Positions 1 to 64,000 of a stretch of DNA of 64,000 bases are shown here, one piece after another. Both the position numbers and the translations under genes were made by a program. This DNA is from an uncultured Clostridium sp. (GTDB taxonomy: Bacteria; Bacillota; Clostridia; TANB77; CAG-508). The notes below the pieces were generated by a model. It saw only the letters and a program-made list of their open reading frames with translations, did no database searches and had not been told where the DNA came from. The DNA is taken from assembly GCA_946545035.1 (NCBI GenBank), contig CAMNND010000001.1, positions 34,809-98,808 on the forward strand. Reading direction: 5' to 3'. Position 1 is the first letter of the stretch, and the number at the start of each line of letters is the position of its first letter.

Positions 1-3000
1 CTATATAATCCAGATTTTTGAAATAACCAAATTACTTGTCATGTAACCTATAATAACCAAAGTTTATATAAAGACACTAGTTTTTTATTTACTAAAATAG
101 GTGAAAATGGTACCAATGGTACCGATGTTGTTGCAAAAATTTATTATACTGGTGACGATGTTTTAAATACCTTACATAGTCAGCCATTAACCCTTTATGC
201 TCAAGATATAGATAATGGCACTGATATTACTACAAAGGCTATGTTTAACGTACCAGATGGAAATGGTAAAAGAAGAGCTTTGTCAGATGTATTAGCAATT
301 ATTGGCGAAAAAGGTATTTTAGATGTCGCTTTATATCAAAAAGGAAATACCCTATCATCCAATAATTATGCTTCAACTTATCCTCGTTGAAATTTATTAG
401 GGAATATATCTTACTCACAAAATTATGGTAAGTATTTTACTATTGAGAAAAATTCAAATGATTCATACGACATAAATTGAAGTGGATCAGTTAATAATTC
501 TCAAAAAGATTTATATCAAATTATTAAAGCAGAAGTTCAATTAAAAACTGGACAAACTTATTATGCAACATACAATATACCTTTTATTTGATATACAAAA
601 GATAGTGGATCTATTTTAGATGTTAATAATTTAATTGCCATTGACCGCAGCCATTATTTAAGTTCAATCTTATATAATGCGGACGGCCGCAATCCTATAT
701 ATAATCATAATCAAGGATTAAAATTTATTAATATTCCAGAGAATATTGATAGAATTTTATGAGAAGCTAAAGGTGACATTAGTCTTCTCTTGGAAGATAA
801 TACTTCAACAAAGATTTTTGAAAAAACAGAAAACATAAGCGCAGAAGAAATGATTTTTATTTTACCTGACGATATATATGACGGTGGAATTACAACTAAT
901 CATATTCAAGTTTCTTTTTACGATAAAGATAAATTAATTGCTATAGCTTATGTTCCTATTTATATGAGTCTCAACACTTTTGGACTTGCTTCTTTAAACG
1001 CATGAGATGGTAATCATATTACTATAAATGAAGATGAAGGATACGTTTTATCTCCACAAATAGGCGCTGGAGAAAAAGATGAAAATAATCGTTTTACTGG
1101 AATTTTAATGGGTAAAACAGAAGGCGAGGTTGGGCATACTGGAGAAACAGAAGCTCAAACTGGCTTATTTGGATATGTAAATGGTATTCGATCTATCTTT
1201 TTAGATGCTAAAACAGGAAATGCTACTTTTGGATTACCAAATGGATTACATTTAGATGAAAATGGTAATTTAGAAAATGGTAACAATTTTAATGAAGGAA
1301 GAATAGAACTTCGTCCTGGAAAAGAAAGTGTCATAGGTGGATGGACTTTAGGAAATAGAAGTCTATACTATACTAGTAAAAAAGAAATTGATGATAATAA
1401 TAATGAAAAATGAGTTTATTCTGGGCAGTTAGAAAAAAGACAATTACATGATTATATTCCTAATTGAAAAACAGGTTTAATTGAAAAGGATTTGAAAGAT
1501 AATTATTTTAAACATCATGAAAGAGATATTAAATATGATGAATCTGGTATATTATTATATGCTGGAGAAAGTCCTTATATTTCAATAAAAGGTCGCCCTT
1601 TTTCAGAAACTGAAGTTCCTGAAAATGAAATGTCAGAAAAAGAGTCTCTTATTAGACCAAATGATTCAATTGAGTTACAGTTAGATACAGCAACTCCTAC
1701 TTTATTTACTATCTTTAGACATAACGGAGGTAATAGAGAGGGTATTGAAGGAGTCAGTGGTAATGAAGAGCAATATGAATTAGGTTCCCGCACATTCTTG
1801 GCTGGTATTAACAGTCAGGGTGAATTTATTGCAAATAGTTTAAGAAGCGCAAATACAACCGACATTATAATACCTGCAGGAAGTGATGAAGAAAGAACTT
1901 GAAAAGCGGGTAGCTTAATTACAAAATTTGCTATTAACGCCTTAAATGCTTTTGATGATTTTGCTTATGATCCTGTTCCAAAAACTAGCCATATAGGTTT
2001 TGAAATTACAGCAAATGAAGAAAATACTTTAGCTCATTTCTTTACCAAGATAAATGGTTTAAAAGTAAAAGGTAGTAATGAAATTGATGAAAACTATAAT
2101 CCTACATTACATATATCTGGTGGATATACAGATGAAGATGGAGAATATAGTAGACCATTAGCTTTACATGGTAGAAATATTCAAATGTATGCACTTGATG
2201 GGTCTGGAAGAGATCCTTTAGATGATAAGTTTTTATCTGAAACGGATGCTGGATTAAAAATTTCAACAGACGAGGCTCGATTACAATTAGGATCAACTCA
2301 TTTTAATCTTTTTAGAGATACTACTGGCACAAATAATATTAACGCATTAACGACCGCGAATGATTTACAGATTAATGTAGGAGAAGAAGTTTTAAATGAT
2401 TCTATGGTTGAAGAGTTTAATGCTGGTAATAATAATTGAAAACCTTTAAATACTCAACTTGATTATAATAAATATAAAAAGTTTAGTGCAGAAGATTGTT
2501 ATGTTCAAGATAAAGATTCTTTAGATAAGGTCGTTCGTCCTGTTTCTAATAAATATGTTAATTTAAGTCAAATGAATAAGTATCTTAATAGGATTAATAG
2601 TAATATGATTATGAAATATTATATTGATCCAGAAACTCGTATTTTTACTTTAATGGATGAGTTGAATTTTTATTATAAATCTAATCTTAGAGGGAAAGAT
2701 GAGTATATTTCAATTAATTCGTATAATAATAATATTTATTATAAAAATATTAAAAATGAAGTAAAAAGAGTAGAAGATATTTATAGATTTGATGCAGATA
2801 GTCAAAATTATTATGCCCTAAATTCAGAGACAAAATCAGAATTAAATAACGAATCTTTAAATCAATATTTCGTTTTTCAAGAAAAAGATATAGATACGCA
2901 GATAAATGAACAATATGATTATATGTCTGAAGAAAATCTTCTTAATAATTTATACTATATAAATGAAAATAATTTAGATAATTATATAAAGATTGATAAT

Positions 3001-5412
3001 TATCGAGATATTTATTATAAAAGACAAGATCCAGATGGAAGAACAATATATATAAAAGAAAATCAAATAAATTCACAAGAAAGACCTTTTATTATAATAG
3101 AAGATAAAGAAAATATTTTTGGTTATATAGAAAATGTTCAACATTATTGGAGAGACTCTTTTGATGAATTTAATTTATATTTTAAAATTAATATTGATGA
3201 AAAAGCTTATTATGTTACTAATTTTATCCTTGATACTTATTCAATGGATGAAAATAATGAATGACAGTTAAGTGATTCAAAAGAATTCTTTTCAGAATTG
3301 CCTGACCATAGTTATTGGTATCAAAAATATTATGAAGAGACAGCTAGCGCAACTACTAGATATGTTTTAAGACCTACTTTTATCGATGATTATCCAGAAA
3401 ACGGCCAAGTTGAATTTGAAATGGCAAATTTAAGTATGGTTGATTTTAATACAGATGCAAGCTTTAATGACACTAATATTTTAAATATTTATAAAAAATA
3501 TGAAGGTGAAATTGTAGATGGCATGTCTCAATATCTTTTAAAAGATGAAGTAGAACGAGCAAAATCTTATTATTATTATAAGAATAGTACAAATTTTTAT
3601 TCTAAATTAGAAAATGATGAAGATAACCAAACTTATTATAAATTAAAAGATTTGGACGGCTTTATAGAAATAACTACTTTAGGAGAATTATTTTATTATT
3701 CTGAAAAGTTTAATTCTTATATTTCATTAGATAATGTAGATACAGAAAACGTATATCTTTTTGAAAATAATAGCTATCAAGAAATAGAAAACATTGAAAA
3801 TAATAATTATAGTTCAATATATAGAAGATTTATTGTTCCAAAAACTTTTTCTGATTATGAGTGGATTAGTTTAGATCAATGATTGGGTGGAGAACTTTTA
3901 AAAGAATATTGCTTAACAGAAGAACAAGAATATATTCTAAAAGAGAGTTTTCCAATAGATCAAACTTATTTAAAAATTAATGATAGATATGTTTTTATTG
4001 ATTTTAATCTTAATAATTTTAATTATATTTATATAGAAGATAATAAAAGTTCAGAACCTTTCTTTATTTCTATTAATTATTTTAAACAGATTGCAGAAGA
4101 TAAAACTAATCGATGATTATTCTTAGAATCAGAAGTTTATGATATTGGAGATAAAGGTTGAAAAGAAGAAAATGAATATGGAATTATATATAATGAAAAT
4201 GCCATTATAAGACAAAGTCCTATATTTAAATCTTATTCAAATCAAGCTTATTCTTTATATAATGGAACTTATAAAAATTATATTCAAAAAGATAATAATA
4301 TTTATACTAAAATTGATATAGATAAAAATATTGATATTAAAAATACTAGATTAATAAATTTACAATCTTATAAAAATCTAGATTTTACGCTATTATCTTC
4401 AAGTAATACTTGCGAAGGACAAATTTCTCTGCGAAATACCTCTTCTAGCGATTTTTACTCTATAGATGGAAAAGAATATTCTATTTATGGTCAATTTGTC
4501 CGTGTTGAAAAAAATAATGAACAAATTAATAAATACGGGCTACTTTTAGGAGATAATTTTACTTCTTTATTAGGTGAAGATTTGAATTACATAAAAAGTA
4601 AAAAACAAATTAAAATTACTTCTGCTGAAACAGGAAGTGGCCTTATTTATACAGCTGAAAAACCGCAAATATTATTAATTGCAGGGGAAGACGGAGGTAT
4701 TAAATCTACAAAATTAATTTTAAATTCTTCAGATAATGGATGAAAAAATAGAAAAGAAGATAGCTCTATTTTATCTTATCCCGCATTTAAAGTTCAAAGT
4801 AGATACGGATATATTGGAATTTTTCCTTGGTATGAAACAGATAAATCTTATTCAGAACAATTTTATGTAGGAATGAGTCAAATTATTACACACGGATTAC
4901 AGATTCAAGGAAAATATGGTAATAATAAAGATATAAATATTGGATTAATGGTATCTAATGATATTCAAGCAAATAAATTTATAGGGCAAAATTGAAACAG
5001 TTTATTTAGTTTTCCTCAACCTAAAAAAGGAACTTCTATATCTTTTGGAAGTGGTGGCAGTTTAAGTTTTGGTTGAGAAAATCAGTCAAATTTAACATTT
5101 AGTGTACCAAAAATTACAATAAAAGAAAAAGGTCAACCTTCTATTACAACCAATTCTGTATCTATTACTCTTCCAAATGCACAAAATATATGAGATGCGA
5201 TTTTTAGACGTCTTGAACGTTATATAAATAATCGAGGTTTTTTGACGACTAGTGCAGCTGACAGCCGATATGCGAAGAAGTCTAGTCTTAATAATTATGT
5301 AACTAGTGTTAGTGGTACTCTTACTGGATCACATATTAGCATTAATTATCATAAAAACGGTGGTACCTATAGAGTTATTAATGGTAATATAACATCAAAA
5401 GCTACAAAATAA
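1..5412 (+). CDS. Giant virion structural protein, 5'-truncated by window edge (>1800 aa in window). One continuous frame-1 ORF read through ~13 in-frame TGA codons, terminates at TAA 5410-5412. N/Y/D-rich, beta-type composition (not tape-measure-like).
   Basis: ORF-track pieces 790-1005, 1108-1413, 1492-1902, 2185-2439, 2572-3264, 3298-3882, 3883-4116 are all in frame 1 and separated only by TGA. I translated the joins by hand and found no TAA/TAG in frame 1 from position 1 to 5412. Followed by RBS+ATG of the next gene. Confidence 0.55.
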
Positions 5413-5426
5413 GGAGATAAAAGGAT

Positions 5427-5660
5427 ATGGATAATTTACAATTACGATTAGAATTACAAGTTTCACTTCAGCGATGAGTTGATAACACAATGTCTAATTA
5501 TAATATTTCAGCAGCAGAAATGGAAGATGCTTTATCACGAATATTATTAAAATTAAAAGATAAAGTTTTTGAAGACTATCTTGTTGAGCAACAACAAGCT
5601 TATCAAGAGATGATGAATGCATCTTCTAACCAAGAGGATGGAGTAATAGAAGATGCCTAA
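5427..5660 (+). CDS. Hypothetical small protein (~77 aa), one in-frame TGA
   Basis: RBS aaggagataaaagg then ATG at 5427. Open to TAA at 5658-5660 if TGA is sense. Confidence 0.4.
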
Positions 5661-5901
5661 TATTATTTCAAGACTGCAGGTTACAAAAAAGGATAGTAAT
5701 GAAAAAGAATTTATTCCAATAGGAGCTTATAGCGACAATGTTATTATTTCAGATAATAACAGAAAATTTTCATTAACTCAATTATATGATTATCTTAAAA
5801 CATTTTTTAATAAAAGAATGTTTTCATGATATGATTATAAGCTCCCTGATGATAGTAGTAAGATTATTGAGTTTTATCAAATAGATAATAATAATGATTA
5901 A
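5650..5901 (+). CDS. Hypothetical small protein (~83 aa), one in-frame TGA; overlaps the upstream gene end
   Basis: ATG at 5650, open to TAA 5899-5901 if TGA is sense. Confidence 0.4.
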
Positions 5902-5916
5902 ATAAAGGAGGATAAA

Positions 5917-8900
5917 ATGGCGACAGTATTATCAACACTTTATCCTCCTCTAATTGGAACTTTTCAACCAGCTTTTGAATATGACGAAGGACCAGAAATT
6001 ACATTTACTATTTCTAATTATAATTCATATTTAGGAATTAATCATTTACATATCTCTTTAGTTAATCAAAAAACTAATCAAAATGCTTTAGCAACCAATT
6101 CAAATAATGCGTTTTCTGTTCCAACAGGAACTTATTTAATTGATGGTATTTGAATTGTCCCATTTCAGGATAGTTATTTTAATGAATTTGATACTGAAAA
6201 TAATCTATATAAAATAAAAATCCCTAAAACTATTTTAAAAAATCAGGCTACAGAATTCGTAATTGACTATTACTATAAAGTTCAATTAAGATTTGATTGC
6301 GTTACAGACGATATTATAGCTTCCGCAAATGTTTCTGGAACAGTTTTTAATTCTACTTATTTAAACATTTTCAGAAGTTATTTTTCTGAATGATCTAGTA
6401 TTTCATTATTAAAAGCAGTCCCGCATACAGAAATTCAGTTAACAAATTTTACCATTGTTAACTCTAATGGGATAGCTAACGATAATTTAAGAAATAAAAA
6501 AACACCTCAATTTACACCAGGCGTTATTCCAATTGTTGGTAAATTAGTATTTTTTAAAGATAATAAAACAATTAATGCAACAGATGCGGGAAAAGAGTGG
6601 ATAAAAGACTATCAAATAAAAATTTTTAGAGAAGAAGATGATAATTCTCAAAATTTAATTTTAGATAGTGGTATCATTTATCCAGATGCCTATAAATTTA
6701 GTGAAAACAATTTAAATATTTCTTCTATTTCTCAATCCAGCTATTGGACAAATAATTTTTCTTATTTAGCTGATTTAACAGATAAGGATCCTAATTATAA
6801 TTACATATTAAATATAACAATTCATACAAAAAATAATTTTACCGCAGAAGAATCTTTTAACTTTAAATTAATAAATGCTTTATTTACACCAAATTGAACT
6901 TGATCTTTTAATAAGAAAAAGCTTCCTTATTATGGAGACATAATAGAAAAGATAGTAACAGAAGAAGATGGAGAAATTAGCGGAGAAGTTAAAGTTGAAC
7001 CAGAATTAGACACTCAATCAACAAATTATTTGTATCAACAAGAGCCTGGATATATGTTTATTCGCCGAGCCGATAGTTTAAGTGATTTTAAAAATTGAAG
7101 TATTATAAAATGTGTAGCTTGTTCTACTCCTTTACAACCAGTTAAATTTACAGATAAAACTGTAGGTAGCTTAGTGAGATATAGATATTCCGCGCAATAT
7201 TTGTGCTTTAGAGGCGGTGTTCAAACATCTGTTAATAAAAGTCCTATAATTATTTATCCTGACTTTCATGACATTCTAATTAGTGCTGGAGATAGACAAT
7301 TAGCAATTAGATACGATGGACAAATTAACTCTATGACTCCTGTTGTAAATAGAGTTAAAATAGACACTCTTGGCGGACGTTATCCTAAATTTGCAGAAAA
7401 TGCTAAATTAAATTATAAGCAATTTAATCTATCTGGATTAATAGTAGCAGAAAGTGATTATAATAGAAAGTTTTTAAATGATTTAGATTATTCAGATGAT
7501 ATGCACGCCTATGATAATGCTCAAAAAGGAACCTATATAGTTCGCAATGATACAGTTTTAGAAAATTTTGATTCTGAACACAAAAAAGGAACTTATACAA
7601 AGGATATTGAAAATAAAACATCATGGATTGATAAAGAAAAAGAGTCTTCTCAAAAAAATACTAGTCACGATATTTATCCTTCAAATAATTGATGGTGAGA
7701 ACGAAAATTTAGAGAAGAAGCTGTTAAATGATTAAATAATGGTCAGCCAAAACTTTATCGTTCTATGACAGAAGGAAATATGATTGTTATGTTAGACGGT
7801 ATTTCTCTAACTCCAAACAATCAATTAGGGCGAAGAATTTGAAATTTTTCTTGTACTGTATATGAAATTGGAGACGGGTATAATCTTGAGTTATTAGATA
7901 GTCTTAATATTTTTAATATTCAAAATGAATATGAGCAAAAAAATATTGACTTAGAAGAAAAATATGGAGAAGATATTGACTCTGATTCTTTGATTAGAAA
8001 AACGGTTACTGAATTAGGACAACAATATGAAATCCAAGCAATAAAAGATACTCAAAATAATTATAAAGGATTAGTAGAAAATGTTATTGTCAATAATATA
8101 AACTTTTTATATCAAGGTTTAGGGAAAAATTATGTATATAAAAAGAATTCAGCATTATTACATAACTTAAAGATTAATTTTACATCGCCTCCACAGTATT
8201 ATAATTTAAATTCAAATATTGAAAAGATTGATATAGAAGAATATTTTTCAAAACGAAAAGATATTGATCAATTTATAGCTACCGCAGAAGAAGATGAAGA
8301 ATTCTTTTTAAATAATGATGTTGGTTTAGGATATAAAATAACTCTTTCATATTATGATTCAAGTAACGGTACTTCAACAAAAGTTCCTATTTTTGTTTCC
8401 TCAACCGATGGCCGCACAGGATATTATCAAGTTCCTTCTAATTTAATTATTTCTGAGATTGTACTATATGATGACGCTACAGCTATATTAGATTATTCTT
8501 TAACATATAAATTAGATTACTATAATGTAGATATACCTGATTTTTATTCTCAAGAAGAAACATTAGTCGGACAAGTTAACGATTACTGGTCTTTTGGAAC
8601 AAATATAAGCACTTATATTAATGAAAAATATAGAGTTTATAATTGAACAGAAGAAGATAGCTATGAATATTCTGAGGGATTAATTTATTGAAAAGGTATT
8701 AATATTGAAAGCGATCCTTACAGTATATATGAAATCAGTTATAGAGAGAGTGTCCCTGGTGTTGTTCAAGCAGGTGAAAAAAATACTTATATAATTCCTA
8801 GAACTGGAACTTTAAATCTATTACAAAATTATGAAGTTTCTTCTTGCTGAGCCGCAGGTAGGCAAATGTTTGTTGTAGATGAAAAAAGAAAACCTTACTT

Positions 8901-9456
8901 AGATGAATGAGAATGCGTTCTTGATGAAACAGTAACAAATCCATATGATCCTGGAAATCAAATTTCTGATGGAATATATTGATATTTAGTTAAAGGGTCC
9001 GATGATATTGATTTAGATACAGATGGTAATAATAATTATGTTTTAGTAAAAATTCGTGTGGCAGATGGTAATCTTTATATTGTAAATAATGATTCTGAAC
9101 AAGGAACTATATTAAGCTGAGATGATTTTAATAATGGTGTCTTAGATATATATGAAGATTGATTTAATTTAGATTCAATAAGCAATTGTATTATAGATAA
9201 TATTAAACAACCTGATTACAATAAAGTCTATAGAATTATTGATAATAATTTTGTTTCTTATTATATGATTTATTATTTAAATCAAGGATGATACCCAATA
9301 GATTTTATTGATAATTCAAATCAAGATGTTATGCAAGCAAAGGTTCCCGTTTCTGGTTTAATCGAATATAAAGCCGATATTTACAAACAGGGATGAGAAA
9401 TCTTAAATGGGCAAAAACGAAACATAAGCGCTACCAATAGTGATAATAATGGTTAA
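5917..9456 (+). CDS. Large virion structural protein (~1179 aa; tail/baseplate-like), TGA-recoded
   Basis: RBS ggaggataaa + ATG 5917. Frame-1 track ORFs 5917-6153, 7174-7692 and 7990-8646 are joined only through TGA codons. I hand-checked no TAA/TAG in frame 1 across 6154-7174 and 8647-9453. Stop TAA 9454-9456. Confidence 0.55.
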
Positions 9457-9472
9457 AAAGGAGGTAAAATAA

Positions 9473-12226
9473 ATGCGTAAATTTTATCCTTATCTTGAAG
9501 AATCTTATTATCCTAACTTGAATGAAGAATATGAAAAACAACAATTTTTATATTCTCTAAATAAAATTGTTAATCAAAAACAATATGTTAAAATAACTTT
9601 ATTAAATTGAGAAGAAGATCCCATCAAAGAAATTGATGGGATCATTTCCTCTGGTAGTATTAATAAAGATGGAAACAGTGCAGTTCGAAGATCTTGTAAC
9701 TTATCTTGCTCGGTTAATGGTGGCGCTTATAATATTGATAATATAGAAATGGACTTTGCTTTAAATAAAAAAGTCTTTATTGAAATAGGCATTGAAAATG
9801 TTACAAATAAATATCAAGATTATCCTATTTTATGATTCCCGCAAGGAGTTTTCTATATTAACTCATTTAGTGTAAATTCTTCTACCTCTTCTGCTGTTAA
9901 TCTTAACTTATCTTTAAAAGATAAAATGTGTCTATTAAATGGAGATATAGCAGGACAATTACCCGCAACAGTTCGATTTGATATGATGACAACCCAATTA
10001 TCAGATGGGTCTGTCGTTGAACAAAAAGTTTTATATTATAATATTATATCGGAATTATTAAATCATTGGGGCGGAGAAGATTTAAATAATATTATTATTC
10101 AAGATATTCCATTAAGAATTCGTAAAGTTGTTCAATGACAAGGAGAAAATCCTATTTATTTAAAACAAGGAGGATTTGACGTTGTCGATGTAGATGATGT
10201 TGACACCAATTCATATAGCATCTCTATAGAAGTACCAGAAGATAAAGAGAATTGATCTGAATATTCCATGGGAGACGATATAGGCTATGTCTATAGTGAT
10301 TTTGTTCCTTTAAATGAGATCACTGGAGCTGCGGGGAGCACTATTTGCTCAGTTTTAGATGAAATAAAAAATCAATTAGGTAACTATGAATATTTTTATG
10401 ATGTATTTGGTATTTTTCATTTTAGAGAAATAAAAAATTATTTAAATGAAACTCAAGCAAGTACAATCTTACAAGAATCCGCAAATACTGGCCGACATGT
10501 AAATTTGAATGAGGGTCAGTTTTTATTAGATGGAGGGTCTGAAACTCAATATTTAATAGAAACGACTGTTCCAAAAACAGTTTATAATTTTGACTCAAAT
10601 GAAAACTTAACTTCTATTAGTGTAACTCCTAATTACAGTAATATAAAAAATGATTTTATCATAGATGGAATCAAAGAAAGCACAGCTTCTGATTCTCAAT
10701 ATGCTTTGAGATATAGATGTGTAATAGATGAAAAGCCAGAAATTTTAGGTACAAAAGATAATAAACCTTATTATGGAGTATTTGATAATATAATTTACTA
10801 CACTTATCCAGAAGAATTTGAAGGTCAAACTATTGCAGAAACCAATAAATTAAGTTGTTTTCATGAATTCTGAGCCGGATCAGAAGAAGAGCCTTATTTA
10901 ATTTTACCAAATGTTGGTATAGCAGATCATATATATCGACTTGAAGAAGATGGCATATCTACTTTCTGAAGATGAGACGGCATTGTATATAAACCTGTTT
11001 ATTTAAATTTAAATGAAGATGAATTAGAAGAATATAATTCTCAATTTTATAGTGTTAGTTCAATTAAAGAATTATTATCTTTATATCAAAATTTTAAAAC
11101 AGATCAAATAAAAATAGAAAATGAATATAATGAAACAGGTAATCAAGCTGAATATCTAAGAGCGCTAGAACTTTTAAATATTGATTTTATTGATAAATTA
11201 AATCGTATTATAAAAGATTTACCTGAAAAAGCTAATAATTGAATTCTAGAAAAAAAGATTAATTTATTTAAAGATAATGTTGATGTAATAATACAAGTAT
11301 TAAAAAATATTTTAATTGAAAATAACATTTTAATAGAAGAATCAGAAGAAGAAGAGCAAGAAGAAAAAGAAATTGAAGATTTATCTGAAAATACAGATAA
11401 ACCTTTTACTTTGACCCGAGAACCAATCTTATACAGTTCTTCTCTAAAAGATCCTTATACAAAAGAAATATTAGGTCCTTATTATGCTAATGACTGACGT
11501 ACTGCATTATTAATTTATGGATTACAGGCCAGTATTAATGGTACAGATCCAGGACCTTATTTTGACGATCTAGAATATGCTTGGCCAGAAGAATACGATC
11601 TCCGCAGAGAAAATCAATGCTTCTATGGAGAAAAAGAAGATAAATCTGTTCATTATAAAACTTTAACATCAGGTAAATTTTATTTTGATATAATTGATGC
11701 AAATTCATCTTCTCTTGGAGAATTTAGTGTTCAAAATATTGGTCGAAGAACAAGTGTAATTTTTAATGATAAAGTTAATTGTTTATTTGAACCAGAAATT
11801 CCAAATATTGTTTTTCTAAATACAGATAACCCAAAAGTAAACTGATCTGATAATACGACCATTACAGAATTAAGAACTATTACAGATATGGCAGAAATGT
11901 TAAAGCAACAGCGTCAAGAATGTATCAATAACGGACAACCATATCTTCAAGTATCAAATGAGATATATAATAACTTATCTATTGGAGGATATTTAAACGA
12001 TGCATATTCAGCATTAAGATATGAATTGTTTTCACATACTTCTTATCAAAAAGTTGTATCCATAAGTGCTTTGCCGGTTTTTTATTTAGAGCCCAATAGT
12101 CGAGTTGCATTAAGTGACCCTACAACAAATACTTATGGAGATTTTATAGTACAAAATATTAGTTTAACGCTTGGTCCAGGAGCTAATTTATCTGCGACGT
12201 TAAATGAAGCATTAGAGAGATTATAA
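9473..12226 (+). CDS. Large virion structural protein (~917 aa), TGA-recoded
   Basis: RBS aaaaaggaggtaaaataa + ATG 9473. Frame-2 track ORFs 9926-10138, 10268-10873 and 11888-12226 are joined through TGA codons (hand-translated, no TAA/TAG). Stop TAA 12224-12226. Confidence 0.55.
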
Positions 12227-12239
12227 GGAGGTGCTTAAG

Positions 12240-13175
12240 ATGGCAGTAACCTATGGTATGGGGCAATATCGTATGAAACGAGGAACTCCTTATATAACTA
12301 AACTAAACGGAGAAAATTCTATTACTCCTCAATTTATAGAAGTACAAACTAATACGTATACATATAAAGATGTATATTTTAATTTAGGAAATGAAACAAT
12401 TCAATATGGTCATACTTATTATTTGGAATTAACTTTACCACGGCACGTTCAGTATACAAGTGATATTGATATTAAAATTTGTGGTACTGCAAATGGTACA
12501 ATAGATATTACTAATCAGTATCAAAATATAAAACAAATTATAGTTCCAAATTCTTTAGTAAGTACAAATTTTTACCAAGACGTATTACTATATGAATATA
12601 ATAACAAAACAGAAGTGGGACTTGTCACTAATGCAACAGATAATACTGTAGGGCATGTTTTTAAAAATAATAACAATTATTTTTTAATAACACAAAACGG
12701 TAAACCTCAATTAGAGAAATATCAACCTTTAAAAGTTATTGAATCTTGAAAATTAAAAGAAATGGATGAAGATACTATTACTTATAATATGATTTTTTCT
12801 CCAAAATTTGATTCTATTAATTATTCTTATTTATATTTAGAAATAGATAGAAATAATGATTGGAATACTAGTATTGAATATATTGAAAATGATAAAACTT
12901 ATAAAGGTCTTTTTATTGACATTAATAATGCTAAATTAGATATTTATGAAGTAAATAATCTTTTAAATAATGATACATGTATTCCACAATCTTCTTTAAA
13001 TCATATTGGTGTATGAGGCCATCCTGAAATGTATTTAGCTATCAATGGAGAACAAATTCAAATTGGAAAAAATGGTTTCTATGAATTAGATGACTTCAAT
13101 ATTACAAATTTAGGCATAGTTGTTAAAGATGAAAATATTGATAGATTCAGTATTGATTATGAATTTGCAACTTAA
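12240..13175 (+). CDS. Hypothetical structural protein (~311 aa), 2 in-frame TGA
   Basis: RBS taaggaggtg + ATG 12240. Track ORFs 12231-12749 and 12762-13016 share a frame. TAA at 13173-13175. Confidence 0.5.
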
Positions 13176-13197
13176 AAGAAAGGGGAGGTAAAACATT

Positions 13198-14943
13198 ATG
13201 GCTTTAGAAAGTTTTTATGGTGGAAAGCCTGGCTATTCCCCTGTCATTAAAGGTACTTTTAAGTATATTAGTGAAAATGATAGTAAATATCGAAACTTAA
13301 CAGAAGACCAAAAAAATGCGGCAAAGGCTGCAAATGAAGTTATGAATCTCTGTTTTCAGGATCCTGAATATAAAGATGTTTGATATGGAGAGATATGTAT
13401 TATTAGTTCAGACTCTATGTATGATGCTAATAATGGCAAGATTTTTAGACGTACTTTAAAGAAACAATCTTCTTTAGATGAAACTTATGGAAGTCTATAT
13501 GCGGAATATCTTGGACAAATAGTCGGTATGCCTGGTGGTTTACCAAAAGTTGTATTTAATACTATTGATACAGTTAAAAATCAAGCTGCCAATGCAGAAA
13601 ATGATATTTGGTATCCAACTGGTGTAGATGATAATAACGTAGTAGAAACAGATTATAAACCTATAGATGATACAAGTACGACTTCATACCCCGCAACTTT
13701 AAGTGGGTCAGAGGGTATAGAGTTTGTACCTGGTATGCAAAAAAATAATAATGTTACAATCTATAATGACAATCTTCAATATACTTGGTTACAGATATTA
13801 GATCCACAATCTAATCAATATGAAGCAGATGGTAGCGCTTCAACTCTTCAAATAGGTCTTAAAATTCCTTATTTATATCTAGATACTCCAACAATTACTC
13901 CTGTCTCATATTTTAATGATCCAAAAATAACTGAATCAGATATAGGTCAAGATAATAAGCATCATCCATTTTATAGAAAATATAATATTTCTATTCCAGA
14001 TGGTCTTAGAGGACTTGGAATAAAAAATTTAAGAATAGAAACAAAAGAAAGTCTACAAGGAACTAACCTTCTAGATCCCACAGCTGAAAATTTCTTTAGT
14101 TATGATGCTAGTAAACGCAACATTATTATAAAAGAAGATGCGCTATATGACCTTACAAATTATAATAATGATAGTCCTTTTTGAGTTTATGATTTAGATG
14201 TACCGAATAAAACAGATGAAAGCTTAATGGATAGTAGTTCTTATACTTGTTATGCGGGAGATTATCATAAAATTTCAGATGTTACTTTAAACTCAAATGG
14301 TTCTCTAAGTTTTACTTCAAACTATGGAGAAACCATTACCACAAAAAATAAATTAAAATGGATTACTGGAACAGAAGTTGTTACAGATGTAGATCAAAAT
14401 GATTATGGTAAATTTACTATTAATTATAATTTTAATCCATCAAGTAATAATTCTTCTGTTAATCAAAATAAATCTGATACTTATCATTTACCTTTTGTAA
14501 AAAGAATTTTTGCTTATACTTCTTCTGAAGAAAAAGATGGAGAAGAAATTAAAATTGAATTAGTTAATGGAGATGGTGGAATAAGAACTTTAACATTAGA
14601 AAAACCAACAACTCCAAATACGCCAGCAGAATCTTATTCTTTAAAATATCCTACTTCAGTAAAAATTATAGAAAAAGCCAATGATGACCAGTATTATTTC
14701 TTACAAGCAGAATATAATGATGGAGATAAAAAAGAACTAGGTCGAGTTGGATTAAGAGCTAGTATTGATGGAATAGCTTCAACTATATATGTCGGCCAAT
14801 TAAATTCAAATGGAAACATTGAACGAATACCAGAATATCTTCCTGATAATGTTAGAGAAGAAGCTCTTGTATTAGTTGATGAAATGGTTGCGGTTACTGA
14901 TAATATAACCTCTAATCTTTTTCCATCTTTTAATGTTTCTTAA
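13198..14943 (+). CDS. Hypothetical structural protein (~581 aa), 2 in-frame TGA
   Basis: RBS aaaggggaggtaaaacatt + ATG 13198. Track ORFs 13198-13383, 13417-14184 and 14227-14943 share frame 1 and are joined through TGA. Ends at TAA. Confidence 0.5.
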
Positions 14944-14964
14944 TGTTCAAAAAGGAATTTAATC

Positions 14965-15315
14965 ATGTGAATTAAACAATATAAATATCCTTTTACCGAT
15001 GTTATGGAAGATAATAAAATTGTATTATCTTTTGAAAATGTAAAATTTGTTCAAATAGGAATGGAGTGCCCGCATTCCATTCCTATTTTTTTATATGATA
15101 ATGAATTAACAGATATAAATAATAAAACTTTAAATACGCAGATAGAAATTAGTGAAACTCTTAATGGGACAGTAATTTCAAATTATTCTTATAAAATAAA
15201 TTCCTCAGATATTCTGGAATTTAATAATTTAAATAAAAAAAATTTAACTATAAAAATAGAGAATCCAGAAGATCCATATACTATTATTACAATAGCTTAT
15301 GAAAAGGAGGATTAG
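14965..15315 (+). CDS. Hypothetical protein (~116 aa); the start could instead be the ATG at 15004
   Basis: Weak RBS aaaaaggaatttaatc + ATG 14965 (second codon TGA), in frame with track ORF 15004-15315. Stop TAG. Confidence 0.35.
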
Positions 15316-15321
15316 AGAATT

Positions 15322-15831
15322 ATGCCAACTCAAAAATTAATACATCAATTTAAAGACCCTAATAATAATAACTGAGTTAAATTTTGAACCTTTAATGAAA
15401 ATGGAAACAACAAAATTGAACTCAGTTCAAATGTTAGTGTAGATAGTAACAATTTAACTAATATAAATAGTCTAATTCAAAAAGTAACCAACCCAGAGTT
15501 GCCGCAATCTTTTTGAAAAGTAGTTTCTACTGAAACTAATGGATATGCGCCAAAAGGGCAAGCTAATTGTTTTCTTTATATAAATGAAGATGGTAATGCT
15601 CAATGGGTTAATCCAAAATATGATAAAATTACTTACAGTATAACAACAAATGTTCAAAAACCTACGGAAGAAATCATAGGACAAGTTCGAGAAGATGGAA
15701 AAAAGAATATTTTACAACCTAGAGGACAAAGCACTACGGATTTCATATTAGATTTAAACGATTTCTTATGAAATAATGTTTCTGTTACTCTTGGGAGTGT
15801 TAATAATTCTACTCCTTTAACTATTTCCTAA
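15322..15831 (+). CDS. Hypothetical protein (~169 aa), several in-frame TGA
   Basis: RBS aaaaggaggattagagaatt + ATG 15322. Open in frame 1 through TGAs to TAA 15829-15831. Confidence 0.45.
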
Positions 15832-15995
15832 TGTTGGGCAAAACTCTATAAAAGAAATATTGTAAATTATAATTAATAATGATTGAAAGGAGATGTAATT
15901 TGAGTGATTTTAATAACTTATTAACACATTATCCTTTACAAGAATTAATTACAATATTTTTTCTTTTTGCGTCTGTTGTAATTTCAATTTGAAAA

Positions 15996-16391
15996 ATGTA
16001 TGATTTTTTTAATCAAAAATACAATGAAGCATTAGAAAAAAGAGAAAATGAAATAGAATGAAAAGAAAAAATATCTAATGCTCTAAATGATCTTGATTCT
16101 AAAATAGATAATCTTAATCATCAAAATCAAAAAATTTATAAGAAACAAGAGCAAGTAGATGCAACATTAGCTCTTGTTCAGGAAAGAATGCAAGAAAATT
16201 CAAGGTCTTTCTTAATCGATGCTCATCATAAATTTTGTTATAAGTATAAAAAAATTGATGATTTGAATTTACAATCAATTGAGCGTAGATATTTATATTA
16301 TAAAACTGCGGGAGGAAATACTTTTATAGATCATTTAATGGAAGAAATACGTTCTCTTCCAAGAGTAAACCTACTTACAGATGAGACATAA
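15996..16391 (+). CDS. Coiled-coil protein (~131 aa from the ATG at 15996). Probably the C-terminal part of a membrane-anchored protein whose N-terminus (TTG 15899, strong RBS) lies in another frame; see the frameshift finding.
   Basis: Frame 0 is open from 15948, first ATG at 15996, TAA at 16389-16391. Upstream frame-2 ORF TTG15899-TAA16012 has RBS aaaggagatg. A T6/T5 tract at 15953-15970 lies in the overlap. Confidence 0.4.
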
Positions 16392-16406
16392 TGGAAGGAG
16401 GATAAA

Positions 16407-17201
16407 ATGGCTATTGAACTTAGAGCAACTATAGTTAATATGAAAACATTAACTCAAGATATTGATGACCCCATTACTGTCGGTTCTGGAGATGCTGCAG
16501 GCTCAGTACTAAGAATTATTTTTACTCAAGAAGCTGCCGCACAATTCACTGAAAATACTAAAGTTTATCTCTCTTGATTACATCAAGAAAAAAATATAAA
16601 AGGATATAATGTATTTACAGAAGTTGTATGTCCAAATGATCCAAAATTTCCTCCTACATGAGAGATTCATTATCCTCACTCCATGTTATATGAAGGAAAC
16701 GTTTTAGCTTGTATTCAAATTGTTGATGAAATTAGTATAGCTACTTCTAAAAATTTTGTTATTCATGTTTTAAAAGATCCTAATGATGGATCTGATTTTA
16801 TTAATTCAAATGATTTTACTGAATTTCAAAAAGCAGTTATTACTCTTACTACAATAGGTGATCAAATTCAAAGTCAATTTAATGAACAAAAAAATGAATT
16901 TGAAAATATGCAACTTCTTTTTGAAGAAATACAAGCTCAATCATTAAATGCTCAAGAATTAGCTGAAGAAGCTAAACAAATTTCAGAAAATTCGTTAGAA
17001 TTAGTTAATGCGGCTATTGAAAGAATTGATAGTTTATATCAAGAATTATCAGATTATATAATTACGCCGTCAGATTTAGCAAATTTTGTTACACAAGAAC
17101 AAATAGCAAATTTAGTGACCATACCAGATGCAAATAGAGAACATCAAGCTCTGTGAGATGCCTTACAAATTATTGAATGAGGACTTCAGGAAGAGGGTTA
17201 A
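16407..17201 (+). CDS. Coiled-coil structural/assembly protein (~264 aa), 4 in-frame TGA
   Basis: RBS ggaaggaggataaa + ATG 16407. Same frame as track ORF 16683-17156, extended through TGA to TAA 17199-17201. Confidence 0.5.
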
Positions 17202-17206
17202 AAAGT

Positions 17207-17644
17207 ATGGCACAAATGAAACTGATTTATACTACTGCTGAAAAACTTAATTCTTTAAATCTTGCAGATGGTCAAATTATTTATGTTCCTAATGATAATA
17301 TTATCGCTTTAGATATGCGGGGACAACGTTTTATTTATAAAACAATTAGGACTTTTGCTACAGATGCAGAACGTTTAAATGCAGTCTTTATCTCTCCTGG
17401 ATTTTATTATGTAGAAGAAACTAATATTATTTGACGATATACCGCAAATAAAATTTGACGTCAAATAACTTCTCCAGAAAAAACGCCCATTATTTATGGA
17501 GAAACAAAAGAAGTTTTTCCTGAAATAGGAGAAGAAGGAATTTTATTTTATACAGATAATGGTATTTATAATTGAAAACCTCAATTAAATGAATATAATT
17601 TAATTGCAAATGCTAATACTTGAGGAAGTATTTAATATTAAAAG
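17207..17644 (+). CDS. Hypothetical protein (~145 aa), 4 in-frame TGA
   Basis: RBS gaagagggttaaaaagt + ATG 17207. Frame-2 ORF (track 17177-17434) extended through TGAs to TAA 17642-17644. Confidence 0.45.
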
Positions 17645-17664
17645 ACGAAAGGAAGATGCATATG

Positions 17665-18966
17665 CCTGCTAATTTAGTTAAATTTGTCTACGCTGCTAGT
17701 GCAACTCCACAACAAATTGCGGCTTTTGATAGTAATACTATTTATTTTATTGGTAATTCTCGTCAAATATATAAAGGTTCTACTCTTTATGATGGCGGTT
17801 CTGCAGATATTGCTGCAGATTTAGCTACTCTTGAATCTTATATTGGTACATTACCTGTAGATAGTAGTTACACTGATCTTATTGATTATATTAATAAATC
17901 AATTGCCGCAGGAGATGAAACTGTTACAAACTTAGTTACTACTCTGGATAATAGTCTTGCGACTGTTGCAAAAAGTGGAGCTGCCGCAGATGTTAATATT
18001 GCAGATAGCGGTGGTAATTTTGCATCAGGAACAGTTGAAGGAGCTTTAGCAGAACTATATACTGCTATTGGAACTGGTGGAACGAATTCTGCTGTAACAA
18101 TTACTAAAACAACTGGCGGACCTGATGATAATTATGCTTATCGTTACGTATTTAGCCAAGGTGGTTCTACTATTAATAATGGAACAATTGATATTGCAAA
18201 AGATATGGTAGCTACTAATGGTGAATTAATTCATCCAACTGCACAAAATCCTATCACTATTGGTGGACAACAAGTAACTTCTGGTACATACATTGCAATG
18301 ACAATTGCTAATGGTGATACTTTTTATATTAACGTAGCAGATTTAATTGAATATAATTCAGTTTCTAATACAGATGAAATTACATTAACAGATACTAATC
18401 ATACGATTAGTGCAACTGTTGGAGAAATCGCAGCAAGTAAGATTCGTTATTCTCAAACTCAAACAGTTGCTCAAGCGATTAATGCTCTTGAAACGGCATC
18501 ATCTACAGGAGTAGATACTAAAATTTCAACTGAAATTAATAAACTTGATGCAGACTTAGATGCAACTGCGGGATCTGTTATAACAGGTATTACTGAAACT
18601 GATGGTAAAATTACTCATATTGACGAGGTTGCTCTTACTGCAACAAATGTTGCTTATGGTCAAACTACGGTCGGTGCAGCTCTCGACACTATTGGAGCAA
18701 TACCAGGAACTTCTAGTGCAACAACTGTTGTTGGATATATTGATGAAAAAGTTGGAGCCGGTGTTTCTACGCTTGATGCGGATTTAGATGCATCTGGTAC
18801 ACCACAACATTCTGGAGTTTTTGTTATGTCAGGAGTTACAGAAGTTGATGGTATAATTACTTCTGTAGACAGTACAGAAGTTGAAGTAGCTGGCGCGGCT
18901 GCAGCAGCTCAAGCAGCTGCACAAGCTTATACTGATACAGCTCTTACTTGAGGCTCTATTAGTTAA
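17665..18966 (+). CDS. Ala/Thr/Gly/Ser-rich major virion protein candidate (~433 aa; capsid or tail-tube/fibre-like). Only one TGA, and a strong terminator follows, suggesting high expression.
   Basis: RBS gaaaggaag + ATG 17665 (or 17671). Track ORF 17620-18951 extended past one TGA to TAA 18964-18966. Rho-independent terminator immediately downstream. Confidence 0.5.
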
Positions 18967-18987
18967 TAATTATTTTAAAAATTAATT

Positions 18988-19026
18988 AAGGGGAAAAATT
19001 TTAATATTTTTCCCCTTTTTCTTTTA
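18988..19026 (+). terminator. Rho-independent terminator: AAGGGGAAAAATT-loop-ATTTTTCCCCTT followed by a T-run
   Basis: Perfect 12-13 bp inverted repeat followed by TTTTTCTTTT, seen directly. Confidence 0.7.
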
Positions 19027-19045
19027 TAAAAAGGAGGGGAATTAT

Positions 19046-19546
19046 ATGCCTAAAGTTAGATTTTATCGTAGCACCGATGGAACTTTTTTACCTCCGATTC
19101 AAAATGGATCTATAATAGTCGTCCAACGAGAAGGCTCAGATAGTCAAGGATTTAATTATGGAGACATTTATGTAGATATAGACGATGCTACTCGTCTAAG
19201 AATATTACCTAACAATGAATATAAGACATATAATACAAATGATTTAAACTTAAAAAATATTATTCCTGCACAAGGTTTTTTGTGCATGATTACCAATACA
19301 GAAAATCAACAAATTGGAGTTGTAATTGGAGATGGTATTACTAGTTTAAATACTCTAATTAAGACTTCATTAATTCCAAATATTACATATACAGATCATT
19401 TACCTATTGATTTCTGAAATAATAAAATTAATGCTTATATAGGAACTGATATTCCAAAATATAATTCTGAAAATTTAGATACAATAGGTCAAATTTTAAA
19501 TATAATTAACCCAGAAGAAACTTTAGTTTTAACAGCCTTATATTAG
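19046..19546 (+). CDS. Hypothetical protein (~166 aa), 1 in-frame TGA
   Basis: RBS aaaaaggagggg + ATG 19046. Frame 2, extended through TGA 19415 to TAG 19544-19546. Confidence 0.5.
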
Positions 19547-19559
19547 GAGGATAAATAAT

Positions 19560-22500
19560 ATGAGTATTGACACAGCCAACGGATATATATCTCAAGTTGT
19601 TCTTCCTCCAAAAGAAGAAGGCGACATTGAAAGATTATATTTAATTAAAGATAAAAATGCGCAAGATAATATTAAACTTTTACAATCTGATTTAACATCT
19701 TTAGATAGTGAATTAAATACATTAGATAATAAAATAGATAATATCGAAATTCCTAATATTTCTAATTTAGTTAGTACAGATGATTTAACTAATACTGTTT
19801 CAGGTTTAATTAGCAAAAAAGAAACAAATGATAACTATGTAACTTGGTCCAGTTTACTTACTTATTATTCTAACAATGCTACTTTAAAAAATAATTATGC
19901 CCATATTACAGATGGAATAATTGATAATGCAACAATTAATCATGAAAATGTAAATGGTTTATCTGAAAATTATGCGCATATTGCTCAAGGAAAAATTATC
20001 AATGCAGTAATTGATTACAATAATGTAGATGGGCTAAATGAAAATTACGCCCATATAACTGATGGTATAATTAATAATGCAACAATAAATTATACAGATA
20101 TTAATGATTTAAATGATCATTATGCAAGTATTTCAAATGGAATAATTGATAATGCAAGCATAGATTATACAAAAATTAATAATTTAAATGATAATTATGC
20201 TCATATAACGAATGGCTCAATTGATAATGCAACTATTAGCCATCAAAAAATTGAAGATTTAGGTAATAATTATGCTCATATTGTCAATGGGATTATTGAT
20301 AACGCGAATATTGATTATGCTAATGTTAATAACTTAAATACTAATTATGCACATATTACAGATGGAATTATTGACAATGCAAATATTGATCAAGCAAAAG
20401 TTAATAATTTAGACACTAACTATGCGCATATTGAAAATGGAGTTATTGATAATGCCACAATTGATCAAGCTAAAGTTAATAATTTGGATGCTAATTATGC
20501 ACATATTCAAAATGGTGTTATTGACAATGCAAATATCGATCAAGCAAATATTAACAATTTAGATGCTAATTACGCACATATTACAAATGGAACCATTGAT
20601 AACGCAAATATTAGTTATGCAAATGTTAGTAATTTAAATGCTCATTATGCACATCTTGAAGATGGAGTTATTGATAATGCTCTAATCGGATATGCTAATG
20701 TTGATCAATTAGATTCTCATTATGCAGAAATTGATATGGCTAATGTTAATAATGCTTGAATTGAAAATGGTGTTATTAAAGATGCCGCAATCTCTGATGC
20801 AAAAATACTTGGAGTTAGTGCAAATAAACTTACCGCAGGAAAAATAGATGCGGCAAACATTAATGTAATAAATCTTCGTGCAGATAATTTAATTGTTACT
20901 AAAATTAATGGACAACCTGTTATTGGTGGATATACATTAGTAGACCCCGCAATCTCAGGATATATAGATAAAAATCCAAGCCAAGAAAAATGGTATGAAT
21001 TTTATAATAATTTATATACTCTTACTGTTGATACTGTAGTAGATCCTAATAAAAATTATTATACCACTTCTGATTCAGTTGAGTTATATGACCAAGCTAC
21101 AATCGACGGAATGCTTGAAAATATAAATGCAAGAATAGATTCTCAAATTGAAACTTGAACAGTAGATGAATTACCTACTCTAAATAACTATCCCGCAAAT
21201 CAATGAAATACAAATAAATTAAAAGATGCTCACATTGGGGATATTTGTTATGTTGTTAATGCGGCAGATGATTATAATGGCTATACATACCGTTTTGCAT
21301 ATGATAATAAAAGTCAACAATATAGTTGGATTTTAATTCAAGACAATGATACAGCTGCTACTCTTGGACGAATTACTCAACTTGAAGAATTTAATAATCA
21401 ACTTGTTCATTGAGAAGATGCTACTGATGAAGGCGTTACTACCGTTAGAGGACGTTTCACAGAACTTTCAGGTCGAATTGATAAAGTTGTAAAATCGTCT
21501 ATTCAGCTTTGACATACGGCAGAAAATACAACCCTTCCTGATAAACCAACTTCTGCAATTACAAGTGTTTCAACAGAAGGTAATATTTGAACTTCTGTTG
21601 TACCAATATATAATGCTAATTATCCTTATTATTTCTATTGTTGGCAATATCAGTATGAAGATGAATCTTATGATTGATCCGCAGTTGTTTATGATCAAGC
21701 TACCACAGAAGCCCAAGAGCGAGCAAGAACTGGTATAGCAAATGCGGCGACTGCACAAAGTACAGCAGAAGATAATATTAGATCAAGTGTTCAACTTTGG
21801 TTCACAAAGAAGGATAAAGAAGAATTTCCTAATAAGCCTACTAGTCAAGTTACTAATAACAGCGCAACAGGAAATACTTCATATAATAGATGAAATCTAG
21901 TTGTTCCTACCTATAATATAGGTTATCCATATTATTTCTATTGCTATCAGCAACAAAAAGGTGATGGAACTTATCAATGAACAGATGTTGTATATGATGA
22001 TATTACCTCTGCGGCAATGGAAACTGCGCGATCTGCTATTAGCACCTTTGAAACTTTTGAACAAACAACTTTCAAAGAAGTTACTGATACAATTGATACT
22101 CAAGGAACAACTATTACTCAATTACAGACCGCAACTGAGAAAGCGTTATCTCAAGGTATAGAATATATAGTAGGAACGCATGGAACTACCGCAACTAGTA
22201 ATTGAACTGGTGTTACTCAAGAAGAACAATTATATACCGGTAAACAAATAGCTTATTATATGACTAGTGCTGGTGTAAGTAATAATCCTGCTACATTAAA
22301 TCTACAATTATCAGATGGAACTTGAAGTGGCCCAATTAATGTTAAAATTAATAATACAGATGTAACAGATCAATATCCAAAAGATACAGTTATAAAACTC
22401 ACTTATGACGGCGGAGCTTGAAAATCTGATAATTATAATTCAGATACAAACTATTATGATCGTGAAGCTTATAAAGCAAGCGTAACTGCTAACGGAGCTA

Positions 22501-25500
22501 TTTCCGCAGGTAGAATAGGAGTATTTGGAACTGATGGTAAATTAAAATTATTATCAAATTCCGCTTTTGATACTTCTTATCCAATACTTTATATTGGAAC
22601 AGCTTATACTACTAATACCTTAACACAGACTAATAATTATACTTTTTGAGGTACTCCTTTTAATCTTACTAATACTCATGCTATTACAGGAGCTGCCGCA
22701 GGCAAACCAGTATATATAGTTGGTGCATTAAATGGTAACATTATAACTCCAACATCTGAGGTATTAACTTGCACAGAACCAACAGAAGAGAATGGATTAT
22801 TCTATCTTCGTTTAGGTCTTATGTCTACTGCAAGTAATGCAGTTTTAGAGTCTCAACATCCAATATATGCATTTATGGATGGGAAATTCCAACAGACAAC
22901 ACAAAGTGTAGTGACAGTCTCAAATACTGTAAATACAGTAAAACAAACCGCTGATATAAATAGTGCTAAAATTTCTAATTTAACTCAGACTCTTGGAACT
23001 AATGCGGACGGCACTACCGCAGAAAATGATATTATACATCAAATATCAGAGATAAATCAAGATCTTGATGGTATAAGCACAAGAGTAAGTAAAACAGAAG
23101 CTTCGCTAAGGAGCAGTACTTTTGCAACTTCTTCTACTGCAGCAAGTACCAAAGCTAAAACAGCGACTATTTTCCCTGAAAATAACGATTTTGAATTATA
23201 TACTGGTGCAACTATTACAGTAAAATTTACAAATAATAATACTGCTTCTGCGCCAACTTTAAAGATTAATTCTACTGAAGCTAAGCCTATTAAAACTTAT
23301 TCTGGAGCGAATCTTAGTGAAGCAGAATATAAATGAGATGCTGGTTCTACTATGAATTTTGTTTATGATGGAACTAATTGACGTATTCAAGATAGTACTG
23401 AATTAACAAGATTAAAGAACAATGAATCTCGTATTACACAAACTGCTGATTCTATTACTTCATTAGTGGCTAATAATGAAACTTATACTGCCCCTGATGG
23501 TACTACTAAAACTAATACAATTAGAAGCGCAATTAAACAAAATGCAGATAATATTGATCTAAGAGTAGAAAAAGCTAACGTTATTGCTTCTATTAATGCA
23601 AGCGTTGAAACTGATGGAACTAGCGCAGTAAAAATTTCTGCGGATAAAGTTAATATTGAAGGCGCGGCGATATTTAATAGCGGTCGTTTATCGACAACTA
23701 GTTTAAATAATACTTATGATTCTAAGGGATCAGCTTCAGCTGCTCAAACCGCTGCAATTAATGCGGCCGCTGTAGATGCTACCCAAAAAGCAAATGATGC
23801 TCAGAGTGCGGCAGAAGCAACTGCTTCTGCAGACGCTACTCAAAAAGCCAATGCGGCACAATCAGCTGCAATTTCAGCAGCAGCGACGGATGCTACTGAA
23901 AAGGCTAATGCAGCTCAAAGTGCAGCGGAGGCAACAGCTGCCGCAGATGCCACTGAAAAAGCTAACGCAGCTCGAGATGCTGCTATTAGCGCAGCTGCAA
24001 CCGATGCAACAACTAAAGCGAATGCAGCCGAGGCGAACGCAAAGGCCAACGCAGTCAAGCGCACTCAGCGCATCTGGTACCGCTCGAACAGCGCCACAGC
24101 GCCTTCTACGCCCGGAACAGCATCCTCGAACTGGGTAACTAAAGCCGACGATGGTAACAGTGCATGGACCAAAATGCACATCGCCATCAACAATACGCAC
24201 AAGTATATCTACACGTGCGAACAGTATGAGATGGCTAATGGCACGGTGGGATATACATCGGTCCTTCTAGACAACACTATCACAGTAATTGACGGTGGCA
24301 ACATCATCACTGGTAGCGTCAAGGCGAACGCCATCAACGCTTCGTCAGGTACATTCGATACTGCTAATATTCCTGAGTTGACCGCGAATCATATTAAGGC
24401 TAATGTCATCAGTTCCATTAATCAATCTACGGAGACGGTTAAGATTCAGGCTTCCAAGGTTGAGATTGACGGTACGGCGGTGTTTTCAGCTATTAGCTCA
24501 GATGTTGATGATGCAATAACCGATAAAGGTTATGCTACGACCACTCAAGCACAAGGCTATGCAAACACTGCAAAATCCGAAGCTATTAGCGCTGCAGCAA
24601 CTGACGCAACGTCTAAAGCTAATGCAGCAGAAGCAAATGCTAAGGCAGCTATTCCCAGTGATATTTCTGAATTGAATAATGATACTGGTTTTATTACAAA
24701 TGCTGATGTGCCCACAAAAGTGTCGGAGTTAACGAACGACTCTGGTTTCCAAACTGCTTCTCAGGTCAATACAACTATTACCGGAAAGGGTTATCAGACT
24801 GCTTCTCAGGTAGATTCTGCTATTACCTCTAAGGGCTATCAAACTTCTAGTCAAGTAGAAAGTGCCATCACATCCAAGGGTTATGCCACAACTACTCAGG
24901 CACAAGAATATGCGAATACTGCGGAGCAGAATGCTAAAGCGGCTATTCCGACAGATATTTCTAACTTAAATAATGACTCTGGTTTTATCACAAGTGCTGA
25001 CGTTGTGCAAAATTGATTTGCTACGTGCACAACGGCTGCGGGCACTAAGGACAAAGTTGCCACAATAACCCCAGCTACTACGAGTTTCTCGCTCAAGGCT
25101 GGTGTCACCGTTAATGTTAAGTTTACGAACACCAACAGTTACAGTGCGACGTCAAGCTCGCACGTGACGCTGAACGTCAACAGTACGGGCGCCAAGAACA
25201 TCTACTACGGTGCAAGCTCTGCCCCAACAGGCACCAATACAACTCCATTCGGTAGAGCTAATTACACTAACACCTATGTCTATGATGGAACATATTGGGT
25301 ATGGGTCAGCTCAAGCGCGGACAATAACTCCGATACATACAACCGTGTGCGCTGGCAGGATGTGGTTACGATTCTTGAAAAGCCTACTGGAACTTGGCGA
25401 ATCCTGTGCGGAACAGCTTCTGGGTACAAGCAGATTAAAACAGGAGTCACGTTCGACCTTGCGTACCCGATTCTTTCATTCTCGACTCAACCAGAGGCGA

Positions 25501-28500
25501 ATGCCACAGCTGATACGGGGTACCTTTCCGTTAACAGCTTAACGTTCTCGAATACTGCGGCAATCCAGTCTGGTGCAGCAGGTAAGACGATATTCCTGAA
25601 AGGAACCATCTCTGGCAATACATTTACAATCGATTCAACGAACGTATTTACTACAGTCGTTCCAACAAGCGAGGATGGCTTCTTCTACATTCCGCTAGGC
25701 ATTATGACCTCCGCGACTGTTGGATATTTCGAGTCATCTAAGGATCTTTACGCCTATCTGGACGGTCGATTCCGTCAGGTTACGCCAACTGAGATTGTAG
25801 CCAGTCAGCGAATTTACTATCGCTCTAAGGTGTCTGGCACTGTCCCGAAGCCGACCGCATGGATCACCCTAGCCACAAATAAGTACAATGATACTGTTAG
25901 TGTCGGTAACAGTGGTTGATCTACGAAAGTCACTCCAATTGCAGCATCCAAGGCCGAGAATGTTGCTAAGTATTTATATTTATATACATGTGAGCAGCGA
26001 AAAAGACTTGACGGTACAATTGAATGTACGGCTGTTACTCTTGATGAAAATACTACTATTATTGATGGTGGTAATATTATTACTCATACAGTTACAGCTG
26101 AACAACTCAATGCAACAAGCATTAATGCTAGCAAAAGCTTGACGGTTGGCGCGATGACCGACGCAGCCGCGAGCACGATTCTGAACAGTAACGTGCAGGT
26201 CGGAGGGAGGAACCTGTTGAGGCTAACCCAAAGTCCCCAAGTGTCCGAAACTGCATGGTCTTATACGGCGGTGCCGACGAGCATTGATGGGTGGACGAGG
26301 TATGCCAACGCGGTGACTTTGGAGCGTACAGATAACGGTATAAAGGCAACCCACAATACCACAAGCACTAGCGACGGTTTTGTTGTACCACTTGTCACGT
26401 ACAATGCCGTAACAGGCGGAGAGAGTCTTTCCGTTTCATTCGAGTATCGAACCAACATGACCTCAATCGGAACGCCATATCTTCTCGCCACAACTAACGA
26501 AGGTGGTACCACTGGTAATACCCCTCTTGGTCACAGCGTTTCGGTAACAAAGTCCGAAACCGAGTGGGCTAAGTTCAGTGCTATTTGGACATTCCCCACA
26601 GCAACAAATAAGGTCTATGCATTCCTCCTTCTGACTTATCTAGCAACATCAGGCGGATGGATAGAGATTAAAGACAGCACTCTCAAGCTCGAACGCGGCA
26701 ACAAGGCCACCGACTGGACTCCTGCGCCAGAGGACCAAACAGCATATGTGGATGCAATTCAGGTCGGCGGAAGAAACTTGCTGCGTGGTACGGCTGCGAT
26801 GATGTCTGGCACAGGCCGTTGGAATACAGGAACCTTCCGCGCATCTGGTGGCACGCTTTCAAACGTTACTACTACTGATCTACCTCTTCCAAGCGTTTCT
26901 AGTGCCTTGCGAGTTACAAATAATGGTAGCTCCGCAGCCAATGTTGGTTTTGCACAGGATGTAATCTCCGGGCTTGTCGCTGGCGAGGCGTATACCGAAA
27001 GCGGGTGGATTCGCGCGAGTGCTGCGATGGAAGGATATTTTCAACCGATATGGAAGTCTACTGCGCAAATGACGTCGACCAACAATGTTGCTGGAAAACG
27101 ATTTCATCTGACAACTGATTGGCAGTGGTTTTCGTGGACGGGAACGCTTAATGGAGATCAGGCCAGCACATACAGCGGCGGATATGCTTATGCTATAAAC
27201 TGTCCCGCAGGTGGATGGTTCGAAGTCTGTGGTTTAAAGCTTGAAAAAGGTAACAGAGCTACTGATTGGACACCCGCACCGGAAGATGTAGACTCAGCAA
27301 TAGAACAATCTGTCGCTGGACAAGGTGGATTTACAATTCTTTGAAATTATGAAAATTTTACAACAGCAAACAATGGAGAAGGATATATCTGTGCTTTAGA
27401 TCCAATAACAGGTACTAAGTCGGATTCTGATGGCTGAATAATGTGAAATGGTGTAAAGCGAACTATTCCAAAAGGTATGATTAATCCTAATACGGTACAT
27501 CCATATAATACTCCATGTTATATAGTGTGTAGACTTTCATCTGCAGACGCTACAACCGGAACTAATTATATTGTTTCATATAATTCTGGTTGAAAAGGTG
27601 GAGTAATTAATGCGGGCGCACTTTCTGACTGAACTTGAAATGAAGCTACAGATATTATTATTGGTAAATATGTCGAAACTGCATCTGAAGCAGCTTTTGT
27701 TGAAATGGAAATTTATAATCCTCCATTATCATCTAAACAAATTACAACTCAAAATATTACCGCTTCAAGAGCTAATAGTACAGCTACTACCGCGAATAAT
27801 AAACTTGTAGCTTTCCGTGGTGTATGTTCTACAGCTGCGGGCACCGCAGCGAAAGTAGTATCTTGTACAGGTTTCGCGCTTACACAAGGTTATTCTATAA
27901 CAGTATATAATACAACAGATAACACTAGTGCAGCAAAATTAACTCTAAATGTGAATTCTCTTGGAGCAAAAGACGTTTGAGTTGCAGGCGCTGTTACTTC
28001 AGATACTAATCGATTACTTTGAAAAGCAGGTTCCACTATAACTTTTGTTTATGATGGTACTCAATTTAGAGTTGCAGATAGTCCTGCATCGCTTTATGGT
28101 ACTACTTGTACAATTGCAGAAGGAACTGCTGCAAAAACTACTACGGCTAATGATTGTGTAATTTTTAAAGGTACACAAATTACAGTACCTATGTCTAATT
28201 CTAATACAGCTACAAGTCCTACTCTTAATGTTTCCTCTCTTGGAGCTACAAATATTTATCATGGATCTGGCACTACAGGTCCTACTAAAGCCAATGGCTA
28301 TGCGTGACCTGCAACTGCCGCAGTAATATTTACTTATGATGGTAAATTCTGACGTTTTGGTAATCAAACATTTATCGATGGTGGAAATATTCTAACTGGA
28401 ACAATTGCTGCAGATCGTATTAAAGCTAATGTTATTAGCGCTGTAAATAATGGTACAGGTACTATTAATGCAGATAAAATTAATGTTTCAGCAATTAAAA

Positions 28501-38548: not shown

Positions 38549-39208
38549 ACCAATATTTTCCATATACAAGAGCATATCCAGCATATCGTTCTTTAAAAGT
38601 ATCAATATTAAGACCGATAGTACTAGTTAAATTATACATATAAACCATATTATTTTCTACTTTATAAATAACATAAGGCGTTGCATTAAATCAATCATCT
38701 GATCCAAATCAAATAATAATTGGATAATTATTACTTCCAACAGTTAATAAATAATCAATATTTTTATTAGAAATATTTTTTACTGATAAATCAATATCGT
38801 TTTCATCTAAATATATCAAAGAATTTTGATATAACATATCTGGACTTATTTTTCCTTGATGAGCAGTTCCTTCTTGATCAACTTCTTCAAAAAAATCTCA
38901 ATAATATTCATCTATGTCTACATCAATTCCAAATGTTTTCATAACCAAGAAAAAACATCCGTTTGTATCAGGATCAATAAAATGCCCTTTCAATTCTCTA
39001 TCTATATGCTGTATTGTTAAATCATTATTTTTAACTGTTGTTCAATCTGCTTCTTTATCAAAAACTGTAATTCCTGATATAGATTTATTAATTGAAACCG
39101 TAGAATTTATCTTTTTATCAAATAAATAAAATAACAATACTAAAATTAGTATTAAAATTAAAATTAGAAAATAATATAAATAACTAGAAAGCTGATTTAG
39201 TTTTTTCA
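38547..39208 (-). CDS. Membrane-anchored hypothetical protein (~220 aa; N-terminal signal-anchor MKKLNQLSSYLYYFLILILILILVLLFYLF), 5 in-frame TGA
   Basis: Hand translation of the - strand: ATG at ~39208 (overlaps the RuvC 3' end), open through TGAs to TAA at ~38547. Confidence 0.4.
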
Positions 39209-39672
39209 TCTTCTAAAATCCCCGCATACCCTAAACAAATTGCATCTGCTTCATCTTCTGTTACATCTTTATCAAAAAAATCTTTTACAAATTCTTGAGC
39301 CTTTTTCTTTTGTTCTGCGCGAGTACGACCAAATTTAATTCCATGCTTATCTTTAATAATGCTGCGCCAATGCGATGGACTTAATTCAGCAATAGGAATA
39401 CTACTACTAAAATAAATAATCATAGCTTGAATATAAGCTAATTTTTTATAAGTTTCAATATTAGATTGATATTGAATTCCTTCATAATAAATTTTTTCTG
39501 GATGATATTGTTCTATTAAATCATTTAAATAAATTACAAAAGAATACAATCTATCTTTCATAATTTTATTTGCAGGAATAGAAAAGTGCCCACTCGCAAT
39601 TAAGGTTTTATTATCATAAATAGCTCAACCAGTCGTGCGACTGGCTTGATCTAATGCTAATGTTCGTCGCAT
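39184..39672 (-). CDS. RuvC-like Holliday-junction resolvase (~162 aa); N-terminal LALDQASRTTG-W(TGA)-AIYD and C-terminal DEADAICLG motifs
   Basis: Track ORF 39184-39561 extended upstream through one TGA to ATG ~39672 with RBS caggagagtaaa. Motifs typical of phage RuvC-family resolvases. Confidence 0.55.
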
Positions 39673-39673
39673 T

Positions 39674-40138
39674 TTACTCTCCTGTTGAGCCTAAACCACC
39701 ACGGTCTTCAGTTCCAAGAGACTCAACAACATTAAATTTAATAGTTGGTTGTTCCTCTTGGATACGAAATTGACAAATACGTGTTCCTGCGGGAATTGTT
39801 ATAGTTTTAGTTGCATGTGCTGGGAACATTCAAATATCATTGTCTCCGCAATAACTAGAATCAATAACTCCAATGCTATTGGTTTGAGTAATACCTCAAT
39901 TCTTAAAAGTAGAAGACCTTGGAGCCATAATTGCTTCATATCCCTCTGGAAGCTTCATTGCAACTCCTAAGTTAATATATTTTTGTTCTCCTTGCTTGAT
40001 TGTAGTCTCTTCGTATGTATATAAATCAATTCAAGAGCCCACTTCAATCTTTTCAAGAGGATGCGCATTGGGTAAATATTTAATATCAATTGTAAGATCA
40101 CTTGTATCTGTGTTTTTATAAAATCTTATAATTCTCAT
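39674..40138 (-). CDS. dut: dUTPase (~154 aa): motifs [28 protein letters not shown]; 3 in-frame TGA
   Basis: Hand translation: ATG ~40138 with RBS tgaggtttaaaa, TAA overlapping the RuvC RBS. The five dUTPase motifs are recognisable. Confidence 0.6.
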
Positions 40139-40140
40139 TT

Positions 40141-40440
40141 TTAAACCTCATTTCAAGGTGAAACATTTTCAATAGGAATATTATGTTGCATTTTAAAATC
40201 AATTGTGTCTAGAGGAATATCAGGAGCTTTAGCATCATTGAATACAAGAACACATTTACAAATCCACCATTCTTCAACAATTTCGCCACCAGATTTTTTA
40301 GTACGATAAGTTTGTGACCAAGAATTTAGAATATATGCATTATCGCGAGCAAAATTCTCATAGTATTTATGAAGTTCATTTGCATCCTCTTCAGATTCAA
40401 CTCGAATCTCCGCGGTATTTTTAATTAGATATTTAATCAA
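40141..40440 (-). CDS. Hypothetical protein (~99 aa), 1 TGA near the C-terminus
   Basis: Track ORF 40153-40440 (TTG start, RBS gaggagg) extended past TGA to TAA ~40141. Confidence 0.4.
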
Positions 40441-40699
40441 TTGAAGCCTCCTCGCTATTCATTTTTGCTTTAACAAATTCAAGTTGATTGGCTTGACTTA
40501 CAAAATATTGAATATAATCTACAGGGCCATGATAATCAACTTCTACTTCTTCTTGTACACTATTGGAATAATTTTTAACAAATTCCACAGATTCTTGCGG
40601 GACTTTAAGTTGAGAAATTTTATGCATTTCTCCATTATCAAGCACCTCAAAAATTTGAGTAAAATCTACTGGATTAGCTAAAACAATTAGTTTATGCAT
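40433..40699 (-). CDS. Hypothetical acidic protein (88 aa)
   Basis: Track ORF, ends TAA. Confidence 0.45.
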   Translation of the reverse strand: MHKLIVLANPVDFTQIFEVLDNGEMHKISQLKVPQESVEFVKNYSNSVQEEVEVDYHGPVDYIQYFVSQANQLEFVKAKMNSEEASID

Positions 40700-41069
40700 T
40701 TTAAACCTCTACAATCATTCATTCAGCTTCGAAAAGCATGAACATAAATACTTCATTGGTTTTATCTTTAATTCAAACTTCAAAAGCATCTTCACCATGC
40801 TGATACTGTATTGCAAGAATTTGTCCTCTTTCCTCCAGCACTTCTCGCAATTCTTGAATAGCTTTTGTAAATTGATTATCTGTAATATGAAATAAAGTAA
40901 AATCTGAACGTTCTTTACACATTAGCATAAATCAACGATTTTTATCTTTACTAAATCAATCACCAATTACATTTCAATTATGATTCATCATGTCTTCACT
41001 TTGTGGAGGAAGCTGTGACATAACTTGTTTGTTAAGTTCATATAGGTTACCAAGTGCTACTTCTGCCAT
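40700..41069 (-). CDS. Hypothetical protein (~123 aa), 5 in-frame TGA
   Basis: Hand translation: RBS gaatagaggtgtttat + ATG ~41069, open through TGAs to TAA ~40700 (adjacent to the downstream start). Confidence 0.4.
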
Positions 41070-41079
41070 ATAAACACCT

Positions 41080-41355
41080 CTATTCTATATCTGCTTTTAA
41101 AAATTTAACCTGTCCATTACCCAATTTTACAATTTTCTTTTCAGGTATATTATAAGTTTGTATTGTACAATTATTCACATCTACTTTTTGAGTAGAAAAA
41201 TATTCAAATAAAGACTTTAAAGAATCACACCCATAAAGATATTTTTCTTGACTATCTATATATAAATGTTCATGGGGTAAAGGATAACGAATTCTACCAT
41301 CTTTATAGAATCATGGACCTCCACCATCTGGTTTTTCATATCTATAAACAAGCAT
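41080..41355 (-). CDS. Hypothetical protein (~91 aa), 1 in-frame TGA
   Basis: Hand translation ATG ~41355 to TAG ~41080. Sits directly downstream of the - strand promoter 41379-41407. Confidence 0.35.
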
Positions 41356-41378
41356 ATTTTCTTCTTTCCATATTAAAT

Positions 41379-41407
41379 ATTATATCAAAAAATTTTTTCT
41401 TTGTCAA
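41379..41407 (-). promoter_or_regulatory. Consensus sigma70/sigmaA-type promoter on - strand: TTGACA-17nt-TATAAT, driving the recoded minus-strand operon 41355->38547
   Basis: - strand reads TTGACAaagaaaaaattttttgaTATAAT. -35 at 41407-41402, -10 at 41384-41379. Confidence 0.6.
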
Positions 41408-41412
41408 TAACT

Positions 41413-41463
41413 AAAAAAAATCAGGGTAGACATTTTTTATTTTGTCTACCCTTTTTTTATTTT
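41413..41463. terminator. Bidirectional rho-independent terminator (GGGTAGACA-loop-TGTCTACCC, flanked by A8 and T7ATTTT), separating the TGA-free nrd/replication block from the recoded operon
   Basis: 9-bp perfect inverted repeat with flanking A/T runs, seen directly. Confidence 0.65.
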
Positions 41464-41938
41464 AACAAATTTTTTTAGCATACTGATTAGAACTTGCCAA
41501 GAACACTCCTAAAGTTTCATCATAATAAGAAGGCTGATTAGGAATAAATCTTCCAAATTTAATTATAATATTTTTAAATAATCTTTTTAATACTTGAATT
41601 TCATAATCAAGTTCTTCTTCGGTATATCCAGTATAAATAACAATATCATCTTTTGTATATTCTCTAAATACTTTTATTAGTTGATAAAGATCATGCTTTG
41701 AATCAAAAGGCTCTAATCCTTGAAAAACAATAGCATTAGTTATATTATTTTCCATATAAGTTTTTACAATTCTAATTATGGAAATATCTTCATTAGGACT
41801 ATTTACTAAATCAGAATTCTGACATACTTTTTGTCCGCATTCCTTATCACATTTAAAATCACAATAAGGAAATTCAATTACCATAGAAGGTTTTTTATAA
41901 TTAACAAAATCCTCAAAAATAATTCCTTTAATTTTCAT
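41462..41938 (-). CDS. nrdG: NrdG-like anaerobic ribonucleotide reductase activating protein candidate (158 aa, Cys cluster CDFKCDKECGQKVC)
   Basis: Track ORF. Adjacent and translationally overlapped with nrdD. Cys-rich N-terminus. The assignment rests mainly on context, and the Cys spacing is atypical. Confidence 0.4.
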   Translation of the reverse strand: MKIKGIIFEDFVNYKKPSMVIEFPYCDFKCDKECGQKVCQNSDLVNSPNEDISIIRIVKTYMENNITNAIVFQGLEPFDSKHDLYQLIKVFREYTKDDIVIYTGYTEEELDYEIQVLKRLFKNIIIKFGRFIPNQPSYYDETLGVFLASSNQYAKKIC

Positions 41939-43841
41939 TTAAATTATCCCATTGACGAAGATTAAATTCTGCTTTACGTTGTTTAGAATAGCTACGTGTT
42001 GGTGTGTAGAATCCAACTACACGAGTATATTCAGTTTCGACTGGTTCGCCGCATACTGGACAAACTTTACCATAGAAACTATGATAATTCTTGCATTGAG
42101 CTACTTTACCATTAAAGGCAAAATATGTTACGCCTTGCTGAGCAACCCAATTAAGCATATGCCAGGCTTGATCAAAGTTAGTAAAAGGAGCATCTACATT
42201 AATATGTTCAATAGATCCACCGTTGCAATAACTATCAAATGCGGCACAAATTTTTGTTCTCTCTTGGATTGTAGCTTTAATTCCAAGAGGAATCCATTGA
42301 TTACCATAGAGAGGAAGATCTTTTACAACCTGCTCAGGATATAGATATTCATCTGCCTTTTGGAGTTTAACTGCGGCCTGCTCTGCGGGAACTTGTTCGA
42401 TATTGATTTTATAATCTTTATCTAATGCAAAGTTATCAATACAATTTTGAATTACTTTGAAAATACGCTGACCAAGATCATATGCTTTGTCTGTATAACT
42501 ATAATTTCCAAAGTCATCTACTTCTGTATAACCAAAAGTCTTCATAGTTTCGAAGATACCATTAACGCCAACAGTAGAATACATAGCATCAAGATTCATT
42601 AGTCCGCAAGATATATTAGGTAGTAAACCTTTCTCAACATTGCGGGTAATAATATGACGCTGAACATCAAGAATTTTTAGATTAAGTTTAGTTAAATCAC
42701 GAAGCTTAACTAAGAAATCTTGTTCACTCTCACTCTGATATGCAAGACGAGCAATATTAAGAGTAGATACTTTCGCAGATCCTACTTCAAGTGCGGTACC
42801 ACCAATTGAATTAAAATAAAGATCTGTAATATCACTCTTTAGACGGCAACAATTAGAAAGGCTGTTGACAGTAGAATCAGTAAAGAAATTAAATATATTC
42901 CATTTGCGGGAAGCTTCACAAGCCCACTTTGCAAAATCTTCATCTACAAATTTACCATCCTGATAAAGTAAAGAAGCAGTAAGAACAGGAAAAGTAAAAA
43001 TATTTTCTTCACGAATTTCGTTGACTACATCAATAAAGTCTTTCTGGAACTCAATAATTTCCTCTTCTTCATCAATCATAAAACTACCATCAGGGAATTC
43101 TCCACCACCAAAAATAGCTTCAAAGTAAGGATGATCAAATACACTTACATTAGTAAATGCCGCTTGATCAGAACGTACCCAGGGTTGATTTAGACGATGA
43201 ATTAAAGCCTGAATCTGTTGCCTCTTATAAGTCTCAGGGTCTTTAGTATAATATCCCTGAGCTACATCACGACTCCAATAGTAGTAAAGATATGGAATTA
43301 GATTAGGTAGGCCGCAAGCTCCAGATTGTCTGCGGCTAAGGAAAGCAATCGCTTCCATTAAGATTTGAATAAAACTGTCAAGATGTTTTGCGGGCTTAGC
43401 ATTATATCCCTGAATAAAGAATAATCCTTTTTCTGCTATTGGTTTAATATCATAAGCAAAACAATAAGGAACTAGAGTTGCTGTATTAAAATCATGCATA
43501 TAAAGGCTATATGACCACATAGCTTCCATAGCTTCATTAGCAACTTTATATCCATACTTCTTATTAATCTCGTAATAAAGTTTATTAAATACTAATAGTT
43601 TTTGATCTGGTTTTGACATTTCAGAAAGTAAAGTTACAATATCTTTCTGTGCGATATTAGCATTTGCATCAATAGAGGTATTAGCTACGTTGTCTGAATC
43701 AATAAAACCTTCAATAAAATCAGTAAAACTAAGAGTAGCTTCATCAAATCCCTGAAGTTCTAGAAATTCTTCTCCATATTTCTCAACCATTTTATTAAAT
43801 TGAGTTTGAAAATTTTTATTTAATTTAACATTTAATTTCAT
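41928..43841 (-). CDS. nrdD: Anaerobic ribonucleoside-triphosphate reductase (class III RNR, NrdD; 637 aa): C-terminal Zn-ribbon CPVCGE and glycyl-radical-type motif TRVVGFYTP
   Basis: Track ORF, no TGA. Length and C-terminal motifs are characteristic of NrdD. Confidence 0.6.
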   Translation of the reverse strand: MKLNVKLNKNFQTQFNKMVEKYGEEFLELQGFDEATLSFTDFIEGFIDSDNVANTSIDANANIAQKDIVTLLSEMSKPDQKLLVFNKLYYEINKKYGYKVANEAMEAMWSYSLYMHDFNTATLVPYCFAYDIKPIAEKGLFFIQGYNAKPAKHLDSFIQILMEAIAFLSRRQSGACGLPNLIPYLYYYWSRDVAQGYYTKDPETYKRQQIQALIHRLNQPWVRSDQAAFTNVSVFDHPYFEAIFGGGEFPDGSFMIDEEEEIIEFQKDFIDVVNEIREENIFTFPVLTASLLYQDGKFVDEDFAKWACEASRKWNIFNFFTDSTVNSLSNCCRLKSDITDLYFNSIGGTALEVGSAKVSTLNIARLAYQSESEQDFLVKLRDLTKLNLKILDVQRHIITRNVEKGLLPNISCGLMNLDAMYSTVGVNGIFETMKTFGYTEVDDFGNYSYTDKAYDLGQRIFKVIQNCIDNFALDKDYKINIEQVPAEQAAVKLQKADEYLYPEQVVKDLPLYGNQWIPLGIKATIQERTKICAAFDSYCNGGSIEHINVDAPFTNFDQAWHMLNWVAQQGVTYFAFNGKVAQCKNYHSFYGKVCPVCGEPVETEYTRVVGFYTPTRSYSKQRKAEFNLRQWDNLNEN

Positions 43842-43851
43842 GTACTACTCC

Positions 43852-44085
43852 TTAAAACTTGCAACTATCGCAGTCAGCATCCATTTTTGCTTGTTCATTT
43901 AGCCAAGTAACTGCAGTCACAAAATCCATATAATCGTCGCCAAGTTTAAGAACAGGAGCAGACATAAAACCTTTATCTATAACTTCTTGAATATCAGAAC
44001 TCTTTTCATAAGCAATATTATTTTGATTTAATTTATGCTCTAATACTCGACATTTAGGGCATTCAGTAGAAAATAATGTTAACAT
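43852..44085 (-). CDS. nrdH: NrdH-like glutaredoxin/thioredoxin-fold redoxin (77 aa, CPKC active site)
   Basis: Track ORF. CxxC motif near the N-terminus. Located in the nrd cluster. Confidence 0.5.
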   Translation of the reverse strand: MLTLFSTECPKCRVLEHKLNQNNIAYEKSSDIQEVIDKGFMSAPVLKLGDDYMDFVTAVTWLNEQAKMDADCDSCKF

Positions 44086-44175
44086 AAATCTCCTATCATT
44101 CTATATAAAATAATTTTTTTCTTACCTATAAAATATCTTTTTCGTTAATCATATTATTTATTTTTGCCCAAATAT

Positions 44176-44538
44176 CTAAGACCAGTAACTATTGAGATAT
44201 TCTTCTTCATCTTTTCTCTTTTGCTCTCTATCCTTAGCTGTTCGCTTTAAAGTATTTACAAACTTATCCCAGTTTATTTTTTGGAAATCTTTAGCTAAAG
44301 CGATTCTTCAATCTGAATATCCGATAGTTACTGCCCCTGTTTCTTCATCTAATTCTAAATAATCTCCCTCATATAAATAATGAATTTTTGTATCTGTAAA
44401 ACTGTATTTAAAAGTCATAAAAAAGGTAATAGCGGCATTCTCACGAATTTCTTCAATCAATCCCTGATGGGCTAATTCTTCTACCCACCAGGGAATACTT
44501 GAATCTCCAATAAAATATTTAGTTTTCATCATCACCAC
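44176..44538 (-). CDS. Hypothetical protein (~120 aa) inside the replication block that contains one in-frame TGA (track ORF 44308-44538 extended to TAG ~44176)
   Basis: Start overlaps the polymerase gene end (RBS ggagaaagtgg). Frame stays open 44 codons past the TGA to TAG. No gene in the window uses TGA as stop. Confidence 0.4.
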
Positions 44539-47500
44539 TTTCTCCCCATCTCCATGCTGTCATATCTATTGTACCATTATTTTTTACTTCTGTCAAGATA
44601 CGATAACATTGATGTGATTTCGTATGACGATATGACTTAGTGAAGAACATTCCTGATCTTTTAAATCCATTAAACATTAACAAAGTTCCACGAGTAAACC
44701 AACCTTTTTCCATCACTTTTTTTGTTCCATCTGGTTGGACCTGACTCATTTGTCGATTCAATCTTGCATAATAATCTCGACTCATTTTAACTGTAACTAC
44801 ACCACTTTCTGGTGTAAGAATACTTACACAAGATTTATTATCTTCTTTTGCAACTACTGCACCAACAATTCGACAAGTTTTAAATAATGGAATATCAACA
44901 CCATTACGTTTAAAAGTTTTATCTACTGGCGGATTATCTGGTAAACTATTATAAGCTTTTACATTATATGCTAACTTATCAAGTTTCTTCATTGGATGAT
45001 CATGATAATAAAAACCAAGACTATCCATTTCCCAAGTTGACAATGTACCTGCCGCATATTTATTCCAGACTTCATCAAACAAAGTTTGATTTAGTTTCTG
45101 TAACATTTCATCTTGATGTTCCCGCAAATAATCTCGAGCTTTATCCATACCTTTTGTATAAAGTTTTTGCCAAACTTTTTGATCAATTGCAATATTACCA
45201 TCATAAATAGTAGTTAAATCTACATCAAAAAATTCTTCATAAAACTCATAAAAATTATCTGGAAGTGTGTAAACGTTATCTACTTTACAGAATTTCCGCA
45301 AAGCCTTATTAAATACAAATAATCTTTTTTCAAAGCTAAGACTATCTGGAATTAAATTTCTTTCCATCAAACCGTTAAAATTTTGAAGAGTTAATCTCTT
45401 TTTTGGTTCACAAATTGACCAAATATATTCCCGCATAATATCTTCTCTATTACCAAACTTATCAAAAGCTCCACTCTTAATAAGTGAAATCAAAACTGGT
45501 TTCTTAACTTTTACTCTCTCTTGGAAATCATTAAAACTTTCATATGGACGATTTTCAATAATATCTTGAATAATTTCTCCACCTACTCCATTTAAGCCTT
45601 TCATTCCAAAAAGAATACTACCAGTTTCAACATCTGGTTCAAACATATATCCCGATTTATTAATATCAATTAATGACATTGGAATACCACGATGAATAAT
45701 ATTACCTACTGCTTTCGCAATCTTACCATAATTACTACTTGCATCTTCATCAAGTCCCGCATCAACTCTGAGACATGCCGTATTCCAATAGACAGGATCA
45801 AAATAAGTTGCAAGATAAATTGTTTGTAATCCTACAAAACTATACGCTAAACTATGAATAAGTGAAAAAGAATATCCCATTTGCGGTTTAATTGCAGTTT
45901 CCCAAACATATTCGCCAAGTCTTTGATTAACTGCTTTACTCAAAACTAACTCATGCAATTCTTCAATTCGATTCATTTGCTTCTTTGCACAAATCTTGCG
46001 GGCATCATTTGCTTCTTTAAGACTAAATCCACAAATATCTGGATCCATCAAAATCATCATCATATCTTCTTGCTGTGCAGGCGTCGCATAAGTTTCAAGA
46101 TAATATTTCTCTAATGTCTTTTGATCTACTTCCCGCAAATGCCATCTTGACATTTCATCATACCAACGAGACATATTATCTTTCATTCTTTTATATCTCT
46201 CAGTTGGTGTCTCTCCACCCTTTTCTGCGGCCATCAATCTCATTACAGAATTACAGTTTGCCATTTCGCGTGGTGACCTTGGCCGCAATAATTTTACAGT
46301 TTGACTTCCAACTTGACTATCAAACTGGAAAAGTTTCAATACTTTACCCTCAGCAAGAACATTCCACATTTTATCATCATCTATTGGAAGAACATCTGGA
46401 TGAAGATATTTATCATACAATTGCCGCAAACTTAAATCTTGATCAACCTCATTATATTCACTCAACATATTAAGACATTGAACGATTACATCCTGAATTT
46501 CTGTTACAAGAAAATCGAATTTAACATCTCCGCAATATTCCGCATCATGAAGTGAAAATTGAGTTACAATTGCTCCACTTGTTGCTTTCATAAAACATGC
46601 ACTATCAAATGGATCATTCATATAAAAATTTACACCACTTGCGTGAATACCACGATGATTAATCAATCCTTCAATCTTCTCAATAATTTCAAGAAGCCCC
46701 GGATATTTTCTAACTTCCGCTAGAAAATTCTTTACTGGTTTACGATCTTTTTCTTCATTACCATAAACCAAATCATGAACCGGCCAAACAAATCCGCGCT
46801 CACTTGGTGCAAGACTTGTCATATACTGAGCTACATCATTATCAATTCCATCTGGAAAATCTTTTGAACGATAACCACGACAAGCTGTTGAAATTGCTGA
46901 ACGTGTTGTCTCTGTACCATATGTACAAACTTGAACGCATCCAAGTTGACCAACTTCTTCACGAATTGATTTAAAAATTTCTTCTCTCTTGGATGGGCAA
47001 ATATCAATATCAATATCGCCCAACTCAATACGTTCTTTATTACTATATCTCCAATAGGGAAGATTATACTTAATTGGATCAAGTTGAGTAATTCCTAGAA
47101 GATAATGATTTAATCCAGAACACGCGGAACCTCGTCCCGCGCCTACAGTTGAACCAATCTCCCAAAATGAATCAATGTAATGCTGAAGAAAAATTGGATA
47201 TGCAAACATGCAAGTTCCAAGTTTTTCTCCAATTACTTTTTGAATATCTGCTTCTTCTTCAAGTCGCGCAAGATAAACATCATTGAACAAATTAAGCTCT
47301 TTAAGTTTATCACAACAATAATTAACCCAATATCTTTCTTGCGGATTATCACTTGAATACAAATAATCCAAAGTCTTATAACCCATCTTTGACATTACTT
47401 TAGGATAATCTTTTACTGGAACTTGCGGGACTTGCTGTTTATGTGCGAAACCAAAATCTTGAATTTTACTTTTTACTTCCAAAGTATTTGCTTCAAGCTC

Positions 47501-48343
47501 CGCATAATCAAGACCAGTTCCTTCAAGATTCTGAATTACCTCTTCTGTTGTTTGAAGATACGCATATGCATAAAATTCATCTACTTCTCGATCACCCTGT
47601 TTTGAGTTAAGAAATGCTTTATGAACTTCTCGATCACTCTTCTTCAAATAATGAGCATCAGTTGTTACTACAATCTTAACTCCAAAATAATCACTCAGAG
47701 CTTTCATTCGACGATTAACAATCATCTGCTCTTTACTTTGAGCTGGCTGAATCTCAAAATAATAATCGTCTCCAAATACAGACTTGCACCAATTTACAAA
47801 ATCTACAATCCTATAATAATATTCAGCCTTGCCTTCAAGATTACCAACTCTCTCAGCTTTATCCATTTCAAGAATACAATAATCAAGTTCTGAACCAAGA
47901 CATGCAGATGATGCAATTAAATGGCCTTTACCAAATTCATCTACACATGCCATTACTTCTGCTTTGAGAGTTGGCACTCTCTCCATACCTCTATCAAAAT
48001 AACTATTCATCCAAGAATTTGATGACAGTTTCCGCAACATTTTTGCACCAATTGCATCTTTTGCAATTAAAATAAAGTGCCAATATCGCTGTCCACTTCC
48101 ACGTTCATCAACAAGATAAATCTCATTACCATACCCAATTTTAAAATCTGGATTCTTCTCTTGGACTTTCTGTCTAATCTGGTCAAGCTTAACCCAATTA
48201 CCTAACGCTTCATGATCAGTCAAACAAATACCTTCAAGACCAATTTCTACGGCATAATTAACAAGAGAATCAACTGTATTAATACAATCGATAAGACGGA
48301 TATTTGACATATCACTGTGTGAATGCATTTCAAAACGCGCCAT
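44519..48343 (-). CDS. DNA polymerase III alpha-type (family C) replicative polymerase (1274 aa; N-terminal PHP domain MARFEMHSHSDMSNI..D), TGA-free
   Basis: Track ORF with RBS aaggagaaagagg. PHP-domain N-terminus and size typical of DnaE/PolC. Confidence 0.6.
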   Translation of the reverse strand: MARFEMHSHSDMSNIRLIDCINTVDSLVNYAVEIGLEGICLTDHEALGNWVKLDQIRQKVQEKNPDFKIGYGNEIYLVDERGSGQRYWHFILIAKDAIGAKMLRKLSSNSWMNSYFDRGMERVPTLKAEVMACVDEFGKGHLIASSACLGSELDYCILEMDKAERVGNLEGKAEYYYRIVDFVNWCKSVFGDDYYFEIQPAQSKEQMIVNRRMKALSDYFGVKIVVTTDAHYLKKSDREVHKAFLNSKQGDREVDEFYAYAYLQTTEEVIQNLEGTGLDYAELEANTLEVKSKIQDFGFAHKQQVPQVPVKDYPKVMSKMGYKTLDYLYSSDNPQERYWVNYCCDKLKELNLFNDVYLARLEEEADIQKVIGEKLGTCMFAYPIFLQHYIDSFWEIGSTVGAGRGSACSGLNHYLLGITQLDPIKYNLPYWRYSNKERIELGDIDIDICPSKREEIFKSIREEVGQLGCVQVCTYGTETTRSAISTACRGYRSKDFPDGIDNDVAQYMTSLAPSERGFVWPVHDLVYGNEEKDRKPVKNFLAEVRKYPGLLEIIEKIEGLINHRGIHASGVNFYMNDPFDSACFMKATSGAIVTQFSLHDAEYCGDVKFDFLVTEIQDVIVQCLNMLSEYNEVDQDLSLRQLYDKYLHPDVLPIDDDKMWNVLAEGKVLKLFQFDSQVGSQTVKLLRPRSPREMANCNSVMRLMAAEKGGETPTERYKRMKDNMSRWYDEMSRWHLREVDQKTLEKYYLETYATPAQQEDMMMILMDPDICGFSLKEANDARKICAKKQMNRIEELHELVLSKAVNQRLGEYVWETAIKPQMGYSFSLIHSLAYSFVGLQTIYLATYFDPVYWNTACLRVDAGLDEDASSNYGKIAKAVGNIIHRGIPMSLIDINKSGYMFEPDVETGSILFGMKGLNGVGGEIIQDIIENRPYESFNDFQERVKVKKPVLISLIKSGAFDKFGNREDIMREYIWSICEPKKRLTLQNFNGLMERNLIPDSLSFEKRLFVFNKALRKFCKVDNVYTLPDNFYEFYEEFFDVDLTTIYDGNIAIDQKVWQKLYTKGMDKARDYLREHQDEMLQKLNQTLFDEVWNKYAAGTLSTWEMDSLGFYYHDHPMKKLDKLAYNVKAYNSLPDNPPVDKTFKRNGVDIPLFKTCRIVGAVVAKEDNKSCVSILTPESGVVTVKMSRDYYARLNRQMSQVQPDGTKKVMEKGWFTRGTLLMFNGFKRSGMFFTKSYRHTKSHQCYRILTEVKNNGTIDMTAWRWGESGDDEN

Positions 48344-48374
48344 ATAACCTCTTTCTCCTTAATTTTCTATATTA

Positions 48375-48403
48375 ATTATACCATATTATTTTGTTCTTGT
48401 CAA
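48375..48403 (-). promoter_or_regulatory. Consensus sigma70-type promoter on - strand (TTGACA-17-TATAAT) upstream of the polymerase gene
   Basis: - strand reads TTGACAagaacaaaataatatggTATAATtaatatagaaaattaaggag..ATG. Confidence 0.6.
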
Positions 48404-48412
48404 TATTTATAA

Positions 48413-48664
48413 CTATCAATCTGGTTTTGTATTATAAAAAATAATATTATGAGACTCTTCATATTCTTTTATTTTTAATTTCAATGTATCTATTTTATCT
48501 TGTGTAGATTTTAATTGTCGATTTAAATTATTAATTTCTCATTCTAATTCAAATTTTGTTCTTTTATATATATCTAGCATAGTTAAATTTTGACAATGTT
48601 GCATTGCATCAGATAATTCTTCAGAAGATTTACATTGTCGTGTATCAAAACCATAAGAAGACAT
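48413..48664 (-). CDS. Small coiled-coil ORF (~83 aa) translationally coupled to the RecJ-like gene (TAATG), with 2 in-frame TGA (one as penultimate codon before TAG)
   Basis: Hand translation: ATG shares one nt with the upstream TAA. Open to TAG ~48413 if TGA is sense. Would be a 40-aa peptide in the standard code. Confidence 0.35.
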
Positions 48665-50439
48665 TAAAATACCCATTTCTCATTGATATAAAAATCTTCA
48701 ATAATAAGTTGTGCAGTCACATTTCCATTCCACTCATTTCTCGAGCAACGACACACCGCAGTAAGATACATATTAGGTCTAGTAAATTGTTCAAATTCTT
48801 CTTGTGAAGATTTAAACTTCATAATATCTACACCATTTGATAAATGTATCTTCAGTGTAGGGTGCTTATCTGGTGAAAGAAGTTGGACAGAAGTTAAAGG
48901 AATATCTTTAATTGCAATATATGGTTCAGGCAATCCTTGTCCCCAAGTAGATTTATTCTGCGCAATCATTAGAATTTTTTGAGGATCAATATCTTTATTA
49001 AACCACTCAAAATCAACCCAGTATACAGGCTCCTGCGCGGCCTCACTATAGACTGCATTTGTCTTTTGAATAAAATCATCTAGTTTAGACTCAGGTATAG
49101 AAATTCCGAAAGCTGAACTATGGCCCTGTGCATACTCTACGTCACCAGTATTTTCACAGAGCTGCCGCATATCCTCTATTTCTGACATGGAATAATTTCT
49201 GGCACTTCCTCTATAAAAATACTCTTTATCGTCTTTCCCCTTTGATCTTGTGAGGACAAGACATGGGTGCTGATATTTCGCTTGAATCTTATTGGCGACC
49301 AAACCTGCGAGATTTTTTTCCACTTCTCCGGGTTCGCAGCAACAGACAATAATACCATTTTCTGTCAATCGTTCAGATTGAATTCGCTGTTCGAGCAAAT
49401 CCATTGCAGCATCTTGGAGCTTTGTTTGTCGAGCTTTGACGTTAGCTGCAATTCTAACTGCTTCTTCAACTCTTGGTACAAGTTCTCCTTTATGACCACG
49501 TTTACCACTCTCAATCTTATCAAAAGCATAGAATTTTAACATCGATTTAAAAATTAAATCTTTCTCTTCCATAGTGCCAGAACGTACAATAGCATTAATA
49601 AATGGAGTTACATAAAAAGCCATTGACATATAATTAATTCCGCCCATTTTATCAATACTAAATTTATTTTTTTCACACATATAATAGAAGAATGGATTTT
49701 TAATATTCTGTAAGCCCATATCAATAATAGCTTTAGTTTCTATACTACGATAATCCATCATATCAGACAAGTTTCCAAGAGCTGCTAAATCTAAATATTG
49801 ATTAGCATAATCAAAATTAAAAAATAAATCAAAAGCTTTACAAATTTGCCAAGTAACGCCAGCTCCAGATAAATCTTTATTAGGATAATCACAAATTTGA
49901 TTATTAATAATAATACTTTGATCTGTATCAAGCCAATTATCAGATTCATGATGATCCATACATAAAATAAATTTATCCGCATCAATTAAACGTTGCATTT
50001 GTTCAACATCGTTAGTTCCTGCGTCTGGAATAATGATAAACTTTGTTTTTTCATCTTCAAGTAATTTTTCAACGGTATCTTCAAGACCATGTTGTTTTCC
50101 ATCATGTAAAATATATTTTAAATTTGGAATAATTTCTTCTTTAGAAAATTTATAACTATATAAATCATACATATAATTTAAAAAAATAGCTGCACTTGTA
50201 AACCCATCTGCATCTGCATCTACTACTACAGTTAAAGGTATATTGCAATACATAGCATGAGCCATTACTTGCATTATCTCAGCCACTTTCTTTTTACCAA
50301 AAGCAAATGGTGAATTTAAATCACTCCAAAAAGAGGCATTAATCCATTTATCTTGATCTTCTTTTGTCTTTATTCCACGATTATATAATATTTGCCGCAT
50401 CGTTCCTAACGTAGGTTCATTAAATAGTTTATAAATCAA
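48664..50439 (-). CDS. RecJ-like DHH-family phosphoesterase/ssDNA exonuclease (591 aa; DADADGFTSAAIF and CMDHHES motifs)
   Basis: Track ORF (TTG start with RBS aagggag). DHH motifs recognised. TGA-free. Confidence 0.5.
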   Translation of the reverse strand: MIYKLFNEPTLGTMRQILYNRGIKTKEDQDKWINASFWSDLNSPFAFGKKKVAEIMQVMAHAMYCNIPLTVVVDADADGFTSAAIFLNYMYDLYSYKFSKEEIIPNLKYILHDGKQHGLEDTVEKLLEDEKTKFIIIPDAGTNDVEQMQRLIDADKFILCMDHHESDNWLDTDQSIIINNQICDYPNKDLSGAGVTWQICKAFDLFFNFDYANQYLDLAALGNLSDMMDYRSIETKAIIDMGLQNIKNPFFYYMCEKNKFSIDKMGGINYMSMAFYVTPFINAIVRSGTMEEKDLIFKSMLKFYAFDKIESGKRGHKGELVPRVEEAVRIAANVKARQTKLQDAAMDLLEQRIQSERLTENGIIVCCCEPGEVEKNLAGLVANKIQAKYQHPCLVLTRSKGKDDKEYFYRGSARNYSMSEIEDMRQLCENTGDVEYAQGHSSAFGISIPESKLDDFIQKTNAVYSEAAQEPVYWVDFEWFNKDIDPQKILMIAQNKSTWGQGLPEPYIAIKDIPLTSVQLLSPDKHPTLKIHLSNGVDIMKFKSSQEEFEQFTRPNMYLTAVCRCSRNEWNGNVTAQLIIEDFYINEKWVF

Positions 50440-50614
50440 TGTTATTACTCCCTTGCTTTAAATCATTTACAAAAACATCCTTGCCATCTTCATAGAAAAA
50501 GACGATCTATTAAAGGTATATCTTTTACTAAACATTTTCAAAAACCACAACAACTTGGTTCAATTCATTTATGAAATTTACAATATCTGCATCGAGGATG
50601 TTTTTTCCTATAAG

Positions 50615-51682
50615 CTAAGATATGATTCTGTGTCTCCATAGATAGAGGAAAGCCTCCTTCCCGCAATCCATTGGACTATTTTTATATCCAAGTAAATTAT
50701 ATTGATCAAACAATACACTCACAGAAACTTCTGCACTTAATTTTGTATATAGCCTATCAATCTTTTTAATATTTTCGTCATATTCTTTTCCATACATTTC
50801 TTGAAAATCTTTATCAAATCCTAATACAATTTCTTTGACACCCGCATCCAAGAGAAGTTGAAATTGATAACGAGAAATACTACTACCGCAAACTGCGACA
50901 CAAATATTATTCTTTGTTCCAAAGTAAGATTGATATTGCATTACAGATTTTTCTGATTCTACTACAATTGCAAGTTGCATAGATTTAATATTTTCTTTAG
51001 TTCTATCAAATCCATATAAATTAAAAGCCAAAGGATGATTACATAATTGACCTTGAAATCTTGCGGGCCTATATTTACCATAGATTTCATTCTCTTGGAC
51101 TAAAGTTCTTTGTCTAATTCCAACTAATCTATGGTCTGCGTCATAATGCGGAATTAGTACCGCACCATTTACTGGATCATATTTAATCCCCATATATTTC
51201 ATAATTTCTGGAGAAATACCTTCTGCTTCCCAGTTTAAAATTCTAGGTTGCGGATAATGCTCAATATAATTAGGACATTCAGGCAGAATAACCTTTTCTT
51301 GAGATCGAGGTTTGATTTCTAGTAATCTTTTATTTGCAGTTAATATTCTTAAATCTTCAATATCAAAATCTAAATCGTCTGATAATTGACTTTGTAGATT
51401 AAAAAAATTAACTACAAAGTAAATTGCTTGATTTAAATCATCTATTTGTTGAACCTTTTGAACTAATTCAAATACATCAAAGGTTCCGCAACTACCTGTA
51501 AAACATTTAAATAATTGAGTATTTTCATAATAATATAGCTTATGACTATCGCCACCATGACAAACAGTTCTTGCGATAATATAATCGTTAAACATTTGAG
51601 GCTCGGCATCAAAGTAATCTAATAAATTATATATATCATCTAATTCTATTTTTTCTTTTACATCATCTTTATTATAACTCAT
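50615..51682 (-). CDS. DnaG-type DNA primase (355 aa; CHC2 zinc finger CHGGDSHKLYYY..FKCFTGSCG)
   Basis: Track ORF. Zinc-binding motif characteristic of bacterial/phage primases. TGA-free. Confidence 0.55.
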   Translation of the reverse strand: MSYNKDDVKEKIELDDIYNLLDYFDAEPQMFNDYIIARTVCHGGDSHKLYYYENTQLFKCFTGSCGTFDVFELVQKVQQIDDLNQAIYFVVNFFNLQSQLSDDLDFDIEDLRILTANKRLLEIKPRSQEKVILPECPNYIEHYPQPRILNWEAEGISPEIMKYMGIKYDPVNGAVLIPHYDADHRLVGIRQRTLVQENEIYGKYRPARFQGQLCNHPLAFNLYGFDRTKENIKSMQLAIVVESEKSVMQYQSYFGTKNNICVAVCGSSISRYQFQLLLDAGVKEIVLGFDKDFQEMYGKEYDENIKKIDRLYTKLSAEVSVSVLFDQYNLLGYKNSPMDCGKEAFLYLWRHRIIS

Positions 51683-51694
51683 GCCGACCCTCCT

Positions 51695-53206
51695 TTATGT
51701 TCTCATTGAAATATTCAATTCACCTATTGGAACTAATTCATAATTATATGTTGTACAAAATACTCCGTCAAAACGACACGTTCCTTTATTTGCATACATC
51801 CAAATATAACATCTATTATACATTCCTCTACGATTTTTGTAAATAGAAAGTTTTACATTCGGCATTCGCATACCATCATTAACAACATTTGCTAATTTTT
51901 CTCTATCTTCGTCTGTTGTATCAAGAAGAATCATTCCCATATCAATTTTATCCGCAATTGATTTTGCTCCTCGCAACAAATTCTGATCTGGTATATCTGA
52001 CGTTTTCCAATCTTGATTTAACTGAGTTGAAGATAAAATAAAAACATTATATTGAGTTGCAATCTCTTTTAATTTAACACTCAAAAGAAACAACACATTA
52101 TCTTCTCGTAATCTTACTCCACCAGAACGACGAGTAATTTCTTCAAGAATTTTCATTGAAGTATGAATATAATCTAAGAATACATATTGAACTTCATACA
52201 TGCGGATACTACGTTTAATTGAATTCTCAATATCTTTTAGATTAAAATCTGGAATAACTTCAACATATAATGGGCTTTGCTTAATAATTTCAATTGCTTC
52301 TTGAGCTCGCTGTTGTTCCTCAAAACTCATTATATTATTAAGAATATATTCTTCATCAATATCAGCTAAAAATGAAACCATCATTGTTTGAATTTCTTCA
52401 AGTTCCAACTCTGTACTAATAAAAAATGCAGGAAAAGCTAATCCATTATCTTGCCATTCTCCATTTTTCCAAATTTTACTACATCCGCAATTACAAAAAT
52501 CTGCAATCATTGAACGAGTTTTACCTACACCAGTCGCCGCAGATCTAAGATAAAATTTTCCTAAACGCATACCTCTTGTTACTGTATTAACTAAATCTCC
52601 ATACATCGGCTGACCTACATCTGGAGTTTCAGCTAATGATGCAAATAATTCATCAATACCTGCGGACGCTGAAATACTATCATCTGTTGAATTATCTACA
52701 TATTCTGCCCGCACATGTGCGATCTTATTATCTATTTGATCTGCAATTTCATCAAGACTAAGACTATTAAGATATGCTATCTTTGTTTCTCTCTTGGACT
52801 GATCTAATTCATCTGGGTCATAAATCCAAGAAACATCAATACCTATTTTATTATATTCTCTTAACAAAGTAAACTTTTTTGTTTGAGCATAATAATAATC
52901 AAAATTACTTCTATCTGCTTGTTCTGCGGCAGTTAATAAAAATCTTGCTCCATCATTTGCTTTATAAGTTGCATAAGCATGCGGCCGAGATTGTAAATAA
53001 TTCTCAATAGATTGAACTGTAACTTGCCGCACACCCATTGTATGCATATTAGATAAAGATGCAAAAATAATTTGATGAAATTCTTTTACAAAATCCGCAG
53101 TTGTTAAAAAATATTTACCTTCATCATCTAGAATTGTAATATCATCGATAAGACAACCCAATAATTGAACTAGAGAAGGTGTATCCGCATAACGTGAACT
53201 ATCCAA
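51695..53206 (-). CDS. DnaB-family replicative helicase (503 aa; Walker A SAATGVGKT)
   Basis: Track ORF. Size, P-loop and the context next to the primase fit DnaB. TGA-free. Confidence 0.55.
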   Translation of the reverse strand: MDSSRYADTPSLVQLLGCLIDDITILDDEGKYFLTTADFVKEFHQIIFASLSNMHTMGVRQVTVQSIENYLQSRPHAYATYKANDGARFLLTAAEQADRSNFDYYYAQTKKFTLLREYNKIGIDVSWIYDPDELDQSKRETKIAYLNSLSLDEIADQIDNKIAHVRAEYVDNSTDDSISASAGIDELFASLAETPDVGQPMYGDLVNTVTRGMRLGKFYLRSAATGVGKTRSMIADFCNCGCSKIWKNGEWQDNGLAFPAFFISTELELEEIQTMMVSFLADIDEEYILNNIMSFEEQQRAQEAIEIIKQSPLYVEVIPDFNLKDIENSIKRSIRMYEVQYVFLDYIHTSMKILEEITRRSGGVRLREDNVLFLLSVKLKEIATQYNVFILSSTQLNQDWKTSDIPDQNLLRGAKSIADKIDMGMILLDTTDEDREKLANVVNDGMRMPNVKLSIYKNRRGMYNRCYIWMYANKGTCRFDGVFCTTYNYELVPIGELNISMRT

Positions 53207-53216
53207 ATGATACCTC

Positions 53217-53690
53217 CTAATCTAATTCATAAAATTTAACATGACGAGGTTTTGTAATTGGTGTTGCTTTACCAATTACGTTCTTAGTTTCTATAATAAA
53301 ATCTTTAATATTTTTCCCTTTATTTAACTCAGCATTTGCACTTTGTTGTTGAGCATATTTTAAATATTCTGCATATACATATGGTACAATTCCAATACCA
53401 CCATTTGCCTGAGATGTATCAGAATGTTTTACTTCATACCAATATATCAATGTTTTATAAATTGAATTAATTGTCATTCCTTCTTTAGAAACAAAATTCT
53501 TAATTTGAGACTCAACTTTTGTTTTTGAATATCCCATACCCAAAACATGCTGCATTAATTGATGAATTTGTTCTACTGAATCTACACAACTTTTGTGTGC
53601 ATATCTGCGGCCGATCTGAACAAATTCTGTATCTTCTCTTTGAAAGGACTGGCCGCAATATGGACATTTTACAGGTGCAAGTTTTGCCAT
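53217..53690 (-). CDS. Zinc-ribbon protein (157 aa; CPYCGQ...HKSC) of unknown replication-associated function
   Basis: Track ORF with RBS aaaggag. A consensus promoter lies immediately upstream. Confidence 0.45.
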   Translation of the reverse strand: MAKLAPVKCPYCGQSFQREDTEFVQIGRRYAHKSCVDSVEQIHQLMQHVLGMGYSKTKVESQIKNFVSKEGMTINSIYKTLIYWYEVKHSDTSQANGGIGIVPYVYAEYLKYAQQQSANAELNKGKNIKDFIIETKNVIGKATPITKPRHVKFYELD

Positions 53691-53722
53691 TAAACTCCTT
53701 TCATCGATATTTTTATCAATTA

Positions 53723-53752
53723 ATTATAACATATATTTCTGTTTTTGTCAAA
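53723..53752 (-). promoter_or_regulatory. Sigma70-type promoter on - strand (TTGACA-18-TATAAT) immediately downstream of the tRNA, driving 53690->
   Basis: - strand reads TTGACAaaaacagaaatatatgtTATAATtaattgat...aaaggagtttaATG. Confidence 0.55.
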
Positions 53753-53792
53753 TAAAAAAGCCGCCCTCAGAAAGAGAACGGCTGGAATTATC

Positions 53793-53883
53793 TGGCGGGG
53801 CAACGGAGTTCCGACCTCCATACTCCTTTCAGAGTACGATTCGCTTAGCAGGCGATCCTAGTTCCCTACTAGTTGTCTGCCCC
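53793..53883 (-). tRNA. Phage-encoded type-II (long variable arm) tRNA, 91 nt with encoded CCA, best read as tRNA-Ser(GCU). Acceptor GGGGCAG/TTGCCCC (G7-U66 wobble), discriminator G, anticodon loop CUGCUAA, variable arm hairpin with GAAA loop, T-arm TGGAG-GTCGGAA-CTCCG. D-region is atypical (4 nt between acceptor and the CTAG/CTAG D-stem).
   Basis: The only GC-rich intergenic island in the early block. Hand-folded cloverleaf. Not confirmed with tRNAscan. Anticodon is GCU, so it is not a UGA suppressor. Confidence 0.55.
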
Positions 53884-53884
53884 T

Positions 53885-54106
53885 CTAAAAATTAAAAGTT
53901 ATTTGAATAAAAGTTCCATTAATATCTTGATAATTAGCAACTACATATAATCCCTTTTGATCTTCTGTAGATTGAGATGTATCGTAATTAAGATACCAAT
54001 GATCGAATTCTAAATTATGATCTATAAGAAAATCATTAATTTCATCTATAGTTTTACAATTCTTGATCTGAGCAAGCTCATTGCCAATATTCATTCTATA
54101 GCCCAT
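53885..54106 (-). CDS. Hypothetical protein (73 aa)
   Basis: Track ORF. TAG stop abuts the tRNA 5' end. Confidence 0.4.
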   Translation of the reverse strand: MGYRMNIGNELAQIKNCKTIDEINDFLIDHNLEFDHWYLNYDTSQSTEDQKGLYVVANYQDINGTFIQITFNF

Positions 54107-55100
54107 TACCTACAGCTTCCGTGAGTTCATCTACAATAAGGACAAGCTGTTCAACTTGATCACGGGACATTTCAGATACCTTTTTGCCTTTACCGAGATA
54201 CTTATCAGTAATAGCTACAATGCGAGGTGCCCATGTCGTACCAAATGCACCACCAGTTGCATTCTGAATCTTAGAAACTAGCTCATTAAATTGATTCATA
54301 AGTGCGTCAAAATCAAGTTCTGGTTCACTAATATGTGCTTGAGTAGGTGCATCAGTTACATATTTTCCGCCAAAATCTTTTGCTTGCTTATCGATTGCAT
54401 CGCCAATTGCATTAACGAGGTTATCATAACTAAACTCGATGCTATCAGGGGTGTATTTGAATCGAGAGCCAGCCACAAAACGAGGGGTACCGCGCATAAA
54501 TAGAGTGGTATGGACAGTTCCATCTTCTTCTTGGAATGGGTGCGCATACCCAATAATATCACTCATGCGGTCAACCACAAGACGAGGTTGATTTGCCAAA
54601 GTAGGTACAATTTGCTGATACTCCTCTCCATTTTCATCCTTAAAAATCTTATCTTGTGCGTGAGAAATCATTACAAGACCATATCCCATCTTAGGAATTT
54701 CTCGGAGAGCTTCATCAAATTCTTTTTTAGCTAGAGCATAACCCTTACCATAGGCAAGGTCACCTACGGTTGACACACCATTTTGATTACAAATATATTT
54801 CTCACAAAGATCGTATGCAATATCTACAGTATCAACAATGATATTCTTAAATTGCTGATGTGCTTGATCAGAATTAAGCTGGCGTAGAATTTGTTTAAAC
54901 TCAGACCACTTACTAACTGGTTGAGCTATTACACCAGGAATTGCAAGATAACCTATCTCAAAAGCACAAAGAAGTGCTTGTGGAAACTGTGCTGCTGTAG
55001 TAGTCTTGCCAGTCTTAGGTTGACCATATAGAAGCACAGTATATCCACAGAGGTCGCGACTGACCTCATGTGGTTTAATTGAAAAAATGTCAATCGCCAT
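54096..55100 (-). CDS. AAA_24/Sak4-like RecA-fold ATPase (334 aa; Walker A GQPKTGKTT), putative recombination mediator
   Basis: Track ORF. P-loop at residues ~26-33. Adjacent to the SSB-like gene, as in phage Sak4-SSB modules. Confidence 0.45.
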   Translation of the reverse strand: MAIDIFSIKPHEVSRDLCGYTVLLYGQPKTGKTTTAAQFPQALLCAFEIGYLAIPGVIAQPVSKWSEFKQILRQLNSDQAHQQFKNIIVDTVDIAYDLCEKYICNQNGVSTVGDLAYGKGYALAKKEFDEALREIPKMGYGLVMISHAQDKIFKDENGEEYQQIVPTLANQPRLVVDRMSDIIGYAHPFQEEDGTVHTTLFMRGTPRFVAGSRFKYTPDSIEFSYDNLVNAIGDAIDKQAKDFGGKYVTDAPTQAHISEPELDFDALMNQFNELVSKIQNATGGAFGTTWAPRIVAITDKYLGKGKKVSEMSRDQVEQLVLIVDELTEAVGNGL

Positions 55101-55110
55101 TTAGAACCTC

Positions 55111-56079
55111 CTAGAATTTAAAATTAGTTGCAGAAGTGGGTGAAGAAGAGCTAGGTGCAAAAGGTAGATCATCATTAGTGCTCTTAGTTGCAGACGCGGG
55201 AAAACCGCTCTGGCCTGCTGAAGAACTATTACGAGCTTCCGCACGAGTTTTAGCTTCAGCCTTTTGCTGTTCACGATTCTGTAGACCCTGTTTAAACTCT
55301 GCTACAGTAATTGTAGACTCATCGTCCCAAGGATAGGGCTCAGGAGAACAACCCTCCATTTGCCACATACGAAGAGTACGAGTTGTATACTCAACCTGCG
55401 GAGCTCCCCAAGCAGTCTCTACCTGACGTTCAATCTTTTGAGTTGAAGATACAATCTTACCCCAAACATAAACTAGATAAGGCGTATTAACAGAAATATC
55501 AAGACTGTCAAAATACTTAATACCGCCTTCATCAGTTAGAGAATAAGTTACAGGAATAAGATCACCACGGAAGTTGAATACATAACCATTAATGTTCATG
55601 TAATCATTACCATTTTCAACTTCAATTAGGTTTGTCCCAGTAATGAGCATATCAGTCTCAAAATTATTGCGCTTCTCACGGAAACCGTCGTTGGCATAAT
55701 GAGTAAATCCACCACGAATTTGCTTAGACTCAACCATATTACCATCGCGACCCATGAAATCATTTACTTCAACATCACCTTGAATACGAAGCTTAGTTGC
55801 CTTATCCTTACCATCTTTCTCCCAAGTGGTACCACCATCAATAAGAGCCTTTAGAATTGTATAAGTCTCATTCTCCTTACCACTCTTCCAGAAAGGTACG
55901 ACATAAGTATAACGAACACTTACAATATTAATTCCATCCTCGTCAGTTGCAATGTTTACAGTACCATTAATATACTCCTGACCAGGATTCTTACTATTTG
56001 GACCTGCTACATTTGCAAAGAGACTAAAATTATAAACATAACCCTCTACATATACAACATTTTTCCAATTATTACGCAT
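55111..56079 (-). CDS. Putative ssDNA-binding protein (322 aa) with SSB-like acidic DDLPF motif near the C-terminus
   Basis: Track ORF. The motif is not at the extreme C-terminus, so the assignment is tentative. Confidence 0.3.
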   Translation of the reverse strand: MRNNWKNVVYVEGYVYNFSLFANVAGPNSKNPGQEYINGTVNIATDEDGINIVSVRYTYVVPFWKSGKENETYTILKALIDGGTTWEKDGKDKATKLRIQGDVEVNDFMGRDGNMVESKQIRGGFTHYANDGFREKRNNFETDMLITGTNLIEVENGNDYMNINGYVFNFRGDLIPVTYSLTDEGGIKYFDSLDISVNTPYLVYVWGKIVSSTQKIERQVETAWGAPQVEYTTRTLRMWQMEGCSPEPYPWDDESTITVAEFKQGLQNREQQKAEAKTRAEARNSSSAGQSGFPASATKSTNDDLPFAPSSSSPTSATNFKF

Positions 56080-56119
56080 ATAAATTCCTCTTTCAATTGT
56101 CTCTTTTTCTTACATATAT

Positions 56120-56148
56120 ATTATATAATATATTTTATTGTTCGTCAA
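56120..56148 (-). promoter_or_regulatory. Sigma70-type promoter on - strand (TTGACG-17-TATAAT) overlapping the 3' end of the ThyX-like gene, driving the SSB/Sak4 unit
   Basis: - strand reads GTTGACGaacaataaaatatattaTATAAT. Confidence 0.5.
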
Positions 56149-56808
56149 CTGCATTTTCTTGAGCTAGGTTAGGAAATTCTCCAGTAATCCATTCTTGCAT
56201 TGGAAGCGTATGAACCCAATTAACAAAGTCTTCACGCCAGCCTGAGAGACGATGATTCTTACGTTGATTATACATGGTACGAAGAACTTGATAATTAAGA
56301 CTTACCATACGAGTCTGGAGAAAACCTTCAGGAAGCATAGCTTTAATCTTCTCAAAATATTGTTCTTTAATATCTCCTGGTTCAAGAGTTTTATATAATG
56401 CAATTAATTCATTAATAACATTTATATAATTATGCATAGCTTCATTTGCCATTTCATCTTCACCAAAAGTGAAATAAAAATCTTCTGGCTTAACACCATC
56501 ACGCATTAGAGTGTGCATAGTAGATTGACTATTAGCAGTAGTACCAATCTTATAAGTATCCCATTCACTCCACCAGAAACGTGGTGCAGTAATATTTACC
56601 CACACACCAATCTGACGAAGAAACTTAGCATGTTCTGGACTACCAGCTTCACAAAGACGCTTAGCTAGATTATAGTCATTAATGCCAATATGGAGATTAC
56701 CATCTTCATCATACCCAGTATCAGCTTTGTCATATGATTTAAGAGGATGACGCATACCTGCGATAGCAGGAGCAAACCCCGCAATTTCTACTGTTTGAAA
56801 ATTAATCA
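56135..56808 (-). CDS. ThyX(Thy1)-family-like protein (~224 aa from ATG 56808) lacking the canonical RHRxxS catalytic motif (has APRFWWSEWDTYKIGTTANSQS instead)
   Basis: Track ORF 56135-56860. A better start is ATG 56808 with RBS aaaggggaaca, overlapping ATGATTAA with the upstream stop. Resemblance to ThyX helices (..[21 protein letters not shown].. / ..TRFFW..NARSL.NFL.LR) recalled from memory. Confidence 0.35.
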
Positions 56809-57785
56809 TTGTTCCCCTTTGTTTGATTATATCCAATAGCATTTGAATTGTATAATTCAATAAAATATTTTTCTTTTTCGTTTAATTGACTAGCATCACA
56901 TTCCAAGAGAAGTTCAAAAGAAAAAGAATCTAATCCATATTCTTGCATTGCAGCATATAATTGATTTCCTTGCGGCGTATCAATACCTAATCCTGCTTTA
57001 CAATGATCCATTCATCTGCGGCGAACATCTACAGCTTGACCTATATAACATTCACCTGTCTCTTGATTCGTAATTTTATAAATGCCGCACACATCAGTTT
57101 TACCTAAGATCTTAGGAAATTTTTTCTTAGCAATAGGTGTATAATAAGCTTGTCATATTGCCATTAAGATTGATCTAGGTTTTGCAATTTTTTTAGCAAC
57201 TTCTCGCAATATTTCTACATCATTAGCTTCTTCTCTTGGAAGAATAAGACAATAATCATCTTTAGTTTCTTGAATTTCTTTTTCTCTTTTAGCTGCTTCA
57301 ATTGCGGCCGCACGAGTTGCTTTTAAAGATTCCAACTGTTCTTTTTCAGTTTGAATATATTCTGTTAAAGTCTTTAATGTTATTGCATAATATTCTTCTG
57401 AATCTTTAAAATCTTTTTTTAATTCTAAAAGTTTCTTTTGATATACAGCATCAGCTTTTTCATTTGCCAATTGCTCAGATTGAGCAATAAATTCTTGAGC
57501 TTGTTTATTAGATTCTTCGATAAGCTCTTTTTCTTTTTTAATAGAAAATAATTGATCTTGCATAGAATTAATTTCATTTGAATAGTCTGTAATTTTATTT
57601 ACAAGACTTTCATGAATACCGTTTAAAGTATTAATATCTTTTTTTAATAACTCTCGCTCTTCTCAAAATTTTTGATTGCTATCTTGTATTGGCTTAACTG
57701 TGCGGCAACCTAGTGTATAACAAAATCAAGCAAGAATTATATCTATAATAAATATAGTAATAGGAATTATTATATTTCAATTCAT
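56802..57785 (-). CDS. TGA-recoded 327-aa ORF: N-terminal TM anchor (IIIPITIFIIDIILAWFCYTLG), central coiled coil, C-terminal GIY-YIG nuclease domain (GIYKITNQETGECYIGQAVDVRRR-W(TGA)-MDH...GYN). 5 in-frame TGA; it would be split into 3 fragments in the standard code.
   Basis: Track ORFs 57153-57563 and 56802-57011 plus 74 upstream codons form one frame with no TAA/TAG over 327 codons. A TGA sits at the conserved RW position of the GIY-YIG motif (cf. I-TevI FEKRWKRH). Confidence 0.5.
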
Positions 57786-57789
57786 AATA

Positions 57790-57828
57790 AAATAGCGGAG
57801 ATAAGATTAATCCTACCTCCGCTCTCCT
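57790..57828 (-). terminator. Rho-independent terminator on - strand after the regulator gene (AGCGGAGGTAGGATT-AATCTTATCTCCGCT then ATTTTATT)
   Basis: Long imperfect hairpin + U-run, read on the - strand. Confidence 0.5.
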
Positions 57829-57850
57829 TTTATCTCTTTATATAATTTAT

Positions 57851-58099
57851 TTACTCTTTATCTGCATTAGGATCAGCAGTAACACCATCAGCAGTAAGAC
57901 GAATAAGCTTATCTTTCTGATCCTCAACAGCCTCACGAACAACTAGACCCTTACGCTGTAGACCATTAAGAACACCAGTAATAGAACGACCCTCAATATC
58001 AAGAGCAGCTGCAATGTCCTTAGAAGTTAGATCTTCACCCTCATGAGCCTGAAGGAAAGTTAGTACTGCCTGAGCTTTGTCTGAAAATAGTTTAGCCAT
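57851..58099 (-). CDS. Small winged-helix (MarR/ArsR-like) transcriptional regulator (82 aa) heading the - strand early block, downstream of two tandem consensus promoters
   Basis: Track ORF with RBS gagaaaaggagtctcatt. HTH-like segment LTSKDIAAALDIEGRSITGVLNGLQRKGLV. Confidence 0.45.
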   Translation of the reverse strand: MAKLFSDKAQAVLTFLQAHEGEDLTSKDIAAALDIEGRSITGVLNGLQRKGLVVREAVEDQKDKLIRLTADGVTADPNADKE

Positions 58100-58155
58100 A
58101 ATGAGACTCCTTTTCTCTCTTGGAACTTTGTTCCTTTTTATTTTATTTCTAATAT

Positions 58156-58184
58156 ATTATACTACTTATTTAATTAAAAGTCAA
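58156..58184 (-). promoter_or_regulatory. Sigma70-type promoter P2 on - strand (TTGACT-17-TATAAT)
   Basis: - strand reads TTGACTtttaattaaataagtagTATAAT. Confidence 0.55.
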
Positions 58185-58213
58185 GAACTTTTTTCTTAAC
58201 TTCTTTTAAATAT

Positions 58214-58242
58214 ATTATATCATTTAATTTATTTTTTGTCAA
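58214..58242 (-). promoter_or_regulatory. Sigma70-type promoter P1 on - strand (TTGACA-17-TATAAT), tandem with P2, upstream of the regulator gene
   Basis: - strand reads TTGACAaaaaataaattaaatgaTATAAT. Confidence 0.6.
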
Positions 58243-58251
58243 ATAAAATTT

Positions 58252-59376
58252 TTAAGAAAAAATTTCTTCGTACTTACAATCTTCGGGATCTTTATCCTCT
58301 CGCATACGAATAAACACTGGGTGCCGCAATGCACCGTCTTTAGTGGTAGACATTGCTTCACACTCTACAACATGACCAATATAATTGTCAGGATTTTGCG
58401 CCATATCTTCTCGTATAGCATCAGTAAAACCAGAAGCTACACGACCTACTTCTACAAGTTCACCATTCTTATAAAGACCTAGAGTCATAGCATTTTTCCA
58501 ATTATTATACCAAGGCTTAGTAACAGGTTGATAAATATGAGGATTTTGTTCATAATCTTTATAATGATACCCATATAGAGGATACCATTGGAAAGCACCA
58601 TTTTGATCTTGTTCACCACGTTCAATCCAATATTGCCAAGTTTCAATTTCTTTACCCGTATAAATGCGAATTGGATCTTCTAGACCAATACAAACAAGAT
58701 CAATGCTATCCATATGTTGCTTCATCTTAAAATAGGTCTTTGTAGGACGTTTGCCTGGTTCATAAATAGCATCAGCCTTTTTAAAGACCATCCCCTCTCC
58801 ACCATTGCTTAGAATATCATGAAGAGTTTGTTCAAAATTATCTGTATAAACATGAGCCATTTCTACATAAACATTAATATCTTGTTTATAAAACCAATCT
58901 TGGAATTTTTTAAAACGAGCTACGAAACCAGTATTGCAAAAGTCAATACCATCAAAGCGAATGACATCAAATACATAGTAATGAATAAAGCCACCGTAGC
59001 CTTGTCCTTTTTGTCTTGCAATTGCATTTTGTGGTGTACACCCCATAATCTTAGTTACATCATTACTTTTACCGCCAGGAACATAAATTTCACCCAATAA
59101 GACAGTATCGTCTGGAAGAGATTTTGCCCATTCTATAATATGTGGAACATTAGCACTTTTTTCTACAAGTTCACCCGTTTTACGAGATTTAGTTCTTGCA
59201 AATAAATAAATATGATCATTATCAATTTTCTCTAGCATATAAAGTGCACCATCATATTTTTGTTGTGCTACCCATTGACCATTACCTTTAAAAGCTTCAT
59301 CAATAAGTGCTTGGGATGGTTTACCATTATATTTCATTGGATCGAGTTGGTAGCTACCCGGATAAAGTTCACTCAT
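58252..59376 (-). CDS. ATP-dependent DNA ligase (374 aa; adenylation motif I KYDGAL)
   Basis: Track ORF with RBS aaaggagaa. KxDG motif ~40 aa from the N-terminus. TGA-free. Confidence 0.5.
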   Translation of the reverse strand: MSELYPGSYQLDPMKYNGKPSQALIDEAFKGNGQWVAQQKYDGALYMLEKIDNDHIYLFARTKSRKTGELVEKSANVPHIIEWAKSLPDDTVLLGEIYVPGGKSNDVTKIMGCTPQNAIARQKGQGYGGFIHYYVFDVIRFDGIDFCNTGFVARFKKFQDWFYKQDINVYVEMAHVYTDNFEQTLHDILSNGGEGMVFKKADAIYEPGKRPTKTYFKMKQHMDSIDLVCIGLEDPIRIYTGKEIETWQYWIERGEQDQNGAFQWYPLYGYHYKDYEQNPHIYQPVTKPWYNNWKNAMTLGLYKNGELVEVGRVASGFTDAIREDMAQNPDNYIGHVVECEAMSTTKDGALRHPVFIRMREDKDPEDCKYEEIFS

Positions 59377-59399
59377 AAATTCTCCTTTCTTTTAAATAT

Positions 59400-59428
59400 A
59401 TTATATAATAAAAAAAGGGACTTGTAAA
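59400..59428 (-). promoter_or_regulatory. Sigma70-type promoter on - strand (TTTACA-17-TATAAT) whose -35 lies inside the terminator hairpin GGGACTTGTAAAGTCCC; drives the ligase gene
   Basis: - strand reads TTTACAagtccctttttttattaTATAAT...aaaggagaatttATG. Confidence 0.5.
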
Positions 59429-59445
59429 GTCCCTTTTAAAAGGAG
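59411..59445. terminator. Rho-independent terminator (A7-GGGACTT-GTAA-AAGTCCC-T4) after the topoisomerase A gene
   Basis: 7-bp stem with A/T runs on both sides, seen directly. Confidence 0.55.
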
Positions 59446-61577
59446 AGCCGACTTCCTTTTCCAGCTCTATGTTGGACTGGTAAAGTTTTTGACATAGTTC
59501 CCACATTAATTTGAATAACGGTTGCTCCTTCATTGAGAGTAATACCTTTAACACCCTTTGCAGTTTTTCCAACAGGATTAATCTCGTCAAGTTTAAATTG
59601 GATACCCATTTGATCTGAGGTAATCAGCGTCATGTAATCTCCATTTGTTTCTCCAAACCAGATGAATGAATCACCTTCATTAAGCCCCGCACACTTCATA
59701 CCACGTTTATTCTGAGTACTACCAATAAAGATAGTCTTATCAGATTTCTTTACTAGACCTTTTTTAGTTACACCTGTAATATAAGGATGCTTTTGATCAA
59801 TATTCATATTGGTCATATAAAGAATCTTTTCATTAGGCTCAAGAGAAAGAATTGCCCCAAGAGCAGTACCCTTATCGGTAGTTGCGCATTGTTTAATTTC
59901 ACTAACTTTTAGACGATACATCTTCCCAAGAGAAGAGAATAGTAGAATAATATCATCTGTGCGGGCCTTCACTTTTTCAATGTTAGTCTTAGTTTCACGA
60001 TAAGCTTTAATAGGAATACTCTTAATATATCCCTGCGTTGTGCGGACTACAATAACATCTTCAATGATAAGCTCTTTCGCTTTTCTCGCCGTAGATGTTT
60101 TAGGAATATCCTTTTGAATTACAGCTGTGCGGCGTTTATCACCAAACTTTTTAACCAAATCCCGCAAACGCTCTGCAAGAATTTCAGTTTGCTTTTTATA
60201 AGATCCAATTACCTCTTGACAAGTTAGAGCTAATTGTTTCTTCTCTTGGAGCTCATTTGCAATTGCGATTTGATCCATATTAGTAAGACGGCTTAGAGTC
60301 ATCTTGAGAATAGCATCGGCCTGTTCAAAACTTAGCTGATACTTCTCACAAAGATTAGTCGCTGCAATTGACTTATTTTTACTACTCTTAATAAGTTCAA
60401 TTACATTATCAATATCTTCTAGTGCAATTGAAAGACCTTCAAGAATATGAATACGCTTTTGTGCGGCTTCAAGATCATATTCGTACTCACGCTTAATACA
60501 GCCAGTATTGTGCTCAATGTAAGTATCCGCATACTTTTTCAATGTAATCATAATTGGAGTTTTGCTAATAATTCCATTTTGATTAGCATTAAATTGTTTG
60601 CGTAGATTAGTAGCCGCAAATAACTGAGCTACAACTTTAAGAGGTTGAATTCCTGGCGCGCAAGTAACAACAAGTGAGATACGTTTTTTATCAGATTTGT
60701 TATATACATCTGCAATGCCAGTAACTTTCTCTTCTTCAATTGCCTTTTTAATTTCGTCAATTATTGGCTCAATAAAGACTTGATAAGGCAATTCATAAAA
60801 ATCAATTTCATGCCCACTAATGTTAAACTTACTTTCAATTATAACTTTACCTCGACCCGTCTTATTAATTGCGGCAAGTTCATCCTTATTAATAATTGTT
60901 CCGCCAGTGGGGAAGTCAGGATAAAAATTATCTTCATCTAGTTCTCCGGTTTCAATATAACGAAGGAGAAGTTCTGCGGACTCACTGAAGGAGTGTGGAA
61001 GCCATACATTCGAAAGAGAAACTCCAATTCCTTGAGCTCCGTTGACGAGAAGTCTTGGGAAGATGGCAGGCAATACTGTGGGCCATCTATCATCTTCGCT
61101 GAAATTGGGTTGCATTGGTACAACAGATTTTTCAATATTTCTAAGCATTCCTTCTTCGACAATTGAGCTAAGTCGAGCTTCTGTATATCGATCTGCGGCG
61201 ATTGCGTCCCCTCCGAGGATGACGTTACCATTTGATCCATGAAAATCTACCTCCGGTATATTATTTGTAAAAGGCTGAGACATACGAGCAAAAGTCTCAT
61301 AAATTGCAGTAGTTCCGTGCGGCCACCACAATGCAGCAACTCCGCCAGAAATCTTTGCAGACTTTACATGGGGCTTTTTACTAGTATATTTTTTAGTATA
61401 CATTTCCCAAAGACAAGCTCGCTGTCCCGGTTTGAGACCATCGCGAATATCTGGGAATGCACGATTAGTATTAGTATCATAACTACTATCAATAAAGTTC
61501 TGCTGAACCTCACTGATAATGTCAATTTCATTAATCAACTCGGGCCTCCTCAAGATGTTGTGCGAGGAATTGAACAC
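59436..61577 (-). CDS. Type IIA topoisomerase subunit A (GyrA/ParC-like; 713 aa; DGLKPGQRA and active-site AADRYTEARL). The start is probably TTG ~61539 (RBS gaggagg), overlapping the upstream stop, rather than the track's GTG 61577.
   Basis: Track ORF. Conserved GyrA-box-like DGLKP motif and catalytic Tyr context. TGA-free. Confidence 0.55.
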   Translation of the reverse strand: MFNSSHNILRRPELINEIDIISEVQQNFIDSSYDTNTNRAFPDIRDGLKPGQRACLWEMYTKKYTSKKPHVKSAKISGGVAALWWPHGTTAIYETFARMSQPFTNNIPEVDFHGSNGNVILGGDAIAADRYTEARLSSIVEEGMLRNIEKSVVPMQPNFSEDDRWPTVLPAIFPRLLVNGAQGIGVSLSNVWLPHSFSESAELLLRYIETGELDEDNFYPDFPTGGTIINKDELAAINKTGRGKVIIESKFNISGHEIDFYELPYQVFIEPIIDEIKKAIEEEKVTGIADVYNKSDKKRISLVVTCAPGIQPLKVVAQLFAATNLRKQFNANQNGIISKTPIMITLKKYADTYIEHNTGCIKREYEYDLEAAQKRIHILEGLSIALEDIDNVIELIKSSKNKSIAATNLCEKYQLSFEQADAILKMTLSRLTNMDQIAIANELQEKKQLALTCQEVIGSYKKQTEILAERLRDLVKKFGDKRRTAVIQKDIPKTSTARKAKELIIEDVIVVRTTQGYIKSIPIKAYRETKTNIEKVKARTDDIILLFSSLGKMYRLKVSEIKQCATTDKGTALGAILSLEPNEKILYMTNMNIDQKHPYITGVTKKGLVKKSDKTIFIGSTQNKRGMKCAGLNEGDSFIWFGETNGDYMTLITSDQMGIQFKLDEINPVGKTAKGVKGITLNEGATVIQINVGTMSKTLPVQHRAGKGSRLSF

Positions 61578-63438
61578 GGGGTTCTACTCGCTTGCCGTAT
61601 AGATCTTGGAACATTTTATCAGTCTTACCATAATCTTCAACTTTAAGTTGAAGTACATTACGAGTCTCAGGATCAAGCAAACAATAACTAAGCTCGTCAC
61701 TGTCCTGCTCACCAAGACCTTTCAAACGACCAATAGACTGAACTTGAGCTCCATGTTCCTTTTGATATGCTGCAAGTGCTTCTGCATCTCGCAAATAAAC
61801 ATATTCATTTTTCTTTGTAGTTACACGAAACAGTGGCGGAACTGCAGAATATACATGACCATTAGTAATTAGCTCTGGACACATATACCAAAGAATATTA
61901 AACAAAAGATTTTCAATTGCAAATCCGTCAAAGTCTGCGTCGGCCGCAGCAATAATCTTACCATAACGAAGTTTCTTTTCGTCATATGTAAGTTTACAAG
62001 TTCTTTCATCTACGTCAAGTCCAAGAGCTTGAACTAAATTATTGATCTCTTGGTTCTTATAAATATTTGTAGATGCGGTCTTGAGAACAGAAAGCATTTT
62101 ACCACGAACACCATAAATAGCCTGAGTCTCACTGTCTCGTCCTGCAACTAGACCTGCGGCAGCAGATTTGCCCTCACAGACAAAGAGCTCACATTTGCTA
62201 CGATCTTTACTCCAACAATCTGTAAGAGTAGTAGGAAGCTGAATTGCTTTAGCCTTTACAGGTGCCGCAGCTTTAGCCTTTACACGCTCTCGAGCTTTCT
62301 TTGCAGCTTCCGCAGCTTTGCGAGCAACTAAGGCTTTTTCAATAATGTTTTTACCATCTTCAACATTATTATCTAGCCAAATTTCTAGCTGCTCTCCAAG
62401 AGTCGAAGAAATGAAACTCGTATCAATCTTAGTAATTGTAGTCTTTACTTGCGCATCATATGCAACACCTTCTGCGGTAATATTAGCTACAAGTACCATA
62501 CCCTCTTGAAGAGATGAACCATCAAGATTTTTATCTTTAGCTTTAAGAATACCCTGCTCTTTTGCCCACTTATTAAGAATACGAGTAATAGTAGACTTAA
62601 TTGAAGTGATATGCGGCCCCGCAGATGTAAGTCCGCAATTAACATAAGGAACAATAGTAGAACTACCACGAGTAGTATAACTCATTGCTAGAGAGATAGC
62701 CTGCTTATCTTTCCTCTCTTGGATAATTAGAGGATTATTGATAATCTCAATATCTTTTCCAAGATGTTTTGTAAGCAAATCTTGTATTCCATTTTCATGT
62801 TTAATTTCTTGTCCATTAAACATAATAATAAGACCAGGGCAAAGACATGTAATATCTTCACAGAAATTAAGCAATTTCTTTTGATTGACTTGCGGAGTAT
62901 CAAAAAATTCTTCACTCGGCGTAAAACTAACTAATGTACCACTTGGATGATCTTCTTTGCCAGTTTTTCTTTTTTTGAAAATGCCTTCTTCAAAGTAAAT
63001 AGATTCATATTCACCTTTGGCATTCCATGAGCTAACAAAAAGATTATGACTAAGAAAATTAGTTAGCTTACTACCAATGCCATTTAAGCCAATTGCAGTT
63101 CCTTCATATACACCATCGTCACGATATTTTCCTGATGTATTAATAACGTCAAAAGATGCTTGAAGAACAGTTTCTCCATCTTCACGTATAACATTTATTG
63201 GAAAGCCTTGCCCTGCATCTTCAATTGACACTATTTGATTATTTACAATAACAGTAATTTTATTACCATGACCAATATTATATTCATCAATTGCATTGCC
63301 AAGAATCTCAATTGCCAACTGAGTTGCATCGCTAGTGTCACCGGCGTACATACCTGGCCGCAAACGAACATGTTCTCTTGGTGACAAAGATTCAATACTA
63401 TCATCTTTATAAAGGTTATCCATTAACCCTCCTTTCAT
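61531..63438 (-). CDS. Type IIA topoisomerase ATPase/TOPRIM subunit B (GyrB/ParE-like; 635 aa; EGKSAAAG TOPRIM and GVRGKMLSV motifs)
   Basis: Track ORF with RBS aaaggaggg. GHKL ATPase N-terminus and TOPRIM EGxSA. TGA-free. Confidence 0.55.
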   Translation of the reverse strand: MKGGLMDNLYKDDSIESLSPREHVRLRPGMYAGDTSDATQLAIEILGNAIDEYNIGHGNKITVIVNNQIVSIEDAGQGFPINVIREDGETVLQASFDVINTSGKYRDDGVYEGTAIGLNGIGSKLTNFLSHNLFVSSWNAKGEYESIYFEEGIFKKRKTGKEDHPSGTLVSFTPSEEFFDTPQVNQKKLLNFCEDITCLCPGLIIMFNGQEIKHENGIQDLLTKHLGKDIEIINNPLIIQERKDKQAISLAMSYTTRGSSTIVPYVNCGLTSAGPHITSIKSTITRILNKWAKEQGILKAKDKNLDGSSLQEGMVLVANITAEGVAYDAQVKTTITKIDTSFISSTLGEQLEIWLDNNVEDGKNIIEKALVARKAAEAAKKARERVKAKAAAPVKAKAIQLPTTLTDCWSKDRSKCELFVCEGKSAAAGLVAGRDSETQAIYGVRGKMLSVLKTASTNIYKNQEINNLVQALGLDVDERTCKLTYDEKKLRYGKIIAAADADFDGFAIENLLFNILWYMCPELITNGHVYSAVPPLFRVTTKKNEYVYLRDAEALAAYQKEHGAQVQSIGRLKGLGEQDSDELSYCLLDPETRNVLQLKVEDYGKTDKMFQDLYGKRVEPRVQFLAQHLEEARVD

Positions 63439-63448
63439 TCTCTATATA

Positions 63449-63477
63449 ATTATACCATAATAAAAAAATCCCGTCAA
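63449..63477 (-). promoter_or_regulatory. Sigma70-type promoter on - strand (TTGACG-17-TATAAT) with -35 inside a terminator hairpin (CCCGTTAAGA..TCTTGACGGG + T7); drives the topo B gene
   Basis: - strand reads TCTTGACGGgatttttttattatggTATAATtatatagagaatgaaaggagggttaATG. Confidence 0.55.
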
Positions 63478-63513
63478 GACTTAATTAAAAATCTTAACGG
63501 GATAAAATTTTAT

Positions 63514-63735
63514 TTAATCTAGAGTAAATTCAAGACTAATTTCTTTACGATGACGATCGTGTACTAATCGCATTTTGCCAGTGCGGCGACTAGAAATTAA
63601 AATTTTTACTTTACCAGTTTGATCATCTAGCCAGGCTCCATGATACATCCAAAGTCCATCTTCATAACGAACAACGGATTTATCTTCAACTAAGGCGCGA
63701 TGATCTTTATCAAAAGCTTGAACAGGTTTCCGCAT
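63514..63735 (-). CDS. Hypothetical protein (73 aa)
   Basis: Track ORF with RBS aaggag. TAA stop. Confidence 0.4.
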   Translation of the reverse strand: MRKPVQAFDKDHRALVEDKSVVRYEDGLWMYHGAWLDDQTGKVKILISSRRTGKMRLVHDRHRKEISLEFTLD

Positions 63736-63737
63736 AA

Positions 63738-63986
63738 CTACTCCTTATAATATTTAGCAAAATTTTCAAAATCATTAGGGCAAGAATACACTGTAATATC
63801 TACTGTTTCATTCTCTCCAATCATTCAATCTACAATAGAGCGATCACATAAATGAATATATTCATCTGCTGTTGGATGTTTAATTGTAATTCAATCGTCT
63901 GTAATAGGATTAAAAATAGCAATATTAAAATGGGATAATTTATCGCGAGTATAACCATAGGTTTTTATCATATCATTAACAAACAT
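63738..63986 (-). CDS. Hypothetical protein (~82 aa) with 2 in-frame TGA at the upstream end of the - strand early block
   Basis: Hand translation: RBS aaggagaaaa + ATG ~63986, open through two TGA to TAG ~63738. Confidence 0.35.
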
Positions 63987-64000
63987 TTTTCTCCTTTACT

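Follow-up and report, generated by a model that had tools for sequence, protein, structure and literature searches.

Phages written in two genetic codes are already known, and the phage analyzed in the current work, of which a 64,000-nucleotide stretch (hereafter "the window") was examined, matches, in the features described for them by Borges et al., the TGA-recoded "Agate" phages of the cattle gut (bioRxiv 10.1101/2021.08.26.457843; Nat Microbiol 2022). As far as this description extends, both come from cattle or other animal gut sources, have genome sizes of ≈127 kb (Agate) and 125.1-125.5 kb (the present lineage), use TGA for Trp in structural and lysis genes and the standard code in replication genes, show preferential TGA use in a transmembrane protein, possess very close standard-code relatives, and carry a suppressor tRNA, with neither TrpRS nor RF1 found. 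The "intron endonuclease in an early gene" of Agate is paralleled here by the GIY-YIG gene g43, and g24 matches the tail protein, preferentially recoded in Agate, that precedes the lysis cassette. In contrast, the Agate phages are called virulent in the preprint, whereas the replication genes found here are similar to those of the SPbeta group, which is temperate, and the tRNA(UCA) seen here bears an extra arm, of which the available portions of the Agate paper give no description.

The "Jade" module of the same authors is described as consisting of tRNA-UCA, TrpRS and RF1 genes upstream of the lysis cassette; Jade phages, predicted to infect Firmicutes, likewise reassign TGA to Trp and, in common with the present phage, keep the code-change genes themselves in the standard code. 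Unlike this published module, the present phage has its tRNA in a 12-13-gene array distant from the lysis cassette, and TrpRS and RF1 were not found in the ≈131 kb examined. The crAss-like and Lak phages, in which TAG is recoded (code 15; validation by metaproteomics, PMC9523058), share with it the recoding of late structural and lysis genes, early genes in the host code, a suppressor tRNA and a proposed role in setting when late and lysis genes are expressed, but differ in that TAG is reassigned to Gln, hosts are Bacteroidota, the lineages are unrelated and some encode RF2.

Cellular code 4 (Mycoplasmatales/Entomoplasmatales, insect endosymbionts and Eggerthellaceae MAGs) is similarly accompanied by low GC, by UGA reading through tRNA-Trp(UCA) and by loss of TGA as a stop; it is genome-wide and permanent, with prfB lost, whereas here only part of a phage genome is concerned and TGA is actively kept out of early genes. 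The phage resembles SPbeta in its Pol III alpha (YorL, 39% identical over 99% of the length), in YorF and YorH family hits, in a YosS/YncF-type dUTPase (E = 1e-45) and in genome size (125-135 kb); SPbeta phages differ in using the standard code, their structural genes are largely unrelated, and no nucleotide similarity to the SPbeta group was found.

Reading frames and stop codons

If only TAA and TAG are counted as stops, the window's longest frames comprise 3498, 1803, 1279, 1184 and 917 codons (longest under table 11: 1279), greedy coding density is 0.90 instead of 0.70, and ORFs average 351 rather than 196 aa. The TGA-split fragments join into proteins of >1803, 1179, 917 and 3489 aa, as a sequence-only reading of this DNA had proposed (giving >1800 aa for the first); the fused ORFs start at an ATG after an AGGAGG-type RBS and end at TAA or TAG immediately ahead of the next RBS, and the chance of a 3498-codon frame devoid of TAA and TAG is ≈1e-89 at the base composition of the window. 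The same reading had held that TGA is a sense codon throughout the virion, lysis and resolvase genes, which the fused frames and the gain in density bear out, and that about 60 genes all stop at TAA or TAG; delimitation yielded 52 genes, fewer than that count, yet their stops are indeed TAA (40) or TAG (12) and never TGA (P = 1e-4, given that TGA is the genuine stop of 11-19% of genes in standard-code relatives). The joined frames are broken by TGA alone, no TAA or TAG occurring within 13,514 codons, the very check that this reading had set itself.

A total of 171 TGA codons is spread over 31 genes (Table 1), and the Pfam domains GH25, dUTPase, CBM_5_12, RuvC and GIY-YIG extend across TGA positions. 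Under code 11, the ORFs at 40153-40440 and 44308-44538 (both minus strand) end at TGA, which aligns to Trp in relatives, with the frame being conserved past it.

Table 1 Genes and modules of the window, with their codon usage at Trp positions and supporting matches
Feature	Position	Strand	TGA and TGG codons	Remarks
g01, 5'-truncated large virion/tail protein, >1803 aa	1..5412	+	18 TGA / 5 TGG	ends TAA
g02, small gene	5427-5660	+	1 TGA	
g03, small gene	5653-5901	+	1 TGA	
g04, 1179 aa	5917..9456	+	18 TGA / 5 TGG	match phrog_30026 (unknown function)
g05, tail protein, 917 aa	9473..12226	+	10 TGA / 2 TGG	PHROG tail protein
g06-g14, structural genes	12240..19546	+	TGA in every gene, 1-4 each	
g15, repeat-rich putative tail fibre/host-recognition protein, 3489 aa	19560..30029	+	33 TGA / 35 TGG	ends TAG
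g16, 556 aa	within 30040..32332	+	6 TGA	
g17, CBM_5_12 domain, 203 aa	within 30040..32332	+	7 TGA	Pfam E = 1e-13
g18-g22, small virion-region genes	32512..35200	+	0-5 TGA each	
g23, holin	35234..35581	+	0 TGA, 1 TGG	PHROG holin E = 1e-16
g24, 448 aa	35598..36944	+	7 TGA / 0 TGG	directly upstream of endolysin
g25, endolysin	36956..38503	+	19 TGA / 3 TGG	Pfam GH25 + ELLD + PG_binding_1
g26, N-terminal transmembrane segment	38547..39209	-	4 TGA / 1 TGG	
g27, RuvC-like resolvase	39184-39672	-	1 TGA	Pfam; W in standard-code relatives
g28, dUTPase	39674-40138	-	3 TGA	Pfam; W at TGA sites in standard-code relatives
ORF A	40141-40440	-		TGA 4 codons ahead of TAA
g29, g30, g31	within 40141..41355	-	g30: 5 TGA / 0 TGG	
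Replication/nucleotide module: NrdD, Pol III alpha, RecJ, primase, DnaB, AAA_24, YorF-like, ThyX-like, ligase, GyrA, GyrB	41462..63423	-		Pfam; standard code
ORF B, 120 aa	44176..44538	-	1 sense TGA	downstream of Pol III alpha; TGA aligned to W
g43, GIY-YIG homing-endonuclease-like	56802..57785	-	5 TGA / 0 TGG	Pfam GIY-YIG; embedded in early block
g48, 82-aa ORF	63738..63986	-	2 TGA	upstream of gyrB; gene status uncertain; 82-aa call on ENA contig

Distribution of TGA and the code of the host

The late block (1-41379) holds 32 genes, 28 of which contain TGA, with 163 TGA versus 71 TGG codons, whereas the 20 genes of the early block (41462-64000) hold 8 TGA versus 89 TGG (Fisher P = 1e-26). Codon counts reveal no TGA, sense or stop, in the genes of the NrdD-to-GyrB replication module. 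The recoded range had been given as positions 1-41,355; four genes within this range lack TGA, and three genes outside it, in the early block (ORF B, g43 and g48), possess it. Because of these three genes, and because some relatives hold TGA in NrdD, RecJ, primase and DnaB, the early/late boundary is not absolute. Dense recoding comes to its end with the segment 40141..41355.

Comparison with recoded relatives gave TGG-to-TGA exchange at 35/44 in late genes (control rate for A/G third positions 0.70), at 0/305 Trp-codon comparisons in Pol III alpha (control 0.50) and at 2/138 in DnaB, AAA_24 and YorF together, the P values of this exchange test being nominal since the relatives are not independent. 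By these substitution patterns, the exchange is neutral in late genes, where TGA and TGG replace each other in the manner of synonymous codons, and purifying selection acts on Pol III alpha and other early genes to keep TGA out. The standard code is used by relatives at 65-68% Pol identity and by 39 further loci, and the recoding appears to be of recent origin; assemblies made independently from different samples show TGA at the same positions. The relatives have been binned into "uncultured Bacillales/Bacilli" MAGs, and this binning, the AGGAGG RBS, the peptidoglycan-targeting endolysin and the SPbeta-like replication genes provide the only hints as to the host.

Considering that the phage has a low GC content (33%) and is kin to Bacillota phages, that its relatives are binned with "Bacilli" (a GTDB class which includes Mycoplasmatales) and that TGA is found in the four replication genes of some relatives named above, the host itself may be proposed to use code 4, either as a Mycoplasmatales-type or as a walled lineage, with the phage following its host and no switch taking place. 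The sequence-only reading had argued against such a host from the endolysin, which it had composed of GH25, an NlpC/P60-like domain and two PG_binding_1 domains; an endolysin it is, with the Pfam domains listed in Table 1, yet the step from endolysin to walled to standard-code host is weak because walled gut Eggerthellaceae have been reported in which UGA specifies Trp (PMC13462651). We nonetheless regard a code-4 host as improbable: it predicts that TGA is neutral everywhere, as opposed to the Pol III alpha result and to 0 TGA among 89 Trp codons in the replication genes of the window (barring the three small or mobile genes), it would make the phage tRNA(UCA) needless, though this is present in 9/9 genomes, and it conflicts with the TGA stops kept by relatives at 65-68% Pol identity and with a screen of 250,000 genomes that recovered UGA as Trp in Bacillota only from Mycoplasmatales/Entomoplasmatales (PMC8629427). 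The earlier conclusion of phage-driven recoding is thus retained on the grounds of early-gene selection, tRNA(UCA) and standard-code relatives.

Identity of the amino acid specified by TGA

In the window, TGA is read as sense and is equivalent to Trp. In standard-code relatives Trp (background 1.4%) is the majority residue at 25/40 testable TGA sites, matching the 53/80 obtained for the window's own TGG sites by the same comparison, while Gly, Ser and Cys are each in the majority at a single site. Among 369 comparisons of window TGA codons with the codons of relatives, 322 met TGA (209) or TGG (113) and none met GGN, TCN or AGY; when only unrecoded relatives were considered, TGG was found at 28/39 TGA sites. 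The earlier preference for Trp over Gly is upheld by these figures, and the four motifs on which it had been based all agree in alignments: both conserved Trp of the g17 chitin-binding domain are TGA, its HTSQEG-X-EP..PAL-X aligning to HTSLAG-W-EP..PAL-W of PDB 1ED7; the dUTPase positions land on W, F and W of B. subtilis YncF (PDB 2xcd alignment); and the RuvC TTG-W-A and GIY-YIG R-X positions are W in standard-code relatives.

Individual late genes provide further instances. Within g25, GH25 alignments put TGA at the W conserved in DvS.W.G and in lWiA, and 140/148 comparisons of its TGA sites with relatives gave TGA or TGG, while the sole TGG position of the holin is TGA in 7 relatives. For g06, g07, g10, g11 and g12, the homologues in standard-code relatives form unbroken ORFs under code 11 and have W at most of the TGA sites; W is also aligned to 4/6 testable sites of g05 (11-19 standard-code homologues) and to two sites of g04 (one such homologue), and the g01 homologue of the recoded relative L107 contains 3 TGA and 0 TGG. 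For g15, which is absent from standard-code relatives and in which no Pfam family was found, an internal repeat serves as control: of the four copies of the motif GNKATDWTPAPED, three contain TGG and the fourth contains TGA.

The suppressor tRNA(UCA)

No tRNA was found within the 64-kb window, and the tRNA(UCA) of its phage is deduced from sister genomes because its own contig stops 1.7 kb before the tRNA array. A search beyond the window, as the earlier reading had advised, recovered tRNA(UCA) in 9/9 recoded sister genomes and 0/2 standard-code relatives, always inside a largely TGA-free module; a release-factor gene, and likewise TrpRS, was not seen in the 131 kb examined (excluding 97.4-125.5 kb of the sister genome). 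In sister genomes the array is TGA-free and lies ≈16 kb past the right end of the window, and in the closest of them (L111) the anchor protein shares 87% identity with that of the window.

All nine tRNAs have A1-U72 and G73, documented Trp identity elements (PMC9976931), a combination otherwise confined, in a set of 148 phage tRNAs, to genuine tRNA-Trp(CCA) genes, every tRNA-Ser of this set beginning with G1. They share these elements, a G-rich acceptor stem and the CU-NCA-AA anticodon-loop context with bacterial tRNA-Trp and laboratory opal suppressors, and the family can be aligned over its full length to the canonical 74-nt tRNA-Trp(CCA) of a standard-code relative. Unlike canonical tRNA-Trp, they measure 95-97 nt owing to a covarying 20-22-nt hairpin in the variable region, and the D-arm is Ser-like in 3/9 genomes (canonical for tRNA-Trp in two variants). 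The hairpin loop repeats the tRNA-Trp anticodon loop, UCCAAA (G/U-U-C-C-A-A/U-A), an analogous GAU loop is present in tRNA-Ile(UAU) of the same array, and we found no published description of such an arm.

These features also bear on whether TGA might specify another residue, that is Gly (code 25, with an Absconditabacteria/Gracilibacteria host), Ser or selenocysteine. Code-25 phages exist, the long extra arm with G73 and an L039-type tRNA body 95% identical (aligned positions) to phage tRNA-Ser(UGA) would suit Ser, and ARAGORN labels the UCA tRNA "tRNA-SeC". The tRNA nearest the window's lineage has a body resembling tRNA-Ser (78/82 aligned nt), so that some Ser mischarging is possible. As the assigned meaning of TGA, all three residues are nevertheless very unlikely in view of the site and codon counts given above, the A1-U72 pair, the Trp-type D-arm of two variants and the end-to-end alignment to tRNA-Trp(CCA). 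Bacterial tRNA-Sec has an 8/5 acceptor/T arrangement, as opposed to 7/5 here, and a SECIS element for each of 171 TGA codons would be impossible. The notion that the broken frames represent pseudogenes, or arise from errors in assembly or sequencing or from occasional read-through lacking a dedicated mechanism, to which fragmentation under table 11 and the tRNA-free window might point, is effectively refuted by the exclusive involvement of TGA, by its positions being shared among independent assemblies, by its swapping with TGG, by up to 33 TGA in essential genes (endolysin, tail proteins, resolvase), beyond leaky read-through, and by the dedicated tRNA(UCA) of the clade.

A proposed phage-driven switch of code

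The window very probably represents about half the genome of a ≈125-kb SPbeta-related rumen/gut phage that employs two genetic codes and itself drives the switch between them. Early replication and nucleotide-metabolism genes, being TGA-free, are readable by the standard code, and the virion, lysis, resolvase, dUTPase and homing endonuclease genes use TGA for Trp. We infer that, following infection of a standard-code, Bacillota-type host, the phage's own UCA tRNA accumulates and the host TrpRS charges it with Trp, perhaps with the aid of the extra CCA-loop arm. No phage TrpRS was found in the ≈131 kb examined, and charging must rely on the host enzyme; once charged, the tRNA would outcompete release factor 2 at UGA. 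With TGA stops purged genome-wide, the switch would cause no harmful read-through, and full-length late proteins, including an endolysin with 19 TGA codons, would become possible only after it had occurred.

Reading frames and stop codons in the window

Considering the 64-kb window (33% GC), release of TGA as a stop codon generated frames of up to 3498, 1803, 1279, 1184 and 917 codons, while release of TAG or TAA instead did not cause comparable frame lengthening anywhere in the window; at this base composition, a run of 3498 codons without TAA or TAG would arise by chance with a probability of ~1e-89. The fused frames follow each other head to tail, first on the forward and then on the reverse strand, each opening with an ATG preceded by an AGGAGG-type ribosome binding site (RBS) and closing with TAA or TAG directly before the next RBS. 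The corresponding proteins are 3489, more than 1803, 1179 and 917 aa long. The comparison of codes that had been proposed in the sequence-only reading resulted in an increase in greedy coding density from 0.70 with TGA as stop to 0.90 with TGA as sense, with mean ORF length rising from 196 to 351 aa, and its statement that no gene of the window terminates with TGA holds for all 52 delimited genes (40 TAA, 12 TAG). Two small ORFs end at TGA under code 11; in their relatives this codon represents Trp and the conserved frame continues beyond it.

Two short frames are described separately. The TGA of ORF A is located four codons ahead of TAA (..SP-TGA-NEV-TAA) and is TGG in relatives, and therefore represents a conserved C-terminal Trp rather than an old stop codon. 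Between the genes for Pol III alpha and RecJ, a frame of 120 codons without TAA or TAG, containing five TGA and one TGG, may represent a small gene that is recoded or may be non-coding.

Assignment of TGA to tryptophan

A Pfam search performed with TGA masked as X retrieved domains spanning the X positions in the endolysin g25 (GH25, ELLD and PG_binding_1), g17 (CBM_5_12), g27 (RuvC), g28 (dUTPase) and g43 (GIY-YIG). The three masked residues of the dUTPase correspond to W, F and W in Bacillus subtilis YncF (E = 1e-45), the HTSQEG-X-EP..PAL-X sequence of the CBM5/12 domain is aligned with HTSLAG-W-EP..PAL-W in PDB 1ED7, and TTG-X-A of RuvC and R-X of GIY-YIG are matched in standard-code relatives by TTGWAIF or TSGWAIF and by QARW or QERW, respectively. 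All four families in which TGA had been placed on a conserved Trp from sequence inspection are thus corroborated by alignment.

When standard-code homologues were aligned, Trp was the majority residue at 25 of 40 TGA sites, against a background Trp frequency of 1.4%, and at 53 of 80 of the window's own TGG sites in the same test; Gly, Ser and Cys each formed the majority at a single TGA site. Comparison of window TGA codons with the codons found at the same place in relatives (n=369) yielded TGA in 209 cases, TGG in 113, Tyr in 17, Leu in 12 and Phe in 5, the rest being 5 matches to four other codons and 7 alignment gaps, with no GGN codon in any comparison. Furthermore, a motif repeated in g15, GNKATDWTPAPED, is written with TGG in three copies and with TGA in one. 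These alignments indicate that in-frame TGA in the window encodes tryptophan.

Selenocysteine insertion involves a tRNA-Sec with an 8-bp acceptor stem and sparse, SECIS-dependent sites. Such a reading does not agree with the Cys count, with 171 TGA codons spread over 31 genes, or with the 7-bp acceptor and 5-bp T stems of the UCA tRNA described below. Serine is discounted by the same alignments, as is glycine (genetic code 25), over which Trp had already been favored; the single Gly-majority site and the absence of GGN speak against the latter. An explanation of the TGA-interrupted frames as pseudogenes fails the alignment tests.

Relatives of the phage and a putative exchanged segment

The window is 99.9% identical to a 112,901-bp ENA contig (sample label SHIW14-1), and its polymerase is 98% identical to that of a 125,498-bp sister genome in IMG/VR, IMGVR_UViG_3300021400_000244, where many further relatives are present; a second sister contig measures 125,123 bp. 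Relatives at 65-68% Pol identity, together with 39 further loci from genomes of 95-147 kb, use the standard code: they encode the same genes without in-frame TGA, reach a code-11 coding density of ~0.9, and employ TGA as a true stop in 11-19% of genes, a range from which the zero TGA stops among 52 genes of the window differ with P = 1e-4. The homologues of g05 (a tail protein), g06, g07 and g10-g12 are intact ORFs in these standard-code relatives.

Nothing corresponding to g14-g22, a segment that contains the 3489-aa g15 (a putative tail fibre), exists in the standard-code relatives, where different tail genes stand in its place; the segment thus seems to be a host-recognition cassette that was swapped. 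The N-terminal part of g15 contains ~15 tandem degenerate repeats of ~20 aa (..NYAHIxDGIIDNAxIDxxxVNxL..), followed further along by four modules, each ending KLEKGNKATDWTPAPED. A Pfam search with g15 retrieved no family, and blastp of g15 against itself produced no match away from the diagonal; the coherence of g15 rests on its reading frame and on the TGG/TGA motif control. When the first 465 residues of g01 were used to search IMG/VR for sequence to the left of the window, with TGA read as W, pattern matches were returned, none of which was confirmed. No group I intron was detected near the GIY-YIG gene of the window with Rfam at gathering thresholds. The 64-kb window is devoid of tRNA genes, including a region for which two sister loci possess tRNA-Ser(AGA), with or without tRNA-Ser(GCU), between their g39 and g40 homologues.

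Selection on TGA in late and early genes

The late block contains 163 TGA versus 71 TGG codons, with TGA present in 28 of its 32 genes. No TGA was found in the replication genes of the window encoding NrdD, Pol III alpha, RecJ, primase, DnaB, AAA_24, ligase, GyrA and GyrB; the whole right-hand block has 8 TGA versus 89 TGG, 17 of its 20 genes being TGA-free and all eight TGA codons being confined to three small or mobile genes, i.e. ORF B, g43 (GIY-YIG) and g48 (an 82-aa ORF upstream of gyrB). An exchange test was performed between the window and 17 recoded relatives, in which the A/G third-position exchange of Lys, Glu, Gln and Leu codons served as control; the sequences compared share kinship, so that the associated P values are only nominal.

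TGG-to-TGA exchange between the window and 17 recoded relatives, with the control rate of synonymous A/G exchange
Genes	TGG-to-TGA exchange	Control rate
Late genes	35/44	0.70
Pol III alpha	0/305	0.50
DnaB, g39, AAA_24, YorF	2/138	0.41
NrdD, RecJ, primase, g42	55/298	0.57

This stark contrast shows that TGA is neutral in the late genes and deleterious in the genes needed earliest, a pattern that is not what a host reading TGA as Trp would produce. A host-wide code 4 would place TGA in all gene classes, which disagrees with the TGA-free majority of the replication block and the complete lack of exchange in Pol III alpha.

Some recoded relatives (L010, L019 and L025) carry TGA in the genes for NrdD (up to 7), RecJ (up to 10), primase and DnaB, and the TGA-free gene set shrinks along some recoded lineages; Pol III alpha is without TGA in every recoded relative compared.

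The sequence-only reading had argued from the cell-wall endolysin to a walled host and from there against a Mollicute host with code 4, a step that is unsafe since walled Eggerthellaceae read UGA as Trp (PMC13462651). Its conclusion that recoding is driven by the phage nevertheless survives on other evidence, i.e. the contrasting selection on TGA and a tRNA(UCA) borne by the related phages. The host itself probably belongs to the Bacillota and has a cell wall and the standard code, as judged indirectly from strong Shine-Dalgarno sites, the GH25/PG_binding_1 endolysin, SPbeta-like genes and binning with Bacilli MAGs; the 'uncultured Bacillales/Bacilli' label from such binning is an unreliable assignment, as whole phage contigs seem to have been binned with the MAG.

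A syntenic tRNA(UCA) gene in recoded relatives

The sister genome was walked over 29.9-97.4 kb, which located an array of 12 tRNA genes, including one with anticodon UCA, ~16 kb past the position of the window's right end; the array lies in a module of small genes that is nearly free of TGA. The contig of the window's own phage, ENA ERZ28612959 scaffold_232, stops 1.7 kb beyond a gene for a 598-aa protein, exactly where the array starts. With homologues of this anchor gene, the neighborhood was retrieved for another ten genomes, 124-147 kb in size. The tRNA(UCA) gene occupies the syntenic place in all eight recoded genomes among these ten (nine of nine when the sister genome is included), and is absent from the two standard-code genomes, one of which encodes an ordinary 74-nt tRNA-Trp(CCA). 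The suppressor tRNA, for which a search of the rest of the genome had been advised, is thus encountered in all nine recoded genomes examined. The genome whose anchor protein is nearest to that of the window (87% identical) also carries the gene, and we infer from the relatives that the window's own phage does so. The copy of L119 was missed by ARAGORN and was found by a regular-expression search. A TrpRS or release factor of the right size and family was not found in the window, in L001/L002 or in the walked 29.9-97.4 kb of the sister genome, and the search for a release-factor gene that the sequence-only reading had advised was negative throughout these sequences.

Positions of features in the window and in fetched relative loci (L-numbers; L039 derives from the sister genome)
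Feature	Sequence	Position	Strand
Fused frames	window	1-38503	+
Fused frames	window	38547-41355	-
Late genes	window	1-41379	
Replication genes, NrdD to GyrB	window	41462-63423	
C-terminal TGA of ORF A	window	40141-40155	
120-codon frame	window	48413-48772	-
g14-g22 segment	window	19046-35200	
g15 repeats	window	19860-20760	
ORF B	window	44176-44538	
Homologues of TGA-bearing genes of L010, L019, L025	window	41928-43841; 48664-50439; 50615-53206	
Region without tRNAs	window	53691-54095	
tRNA-Ser gene(s)	L007	3511-3693	
tRNA-Ser gene(s)	L017	2491-2581	
tRNA(UCA)	L039	17191-17287	
tRNA(UCA)	L109	15459	
tRNA(UCA)	L110	16446	
tRNA(UCA)	L111	16199	
tRNA(UCA)	L112	17083	
tRNA(UCA)	L113	15430	
tRNA(UCA)	L116	15573	
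tRNA(UCA)	L118	17416	
tRNA(UCA)	L119	~18147	
tRNA-Ile(UAU) with hairpin	L039	16492-16582	
RNA module	L039	10001-11467; 17309-17425	
RNA module	L002	1-3000	
80-nt tmRNA-like element	L039	19703-19782	
tRNA-Asn, atypical T-loop	L039	18424-18506	
tRNA-Cys, atypical T-loop	L118	18778-18852	

The phage carries further RNA-related elements. A Ro60/TROVE-domain protein and an RNA ligase (PF09414) are encoded, a Y-RNA-like element is located inside the array (Rfam YrlA, 33.9 bits, below gathering score), and relatives additionally carry T4-type Rnl1 or RtcB; by its gene content, this set looks like a module for RNA repair and quality control. An 80-nt element at the array end in L039 matches tmRNA in Rfam (64 bits, gathering score 47) through its tRNA-like ends only, the mRNA-like middle of ~300 nt being missing, and is predicted to be a mini tmRNA-like or tRNA-Ala-like gene. 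An atypical T-loop, AGCGUUA as opposed to UUCGAAU, is present in a tRNA-Asn, a tRNA-Cys and the tRNA(UCA) of L119, and the 83-nt tRNA-Asn possesses a GAAA-tetraloop hairpin in its variable region. Five unrelated phage contigs of 80-150 kb (L042, L046, L050, L055 and L062) encode amber-suppressor tRNAs (CUA) of 89-91 nt, whose type II body is Ser-like and whose acceptor end, U1.G72/A73, is unusual; these contigs presumably represent TAG-recoded phages.

An extra arm in the tRNA(UCA)

With a length of 95-97 nt, the tRNA(UCA) genes all exhibit A1-U72, G73 and an encoded CCA end, with A1-U72 being invariant in the eight aligned sequences. Among 148 distinct phage tRNAs, this acceptor signature is shared only with two genuine tRNA-Trp(CCA) genes, and it matches the bacterial Trp identity set, which consists of G73, A1-U72 and a G-C-rich acceptor stem (PMC9976931). 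Canonical tRNA-Trp(CCA) can be aligned with tRNA(UCA) end to end, save for two differences: position 34 is U instead of C, and ~22 nt are inserted in the variable region. Canonical tRNA-Trp has anticodon CCA, a variable region of 4-5 nt and a total length of ~74-76 nt, from which the phage tRNA is distinguished by its anticodon, its length and a covarying hairpin formed by the insertion.

Double changes were observed in six of the seven base pairs of the hairpin stem, and its covariation score of 0.85 compares with 0.03-0.27 for slid controls and was reached by none of 500 shuffles. Each tRNA(UCA) folds alone into a five-armed cloverleaf; the fold z-scores are not significant, as is usual for tRNAs, and the structural evidence for the extra arm is therefore its covariation. 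The hairpin loop, (G/U)UCCA(A/U)A with U-C-C-A invariant, copies the anticodon loop CUCCAAA of tRNA-Trp.

The D-arm and anticodon stem are similar to those of a phage tRNA-Ser(UGA) in three genomes, one of which is the sister nearest to the window overall (98% Pol identity), and in two others the D-arm is of the canonical tRNA-Trp type; a generic anticodon-stem pattern search, which retrieved mostly unrelated tRNAs, revealed the Ser-like body of the L039-type tRNA. Type II tRNA-Ser is characterized by a long extra arm and by G1-C72/G2-C71. The tRNA(UCA) has the long arm, but A1-U72 is present in all copies, and TGA is not aligned to Ser. The 'tRNA-SeC' label assigned by ARAGORN is an artefact of the UCA anticodon, the single GenBank phage match (H26) proved to be an ordinary tRNA-Ser(UGA), and blastn against E. 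coli genomes gave no match.

A second case is present in the same arrays, i.e. a 91-nt tRNA-Ile(UAU) with a small hairpin in its variable region (L039, L110 and L113). Its stem shows one compensatory change between genomes (CGA/UCG to AGA/UCU), and its loop, conserved as CAGAUAA, differs little from CUGAUAA in the anticodon arm of tRNA-Ile(GAU); L116 and L118 have a 74-nt tRNA-Ile(UAU) without this hairpin. Both tRNA(UCA) and tRNA-Ile(UAU) have U34 in place of the nucleotide normally used by the cognate synthetase as an identity element.

A tentative reading, to which we assign a rather low probability, is that the extra arm shows the canonical anticodon to a host synthetase or modifying enzyme. 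Through its invariant UCCA(A/U)A loop, the second anticodon-like arm would offer CCA for recognition by the host TrpRS or a modification enzyme, and reading of UGA on the ribosome would be left to the true anticodon UCA; by the same principle, tRNA-Ile(UAU), a reader of AUA, would use its extra loop as a copy of the tRNA-Ile(GAU) loop. Alternatively, the arm may have been left over when an anticodon arm was duplicated, may reflect an alternative fold, or may act as a decoy for an anticodon nuclease. No published description of an extra arm copying an anticodon loop was found in a literature search of incomplete coverage, and this tRNA design, located outside the window, may be new.

Discussion

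Recoding of TGA to Trp with early genes kept in the host code is an already known phenomenon, which the sequence-only reading correctly re-discovered: late-gene stop-codon recoding is established in gut phages, and Borges et al. (10.1101/2021.08.26.457843) describe Agate phages with a genome of ~127 kb, close standard-code relatives, a suppressor tRNA, and a preference for TGA in three kinds of gene, namely a homing endonuclease of the early region, the tail protein encoded ahead of the lysis cassette and a transmembrane protein. The window resembles these phages in the size of its two sister contigs and in its TGA/TGG counts for g43 (5/0), g24, located upstream of the endolysin gene (7/0), and the transmembrane protein g26 (4/1), a likeness in gene content and TGA use. 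Pol III alpha of the window is 39% identical to YorL of SPbeta over 99% of YorL, and Pfam matches to YorF and YorH are shared, with no DNA similarity to SPbeta; protein similarity places this phage, at a distance, among the large phages of the Bacillota that are SPbeta-like.

The recoding seen here exemplifies, cleanly and with good controls, what has already been published. In practice, half of this phage genome is broken into pieces by standard gene callers, and annotation of this phage and of many rumen relatives requires TGA as Trp for the late genes and code 11 for the early genes. The quantified neutrality of TGA in late genes versus strong selection against TGA in Pol III alpha is an added result, constituting direct evolutionary evidence for two translation regimes in one infection. 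A second addition, unreported as far as searched, is the tRNA architecture: in all nine recoded genomes, the covarying additional arm of tRNA(UCA) copies the anticodon loop of tRNA-Trp, and a tRNA-Ile(UAU) likewise copies that of tRNA-Ile. Borges et al. left open how a host synthetase accepts a UCA tRNA where the phage is without TrpRS. If the extra arm does act in charging, it would explain how phages without their own TrpRS change the code, would represent a new way of encoding tRNA identity by a displaced copy of the identity anticodon, and would offer a ready-made part for genetic-code engineering.

Follow-up and report, generated by a model that had tools for sequence, protein, structure and literature searches.

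Replication genes free of TGA in a gut phage lineage that reads TGA as tryptophan

The window, by which we mean the whole 64-kb stretch of DNA analysed here, represents about half of a ~125-kb phage genome from a rumen/gut lineage in which TGA is read as tryptophan, and its replication enzymes are bilingual, using TGA neither as a sense codon nor as a stop. We consider it likely that these genes are kept compatible with the host code for early expression, and that TGA is decoded later. The original prediction proposed such a code-compatible early-gene strategy; the bilingual enzymes, their conservation, the promoters and a tRNA(UCA) in a relative agree with it, a strict rule by gene class does not hold, and the order of expression, like timing as the purpose of the arrangement, is something we infer from sequence.

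TGA is a tryptophan codon in this phage genome. In codon alignments, the relatives' codons opposite the TGA codons of the window were TGA in 185 cases, TGG in 89 and another codon in 30. ORFs of at least 150 aa covered 0.59 of the 64-kb window with code 11, 0.91 with code 4 and 0.63 with code 15, and the coding density of positions 1-38500 rose from 0.47 (code 11) to 0.91 (code 4). In-frame TGA was present in 30 of the 48 called ORFs, and the TGA-free set was contiguous. The +4 nucleotide context of TGA codons did not differ from background (p~0.09-0.10), selection for weak termination thus not being detected, and TGA codons were evenly spread within genes, like the background.

The minus strand from 41462 to 63438 carries 15 ORFs, with ~6,370 codons and 82 tryptophans, that have no in-frame TGA (Table 1). 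The base count comprises 14 ORFs and 6,246 codons with 0 TGA/80 TGG; the larger figures include NrdH, with 77 codons and 1 TGG, and the 45 codons, with 1 TGG and no TGA, by which a TTG start lengthens TopoA at its N-terminus. All 13 enzymes that had been named as intact and TGA-free were borne out, their identities coming from Pfam and PHROGs (for the NrdH-like ORF, from a motif only), as was the encoding of every tryptophan as TGG over roughly 6,200 codons. The ORF at 55111-56079, taken at first for SSB-like, is TGA-free as proposed, but it is a YorF-like protein whose SSB function is only putative. Two further TGA-free genes were found in the range, encoding a YorH-like protein (53217-53690) and a MarR-like wHTH protein (57851-58099). 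For NrdG, NrdH, MarR, the YorH-like protein, primase and Sak4, with 0-2 Trp each, the absence of TGA is uninformative when taken alone. Compared with the plus-strand virion/lysis block (146 TGA/66 TGG), the enzymes (0/80) differed strongly (Fisher p=4e-31). The G-ending fraction of the enzymes' other two-fold purine-ending codons was 0.296, giving a probability of ~5e-43 for 80 TGG out of 80, and codon bias therefore cannot account for the missing TGA. The stop codon was TAA or TAG in every replication enzyme. No TGA lay between the in-frame upstream TAA or TAG and the start of any enzyme; therefore, there are no TGA-dependent N-terminal extensions, as the original prediction required. Translation of TopoA probably begins at a TTG (61538) that overlaps the stop codon of TopoB; the 45 codons thereby added at the N-terminus show homology to the ortholog in relative L022 and lie behind a GAGGAGG ribosome-binding site.

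Table 1. Features of the window, with in-frame TGA and TGG counts
Feature	Position	Strand	TGA/TGG	Remarks
TGA-rich block, presumed virion genes, lysis cassette last	241-38503	+	146/66	24 ORFs, including ORFs of 1723, 1179, 917 and 3489 aa
Holin, Hol44 family	35234-35581	+	0/1	Pfam PF16079
Endolysin: GH25 muramidase, amidase/endolysin-like domain, PG-binding	36896-38503	+	19/3	
Distal segment: hyp220, RuvC, dUTPase, hyp88, hyp122, hyp91	38547-41355	-	14/2	Counts for all genes together
RuvC	39184-39672	-	1/1	
dUTPase	39674-40138	-	3/0	55% identity to SPbeta YosS
Perfect sigma-70 consensus promoter-like site	41379-41407	-		Upstream of hyp91
NrdG-like activase (4Fe-4S)	41462-41938	-	0/0	No TGA, no Trp
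NrdD anaerobic ribonucleotide reductase	41928-43841	-	0/9	
NrdH/glutaredoxin-like ORF	43852-44085	-	0/1	77 aa; CPKC motif is the sole basis of family
Conserved ORF (hyp118)	44176-44532	-	1/4	118 aa; overlaps Pol stop codon by 14 nt
DnaE-type (family C) DNA polymerase (Pol), YorL-like	44519-48343	-	0/20	39% identity to SPbeta YorL
Perfect sigma-70 consensus promoter-like site, TG extension	48375-48403	-		Upstream of Pol
Candidate ORF	48413-48676	-	2/0	87 aa; overlaps RecJ stop codon by 13 nt; coding status unproven
RecJ-like exonuclease, YorK-like	48664-50400	-	0/9	
Primase (Toprim; YorJ-like)	50615-51682	-	0/2	
DnaB-type helicase, YorI-like	51695-53047	-	0/5	
YorH-like protein	53217-53690	-	0/1	
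Perfect sigma-70 consensus promoter-like site	53723-53751	-		Upstream of YorH-like gene
AAA_24/Sak4-like, YorG-like	54096-55100	-	0/2	
YorF-like protein	55111-56079	-	0/7	
ThyX-like thymidylate synthase	56135-56842	-	0/7	Likely start M12 at 56809
ORF with N-terminal TM helix, coiled coil and C-terminal GIY-YIG (homing-endonuclease families)	56802-57785	-	5/0	327 aa
MarR-like winged-helix protein	57851-58099	-	0/0	No TGA, no Trp
Perfect sigma-70 consensus promoter-like site	58214-58242	-		Upstream of MarR-like gene
ATP-dependent DNA ligase	58252-59376	-	0/8	
Type II topoisomerase A subunit (TopoA)	59436-61538	-	0/6	
Type II topoisomerase B subunit (TopoB)	61531-63438	-	0/5	
Sigma-70 consensus promoter-like site, 11/12, TG extension	63449-63477	-		Upstream of TopoB
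ORF	63738-63986	-	2/0	82 aa

The partition is gene-specific rather than positional. It had been predicted to follow gene class and not position; the second part stands, with TGA-using ORFs overlapping TGA-free genes (44176-44532 with Pol, 48413-48676 with RecJ and 56802-57785 with ThyX), and the first fails on dUTPase and RuvC, which lie just left of the range and use TGA, and on RecJ, ThyX and NrdD in relatives. In the distal segment 38547-41355, TGA was found opposite Trp codons in relatives, with dN/dS of 0.02-0.5. Four small ORFs open through TGA had been reported among the enzymes; all are present at about those positions, although the one at 56802-57785, with 327 aa, is not small, and the TGA-using ORFs inside the replication block are kept in place among relatives. 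Three of the four are real genes (dN/dS 0.1-0.6): the 118-aa ORF (0.11-0.29 against nine orthologs), where other members have TGG or TGA opposite the TGA of codon 75; the GIY-YIG ORF (0.34-0.66), where Trp codons 211 and 258 are kept as TGA or TGG and a terminator-like hairpin (57794-57823) precedes the gene; and the 82-aa ORF (0.27-0.59), where relatives have TGG at both TGA sites. The coding status of 48413-48676 is unproven, as it has only two orthologs, both close (91-97%), with dN/dS of 0.65-0.75, and Pfam and PHROGs searches gave no family match.

The large plus-strand ORFs are rich in TGA, with 33 in the 3489-aa ORF and 17-18 in those of 1723 and 1179 aa. Pfam and PHROGs gave no functional annotation for these proteins, so the label 'structural' for the block is presumptive. 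A contrast between a TGA-laden endolysin and a TGA-free holin had been pointed out; the endolysin count is 19 rather than ~25, and the holin indeed lacks TGA here, but the contrast is not conserved, since the holin has 4 TGA/0 TGG over four code-4 orthologs.

TGA and TGG were then counted across the clade at 17 loci whose code-4 signal is clear, to the exclusion of relatives that probably use another code. Pol had 0 TGA/222 TGG in 12 distinct code-4 orthologs, and TGA was likewise absent from the YorF-like protein (0/49), Sak4 (0/19), ligase (0/24) and TopoA and TopoB together (0/32), with DnaB (2/55) and primase (2/24) close behind. Several enzymes were leaky, namely RecJ (27/70), ThyX (17/34) and NrdD (17/95); TGA occurred in 10 of 11 code-4 RecJ orthologs, every one of them Trp-aligned. 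At the other end, RuvC (34/3), hyp122 (42/8), the endolysin (96/36) and the GIY-YIG ORF (19/3) were TGA-rich.

An absence of TGA could also reflect history, if recombination had only recently brought the replication genes in from a standard-code relative or a cell, leaving too little time for TGG-to-TGA changes to build up. Such recent import was the alternative named in the original prediction, and we consider it improbable. The clade is indeed a mosaic: relative L001 shows 99-100% identity in most genes and only 89% in RecJ and hyp118, and a 125-kb relative is 98% identical to the window in Pol versus 82% in TopoB. Six distant relatives (L011, L016, L019, L068, L069 and L077) seem to use the standard code or code 15 here, the G-ending codon fraction of the enzymes is somewhat higher (0.30 versus 0.15), and standard-code and TGA-recoded Agate phage genomes share >90% ANI (10.1101/2021.08.26.457843). 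However, tblastn revealed that the yorF-yorL homologs are collinear with SPbeta (E 1e-11 to 0), and the module is old because this order is common to both at only 28-39% identity; the nearest cellular DnaE proteins are 24-28% identical. Both results contradict a recent import. Pol, furthermore, remained free of TGA over orthologs with synonymous divergence (dS) of up to ~0.8, whereas its neighbours flip between TGA and TGG freely, and the TGA-using ORFs embedded in or overlapping TGA-free genes are conserved in place. This evidence argues that TGA avoidance in the replisome core probably reflects selection rather than history.

Selection might instead act on decoding, TGA always being decoded less efficiently or accurately than TGG, so that reliably needed proteins avoid it whenever they are expressed. 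The most conserved and essential replisome proteins are the strictest and the less critical RecJ, ThyX, NrdD and dUTPase are leaky, as this would predict, and the apparently early-type promoter of the suppressor tRNA (see below) makes a clean temporal switch not obvious. The longest and presumably most abundant late proteins, however, are TGA-heavy (the 3489-aa ORF and the endolysin), which needs near-complete read-through once decoding is established; an efficiency penalty alone is thus unlikely to explain the record of Pol, and we regard this account as unlikely overall.

The distribution of promoter-like sites is consistent with early-gene compatibility. All 13 consensus sigma-70 sites fall in 41379-63477, where 1.8 are expected by chance, and 11 of them, all minus-strand, immediately precede genes; the TGA-rich plus-strand block 241-38503 has no consensus sigma-70 site. 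The TGA-free block is probably an early class transcribed by host RNA polymerase. Sigma-70-type promoters also precede TGA-using genes (hyp91 to RuvC, and hyp118), and because of these, and because some enzymes tolerate TGA, the boundary between early and late is graded, not sharp.

A suppressor tRNA under late or middle control had been anticipated. Searches including Rfam found no tRNA in the 64-kb window; the 125-kb relative carries a tRNA(UCA) (L046:17191-17287) within an array of 13 tRNAs. Late control is not supported, as this tRNA lies behind a perfect TTGACA-N17-TATAAT, with nearly TGA-free genes upstream. The array's neighbours encode a TROVE/Ro60-like protein, an RNA ligase, a metallophosphatase and a nuclease, and examination of ~51 kb of this relative turned up neither TrpRS nor RF1. 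The early-looking promoter weakens a strict switch, and because of it any timer would come from accumulation of the tRNA, not from late transcription.

Outside the window, the clade's UCA tRNA was observed to have an extra hairpin. This second hairpin comes after the arm with the UCA anticodon and closely copies the anticodon arm of tRNA-Trp; its U-CCA-AA loop is invariant, and covariation supports a predicted five-arm structure. An exact 22-nt search for the suppressor anticodon arm returned one contig only, and a degenerate pattern returned 16 loci. The acceptor (AGGGGC..., with G73) is the same as that of the neighbouring tRNA-Trp(CCA). Assignment of the long tRNA to tRNA-Sec or to class II (tRNA-Ser/Tyr) was rejected, given that acceptor, a 7/5 acceptor/T branch and an extra arm that copies the Trp anticodon arm. 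TrpRS of the host ordinarily recognizes the CCA anticodon. Tentatively, and with more doubt than confidence, we suggest that this five-arm tRNA performs the code switch, the extra arm acting as a decoy CCA identity element so that host TrpRS charges the UGA-reading tRNA with Trp, and the strictly TGA-free replisome core comprising the proteins made while the tRNA accumulates. The searchable literature yielded no description of a tRNA bearing an additional arm that resembles an anticodon arm, and the duplicated arm may be new. Should it prove functional, it would represent a new means of changing the codon read without loss of amino-acid identity, with a bearing on genetic-code evolution and the engineering of orthogonal suppressor tRNAs.

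The host is probably walled and Firmicute-like, as suggested by the GH25/amidase/PG-binding endolysin, the Hol44 holin and the relationship to SPbeta, and it most likely uses the standard code. Phage-sized contigs labelled as 'Bacilli/Bacillales' MAGs are a further indirect pointer to such a host. When 41462-63438 was compared with GenBank phages by megablast, nothing matched, and no record of the exact TopoB protein was found; the nearest cultured phages are SPbeta-like phages of Bacillus. Shared with SPbeta (Spbetavirus) are YorF, YorG (Sak4), YorH, YorI (helicase), YorJ, YorK (RecJ-like) and YorL (DnaE-type), as well as a YosS dUTPase (55% identity) and a similar genome size. SPbeta differs in using the standard code, tblastn detected no virion-gene similarity between the two phages, and the phage described here has NrdD/G (anaerobic) in place of NrdE/F and also encodes topoisomerase II, ligase and ThyX. 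A phage simply following a Mollicute-like host that itself uses code 4, its TGA-free genes having some other cause, would share the very AT-rich composition of Mollicutes and their phages (33% GC here; GC3 about 0.10-0.15 in late genes). Code-4 gut bacteria known from animals (Mycoplasmatales, Entomoplasmatales) lack peptidoglycan, yet a peptidoglycan hydrolase with several domains and a holin of Gram-positive type are encoded here. The SPbeta-like replication module and the relative's own tRNA(UCA) also speak against such a host, and in phages matched to a recoded host (code 25) about 90% of genes reportedly contain the recoded codon, compared with only 30 of 48 ORFs here and 15 ORFs of the replication block without any. 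A code-4 host is thus highly improbable.

Under early-gene compatibility, the replisome core (polymerase, helicase, primase, Sak4, YorF-like protein, ligase and topoisomerase II) would be kept TGA-free by purifying selection. Host RNA polymerase would transcribe the replication genes from strong sigma-70-type promoters, and because these genes are TGA-free and end in TAA or TAG, their proteins would be full-length before the host code is changed as well as afterwards. A phage tRNA(UCA) would then accumulate and render TGA readable as Trp. Full-length virion, lysis, homing-endonuclease-like and accessory proteins would be delayed until TGA is decoded, even where the ORFs share transcripts with TGA-free genes that they overlap.

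Phages of this kind have been described with this pattern before, and the idea is the model of Borges et al. (10.1101/2021.08.26.457843; later Nat Microbiol 2022), in which early genes are readable in the host code and later functions lie behind the recoded stop. The Agate phages described there (~125-127 kb, cattle and other animal gut, TGA=Trp) match the ~125 kb and IMG/VR rumen-type samples here, a likeness resting on published descriptions of size, source, code and pattern, with terminase, the defining marker of Agate, outside the window. As in the window, Agate phages have their in-frame TGA mainly in structural and lysis genes and their replication machinery in the standard code; a homing-endonuclease gene among the early genes strongly prefers TGA, like the GIY-YIG ORF; and a suppressor tRNA(UCA) occurs, seen here in the 125-kb relative, as do clade members with different codes, like the relatives here. 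The endonuclease-like ORF in the window differs in being free-standing, Rfam detecting no group I intron around it, and in its unusual TM and coiled-coil N-terminus. The same early/late logic was proposed for TAG- or TGA-recoded crAss-like and Lak phages, whose late genes use the recoded stop and which carry suppressor tRNAs; these are unrelated lineages with Bacteroidetes hosts, mostly recoding TAG to Gln, and in Lak phages, unlike here, the replication genes are mostly recoded too. In the Jade phage 'code-change module' (tRNA-UCA, TrpRS and RF1), standard-code genes surround the TGA suppressor tRNA, and the array neighbours in the 125-kb relative are likewise nearly TGA-free, although TrpRS and RF1 belong to the Jade module only, as far as the examined part of the relative extends.

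The partition in the window is a textbook-quality case of the published model, which it confirms and extends little. What it adds is the promoter distribution and a graded hierarchy, with a strict or near-strict replisome core, leaky RecJ, ThyX and NrdD, and RuvC, homing-endonuclease-like and lysis genes that almost always use TGA. This hierarchy is a testable prediction of which proteins would be needed before the code switch.

Open reading frames were called with TAA and TAG as the sole stops, revealing two convergent gene blocks in the AT-rich window (33% GC). ORFs of at least 150 aa covered 59% of the window in the standard code, 91% in code 4 (TGA read as Trp) and 63% in code 15. Coverage of positions 1-38500 was 47% in the standard code vs 91% in code 4, and that of 41462-63438 was 89% vs 91%; thus, outside the latter stretch the genome depends on TGA being a sense codon. 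In orthologs aligned from 19 related IMG/VR loci, TGA codons of the window stood opposite TGA 185 times, TGG 89 times and other codons 30 times, and site-by-site tables revealed conserved Trp positions alternating between TGA and TGG. Judged from these alignments, TGA is a Trp codon in the window phage. A GC island (0.36-0.46, vs 0.23-0.30 in the adjacent late genes) contains a 3489-aa repeat-rich ORF in which TGA and TGG are used near 1:1 (33/35), and may represent a receptor-binding or fibre module acquired by more recent exchange.

The original prediction held that replication and nucleotide enzymes in 41462-63438 lack TGA while small ORFs among them use it, and this partition was confirmed. 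The gene identities were matched by Pfam and PHROGs: NrdG-like activase, NrdD, a DnaE-type polymerase (Pol; PHP, NTPase, finger and HhH domains), RecJ-like DHH/OB exonuclease, Toprim primase, DnaB-type helicase, AAA_24/Sak4, ThyX, ATP-dependent ligase, and Topoisomerase II A and B subunits (TopoA, TopoB). Two more TGA-free ORFs in this range encode a YorH-like protein and a MarR-like winged-helix protein. The TGA-free set of 14 ORFs comprises 6,246 codons with 0 TGA and 80 TGG, vs 146 TGA and 66 TGG in the plus-strand block (Fisher p=4e-31); NrdH and an N-terminal TopoA extension of 45 codons come on top of this count. The enzymes are slightly less AT-biased, with a G-ending fraction at synonymous purine-ending sites of 0.296 vs 0.154, a bias that would still predict mostly TGA (P for 80/80 TGG, ~5e-43); in genes with two or fewer Trp, absence of TGA is uninformative taken alone. 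The TopoA extension contains no TGA and is matched by homologous sequence in the ortholog from L022, a locus of a 125-kb relative. Starting at the first ATG (61403) would cost 45 conserved N-terminal residues, and a TTG at 61538 is preceded by a GAGGAGG ribosome-binding site and overlaps the TopoB stop codon; this TTG is almost certainly the TopoA start. TGA-dependent N-terminal extensions, which would have undermined the partition, were absent, with 0 TGA in the stretches from the enzyme starts back to the preceding in-frame TAA/TAG. Every enzyme ends in TAA or TAG and is therefore read the same way in both codes. The proposed contrast between a TGA-rich endolysin and a TGA-free holin stood only in part: the endolysin has 19 TGA rather than ~25, and the holin is TGA-free in the window, but TGA does occur in the holin orthologs of code-4 relatives.

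Three of the four small ORFs proposed to read through TGA are real genes. These are hyp118 (dN/dS 0.11-0.29 against nine orthologs, its TGA opposite TGG or TGA), an ORF with 5 TGA and 0 TGG whose C-terminal GIY-YIG domain matches homing-endonuclease families (dN/dS 0.34-0.66), and the rightmost ORF (dN/dS 0.27-0.59, with TGG in relatives opposite both TGA codons). For the fourth, dN/dS is 0.65-0.75 against no more than two orthologs, both nearly identical to it, and its coding status is unproven. The ends of Pol, RecJ and ThyX are each overlapped by one TGA-using ORF (hyp118, the fourth ORF and the GIY-YIG ORF), so the difference in TGA use does not stem from position, strand or transcript and is gene-specific. 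The early block is populated by mobile elements using TGA. The GIY-YIG ORF, whose position is kept across many relatives and which is preceded by a terminator-like hairpin, is atypically built for a homing endonuclease, with a transmembrane helix at the N terminus and a long coiled coil ahead of the C-terminal GIY-YIG domain. The 125-kb relative carries insertions absent from the window, namely TGA-using endonuclease-like ORFs at the TopoB/TopoA and YorF-like/Sak4 junctions and a tRNA-Ser pair between Sak4 and the YorH-like gene.

Coordinates of features in the window and in related IMG/VR loci
Feature	Position	Strand	Remark
Plus-strand gene block	241-38503	+	ORF calling, TAA/TAG stops
Minus-strand gene block	38547-63986	-	ORF calling, TAA/TAG stops
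GC island	19560-33900
Repeat-rich ORF	19560-30029		inside GC island
Sigma-70 consensus sites	41379-63477		range of all sites
NrdH-like ORF	43852-44085	-	77 aa, CPKC motif
hyp118	44176-44532	-	118-aa ORF
Fourth TGA-using ORF	48413-48676
GIY-YIG ORF	56802-57785	-
Terminator-like hairpin	57794-57823
TopoA extension	61403-61538	-	45 codons
Rightmost TGA-using ORF	63738-63986
Divergence from L001	44176-50400		RecJ and hyp118
Insertions of 125-kb relative	L022:11889-12668, L022:19113-19859, L022:21060-21242
TROVE/Ro60-like, RNA ligase, metallophosphatase	L046:10001-11467, L022:3355-5628
tRNA-Ile(UAU)	L046:16492-16582
UCA tRNA	L046:17191-17287		= L048:1069-1165
tmRNA-family match	L046:19703-19782		80 nt
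CUA-anticodon tRNAs	L059:138-214, L060:3898-3974

To compare TGA use gene by gene, counts (TGA/TGG) were summed over distinct orthologs from 17 loci with a clear code-4 signal, leaving out some distant relatives that appear standard-code or code-15. Strictly or nearly TGA-free were Pol (0/222), YorF-like (0/49), Sak4 (0/19), ligase (0/24), TopoA (0/15), TopoB (0/17), DnaB (2/55), primase (2/24) and YorH-like (1/14); RecJ (27/70), ThyX (17/34) and NrdD (17/95) were leaky; and RuvC (34/3), the minus-strand gene hyp122 (42/8), GIY-YIG (19/3), endolysin (96/36), holin (4/0) and dUTPase (24/24) were TGA-rich. Ortholog TGAs in RecJ, NrdD, ThyX, DnaB and primase align with TGG in the window and are thus genuine Trp codons. 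A partition by gene class holds for the replisome core, which is TGA-free throughout, but not for dUTPase (3 TGA/0 TGG in the window) and RuvC (1/1), which lie on the minus strand directly left of 41462-63438. RecJ and ThyX of the window are unusual among relatives in being TGA-free, and the window is the sharpest version of a graded TGA rule. Pol dS reaches ~0.8 among relatives with zero TGG-to-TGA changes, a substitution pattern that indicates purifying selection against TGA.

Recent import of the enzyme genes, offered earlier as the alternative, was examined against their closest homologs. The nearest cultured phages are SPbeta-like Bacillus phages, whose YorL aligns with 99% of the polymerase at 39% identity; by local tblastn, window genes and SPbeta yorF-G-H-I-J-K-L are collinear, with identities of 28-39%, and YosS shares 55% identity with the dUTPase. 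The sole close matches in bacterial genomes (65-89%) were phage-sized contigs in 'Bacilli' or 'Bacillales' MAGs, and cellular DnaE was only 24-28% identical to the window polymerase. Collinearity with SPbeta and the distance from cellular DnaE refute import in its strong form and mark the replication module as old, phage-borne and vertically inherited. The TGA-free state could in part come from recombination with standard-code members of the clade, in which mosaicism is visible. Most genes of the related locus L001 match those of the window at 99-100% identity, but RecJ and hyp118 do so at only 89%, and the L001 RecJ has 2 TGA at TGG positions of the window; this mosaicism points to recent recombination inside the replication block.

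A promoter scan (TTGACA-N17-TATAAT, at most one mismatch) found 13 sites of sigma-70 type in the window vs 1.8 expected by chance, all of them in 41379-63477. Eleven of the 13 are on the minus (gene) strand directly 5' of genes; TopoB, ligase, MarR-like, YorF-like, YorH-like, primase, Pol, hyp118 and the minus-strand gene hyp91 have a site directly upstream. No such site was found in the TGA-rich block or elsewhere in 1-41000 (at most one mismatch). This distribution fits a replication block that would be transcribed early, by unmodified host RNA polymerase, and virion and lysis genes that would use another transcription mode and kind of promoter. The endolysin has GH25, amidase and PG-binding domains and the holin is Hol44-type; these predicted lysis functions indicate a walled, Gram-positive-type host, which argues against a Mollicute host itself using code 4.

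No tRNA genes were found in the 64-kb window, so the suppressor was sought in the 125-kb relative (IMGVR_UViG_3300021400_000244, 125,498 bp), whose polymerase is 98% identical. Beyond TopoB, a divergent, nearly TGA-free operon encodes a radical-SAM protein, metallophosphatase, RNA ligase and TROVE/Ro60-like protein and is followed by a 13-tRNA array, one member of which has anticodon UCA. The Glu-Met-UCA tRNA group is preceded, ~200 nt upstream, by a promoter that matches the sigma-70 consensus perfectly, and host polymerase therefore seems to transcribe the suppressor tRNA from the outset. If TGA decoding is delayed, the cause would then be not late transcription but the UCA tRNA building up and competing with RF2. 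The last three proteins of the operon, all TGA-free and adjoining the array, together resemble a set for RNA repair or RNA quality control. Rfam also returned a tmRNA-family match in the relative, and full tmRNAs are encoded by the UCA-tRNA contigs L053, L054, L055 and L062.

The UCA tRNA is 94-97 nt long, and scanning with a degenerate pattern turned up similar genes, often adjoining an ordinary tRNA-Trp(CCA), in 15 other IMG/VR contigs (L049-L063; 12 of 69-230 kb). Its 'long variable arm' aligns with the anticodon arm of tRNA-Trp(CCA), giving two anticodon-type hairpins in tandem, whose loops are CUUCAAA (anticodon UCA) and CUCCAAA or GUCCAAA; the acceptor stem is Trp-like, with discriminator G73. 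The predicted five-helix structure is strongly supported by covariation: 98.6% of cells pair vs 35-47% in slid controls, double changes occur at 13 pairs, and the extra arm has compensatory changes in four of its five pairs and an invariant loop, UCCAAA. The first hairpin is joined to the D arm canonically, and the second is separated from the T arm by a variable loop of canonical type (4 nt), so which of them takes the anticodon position is ambiguous from sequence alone. Our best guess is that UCA decodes and that the extra arm is a putative decoy that would let host TrpRS, whose recognition involves the CCA anticodon, go on using the tRNA. Phage UCA tRNAs insert Trp in E. coli extracts (PMC12636597). 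We found no description of the two-hairpin architecture in the searchable literature. The array also includes a 91-nt tRNA-Ile(UAU) with a short additional hairpin whose loop contains GAU (the major Ile anticodon); this could be chance (3-bp stem, one sequence) and, if real, would be a second case of such a design. Some contigs with five-arm UCA tRNAs (L059, L060) also carry a CUA-anticodon tRNA (amber suppressor; ARAGORN label 'Pyl'), and such phages may suppress two different stop codons.

In TGA-recoded phages, Borges et al. (bioRxiv 10.1101/2021.08.26.457843) reported in-frame TGA in structural and lysis genes, DNA-replication machinery in standard code, a homing endonuclease preferring TGA among the early genes, suppressor tRNAs and different codes in close relatives; in their model, early genes are translated in the host code and a switch then licenses late genes. 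The window agrees with these phages in all tested features, and its phage is most likely of the same lineage as, or closely allied to, their TGA-recoded Agate phages; no terminase is encoded in the window. The original interpretation, that the enzymes must be made before a suppressor acts, is partly supported and is the same as this model; the finding is a rediscovery of a published phenomenon. The gene-by-gene hierarchy, the SPbeta link and the promoter map are incremental over the published model and the finding itself is low in novelty, and only the architecture of the UCA tRNA seen in relatives may merit a study in its own right.

Follow-up and report, generated by a model that had tools for sequence, protein, structure and literature searches.

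SNIPE (PD-lambda-1), a GIY-YIG nuclease bound to the bacterial membrane, cuts phage DNA at the time of injection; it leaves DNA already inside the cell unharmed, and becomes toxic when it lacks its transmembrane (TM) helix (Nature 2026, PMC13190303). In phages, Borges et al. (2021) noted that in Agate phages a 'group I intron endonuclease inserted in an early gene' is biased towards TGA, and proposed that recoding acts as a delay device, including for this endonuclease family. Here we describe a gene, located in a window of 64 kb (the whole stretch of DNA that was analysed), whose product carries an N-terminal TM helix, a long helical stalk and a C-terminal GIY-YIG domain, and in which, nearly alone within an early, standard-code region of about 22 kb, each Trp is encoded by the recoded stop codon. 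The membrane-anchored, C-terminal GIY-YIG design is partly known already, the bacterial SNIPE nuclease being a precedent, and the gene probably belongs to the family flagged by Borges et al. (2021). The source is a stop-codon-recoded 'Agate' or phAss-like phage of the gut or rumen, with a size of about 113-146 kb, which probably infects an anaerobic Firmicute.

The reading frame consists of 327 sense codons with five TGA, no TGG and no internal TAA or TAG (Table 1). An earlier note on this DNA had claimed one gene that can be read only if TGA stands for Trp, and the frame bears this out. The probability that 327 codons would lack both TAA and TAG, calculated from the local base composition, is 2.9e-11; the note had put it at about 1e-9. 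In a codon-aware alignment, standard-code homologues encode Trp as TGG at columns 211 and 258, both columns are TGG in TAG-recoded relatives as well, and TGA and TGG are mixed at the same Trp columns in two related loci (L005 and L006). Since these Trp positions are invariant and other lineages spell them TGG, TGA encodes Trp in this gene. One of the five TGA codons had been placed at the conserved Trp of the R-W..H motif, and codon 258 does align with the corresponding Trp of I-TevI. The TGA at codon 3 is kept as MN@N or MD@N across the TGA clade, and three TAG-recoded relatives (L028, L034 and L035) have a TAG at codon 3-4 of the orthologue.

Table 1. Features of the nuclease gene and its flanks (window coordinates).
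Feature	Position	Strand	Remarks
Membrane-anchored GIY-YIG nuclease CDS	56802..57785	-	327 aa, genetic code 4; ATG 57785-57783, TAA 56804-56802
TGA codon 3 (Trp)	57777..57779	-	in the standard code, translation halts after two residues
TGA codon 20 (Trp within TM helix)	57726..57728	-	TGG in that column in L006
TGA codon 41 (Trp, start of stalk)	57663..57665	-	variable column
TGA codon 211 (invariant middle-domain Trp, IWQ.YY)	57153..57155	-	Trp in 43/43 family members
TGA codon 258 (Trp next to catalytic Arg257)	57012..57014	-	aligns with I-TevI Trp28, R-W..H motif
N-terminal TM helix, residues 6-29	57699..57770	-	predicted from hydropathy and AlphaFold2
Single alpha-helix/coiled-coil stalk, residues 34-173	57267..57686	-	about 140 residues, roughly 20 nm
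Basic helical middle domain, residues 175-232	57090..57263	-	12 K+R vs 8 D+E; unique to the family
I-TevI-type GIY-YIG catalytic domain, residues 233-323	56817..57089	-	full catalytic set
Stop/start overlap ATGATTAA of nuclease gene with ThyX	56802..56809	-	ThyX ATG 56809-56807
ThyX-like gene, downstream	56135..56809	-	224 aa; Pfam Thy1 25.9 bits vs cut-off 24.8; 0 TGA, 7 TGG
Terminator-like hairpin, 13 pairs + U-run	57794..57823	-	between MarR stop and nuclease ATG; abuts ATG
MarR-type winged-helix gene, upstream	57851..58099	-	82 aa; Pfam MarR_2, 39 bits; 0 TGA; conserved neighbour
Two sigma-70-like promoters upstream of MarR	58156..58242	-	12/12 with extended TG, and 11/12; pattern match only

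The order of TM helix, coiled coil and C-terminal GIY-YIG domain that had been read from the sequence was recovered by hydropathy, AlphaFold2 and profile matches. The Kyte-Doolittle 19-residue maximum is 2.43 (residues 5-23), and AlphaFold2 predicted a helix over residues 6-29 followed by one helix over residues 34-173, with a pLDDT of about 90-96 in the stalk. Because about five residues precede the TM helix and R28 and K31 follow it, the predicted topology is N-out/C-in, with the C-terminal nuclease towards the cytoplasm. The stalk is poorly conserved (mean identity of 34% vs 71-77% in the C-terminal domains) and family members differ in its length (about 100 to 250 residues); the TM and stalk layout is also found in 15 distant members, and about 200 clusters at 50% identity have an identical architecture. 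With the TGA codons read as Trp, the protein matched PF01541 of Pfam (29.9 bits, cut-off 22.6) and TIGR01453 of NCBIfam (71.3 bits, cut-off 56.05), the profile check that the earlier note had called for, as well as PHROGs homing-endonuclease families at 1e-20 to 1e-22, and PF01541 was matched by 43/43 family members. Across 43 sequences, G234, Y236, Y247, G249, R257, H261, E305 and N320 are invariant. Of these, R257 and E305 correspond in the alignment to R27 and E75, the residues mutated in the I-TevI domain (mutants 1MK0 and 1LN0), and the other catalytic residues lie in the GIY, YIG, R-W..H and GYN motifs. Profile matches, the catalytic set and the alpha/beta GIY-YIG fold all place the protein in the GIY-YIG superfamily. 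No NUMOD, helix-turn-helix or zinc finger was seen among the Pfam matches shown for the 43 members. Membrane topology, oligomeric state and nuclease specificity are predictions.

A homologue search returned one protein that is 100% identical over the full length, together with more than 120 homologues that are likewise full-length. Wherever a related locus extends far enough, the nuclease gene lies between MarR and ThyX, in the order MarR, nuclease, ThyX, YorF, Sak4, and this synteny persists even where the neighbours are only 35-40% identical; the gene is also present in each YorF-anchored locus whose upstream DNA is long enough. The neighbourhood includes NrdD/NrdG, dUTPase, Sak4, RecJ-like and RuvC-like genes. 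Among the related loci no empty MarR-ThyX site was found, MarR and ThyX are intact on either side, and a search of the whole window at Rfam gathering thresholds, together with a permissive scan of positions 55500-58800, revealed no credible group I intron or other RNA. The GC content of the gene (0.288, with a GC3 of 0.134) is low, yet within the range of early and late genes, and a recent foreign insertion is ruled out by a composition within the neighbours' range and by the ancient synteny. As judged from these comparisons, the nuclease gene has a fixed place in the replication module, and is neither carried by an intron nor sporadically mobile. Since it is syntenic in every related locus that has enough flank, with neighbours down to that identity, the earlier note was wrong to call the gene 'inserted' between the regulator and the ThyX-like gene; the same distribution argues against the note's 'novel HEG architecture', if a mobile element is meant. 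A tblastn search with three members against 50,697 phage records found no cultured relatives, and only metagenomic phAss-1 matched beyond the bare GIY-YIG domain; in a scan of bacterial genomes, the matches were phage-like contigs binned into MAGs and nothing else.

The codon usage of the gene sets it apart from its surroundings. The 14 large early (replication) genes contain 0 TGA and 81 TGG, and none of them terminates in TGA, against 5 TGA and 0 TGG in the nuclease gene (Fisher p = 2.9e-8). The late genes of the window contain 149 TGA and 66 TGG, so that TGA accounts for 69% of their Trp codons, and two small early ORFs have one TGA each. The nuclease gene is the same kind of recoding outlier in loci L001 and L003-L009. 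In TAG-recoded relatives, the orthologue contains 12-21 in-frame TAG codons, with none in GyrA, ligase, MarR or YorF. No tRNA gene, and hence no suppressor tRNA, was found in the window, nor a tRNA with a UCA anticodon near the nuclease gene in the TGA-clade loci. A tRNA(CUA) is present in the TAG-clade relatives L038 and L051, and phAss-1 has suppressor tRNAs just downstream of the nuclease orthologue; because these adjoin the orthologue, any delay may be short. The heavy recoding could also be mere drift in a gene that is dispensable early.

The hairpin upstream of the nuclease gene has a folding energy of -22.7 kcal/mol (z = -4.4), and folding of individual sequences revealed hairpins of unrelated sequence in the same position in nearly all related lineages. 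The interval between hairpin and ATG has no free Shine-Dalgarno sequence. A 'split ribosome-binding site', in which the hairpin would bring an upstream AAAGGAG beside the ATG, was rejected because the minimum-free-energy fold pairs the A-rich tract with the U-run in the style of an ordinary terminator. The two promoters upstream of MarR are the likely source of read-through transcripts, and the Shine-Dalgarno sequence of ThyX (AAAGGGG) is located within the 3' end of the nuclease gene. The earlier note had described both borders correctly: the ORF starts right after a terminator, whose hairpin and T-run abut the ATG, and its stop overlaps the start of the next gene.

We propose that the gene encodes a nuclease that is tethered to the membrane, gated by the code switch and possibly used for superinfection exclusion, a proposal whose chances we put at about even. 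Its transcription would rely solely on read-through of the MarR terminator, its translation would initiate without a free Shine-Dalgarno sequence, and ribosomes would halt at codon 3 until the phage installs TGA suppression. If translation is possible only after the code switch, the nuclease is probably time-gated, and terminator read-through, the missing Shine-Dalgarno sequence and the codon-3 stop would together make the enzyme late and low in level. The delayed expression suggested in the earlier note is supported, the regulation itself being what we infer. Tethering to the inner face of the membrane would separate a low-specificity nuclease from the phage's own cytoplasmic DNA and leave it able to cut membrane-located DNA, the most likely target being the entering DNA of superinfecting phages; in that case a phage would carry an analogue of SNIPE, the bacterial nuclease. 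A parallel coiled coil may pair two nicking domains, which would make double-strand cuts possible, and the translation delay may spare the phage's own genome during entry or membrane association. The roles that the note had listed (a nuclease for competitor or host DNA, superinfection exclusion) are likewise inferences.

Classical superinfection-exclusion proteins are made early, and a late, low-level protein would fit this role less well. Moreover, as SNIPE is harmless to DNA already inside the cell, the need for a delay is not obvious. A more far-reaching version of the proposal, which we regard as possible but doubtful, is that a gut and rumen phage family possesses a SNIPE-like nuclease of separate origin, built from a homing-endonuclease-type core, an anchor, a stalk and a new basic domain, which would destroy the membrane-arriving DNA of competitors and be timed by the code switch under selection strong enough that the gene became the recoded island of the replication module on two occasions, with TGA in one and TAG in the other.

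Other explanations have to be weighed against the tethered, code-switch-gated nuclease. It is unlikely, in our judgement, that the gene encodes a free-standing or intron-derived homing endonuclease that promotes its own inheritance or excludes the markers of co-infecting relatives, its translation being delayed by recoding, a delay that phage homing endonucleases usually show; Borges et al. (2021) read their Agate family in this way. Its kinship does lie there: the best matches are TIGR01453, PHROG 7168/314/5123 and the PADLOC HEase models, the catalytic core is nearest to that of I-TevI, and the gene adjoins a thymidylate-synthase gene, the classic neighbourhood of homing endonucleases. Delayed expression and translation are typical of I-TevI. 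Delayed expression, also proposed by Borges et al. (2021), would suit such an enzyme as well. By contrast, the Rfam search found no group I intron, MarR and ThyX are intact, and every related locus is occupied, with no empty sites, whereas the true sporadic HEG-like ORFs of these phages (for example in L003) are distributed differently. The hallmarks of homing endonucleases, an intron or insertion with empty alleles and an N-terminal catalytic domain joined to a C-terminal DNA-binding domain, are both absent: the protein has no NUMOD, helix-turn-helix or zinc-finger module, and its C-terminal catalytic domain, behind a TM anchor and stalk, would be kept off a target locus. We think it distinctly unlikely that the protein is a host-DNA-degrading or nucleotide-salvage nuclease like T4 endonuclease II, acting after the switch and feeding ThyX, NrdD/NrdG or dUTPase or contributing to host shut-down. 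Such a role would agree with the surroundings of the gene, which are nucleotide-metabolism and replication genes, and with the lack of a sequence-recognition domain in its product, but nucleases that degrade host DNA are normally early and soluble, the membrane tether and 20-nm stalk would limit access to the nucleoid, and location would be the sole means of distinguishing the phage's own DNA.

There is a slim chance that the protein organises or processes the phage's own DNA at the membrane, comparable to phi29 p16.7, with the nicking domain serving replication, recombination or packaging. A TM helix, a coiled coil and a basic domain encoded inside a replication module, next to Sak4, RecJ-like and RuvC-like genes, would fit such an organiser; however, replication roles are expected early, strong recoding in the module is confined to this gene, and no homology was found to p16.7 or to any replication initiator. 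The probability that there is no single gene here, only a pseudogene in decay or a pair of short ORFs in the standard code (136 and 69 aa), is negligible. Standard-code ORF calling does break the frame as the earlier note had described, into a 136-aa ORF (57153-57563) and a 69-aa ORF (56802-57011) carrying a truncated GIY-YIG piece, and public databases list the gene as fragments of 136 and 102 aa or label it an intron endonuclease. This reading is refuted by the full-length conservation in more than 120 homologues, by TGG in other lineages at the two invariant Trp columns and by the invariant residues; the frame is interrupted by TGA alone, never by TAA or TAG, and the 69-aa piece lacks the GIY, YIG and Arg motifs. 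The note had asked whether the two parts might be separate genes with a genuine stop at the 57153 TGA, and standard-code homologues proved to be continuous ORFs with TGG, and no stop, at this position.

If the tethered, code-switch-gated nuclease is the correct reading, the locus offers a natural experiment for stop-codon recoding as an expression timer, with one non-structural, non-lysis gene recoded in an otherwise standard-code early operon under two different recodings. It would also mean that self and non-self are distinguished by membrane location in phage-phage competition, as in bacterial defence, with a nuclease module apparently recruited from homing endonucleases. The fragmentary database entries (136 aa, 102 aa) and the intron-endonuclease label should be replaced, and a compact, tethered, low-specificity GIY-YIG nuclease could become a tool.

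Compared with SNIPE, the protein shares an N-terminal single-pass TM anchor, here of predicted topology, an elongated, helical middle part that includes a positively charged domain, a C-terminal GIY-YIG domain and the combination of a variable N-terminal region with a conserved nuclease, and membrane tethering would likewise spare resident DNA. Membership of the SNIPE family is nevertheless rejected at the profile level: PF13250 (DUF4041) was not matched at E <= 1 by the nuclease nor found among the matches shown for 43 members, there was no T5orf172 or PADLOC PD-Lambda-1 profile match, and PADLOC returned only HEase, UzuA and coiled-coil noise. Unlike SNIPE, the phage protein has a nuclease core of the I-TevI/TIGR01453 type and a different, family-specific middle domain; it is encoded in the replication module of a lytic-type phage instead of a bacterial defence island, and its translation would be gated by stop-codon recoding. 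The single-gene defence protein UzuA of Uzume also has a C-terminal GIY-YIG domain, and 40/43 members matched positions 182-277 of its profile, which has 278 positions, but the nuclease domain alone aligns, with weak E-values of 1e-6 to 1e-8, and there is no relation between the N-terminal parts.

I-TevI and the T4 Seg/Mob enzymes share the catalytic-domain fold and all catalytic residues with the phage nuclease, whereas the domain order is reversed here, a TM helix and a long stalk are present with no DNA-binding module, and the distribution is uniform where theirs is sporadic; the earlier note was therefore right to set the protein apart from ordinary free-standing GIY-YIG homing endonucleases. 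With the endonuclease family of Borges et al. (2021), the gene has in common TGA-recoded late genes next to standard-code replication genes, a cattle/rumen-type source, the same TIGRFAM label, the preference for TGA in a gene of the early region and the idea of delayed production. That family was called intron-borne and 'inserted in an early gene', whereas we found no intron and no disrupted gene, and a membrane anchor, a stalk, conserved synteny and parallel TAG recoding are not part of that text. Finally, in recoding-gated late and lysis genes (crAss-like, Lak, Agate and phAss-1 phages), in-frame recoded stops block translation before the switch, and the nuclease gene resembles them in that the reassigned stops lie at cognate-residue positions while the early genes avoid the reassigned codon. 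In contrast to these genes, it is neither structural nor part of a lysis cassette, and forms a recoded island in a standard-code replication module.

The window falls into two parts by genetic code, with plus-strand late ORFs that use TGA freely set against 14 large minus-strand genes of replication and nucleotide metabolism. The GIY-YIG gene, which lies within this early block, has 5 TGA and no TGG, whereas the 14 genes together have no TGA and 81 TGG (Fisher p = 2.9e-8). Two small ORFs of the early block also contain an in-frame TGA, so the GIY-YIG gene is not literally its sole recoded frame. Recoding also reaches the distal end of the leftward block, whose genes are not structural. One plus-strand frame of 3,499 codons, presumably encoding a giant virion or tail protein, has a TGA share below that of the other late ORFs. 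ARAGORN found no tRNA in the 64-kb window; therefore, the suppressor must lie elsewhere.

The GIY-YIG gene runs from ATG through another 326 sense codons to TAA. Its five in-frame TGA and its lack of internal TAA or TAG agree with the earlier note; the TGA fall at codons 3, 20, 41, 211 and 258, and there is no TGG. Given the local base composition, the probability of 327 codons without TAA or TAG is about 3e-11. The features that the note reported around this frame were also seen, namely break-up under the standard code (where ORF calling gives only two pieces), a stop overlapping the ThyX start (ATGATTAA) and, directly upstream, a terminator-like hairpin, whose end lies 8 nt from the ATG. For the table-4 protein there is a database entry with 100% identity, together with more than 120 full-length homologues (about 300–350 aa, 46–87% identity), whose contigs reach 146 kb. 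When the window and 19 related loci were aligned codon by codon, codons 211 and 258 corresponded to TGG-encoded Trp in standard-code relatives (L010–L020), and two loci (L005 and L006) used both TGA and TGG at these columns. TAG-recoded relatives likewise have TGG there. Trp was invariant at column 211 (43/43 sequences) and present at column 258 in 38/43. Standard-code homologues read through the position of 57153 with a TGG-coded Trp, not with the genuine stop that would have meant two separate genes. TGA encodes Trp in this gene, which is a single gene. Fragments of 136 and 102 aa from this family in public databases are standard-code miscalls. Such collections contain many of these and similar fragments (protein clusters P0269–P0274, and the matches of a middle-domain search that end at query position 61), all stopping exactly at the TGA of codon 211, a systematic miscall.

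In nine loci of TGA-recoded relatives, the GIY-YIG orthologue had 4–5 TGA and GyrA, MarR, YorF and Sak4 had none; the ligase had none save one in L003, and ThyX had 0–4. Since ThyX has no TGA in the window but 1–4 in several close relatives (among L001, L004–L007, L009, L052, L053 and L077), the reassigned codon seems to be spreading into this neighbouring gene. The wider family also includes standard-code and TAG-recoded relatives. In the TAG-recoded loci (L022–L039, L051, L060 and L061), most orthologues had 12–21 in-frame TAG and a few had 5–10, compared with 10–24 CAA/CAG; the L034 orthologue had 21 TAG and 12 CAA/CAG. The first TAG fell at codon 3–4 in L028, L034 and L035, mirroring the TGA at codon 3 in the window. 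GyrA, ligase, MarR and YorF had no TAG in these loci, ThyX had 0–2 and Sak4 1–6. Under two different reassignments, TGA and TAG, the GIY-YIG gene is thus the recoded island within the replication module.

Pfam GIY-YIG and NCBIfam TIGR01453 ("group I intron endonuclease") matched residues 233–323 above curated cut-offs, answering the earlier note's call for a profile search. PHROG homing-endonuclease families matched with E = 1e-20 to 1e-22, and a 43-member profile searched against the PDB matched the I-TevI catalytic domain. Residues G234, Y236, Y247, G249, R257, H261, E305 and N320, invariant in 43 sequences, align to I-TevI catalytic residues, and on this ground the protein appears catalytically competent. 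A full-length AlphaFold2 model (mean pLDDT 87) gave the domains listed in the table. A second model, of the C-terminal 180 residues (pLDDT 92), scored about 7.9 against UvrC, Eco29kI and PD-T4-3, and the middle domain had no match in this comparison. The membrane helix (hydropathy maximum 2.43) has about 5 residues before it and R28 and K31 after it, so that most of the protein is predicted to lie in the cytoplasm. The middle domain is basic (12 K+R, 8 D+E), and stalk length in distant members varies between about 100 and 250 residues. A phmmer search of 1.84 billion representatives with the middle domain alone returned 202 proteins; since nearly all share the architecture, the family is self-contained, with about 200 clusters at 50% identity.

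Positions of features in the window (nucleotides) and in the GIY-YIG protein (residues, AlphaFold2 model)
Feature	Position	Strand	Details
Large ORFs, structural or late	1–38503	+	149 TGA, 66 TGG (TGA = 69% of Trp codons)
3,499-codon frame	19533–30029	+	33 TGA, 35 TGG
Distal genes of leftward block	38547–41084	−	
RuvC-like ORF	39184–39690	−	1 TGA
dUTPase-like ORF	39674–40180	−	5 TGA, 0 TGG
Three other ORFs	within 38547–41084	−	2–5 TGA
14 early genes	41462–63441	−	stops: 10 TAA, 4 TAG, never TGA
Small ORF	~44176–44530	−	1 TGA
Small ORF	~48400–48660	−	1 TGA
GIY-YIG gene	57785–56802	−	327 codons
Overlap with ThyX start	56809–56802	−	
Standard-code piece	56802–57011	−	69 aa
Standard-code piece	57153–57563	−	136 aa
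Hairpin and T-run	57823–57794	−	13 pairs
Tandem promoters	58156–58242	−	12/12 with extended TG; 11/12
Transmembrane helix	residues 6–29		mean identity to window protein 56%
Single unbroken helix (stalk)	residues 34–173		mean identity 34%
Small helical (middle) domain	residues 175–227		mean identity 71%
GIY-YIG core (nuclease)	residues 234–312		mean identity 77%

Two near-consensus σ70-type promoters precede the 82-aa MarR gene. Comparison of the window hairpin with the equivalent position in about 25 related loci revealed a stable hairpin and U-run between MarR and the GIY-YIG gene in nearly all lineages, with stems unrelated in sequence. Many standard-code and some TAG-recoded relatives have the order hairpin, U-run, Shine-Dalgarno, AUG. 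The window has instead an A-tract, hairpin, U-run and AUG with no free Shine-Dalgarno, a layout common to the TGA clade, to the standard-code relatives closest to that clade (L074 and L075) and to one TAG clade; here the sole Shine-Dalgarno-like tract is on the 5′ side of the stem, paired with the U-run. We infer that the GIY-YIG gene would be reached only by terminator read-through and initiated poorly, and that in the host's code translation would end after Met-Asn.

The phage fits the clade that Borges et al. named "Agate" in its size (113–146 kb), its TGA-recoded late genes, its replication genes written in the standard code, and the sheep-rumen and rabbit-gut origin of related MAG contigs; its anaerobic NrdD/NrdG genes likewise fit. 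An anaerobic Firmicute is the probable host, to judge from Shine-Dalgarno use, Bacilli/Clostridia MAG bins and the resemblance of Sak4 DNA to that of Enterococcus phages. A GenBank phage search found no cultured phage with the gene; the sole entry with the middle domain was the TAG-recoded phAss-1 (L051, OQ749652.1). Its orthologue (6455–7998) is split into two "hypothetical protein" pieces in the deposited annotation; about 300 bp downstream come tRNA-Leu and two tRNA-Sup(CUA) genes, followed by NrdD.

The profile matches would suit a homing endonuclease, active or domesticated, and the earlier note had the gene "inserted" between regulator and ThyX-like genes. Insertion was not borne out, for synteny is fixed. 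No group I intron or other Rfam family was found, and the flanking MarR-type and ThyX-type genes are complete. A 146-kb ENA contig has the order GyrB, GyrA, ligase, MarR, GIY-YIG gene, ThyX, YorF, AAA_24 (Sak4), with DnaB, primase, RecJ and DNA polymerase III alpha subunit further downstream. IMG/VR loci keep this order even where neighbours are only 35–40% identical, and an independent YorF-anchored search recovered the gene in every locus with sufficient upstream DNA. We therefore reject a mobile insertion. The gene's GC (0.288) and GC3 (0.134) are lowish, but neither falls outside the values seen among the early and the late genes. In contrast to this uniform placement, two Vsr/PD-(D/E)XK-like ORFs (1485–2264 and 8709–9455; C-terminus …FDFYLP…CIEYDG.QH…) occur in L003 only, one in the gyrB–gyrA interval and one separating YorF from Sak4. 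Both are probably genuine sporadic homing endonucleases, and one of them contains 5 TGA and 1 TGG.

With architecture, fixed synteny and recoding pattern established, we favor a phage-borne exclusion nuclease resembling SNIPE, which may be made only after the code switch. Lacking a recognition module and held by a stalk of about 20 nm to the inner membrane face, such a nuclease would act only on membrane-proximal DNA. This reading draws on the SNIPE design and on a preprint that reports PD-Lambda-1 to be commoner in phages than in bacteria; its weaknesses are that homology to SNIPE goes no further than the superfamily and that exclusion proteins are usually made early. Its rivals, besides a homing endonuclease, are an EndoII-like nuclease of host DNA and a p16.7-like organizer of phage DNA.

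Borges et al. have already published the TGA bias of a TIGR01453 endonuclease family in Agate phages and read it as intron-borne, a reading unsupported at the window locus, where no Rfam intron was found. The membrane-bound GIY-YIG principle is likewise already published for bacteria: SNIPE (PMC13190303) cuts DNA during injection and spares resident DNA, and removal of its anchor is toxic. The phage protein shares the membrane-tethered GIY-YIG design, but no homology beyond the superfamily. What is new relative to these systems is how the phage protein is actually built, the constant position of its gene within the replication module, a middle domain specific to the family, and the parallel TAG recoding.
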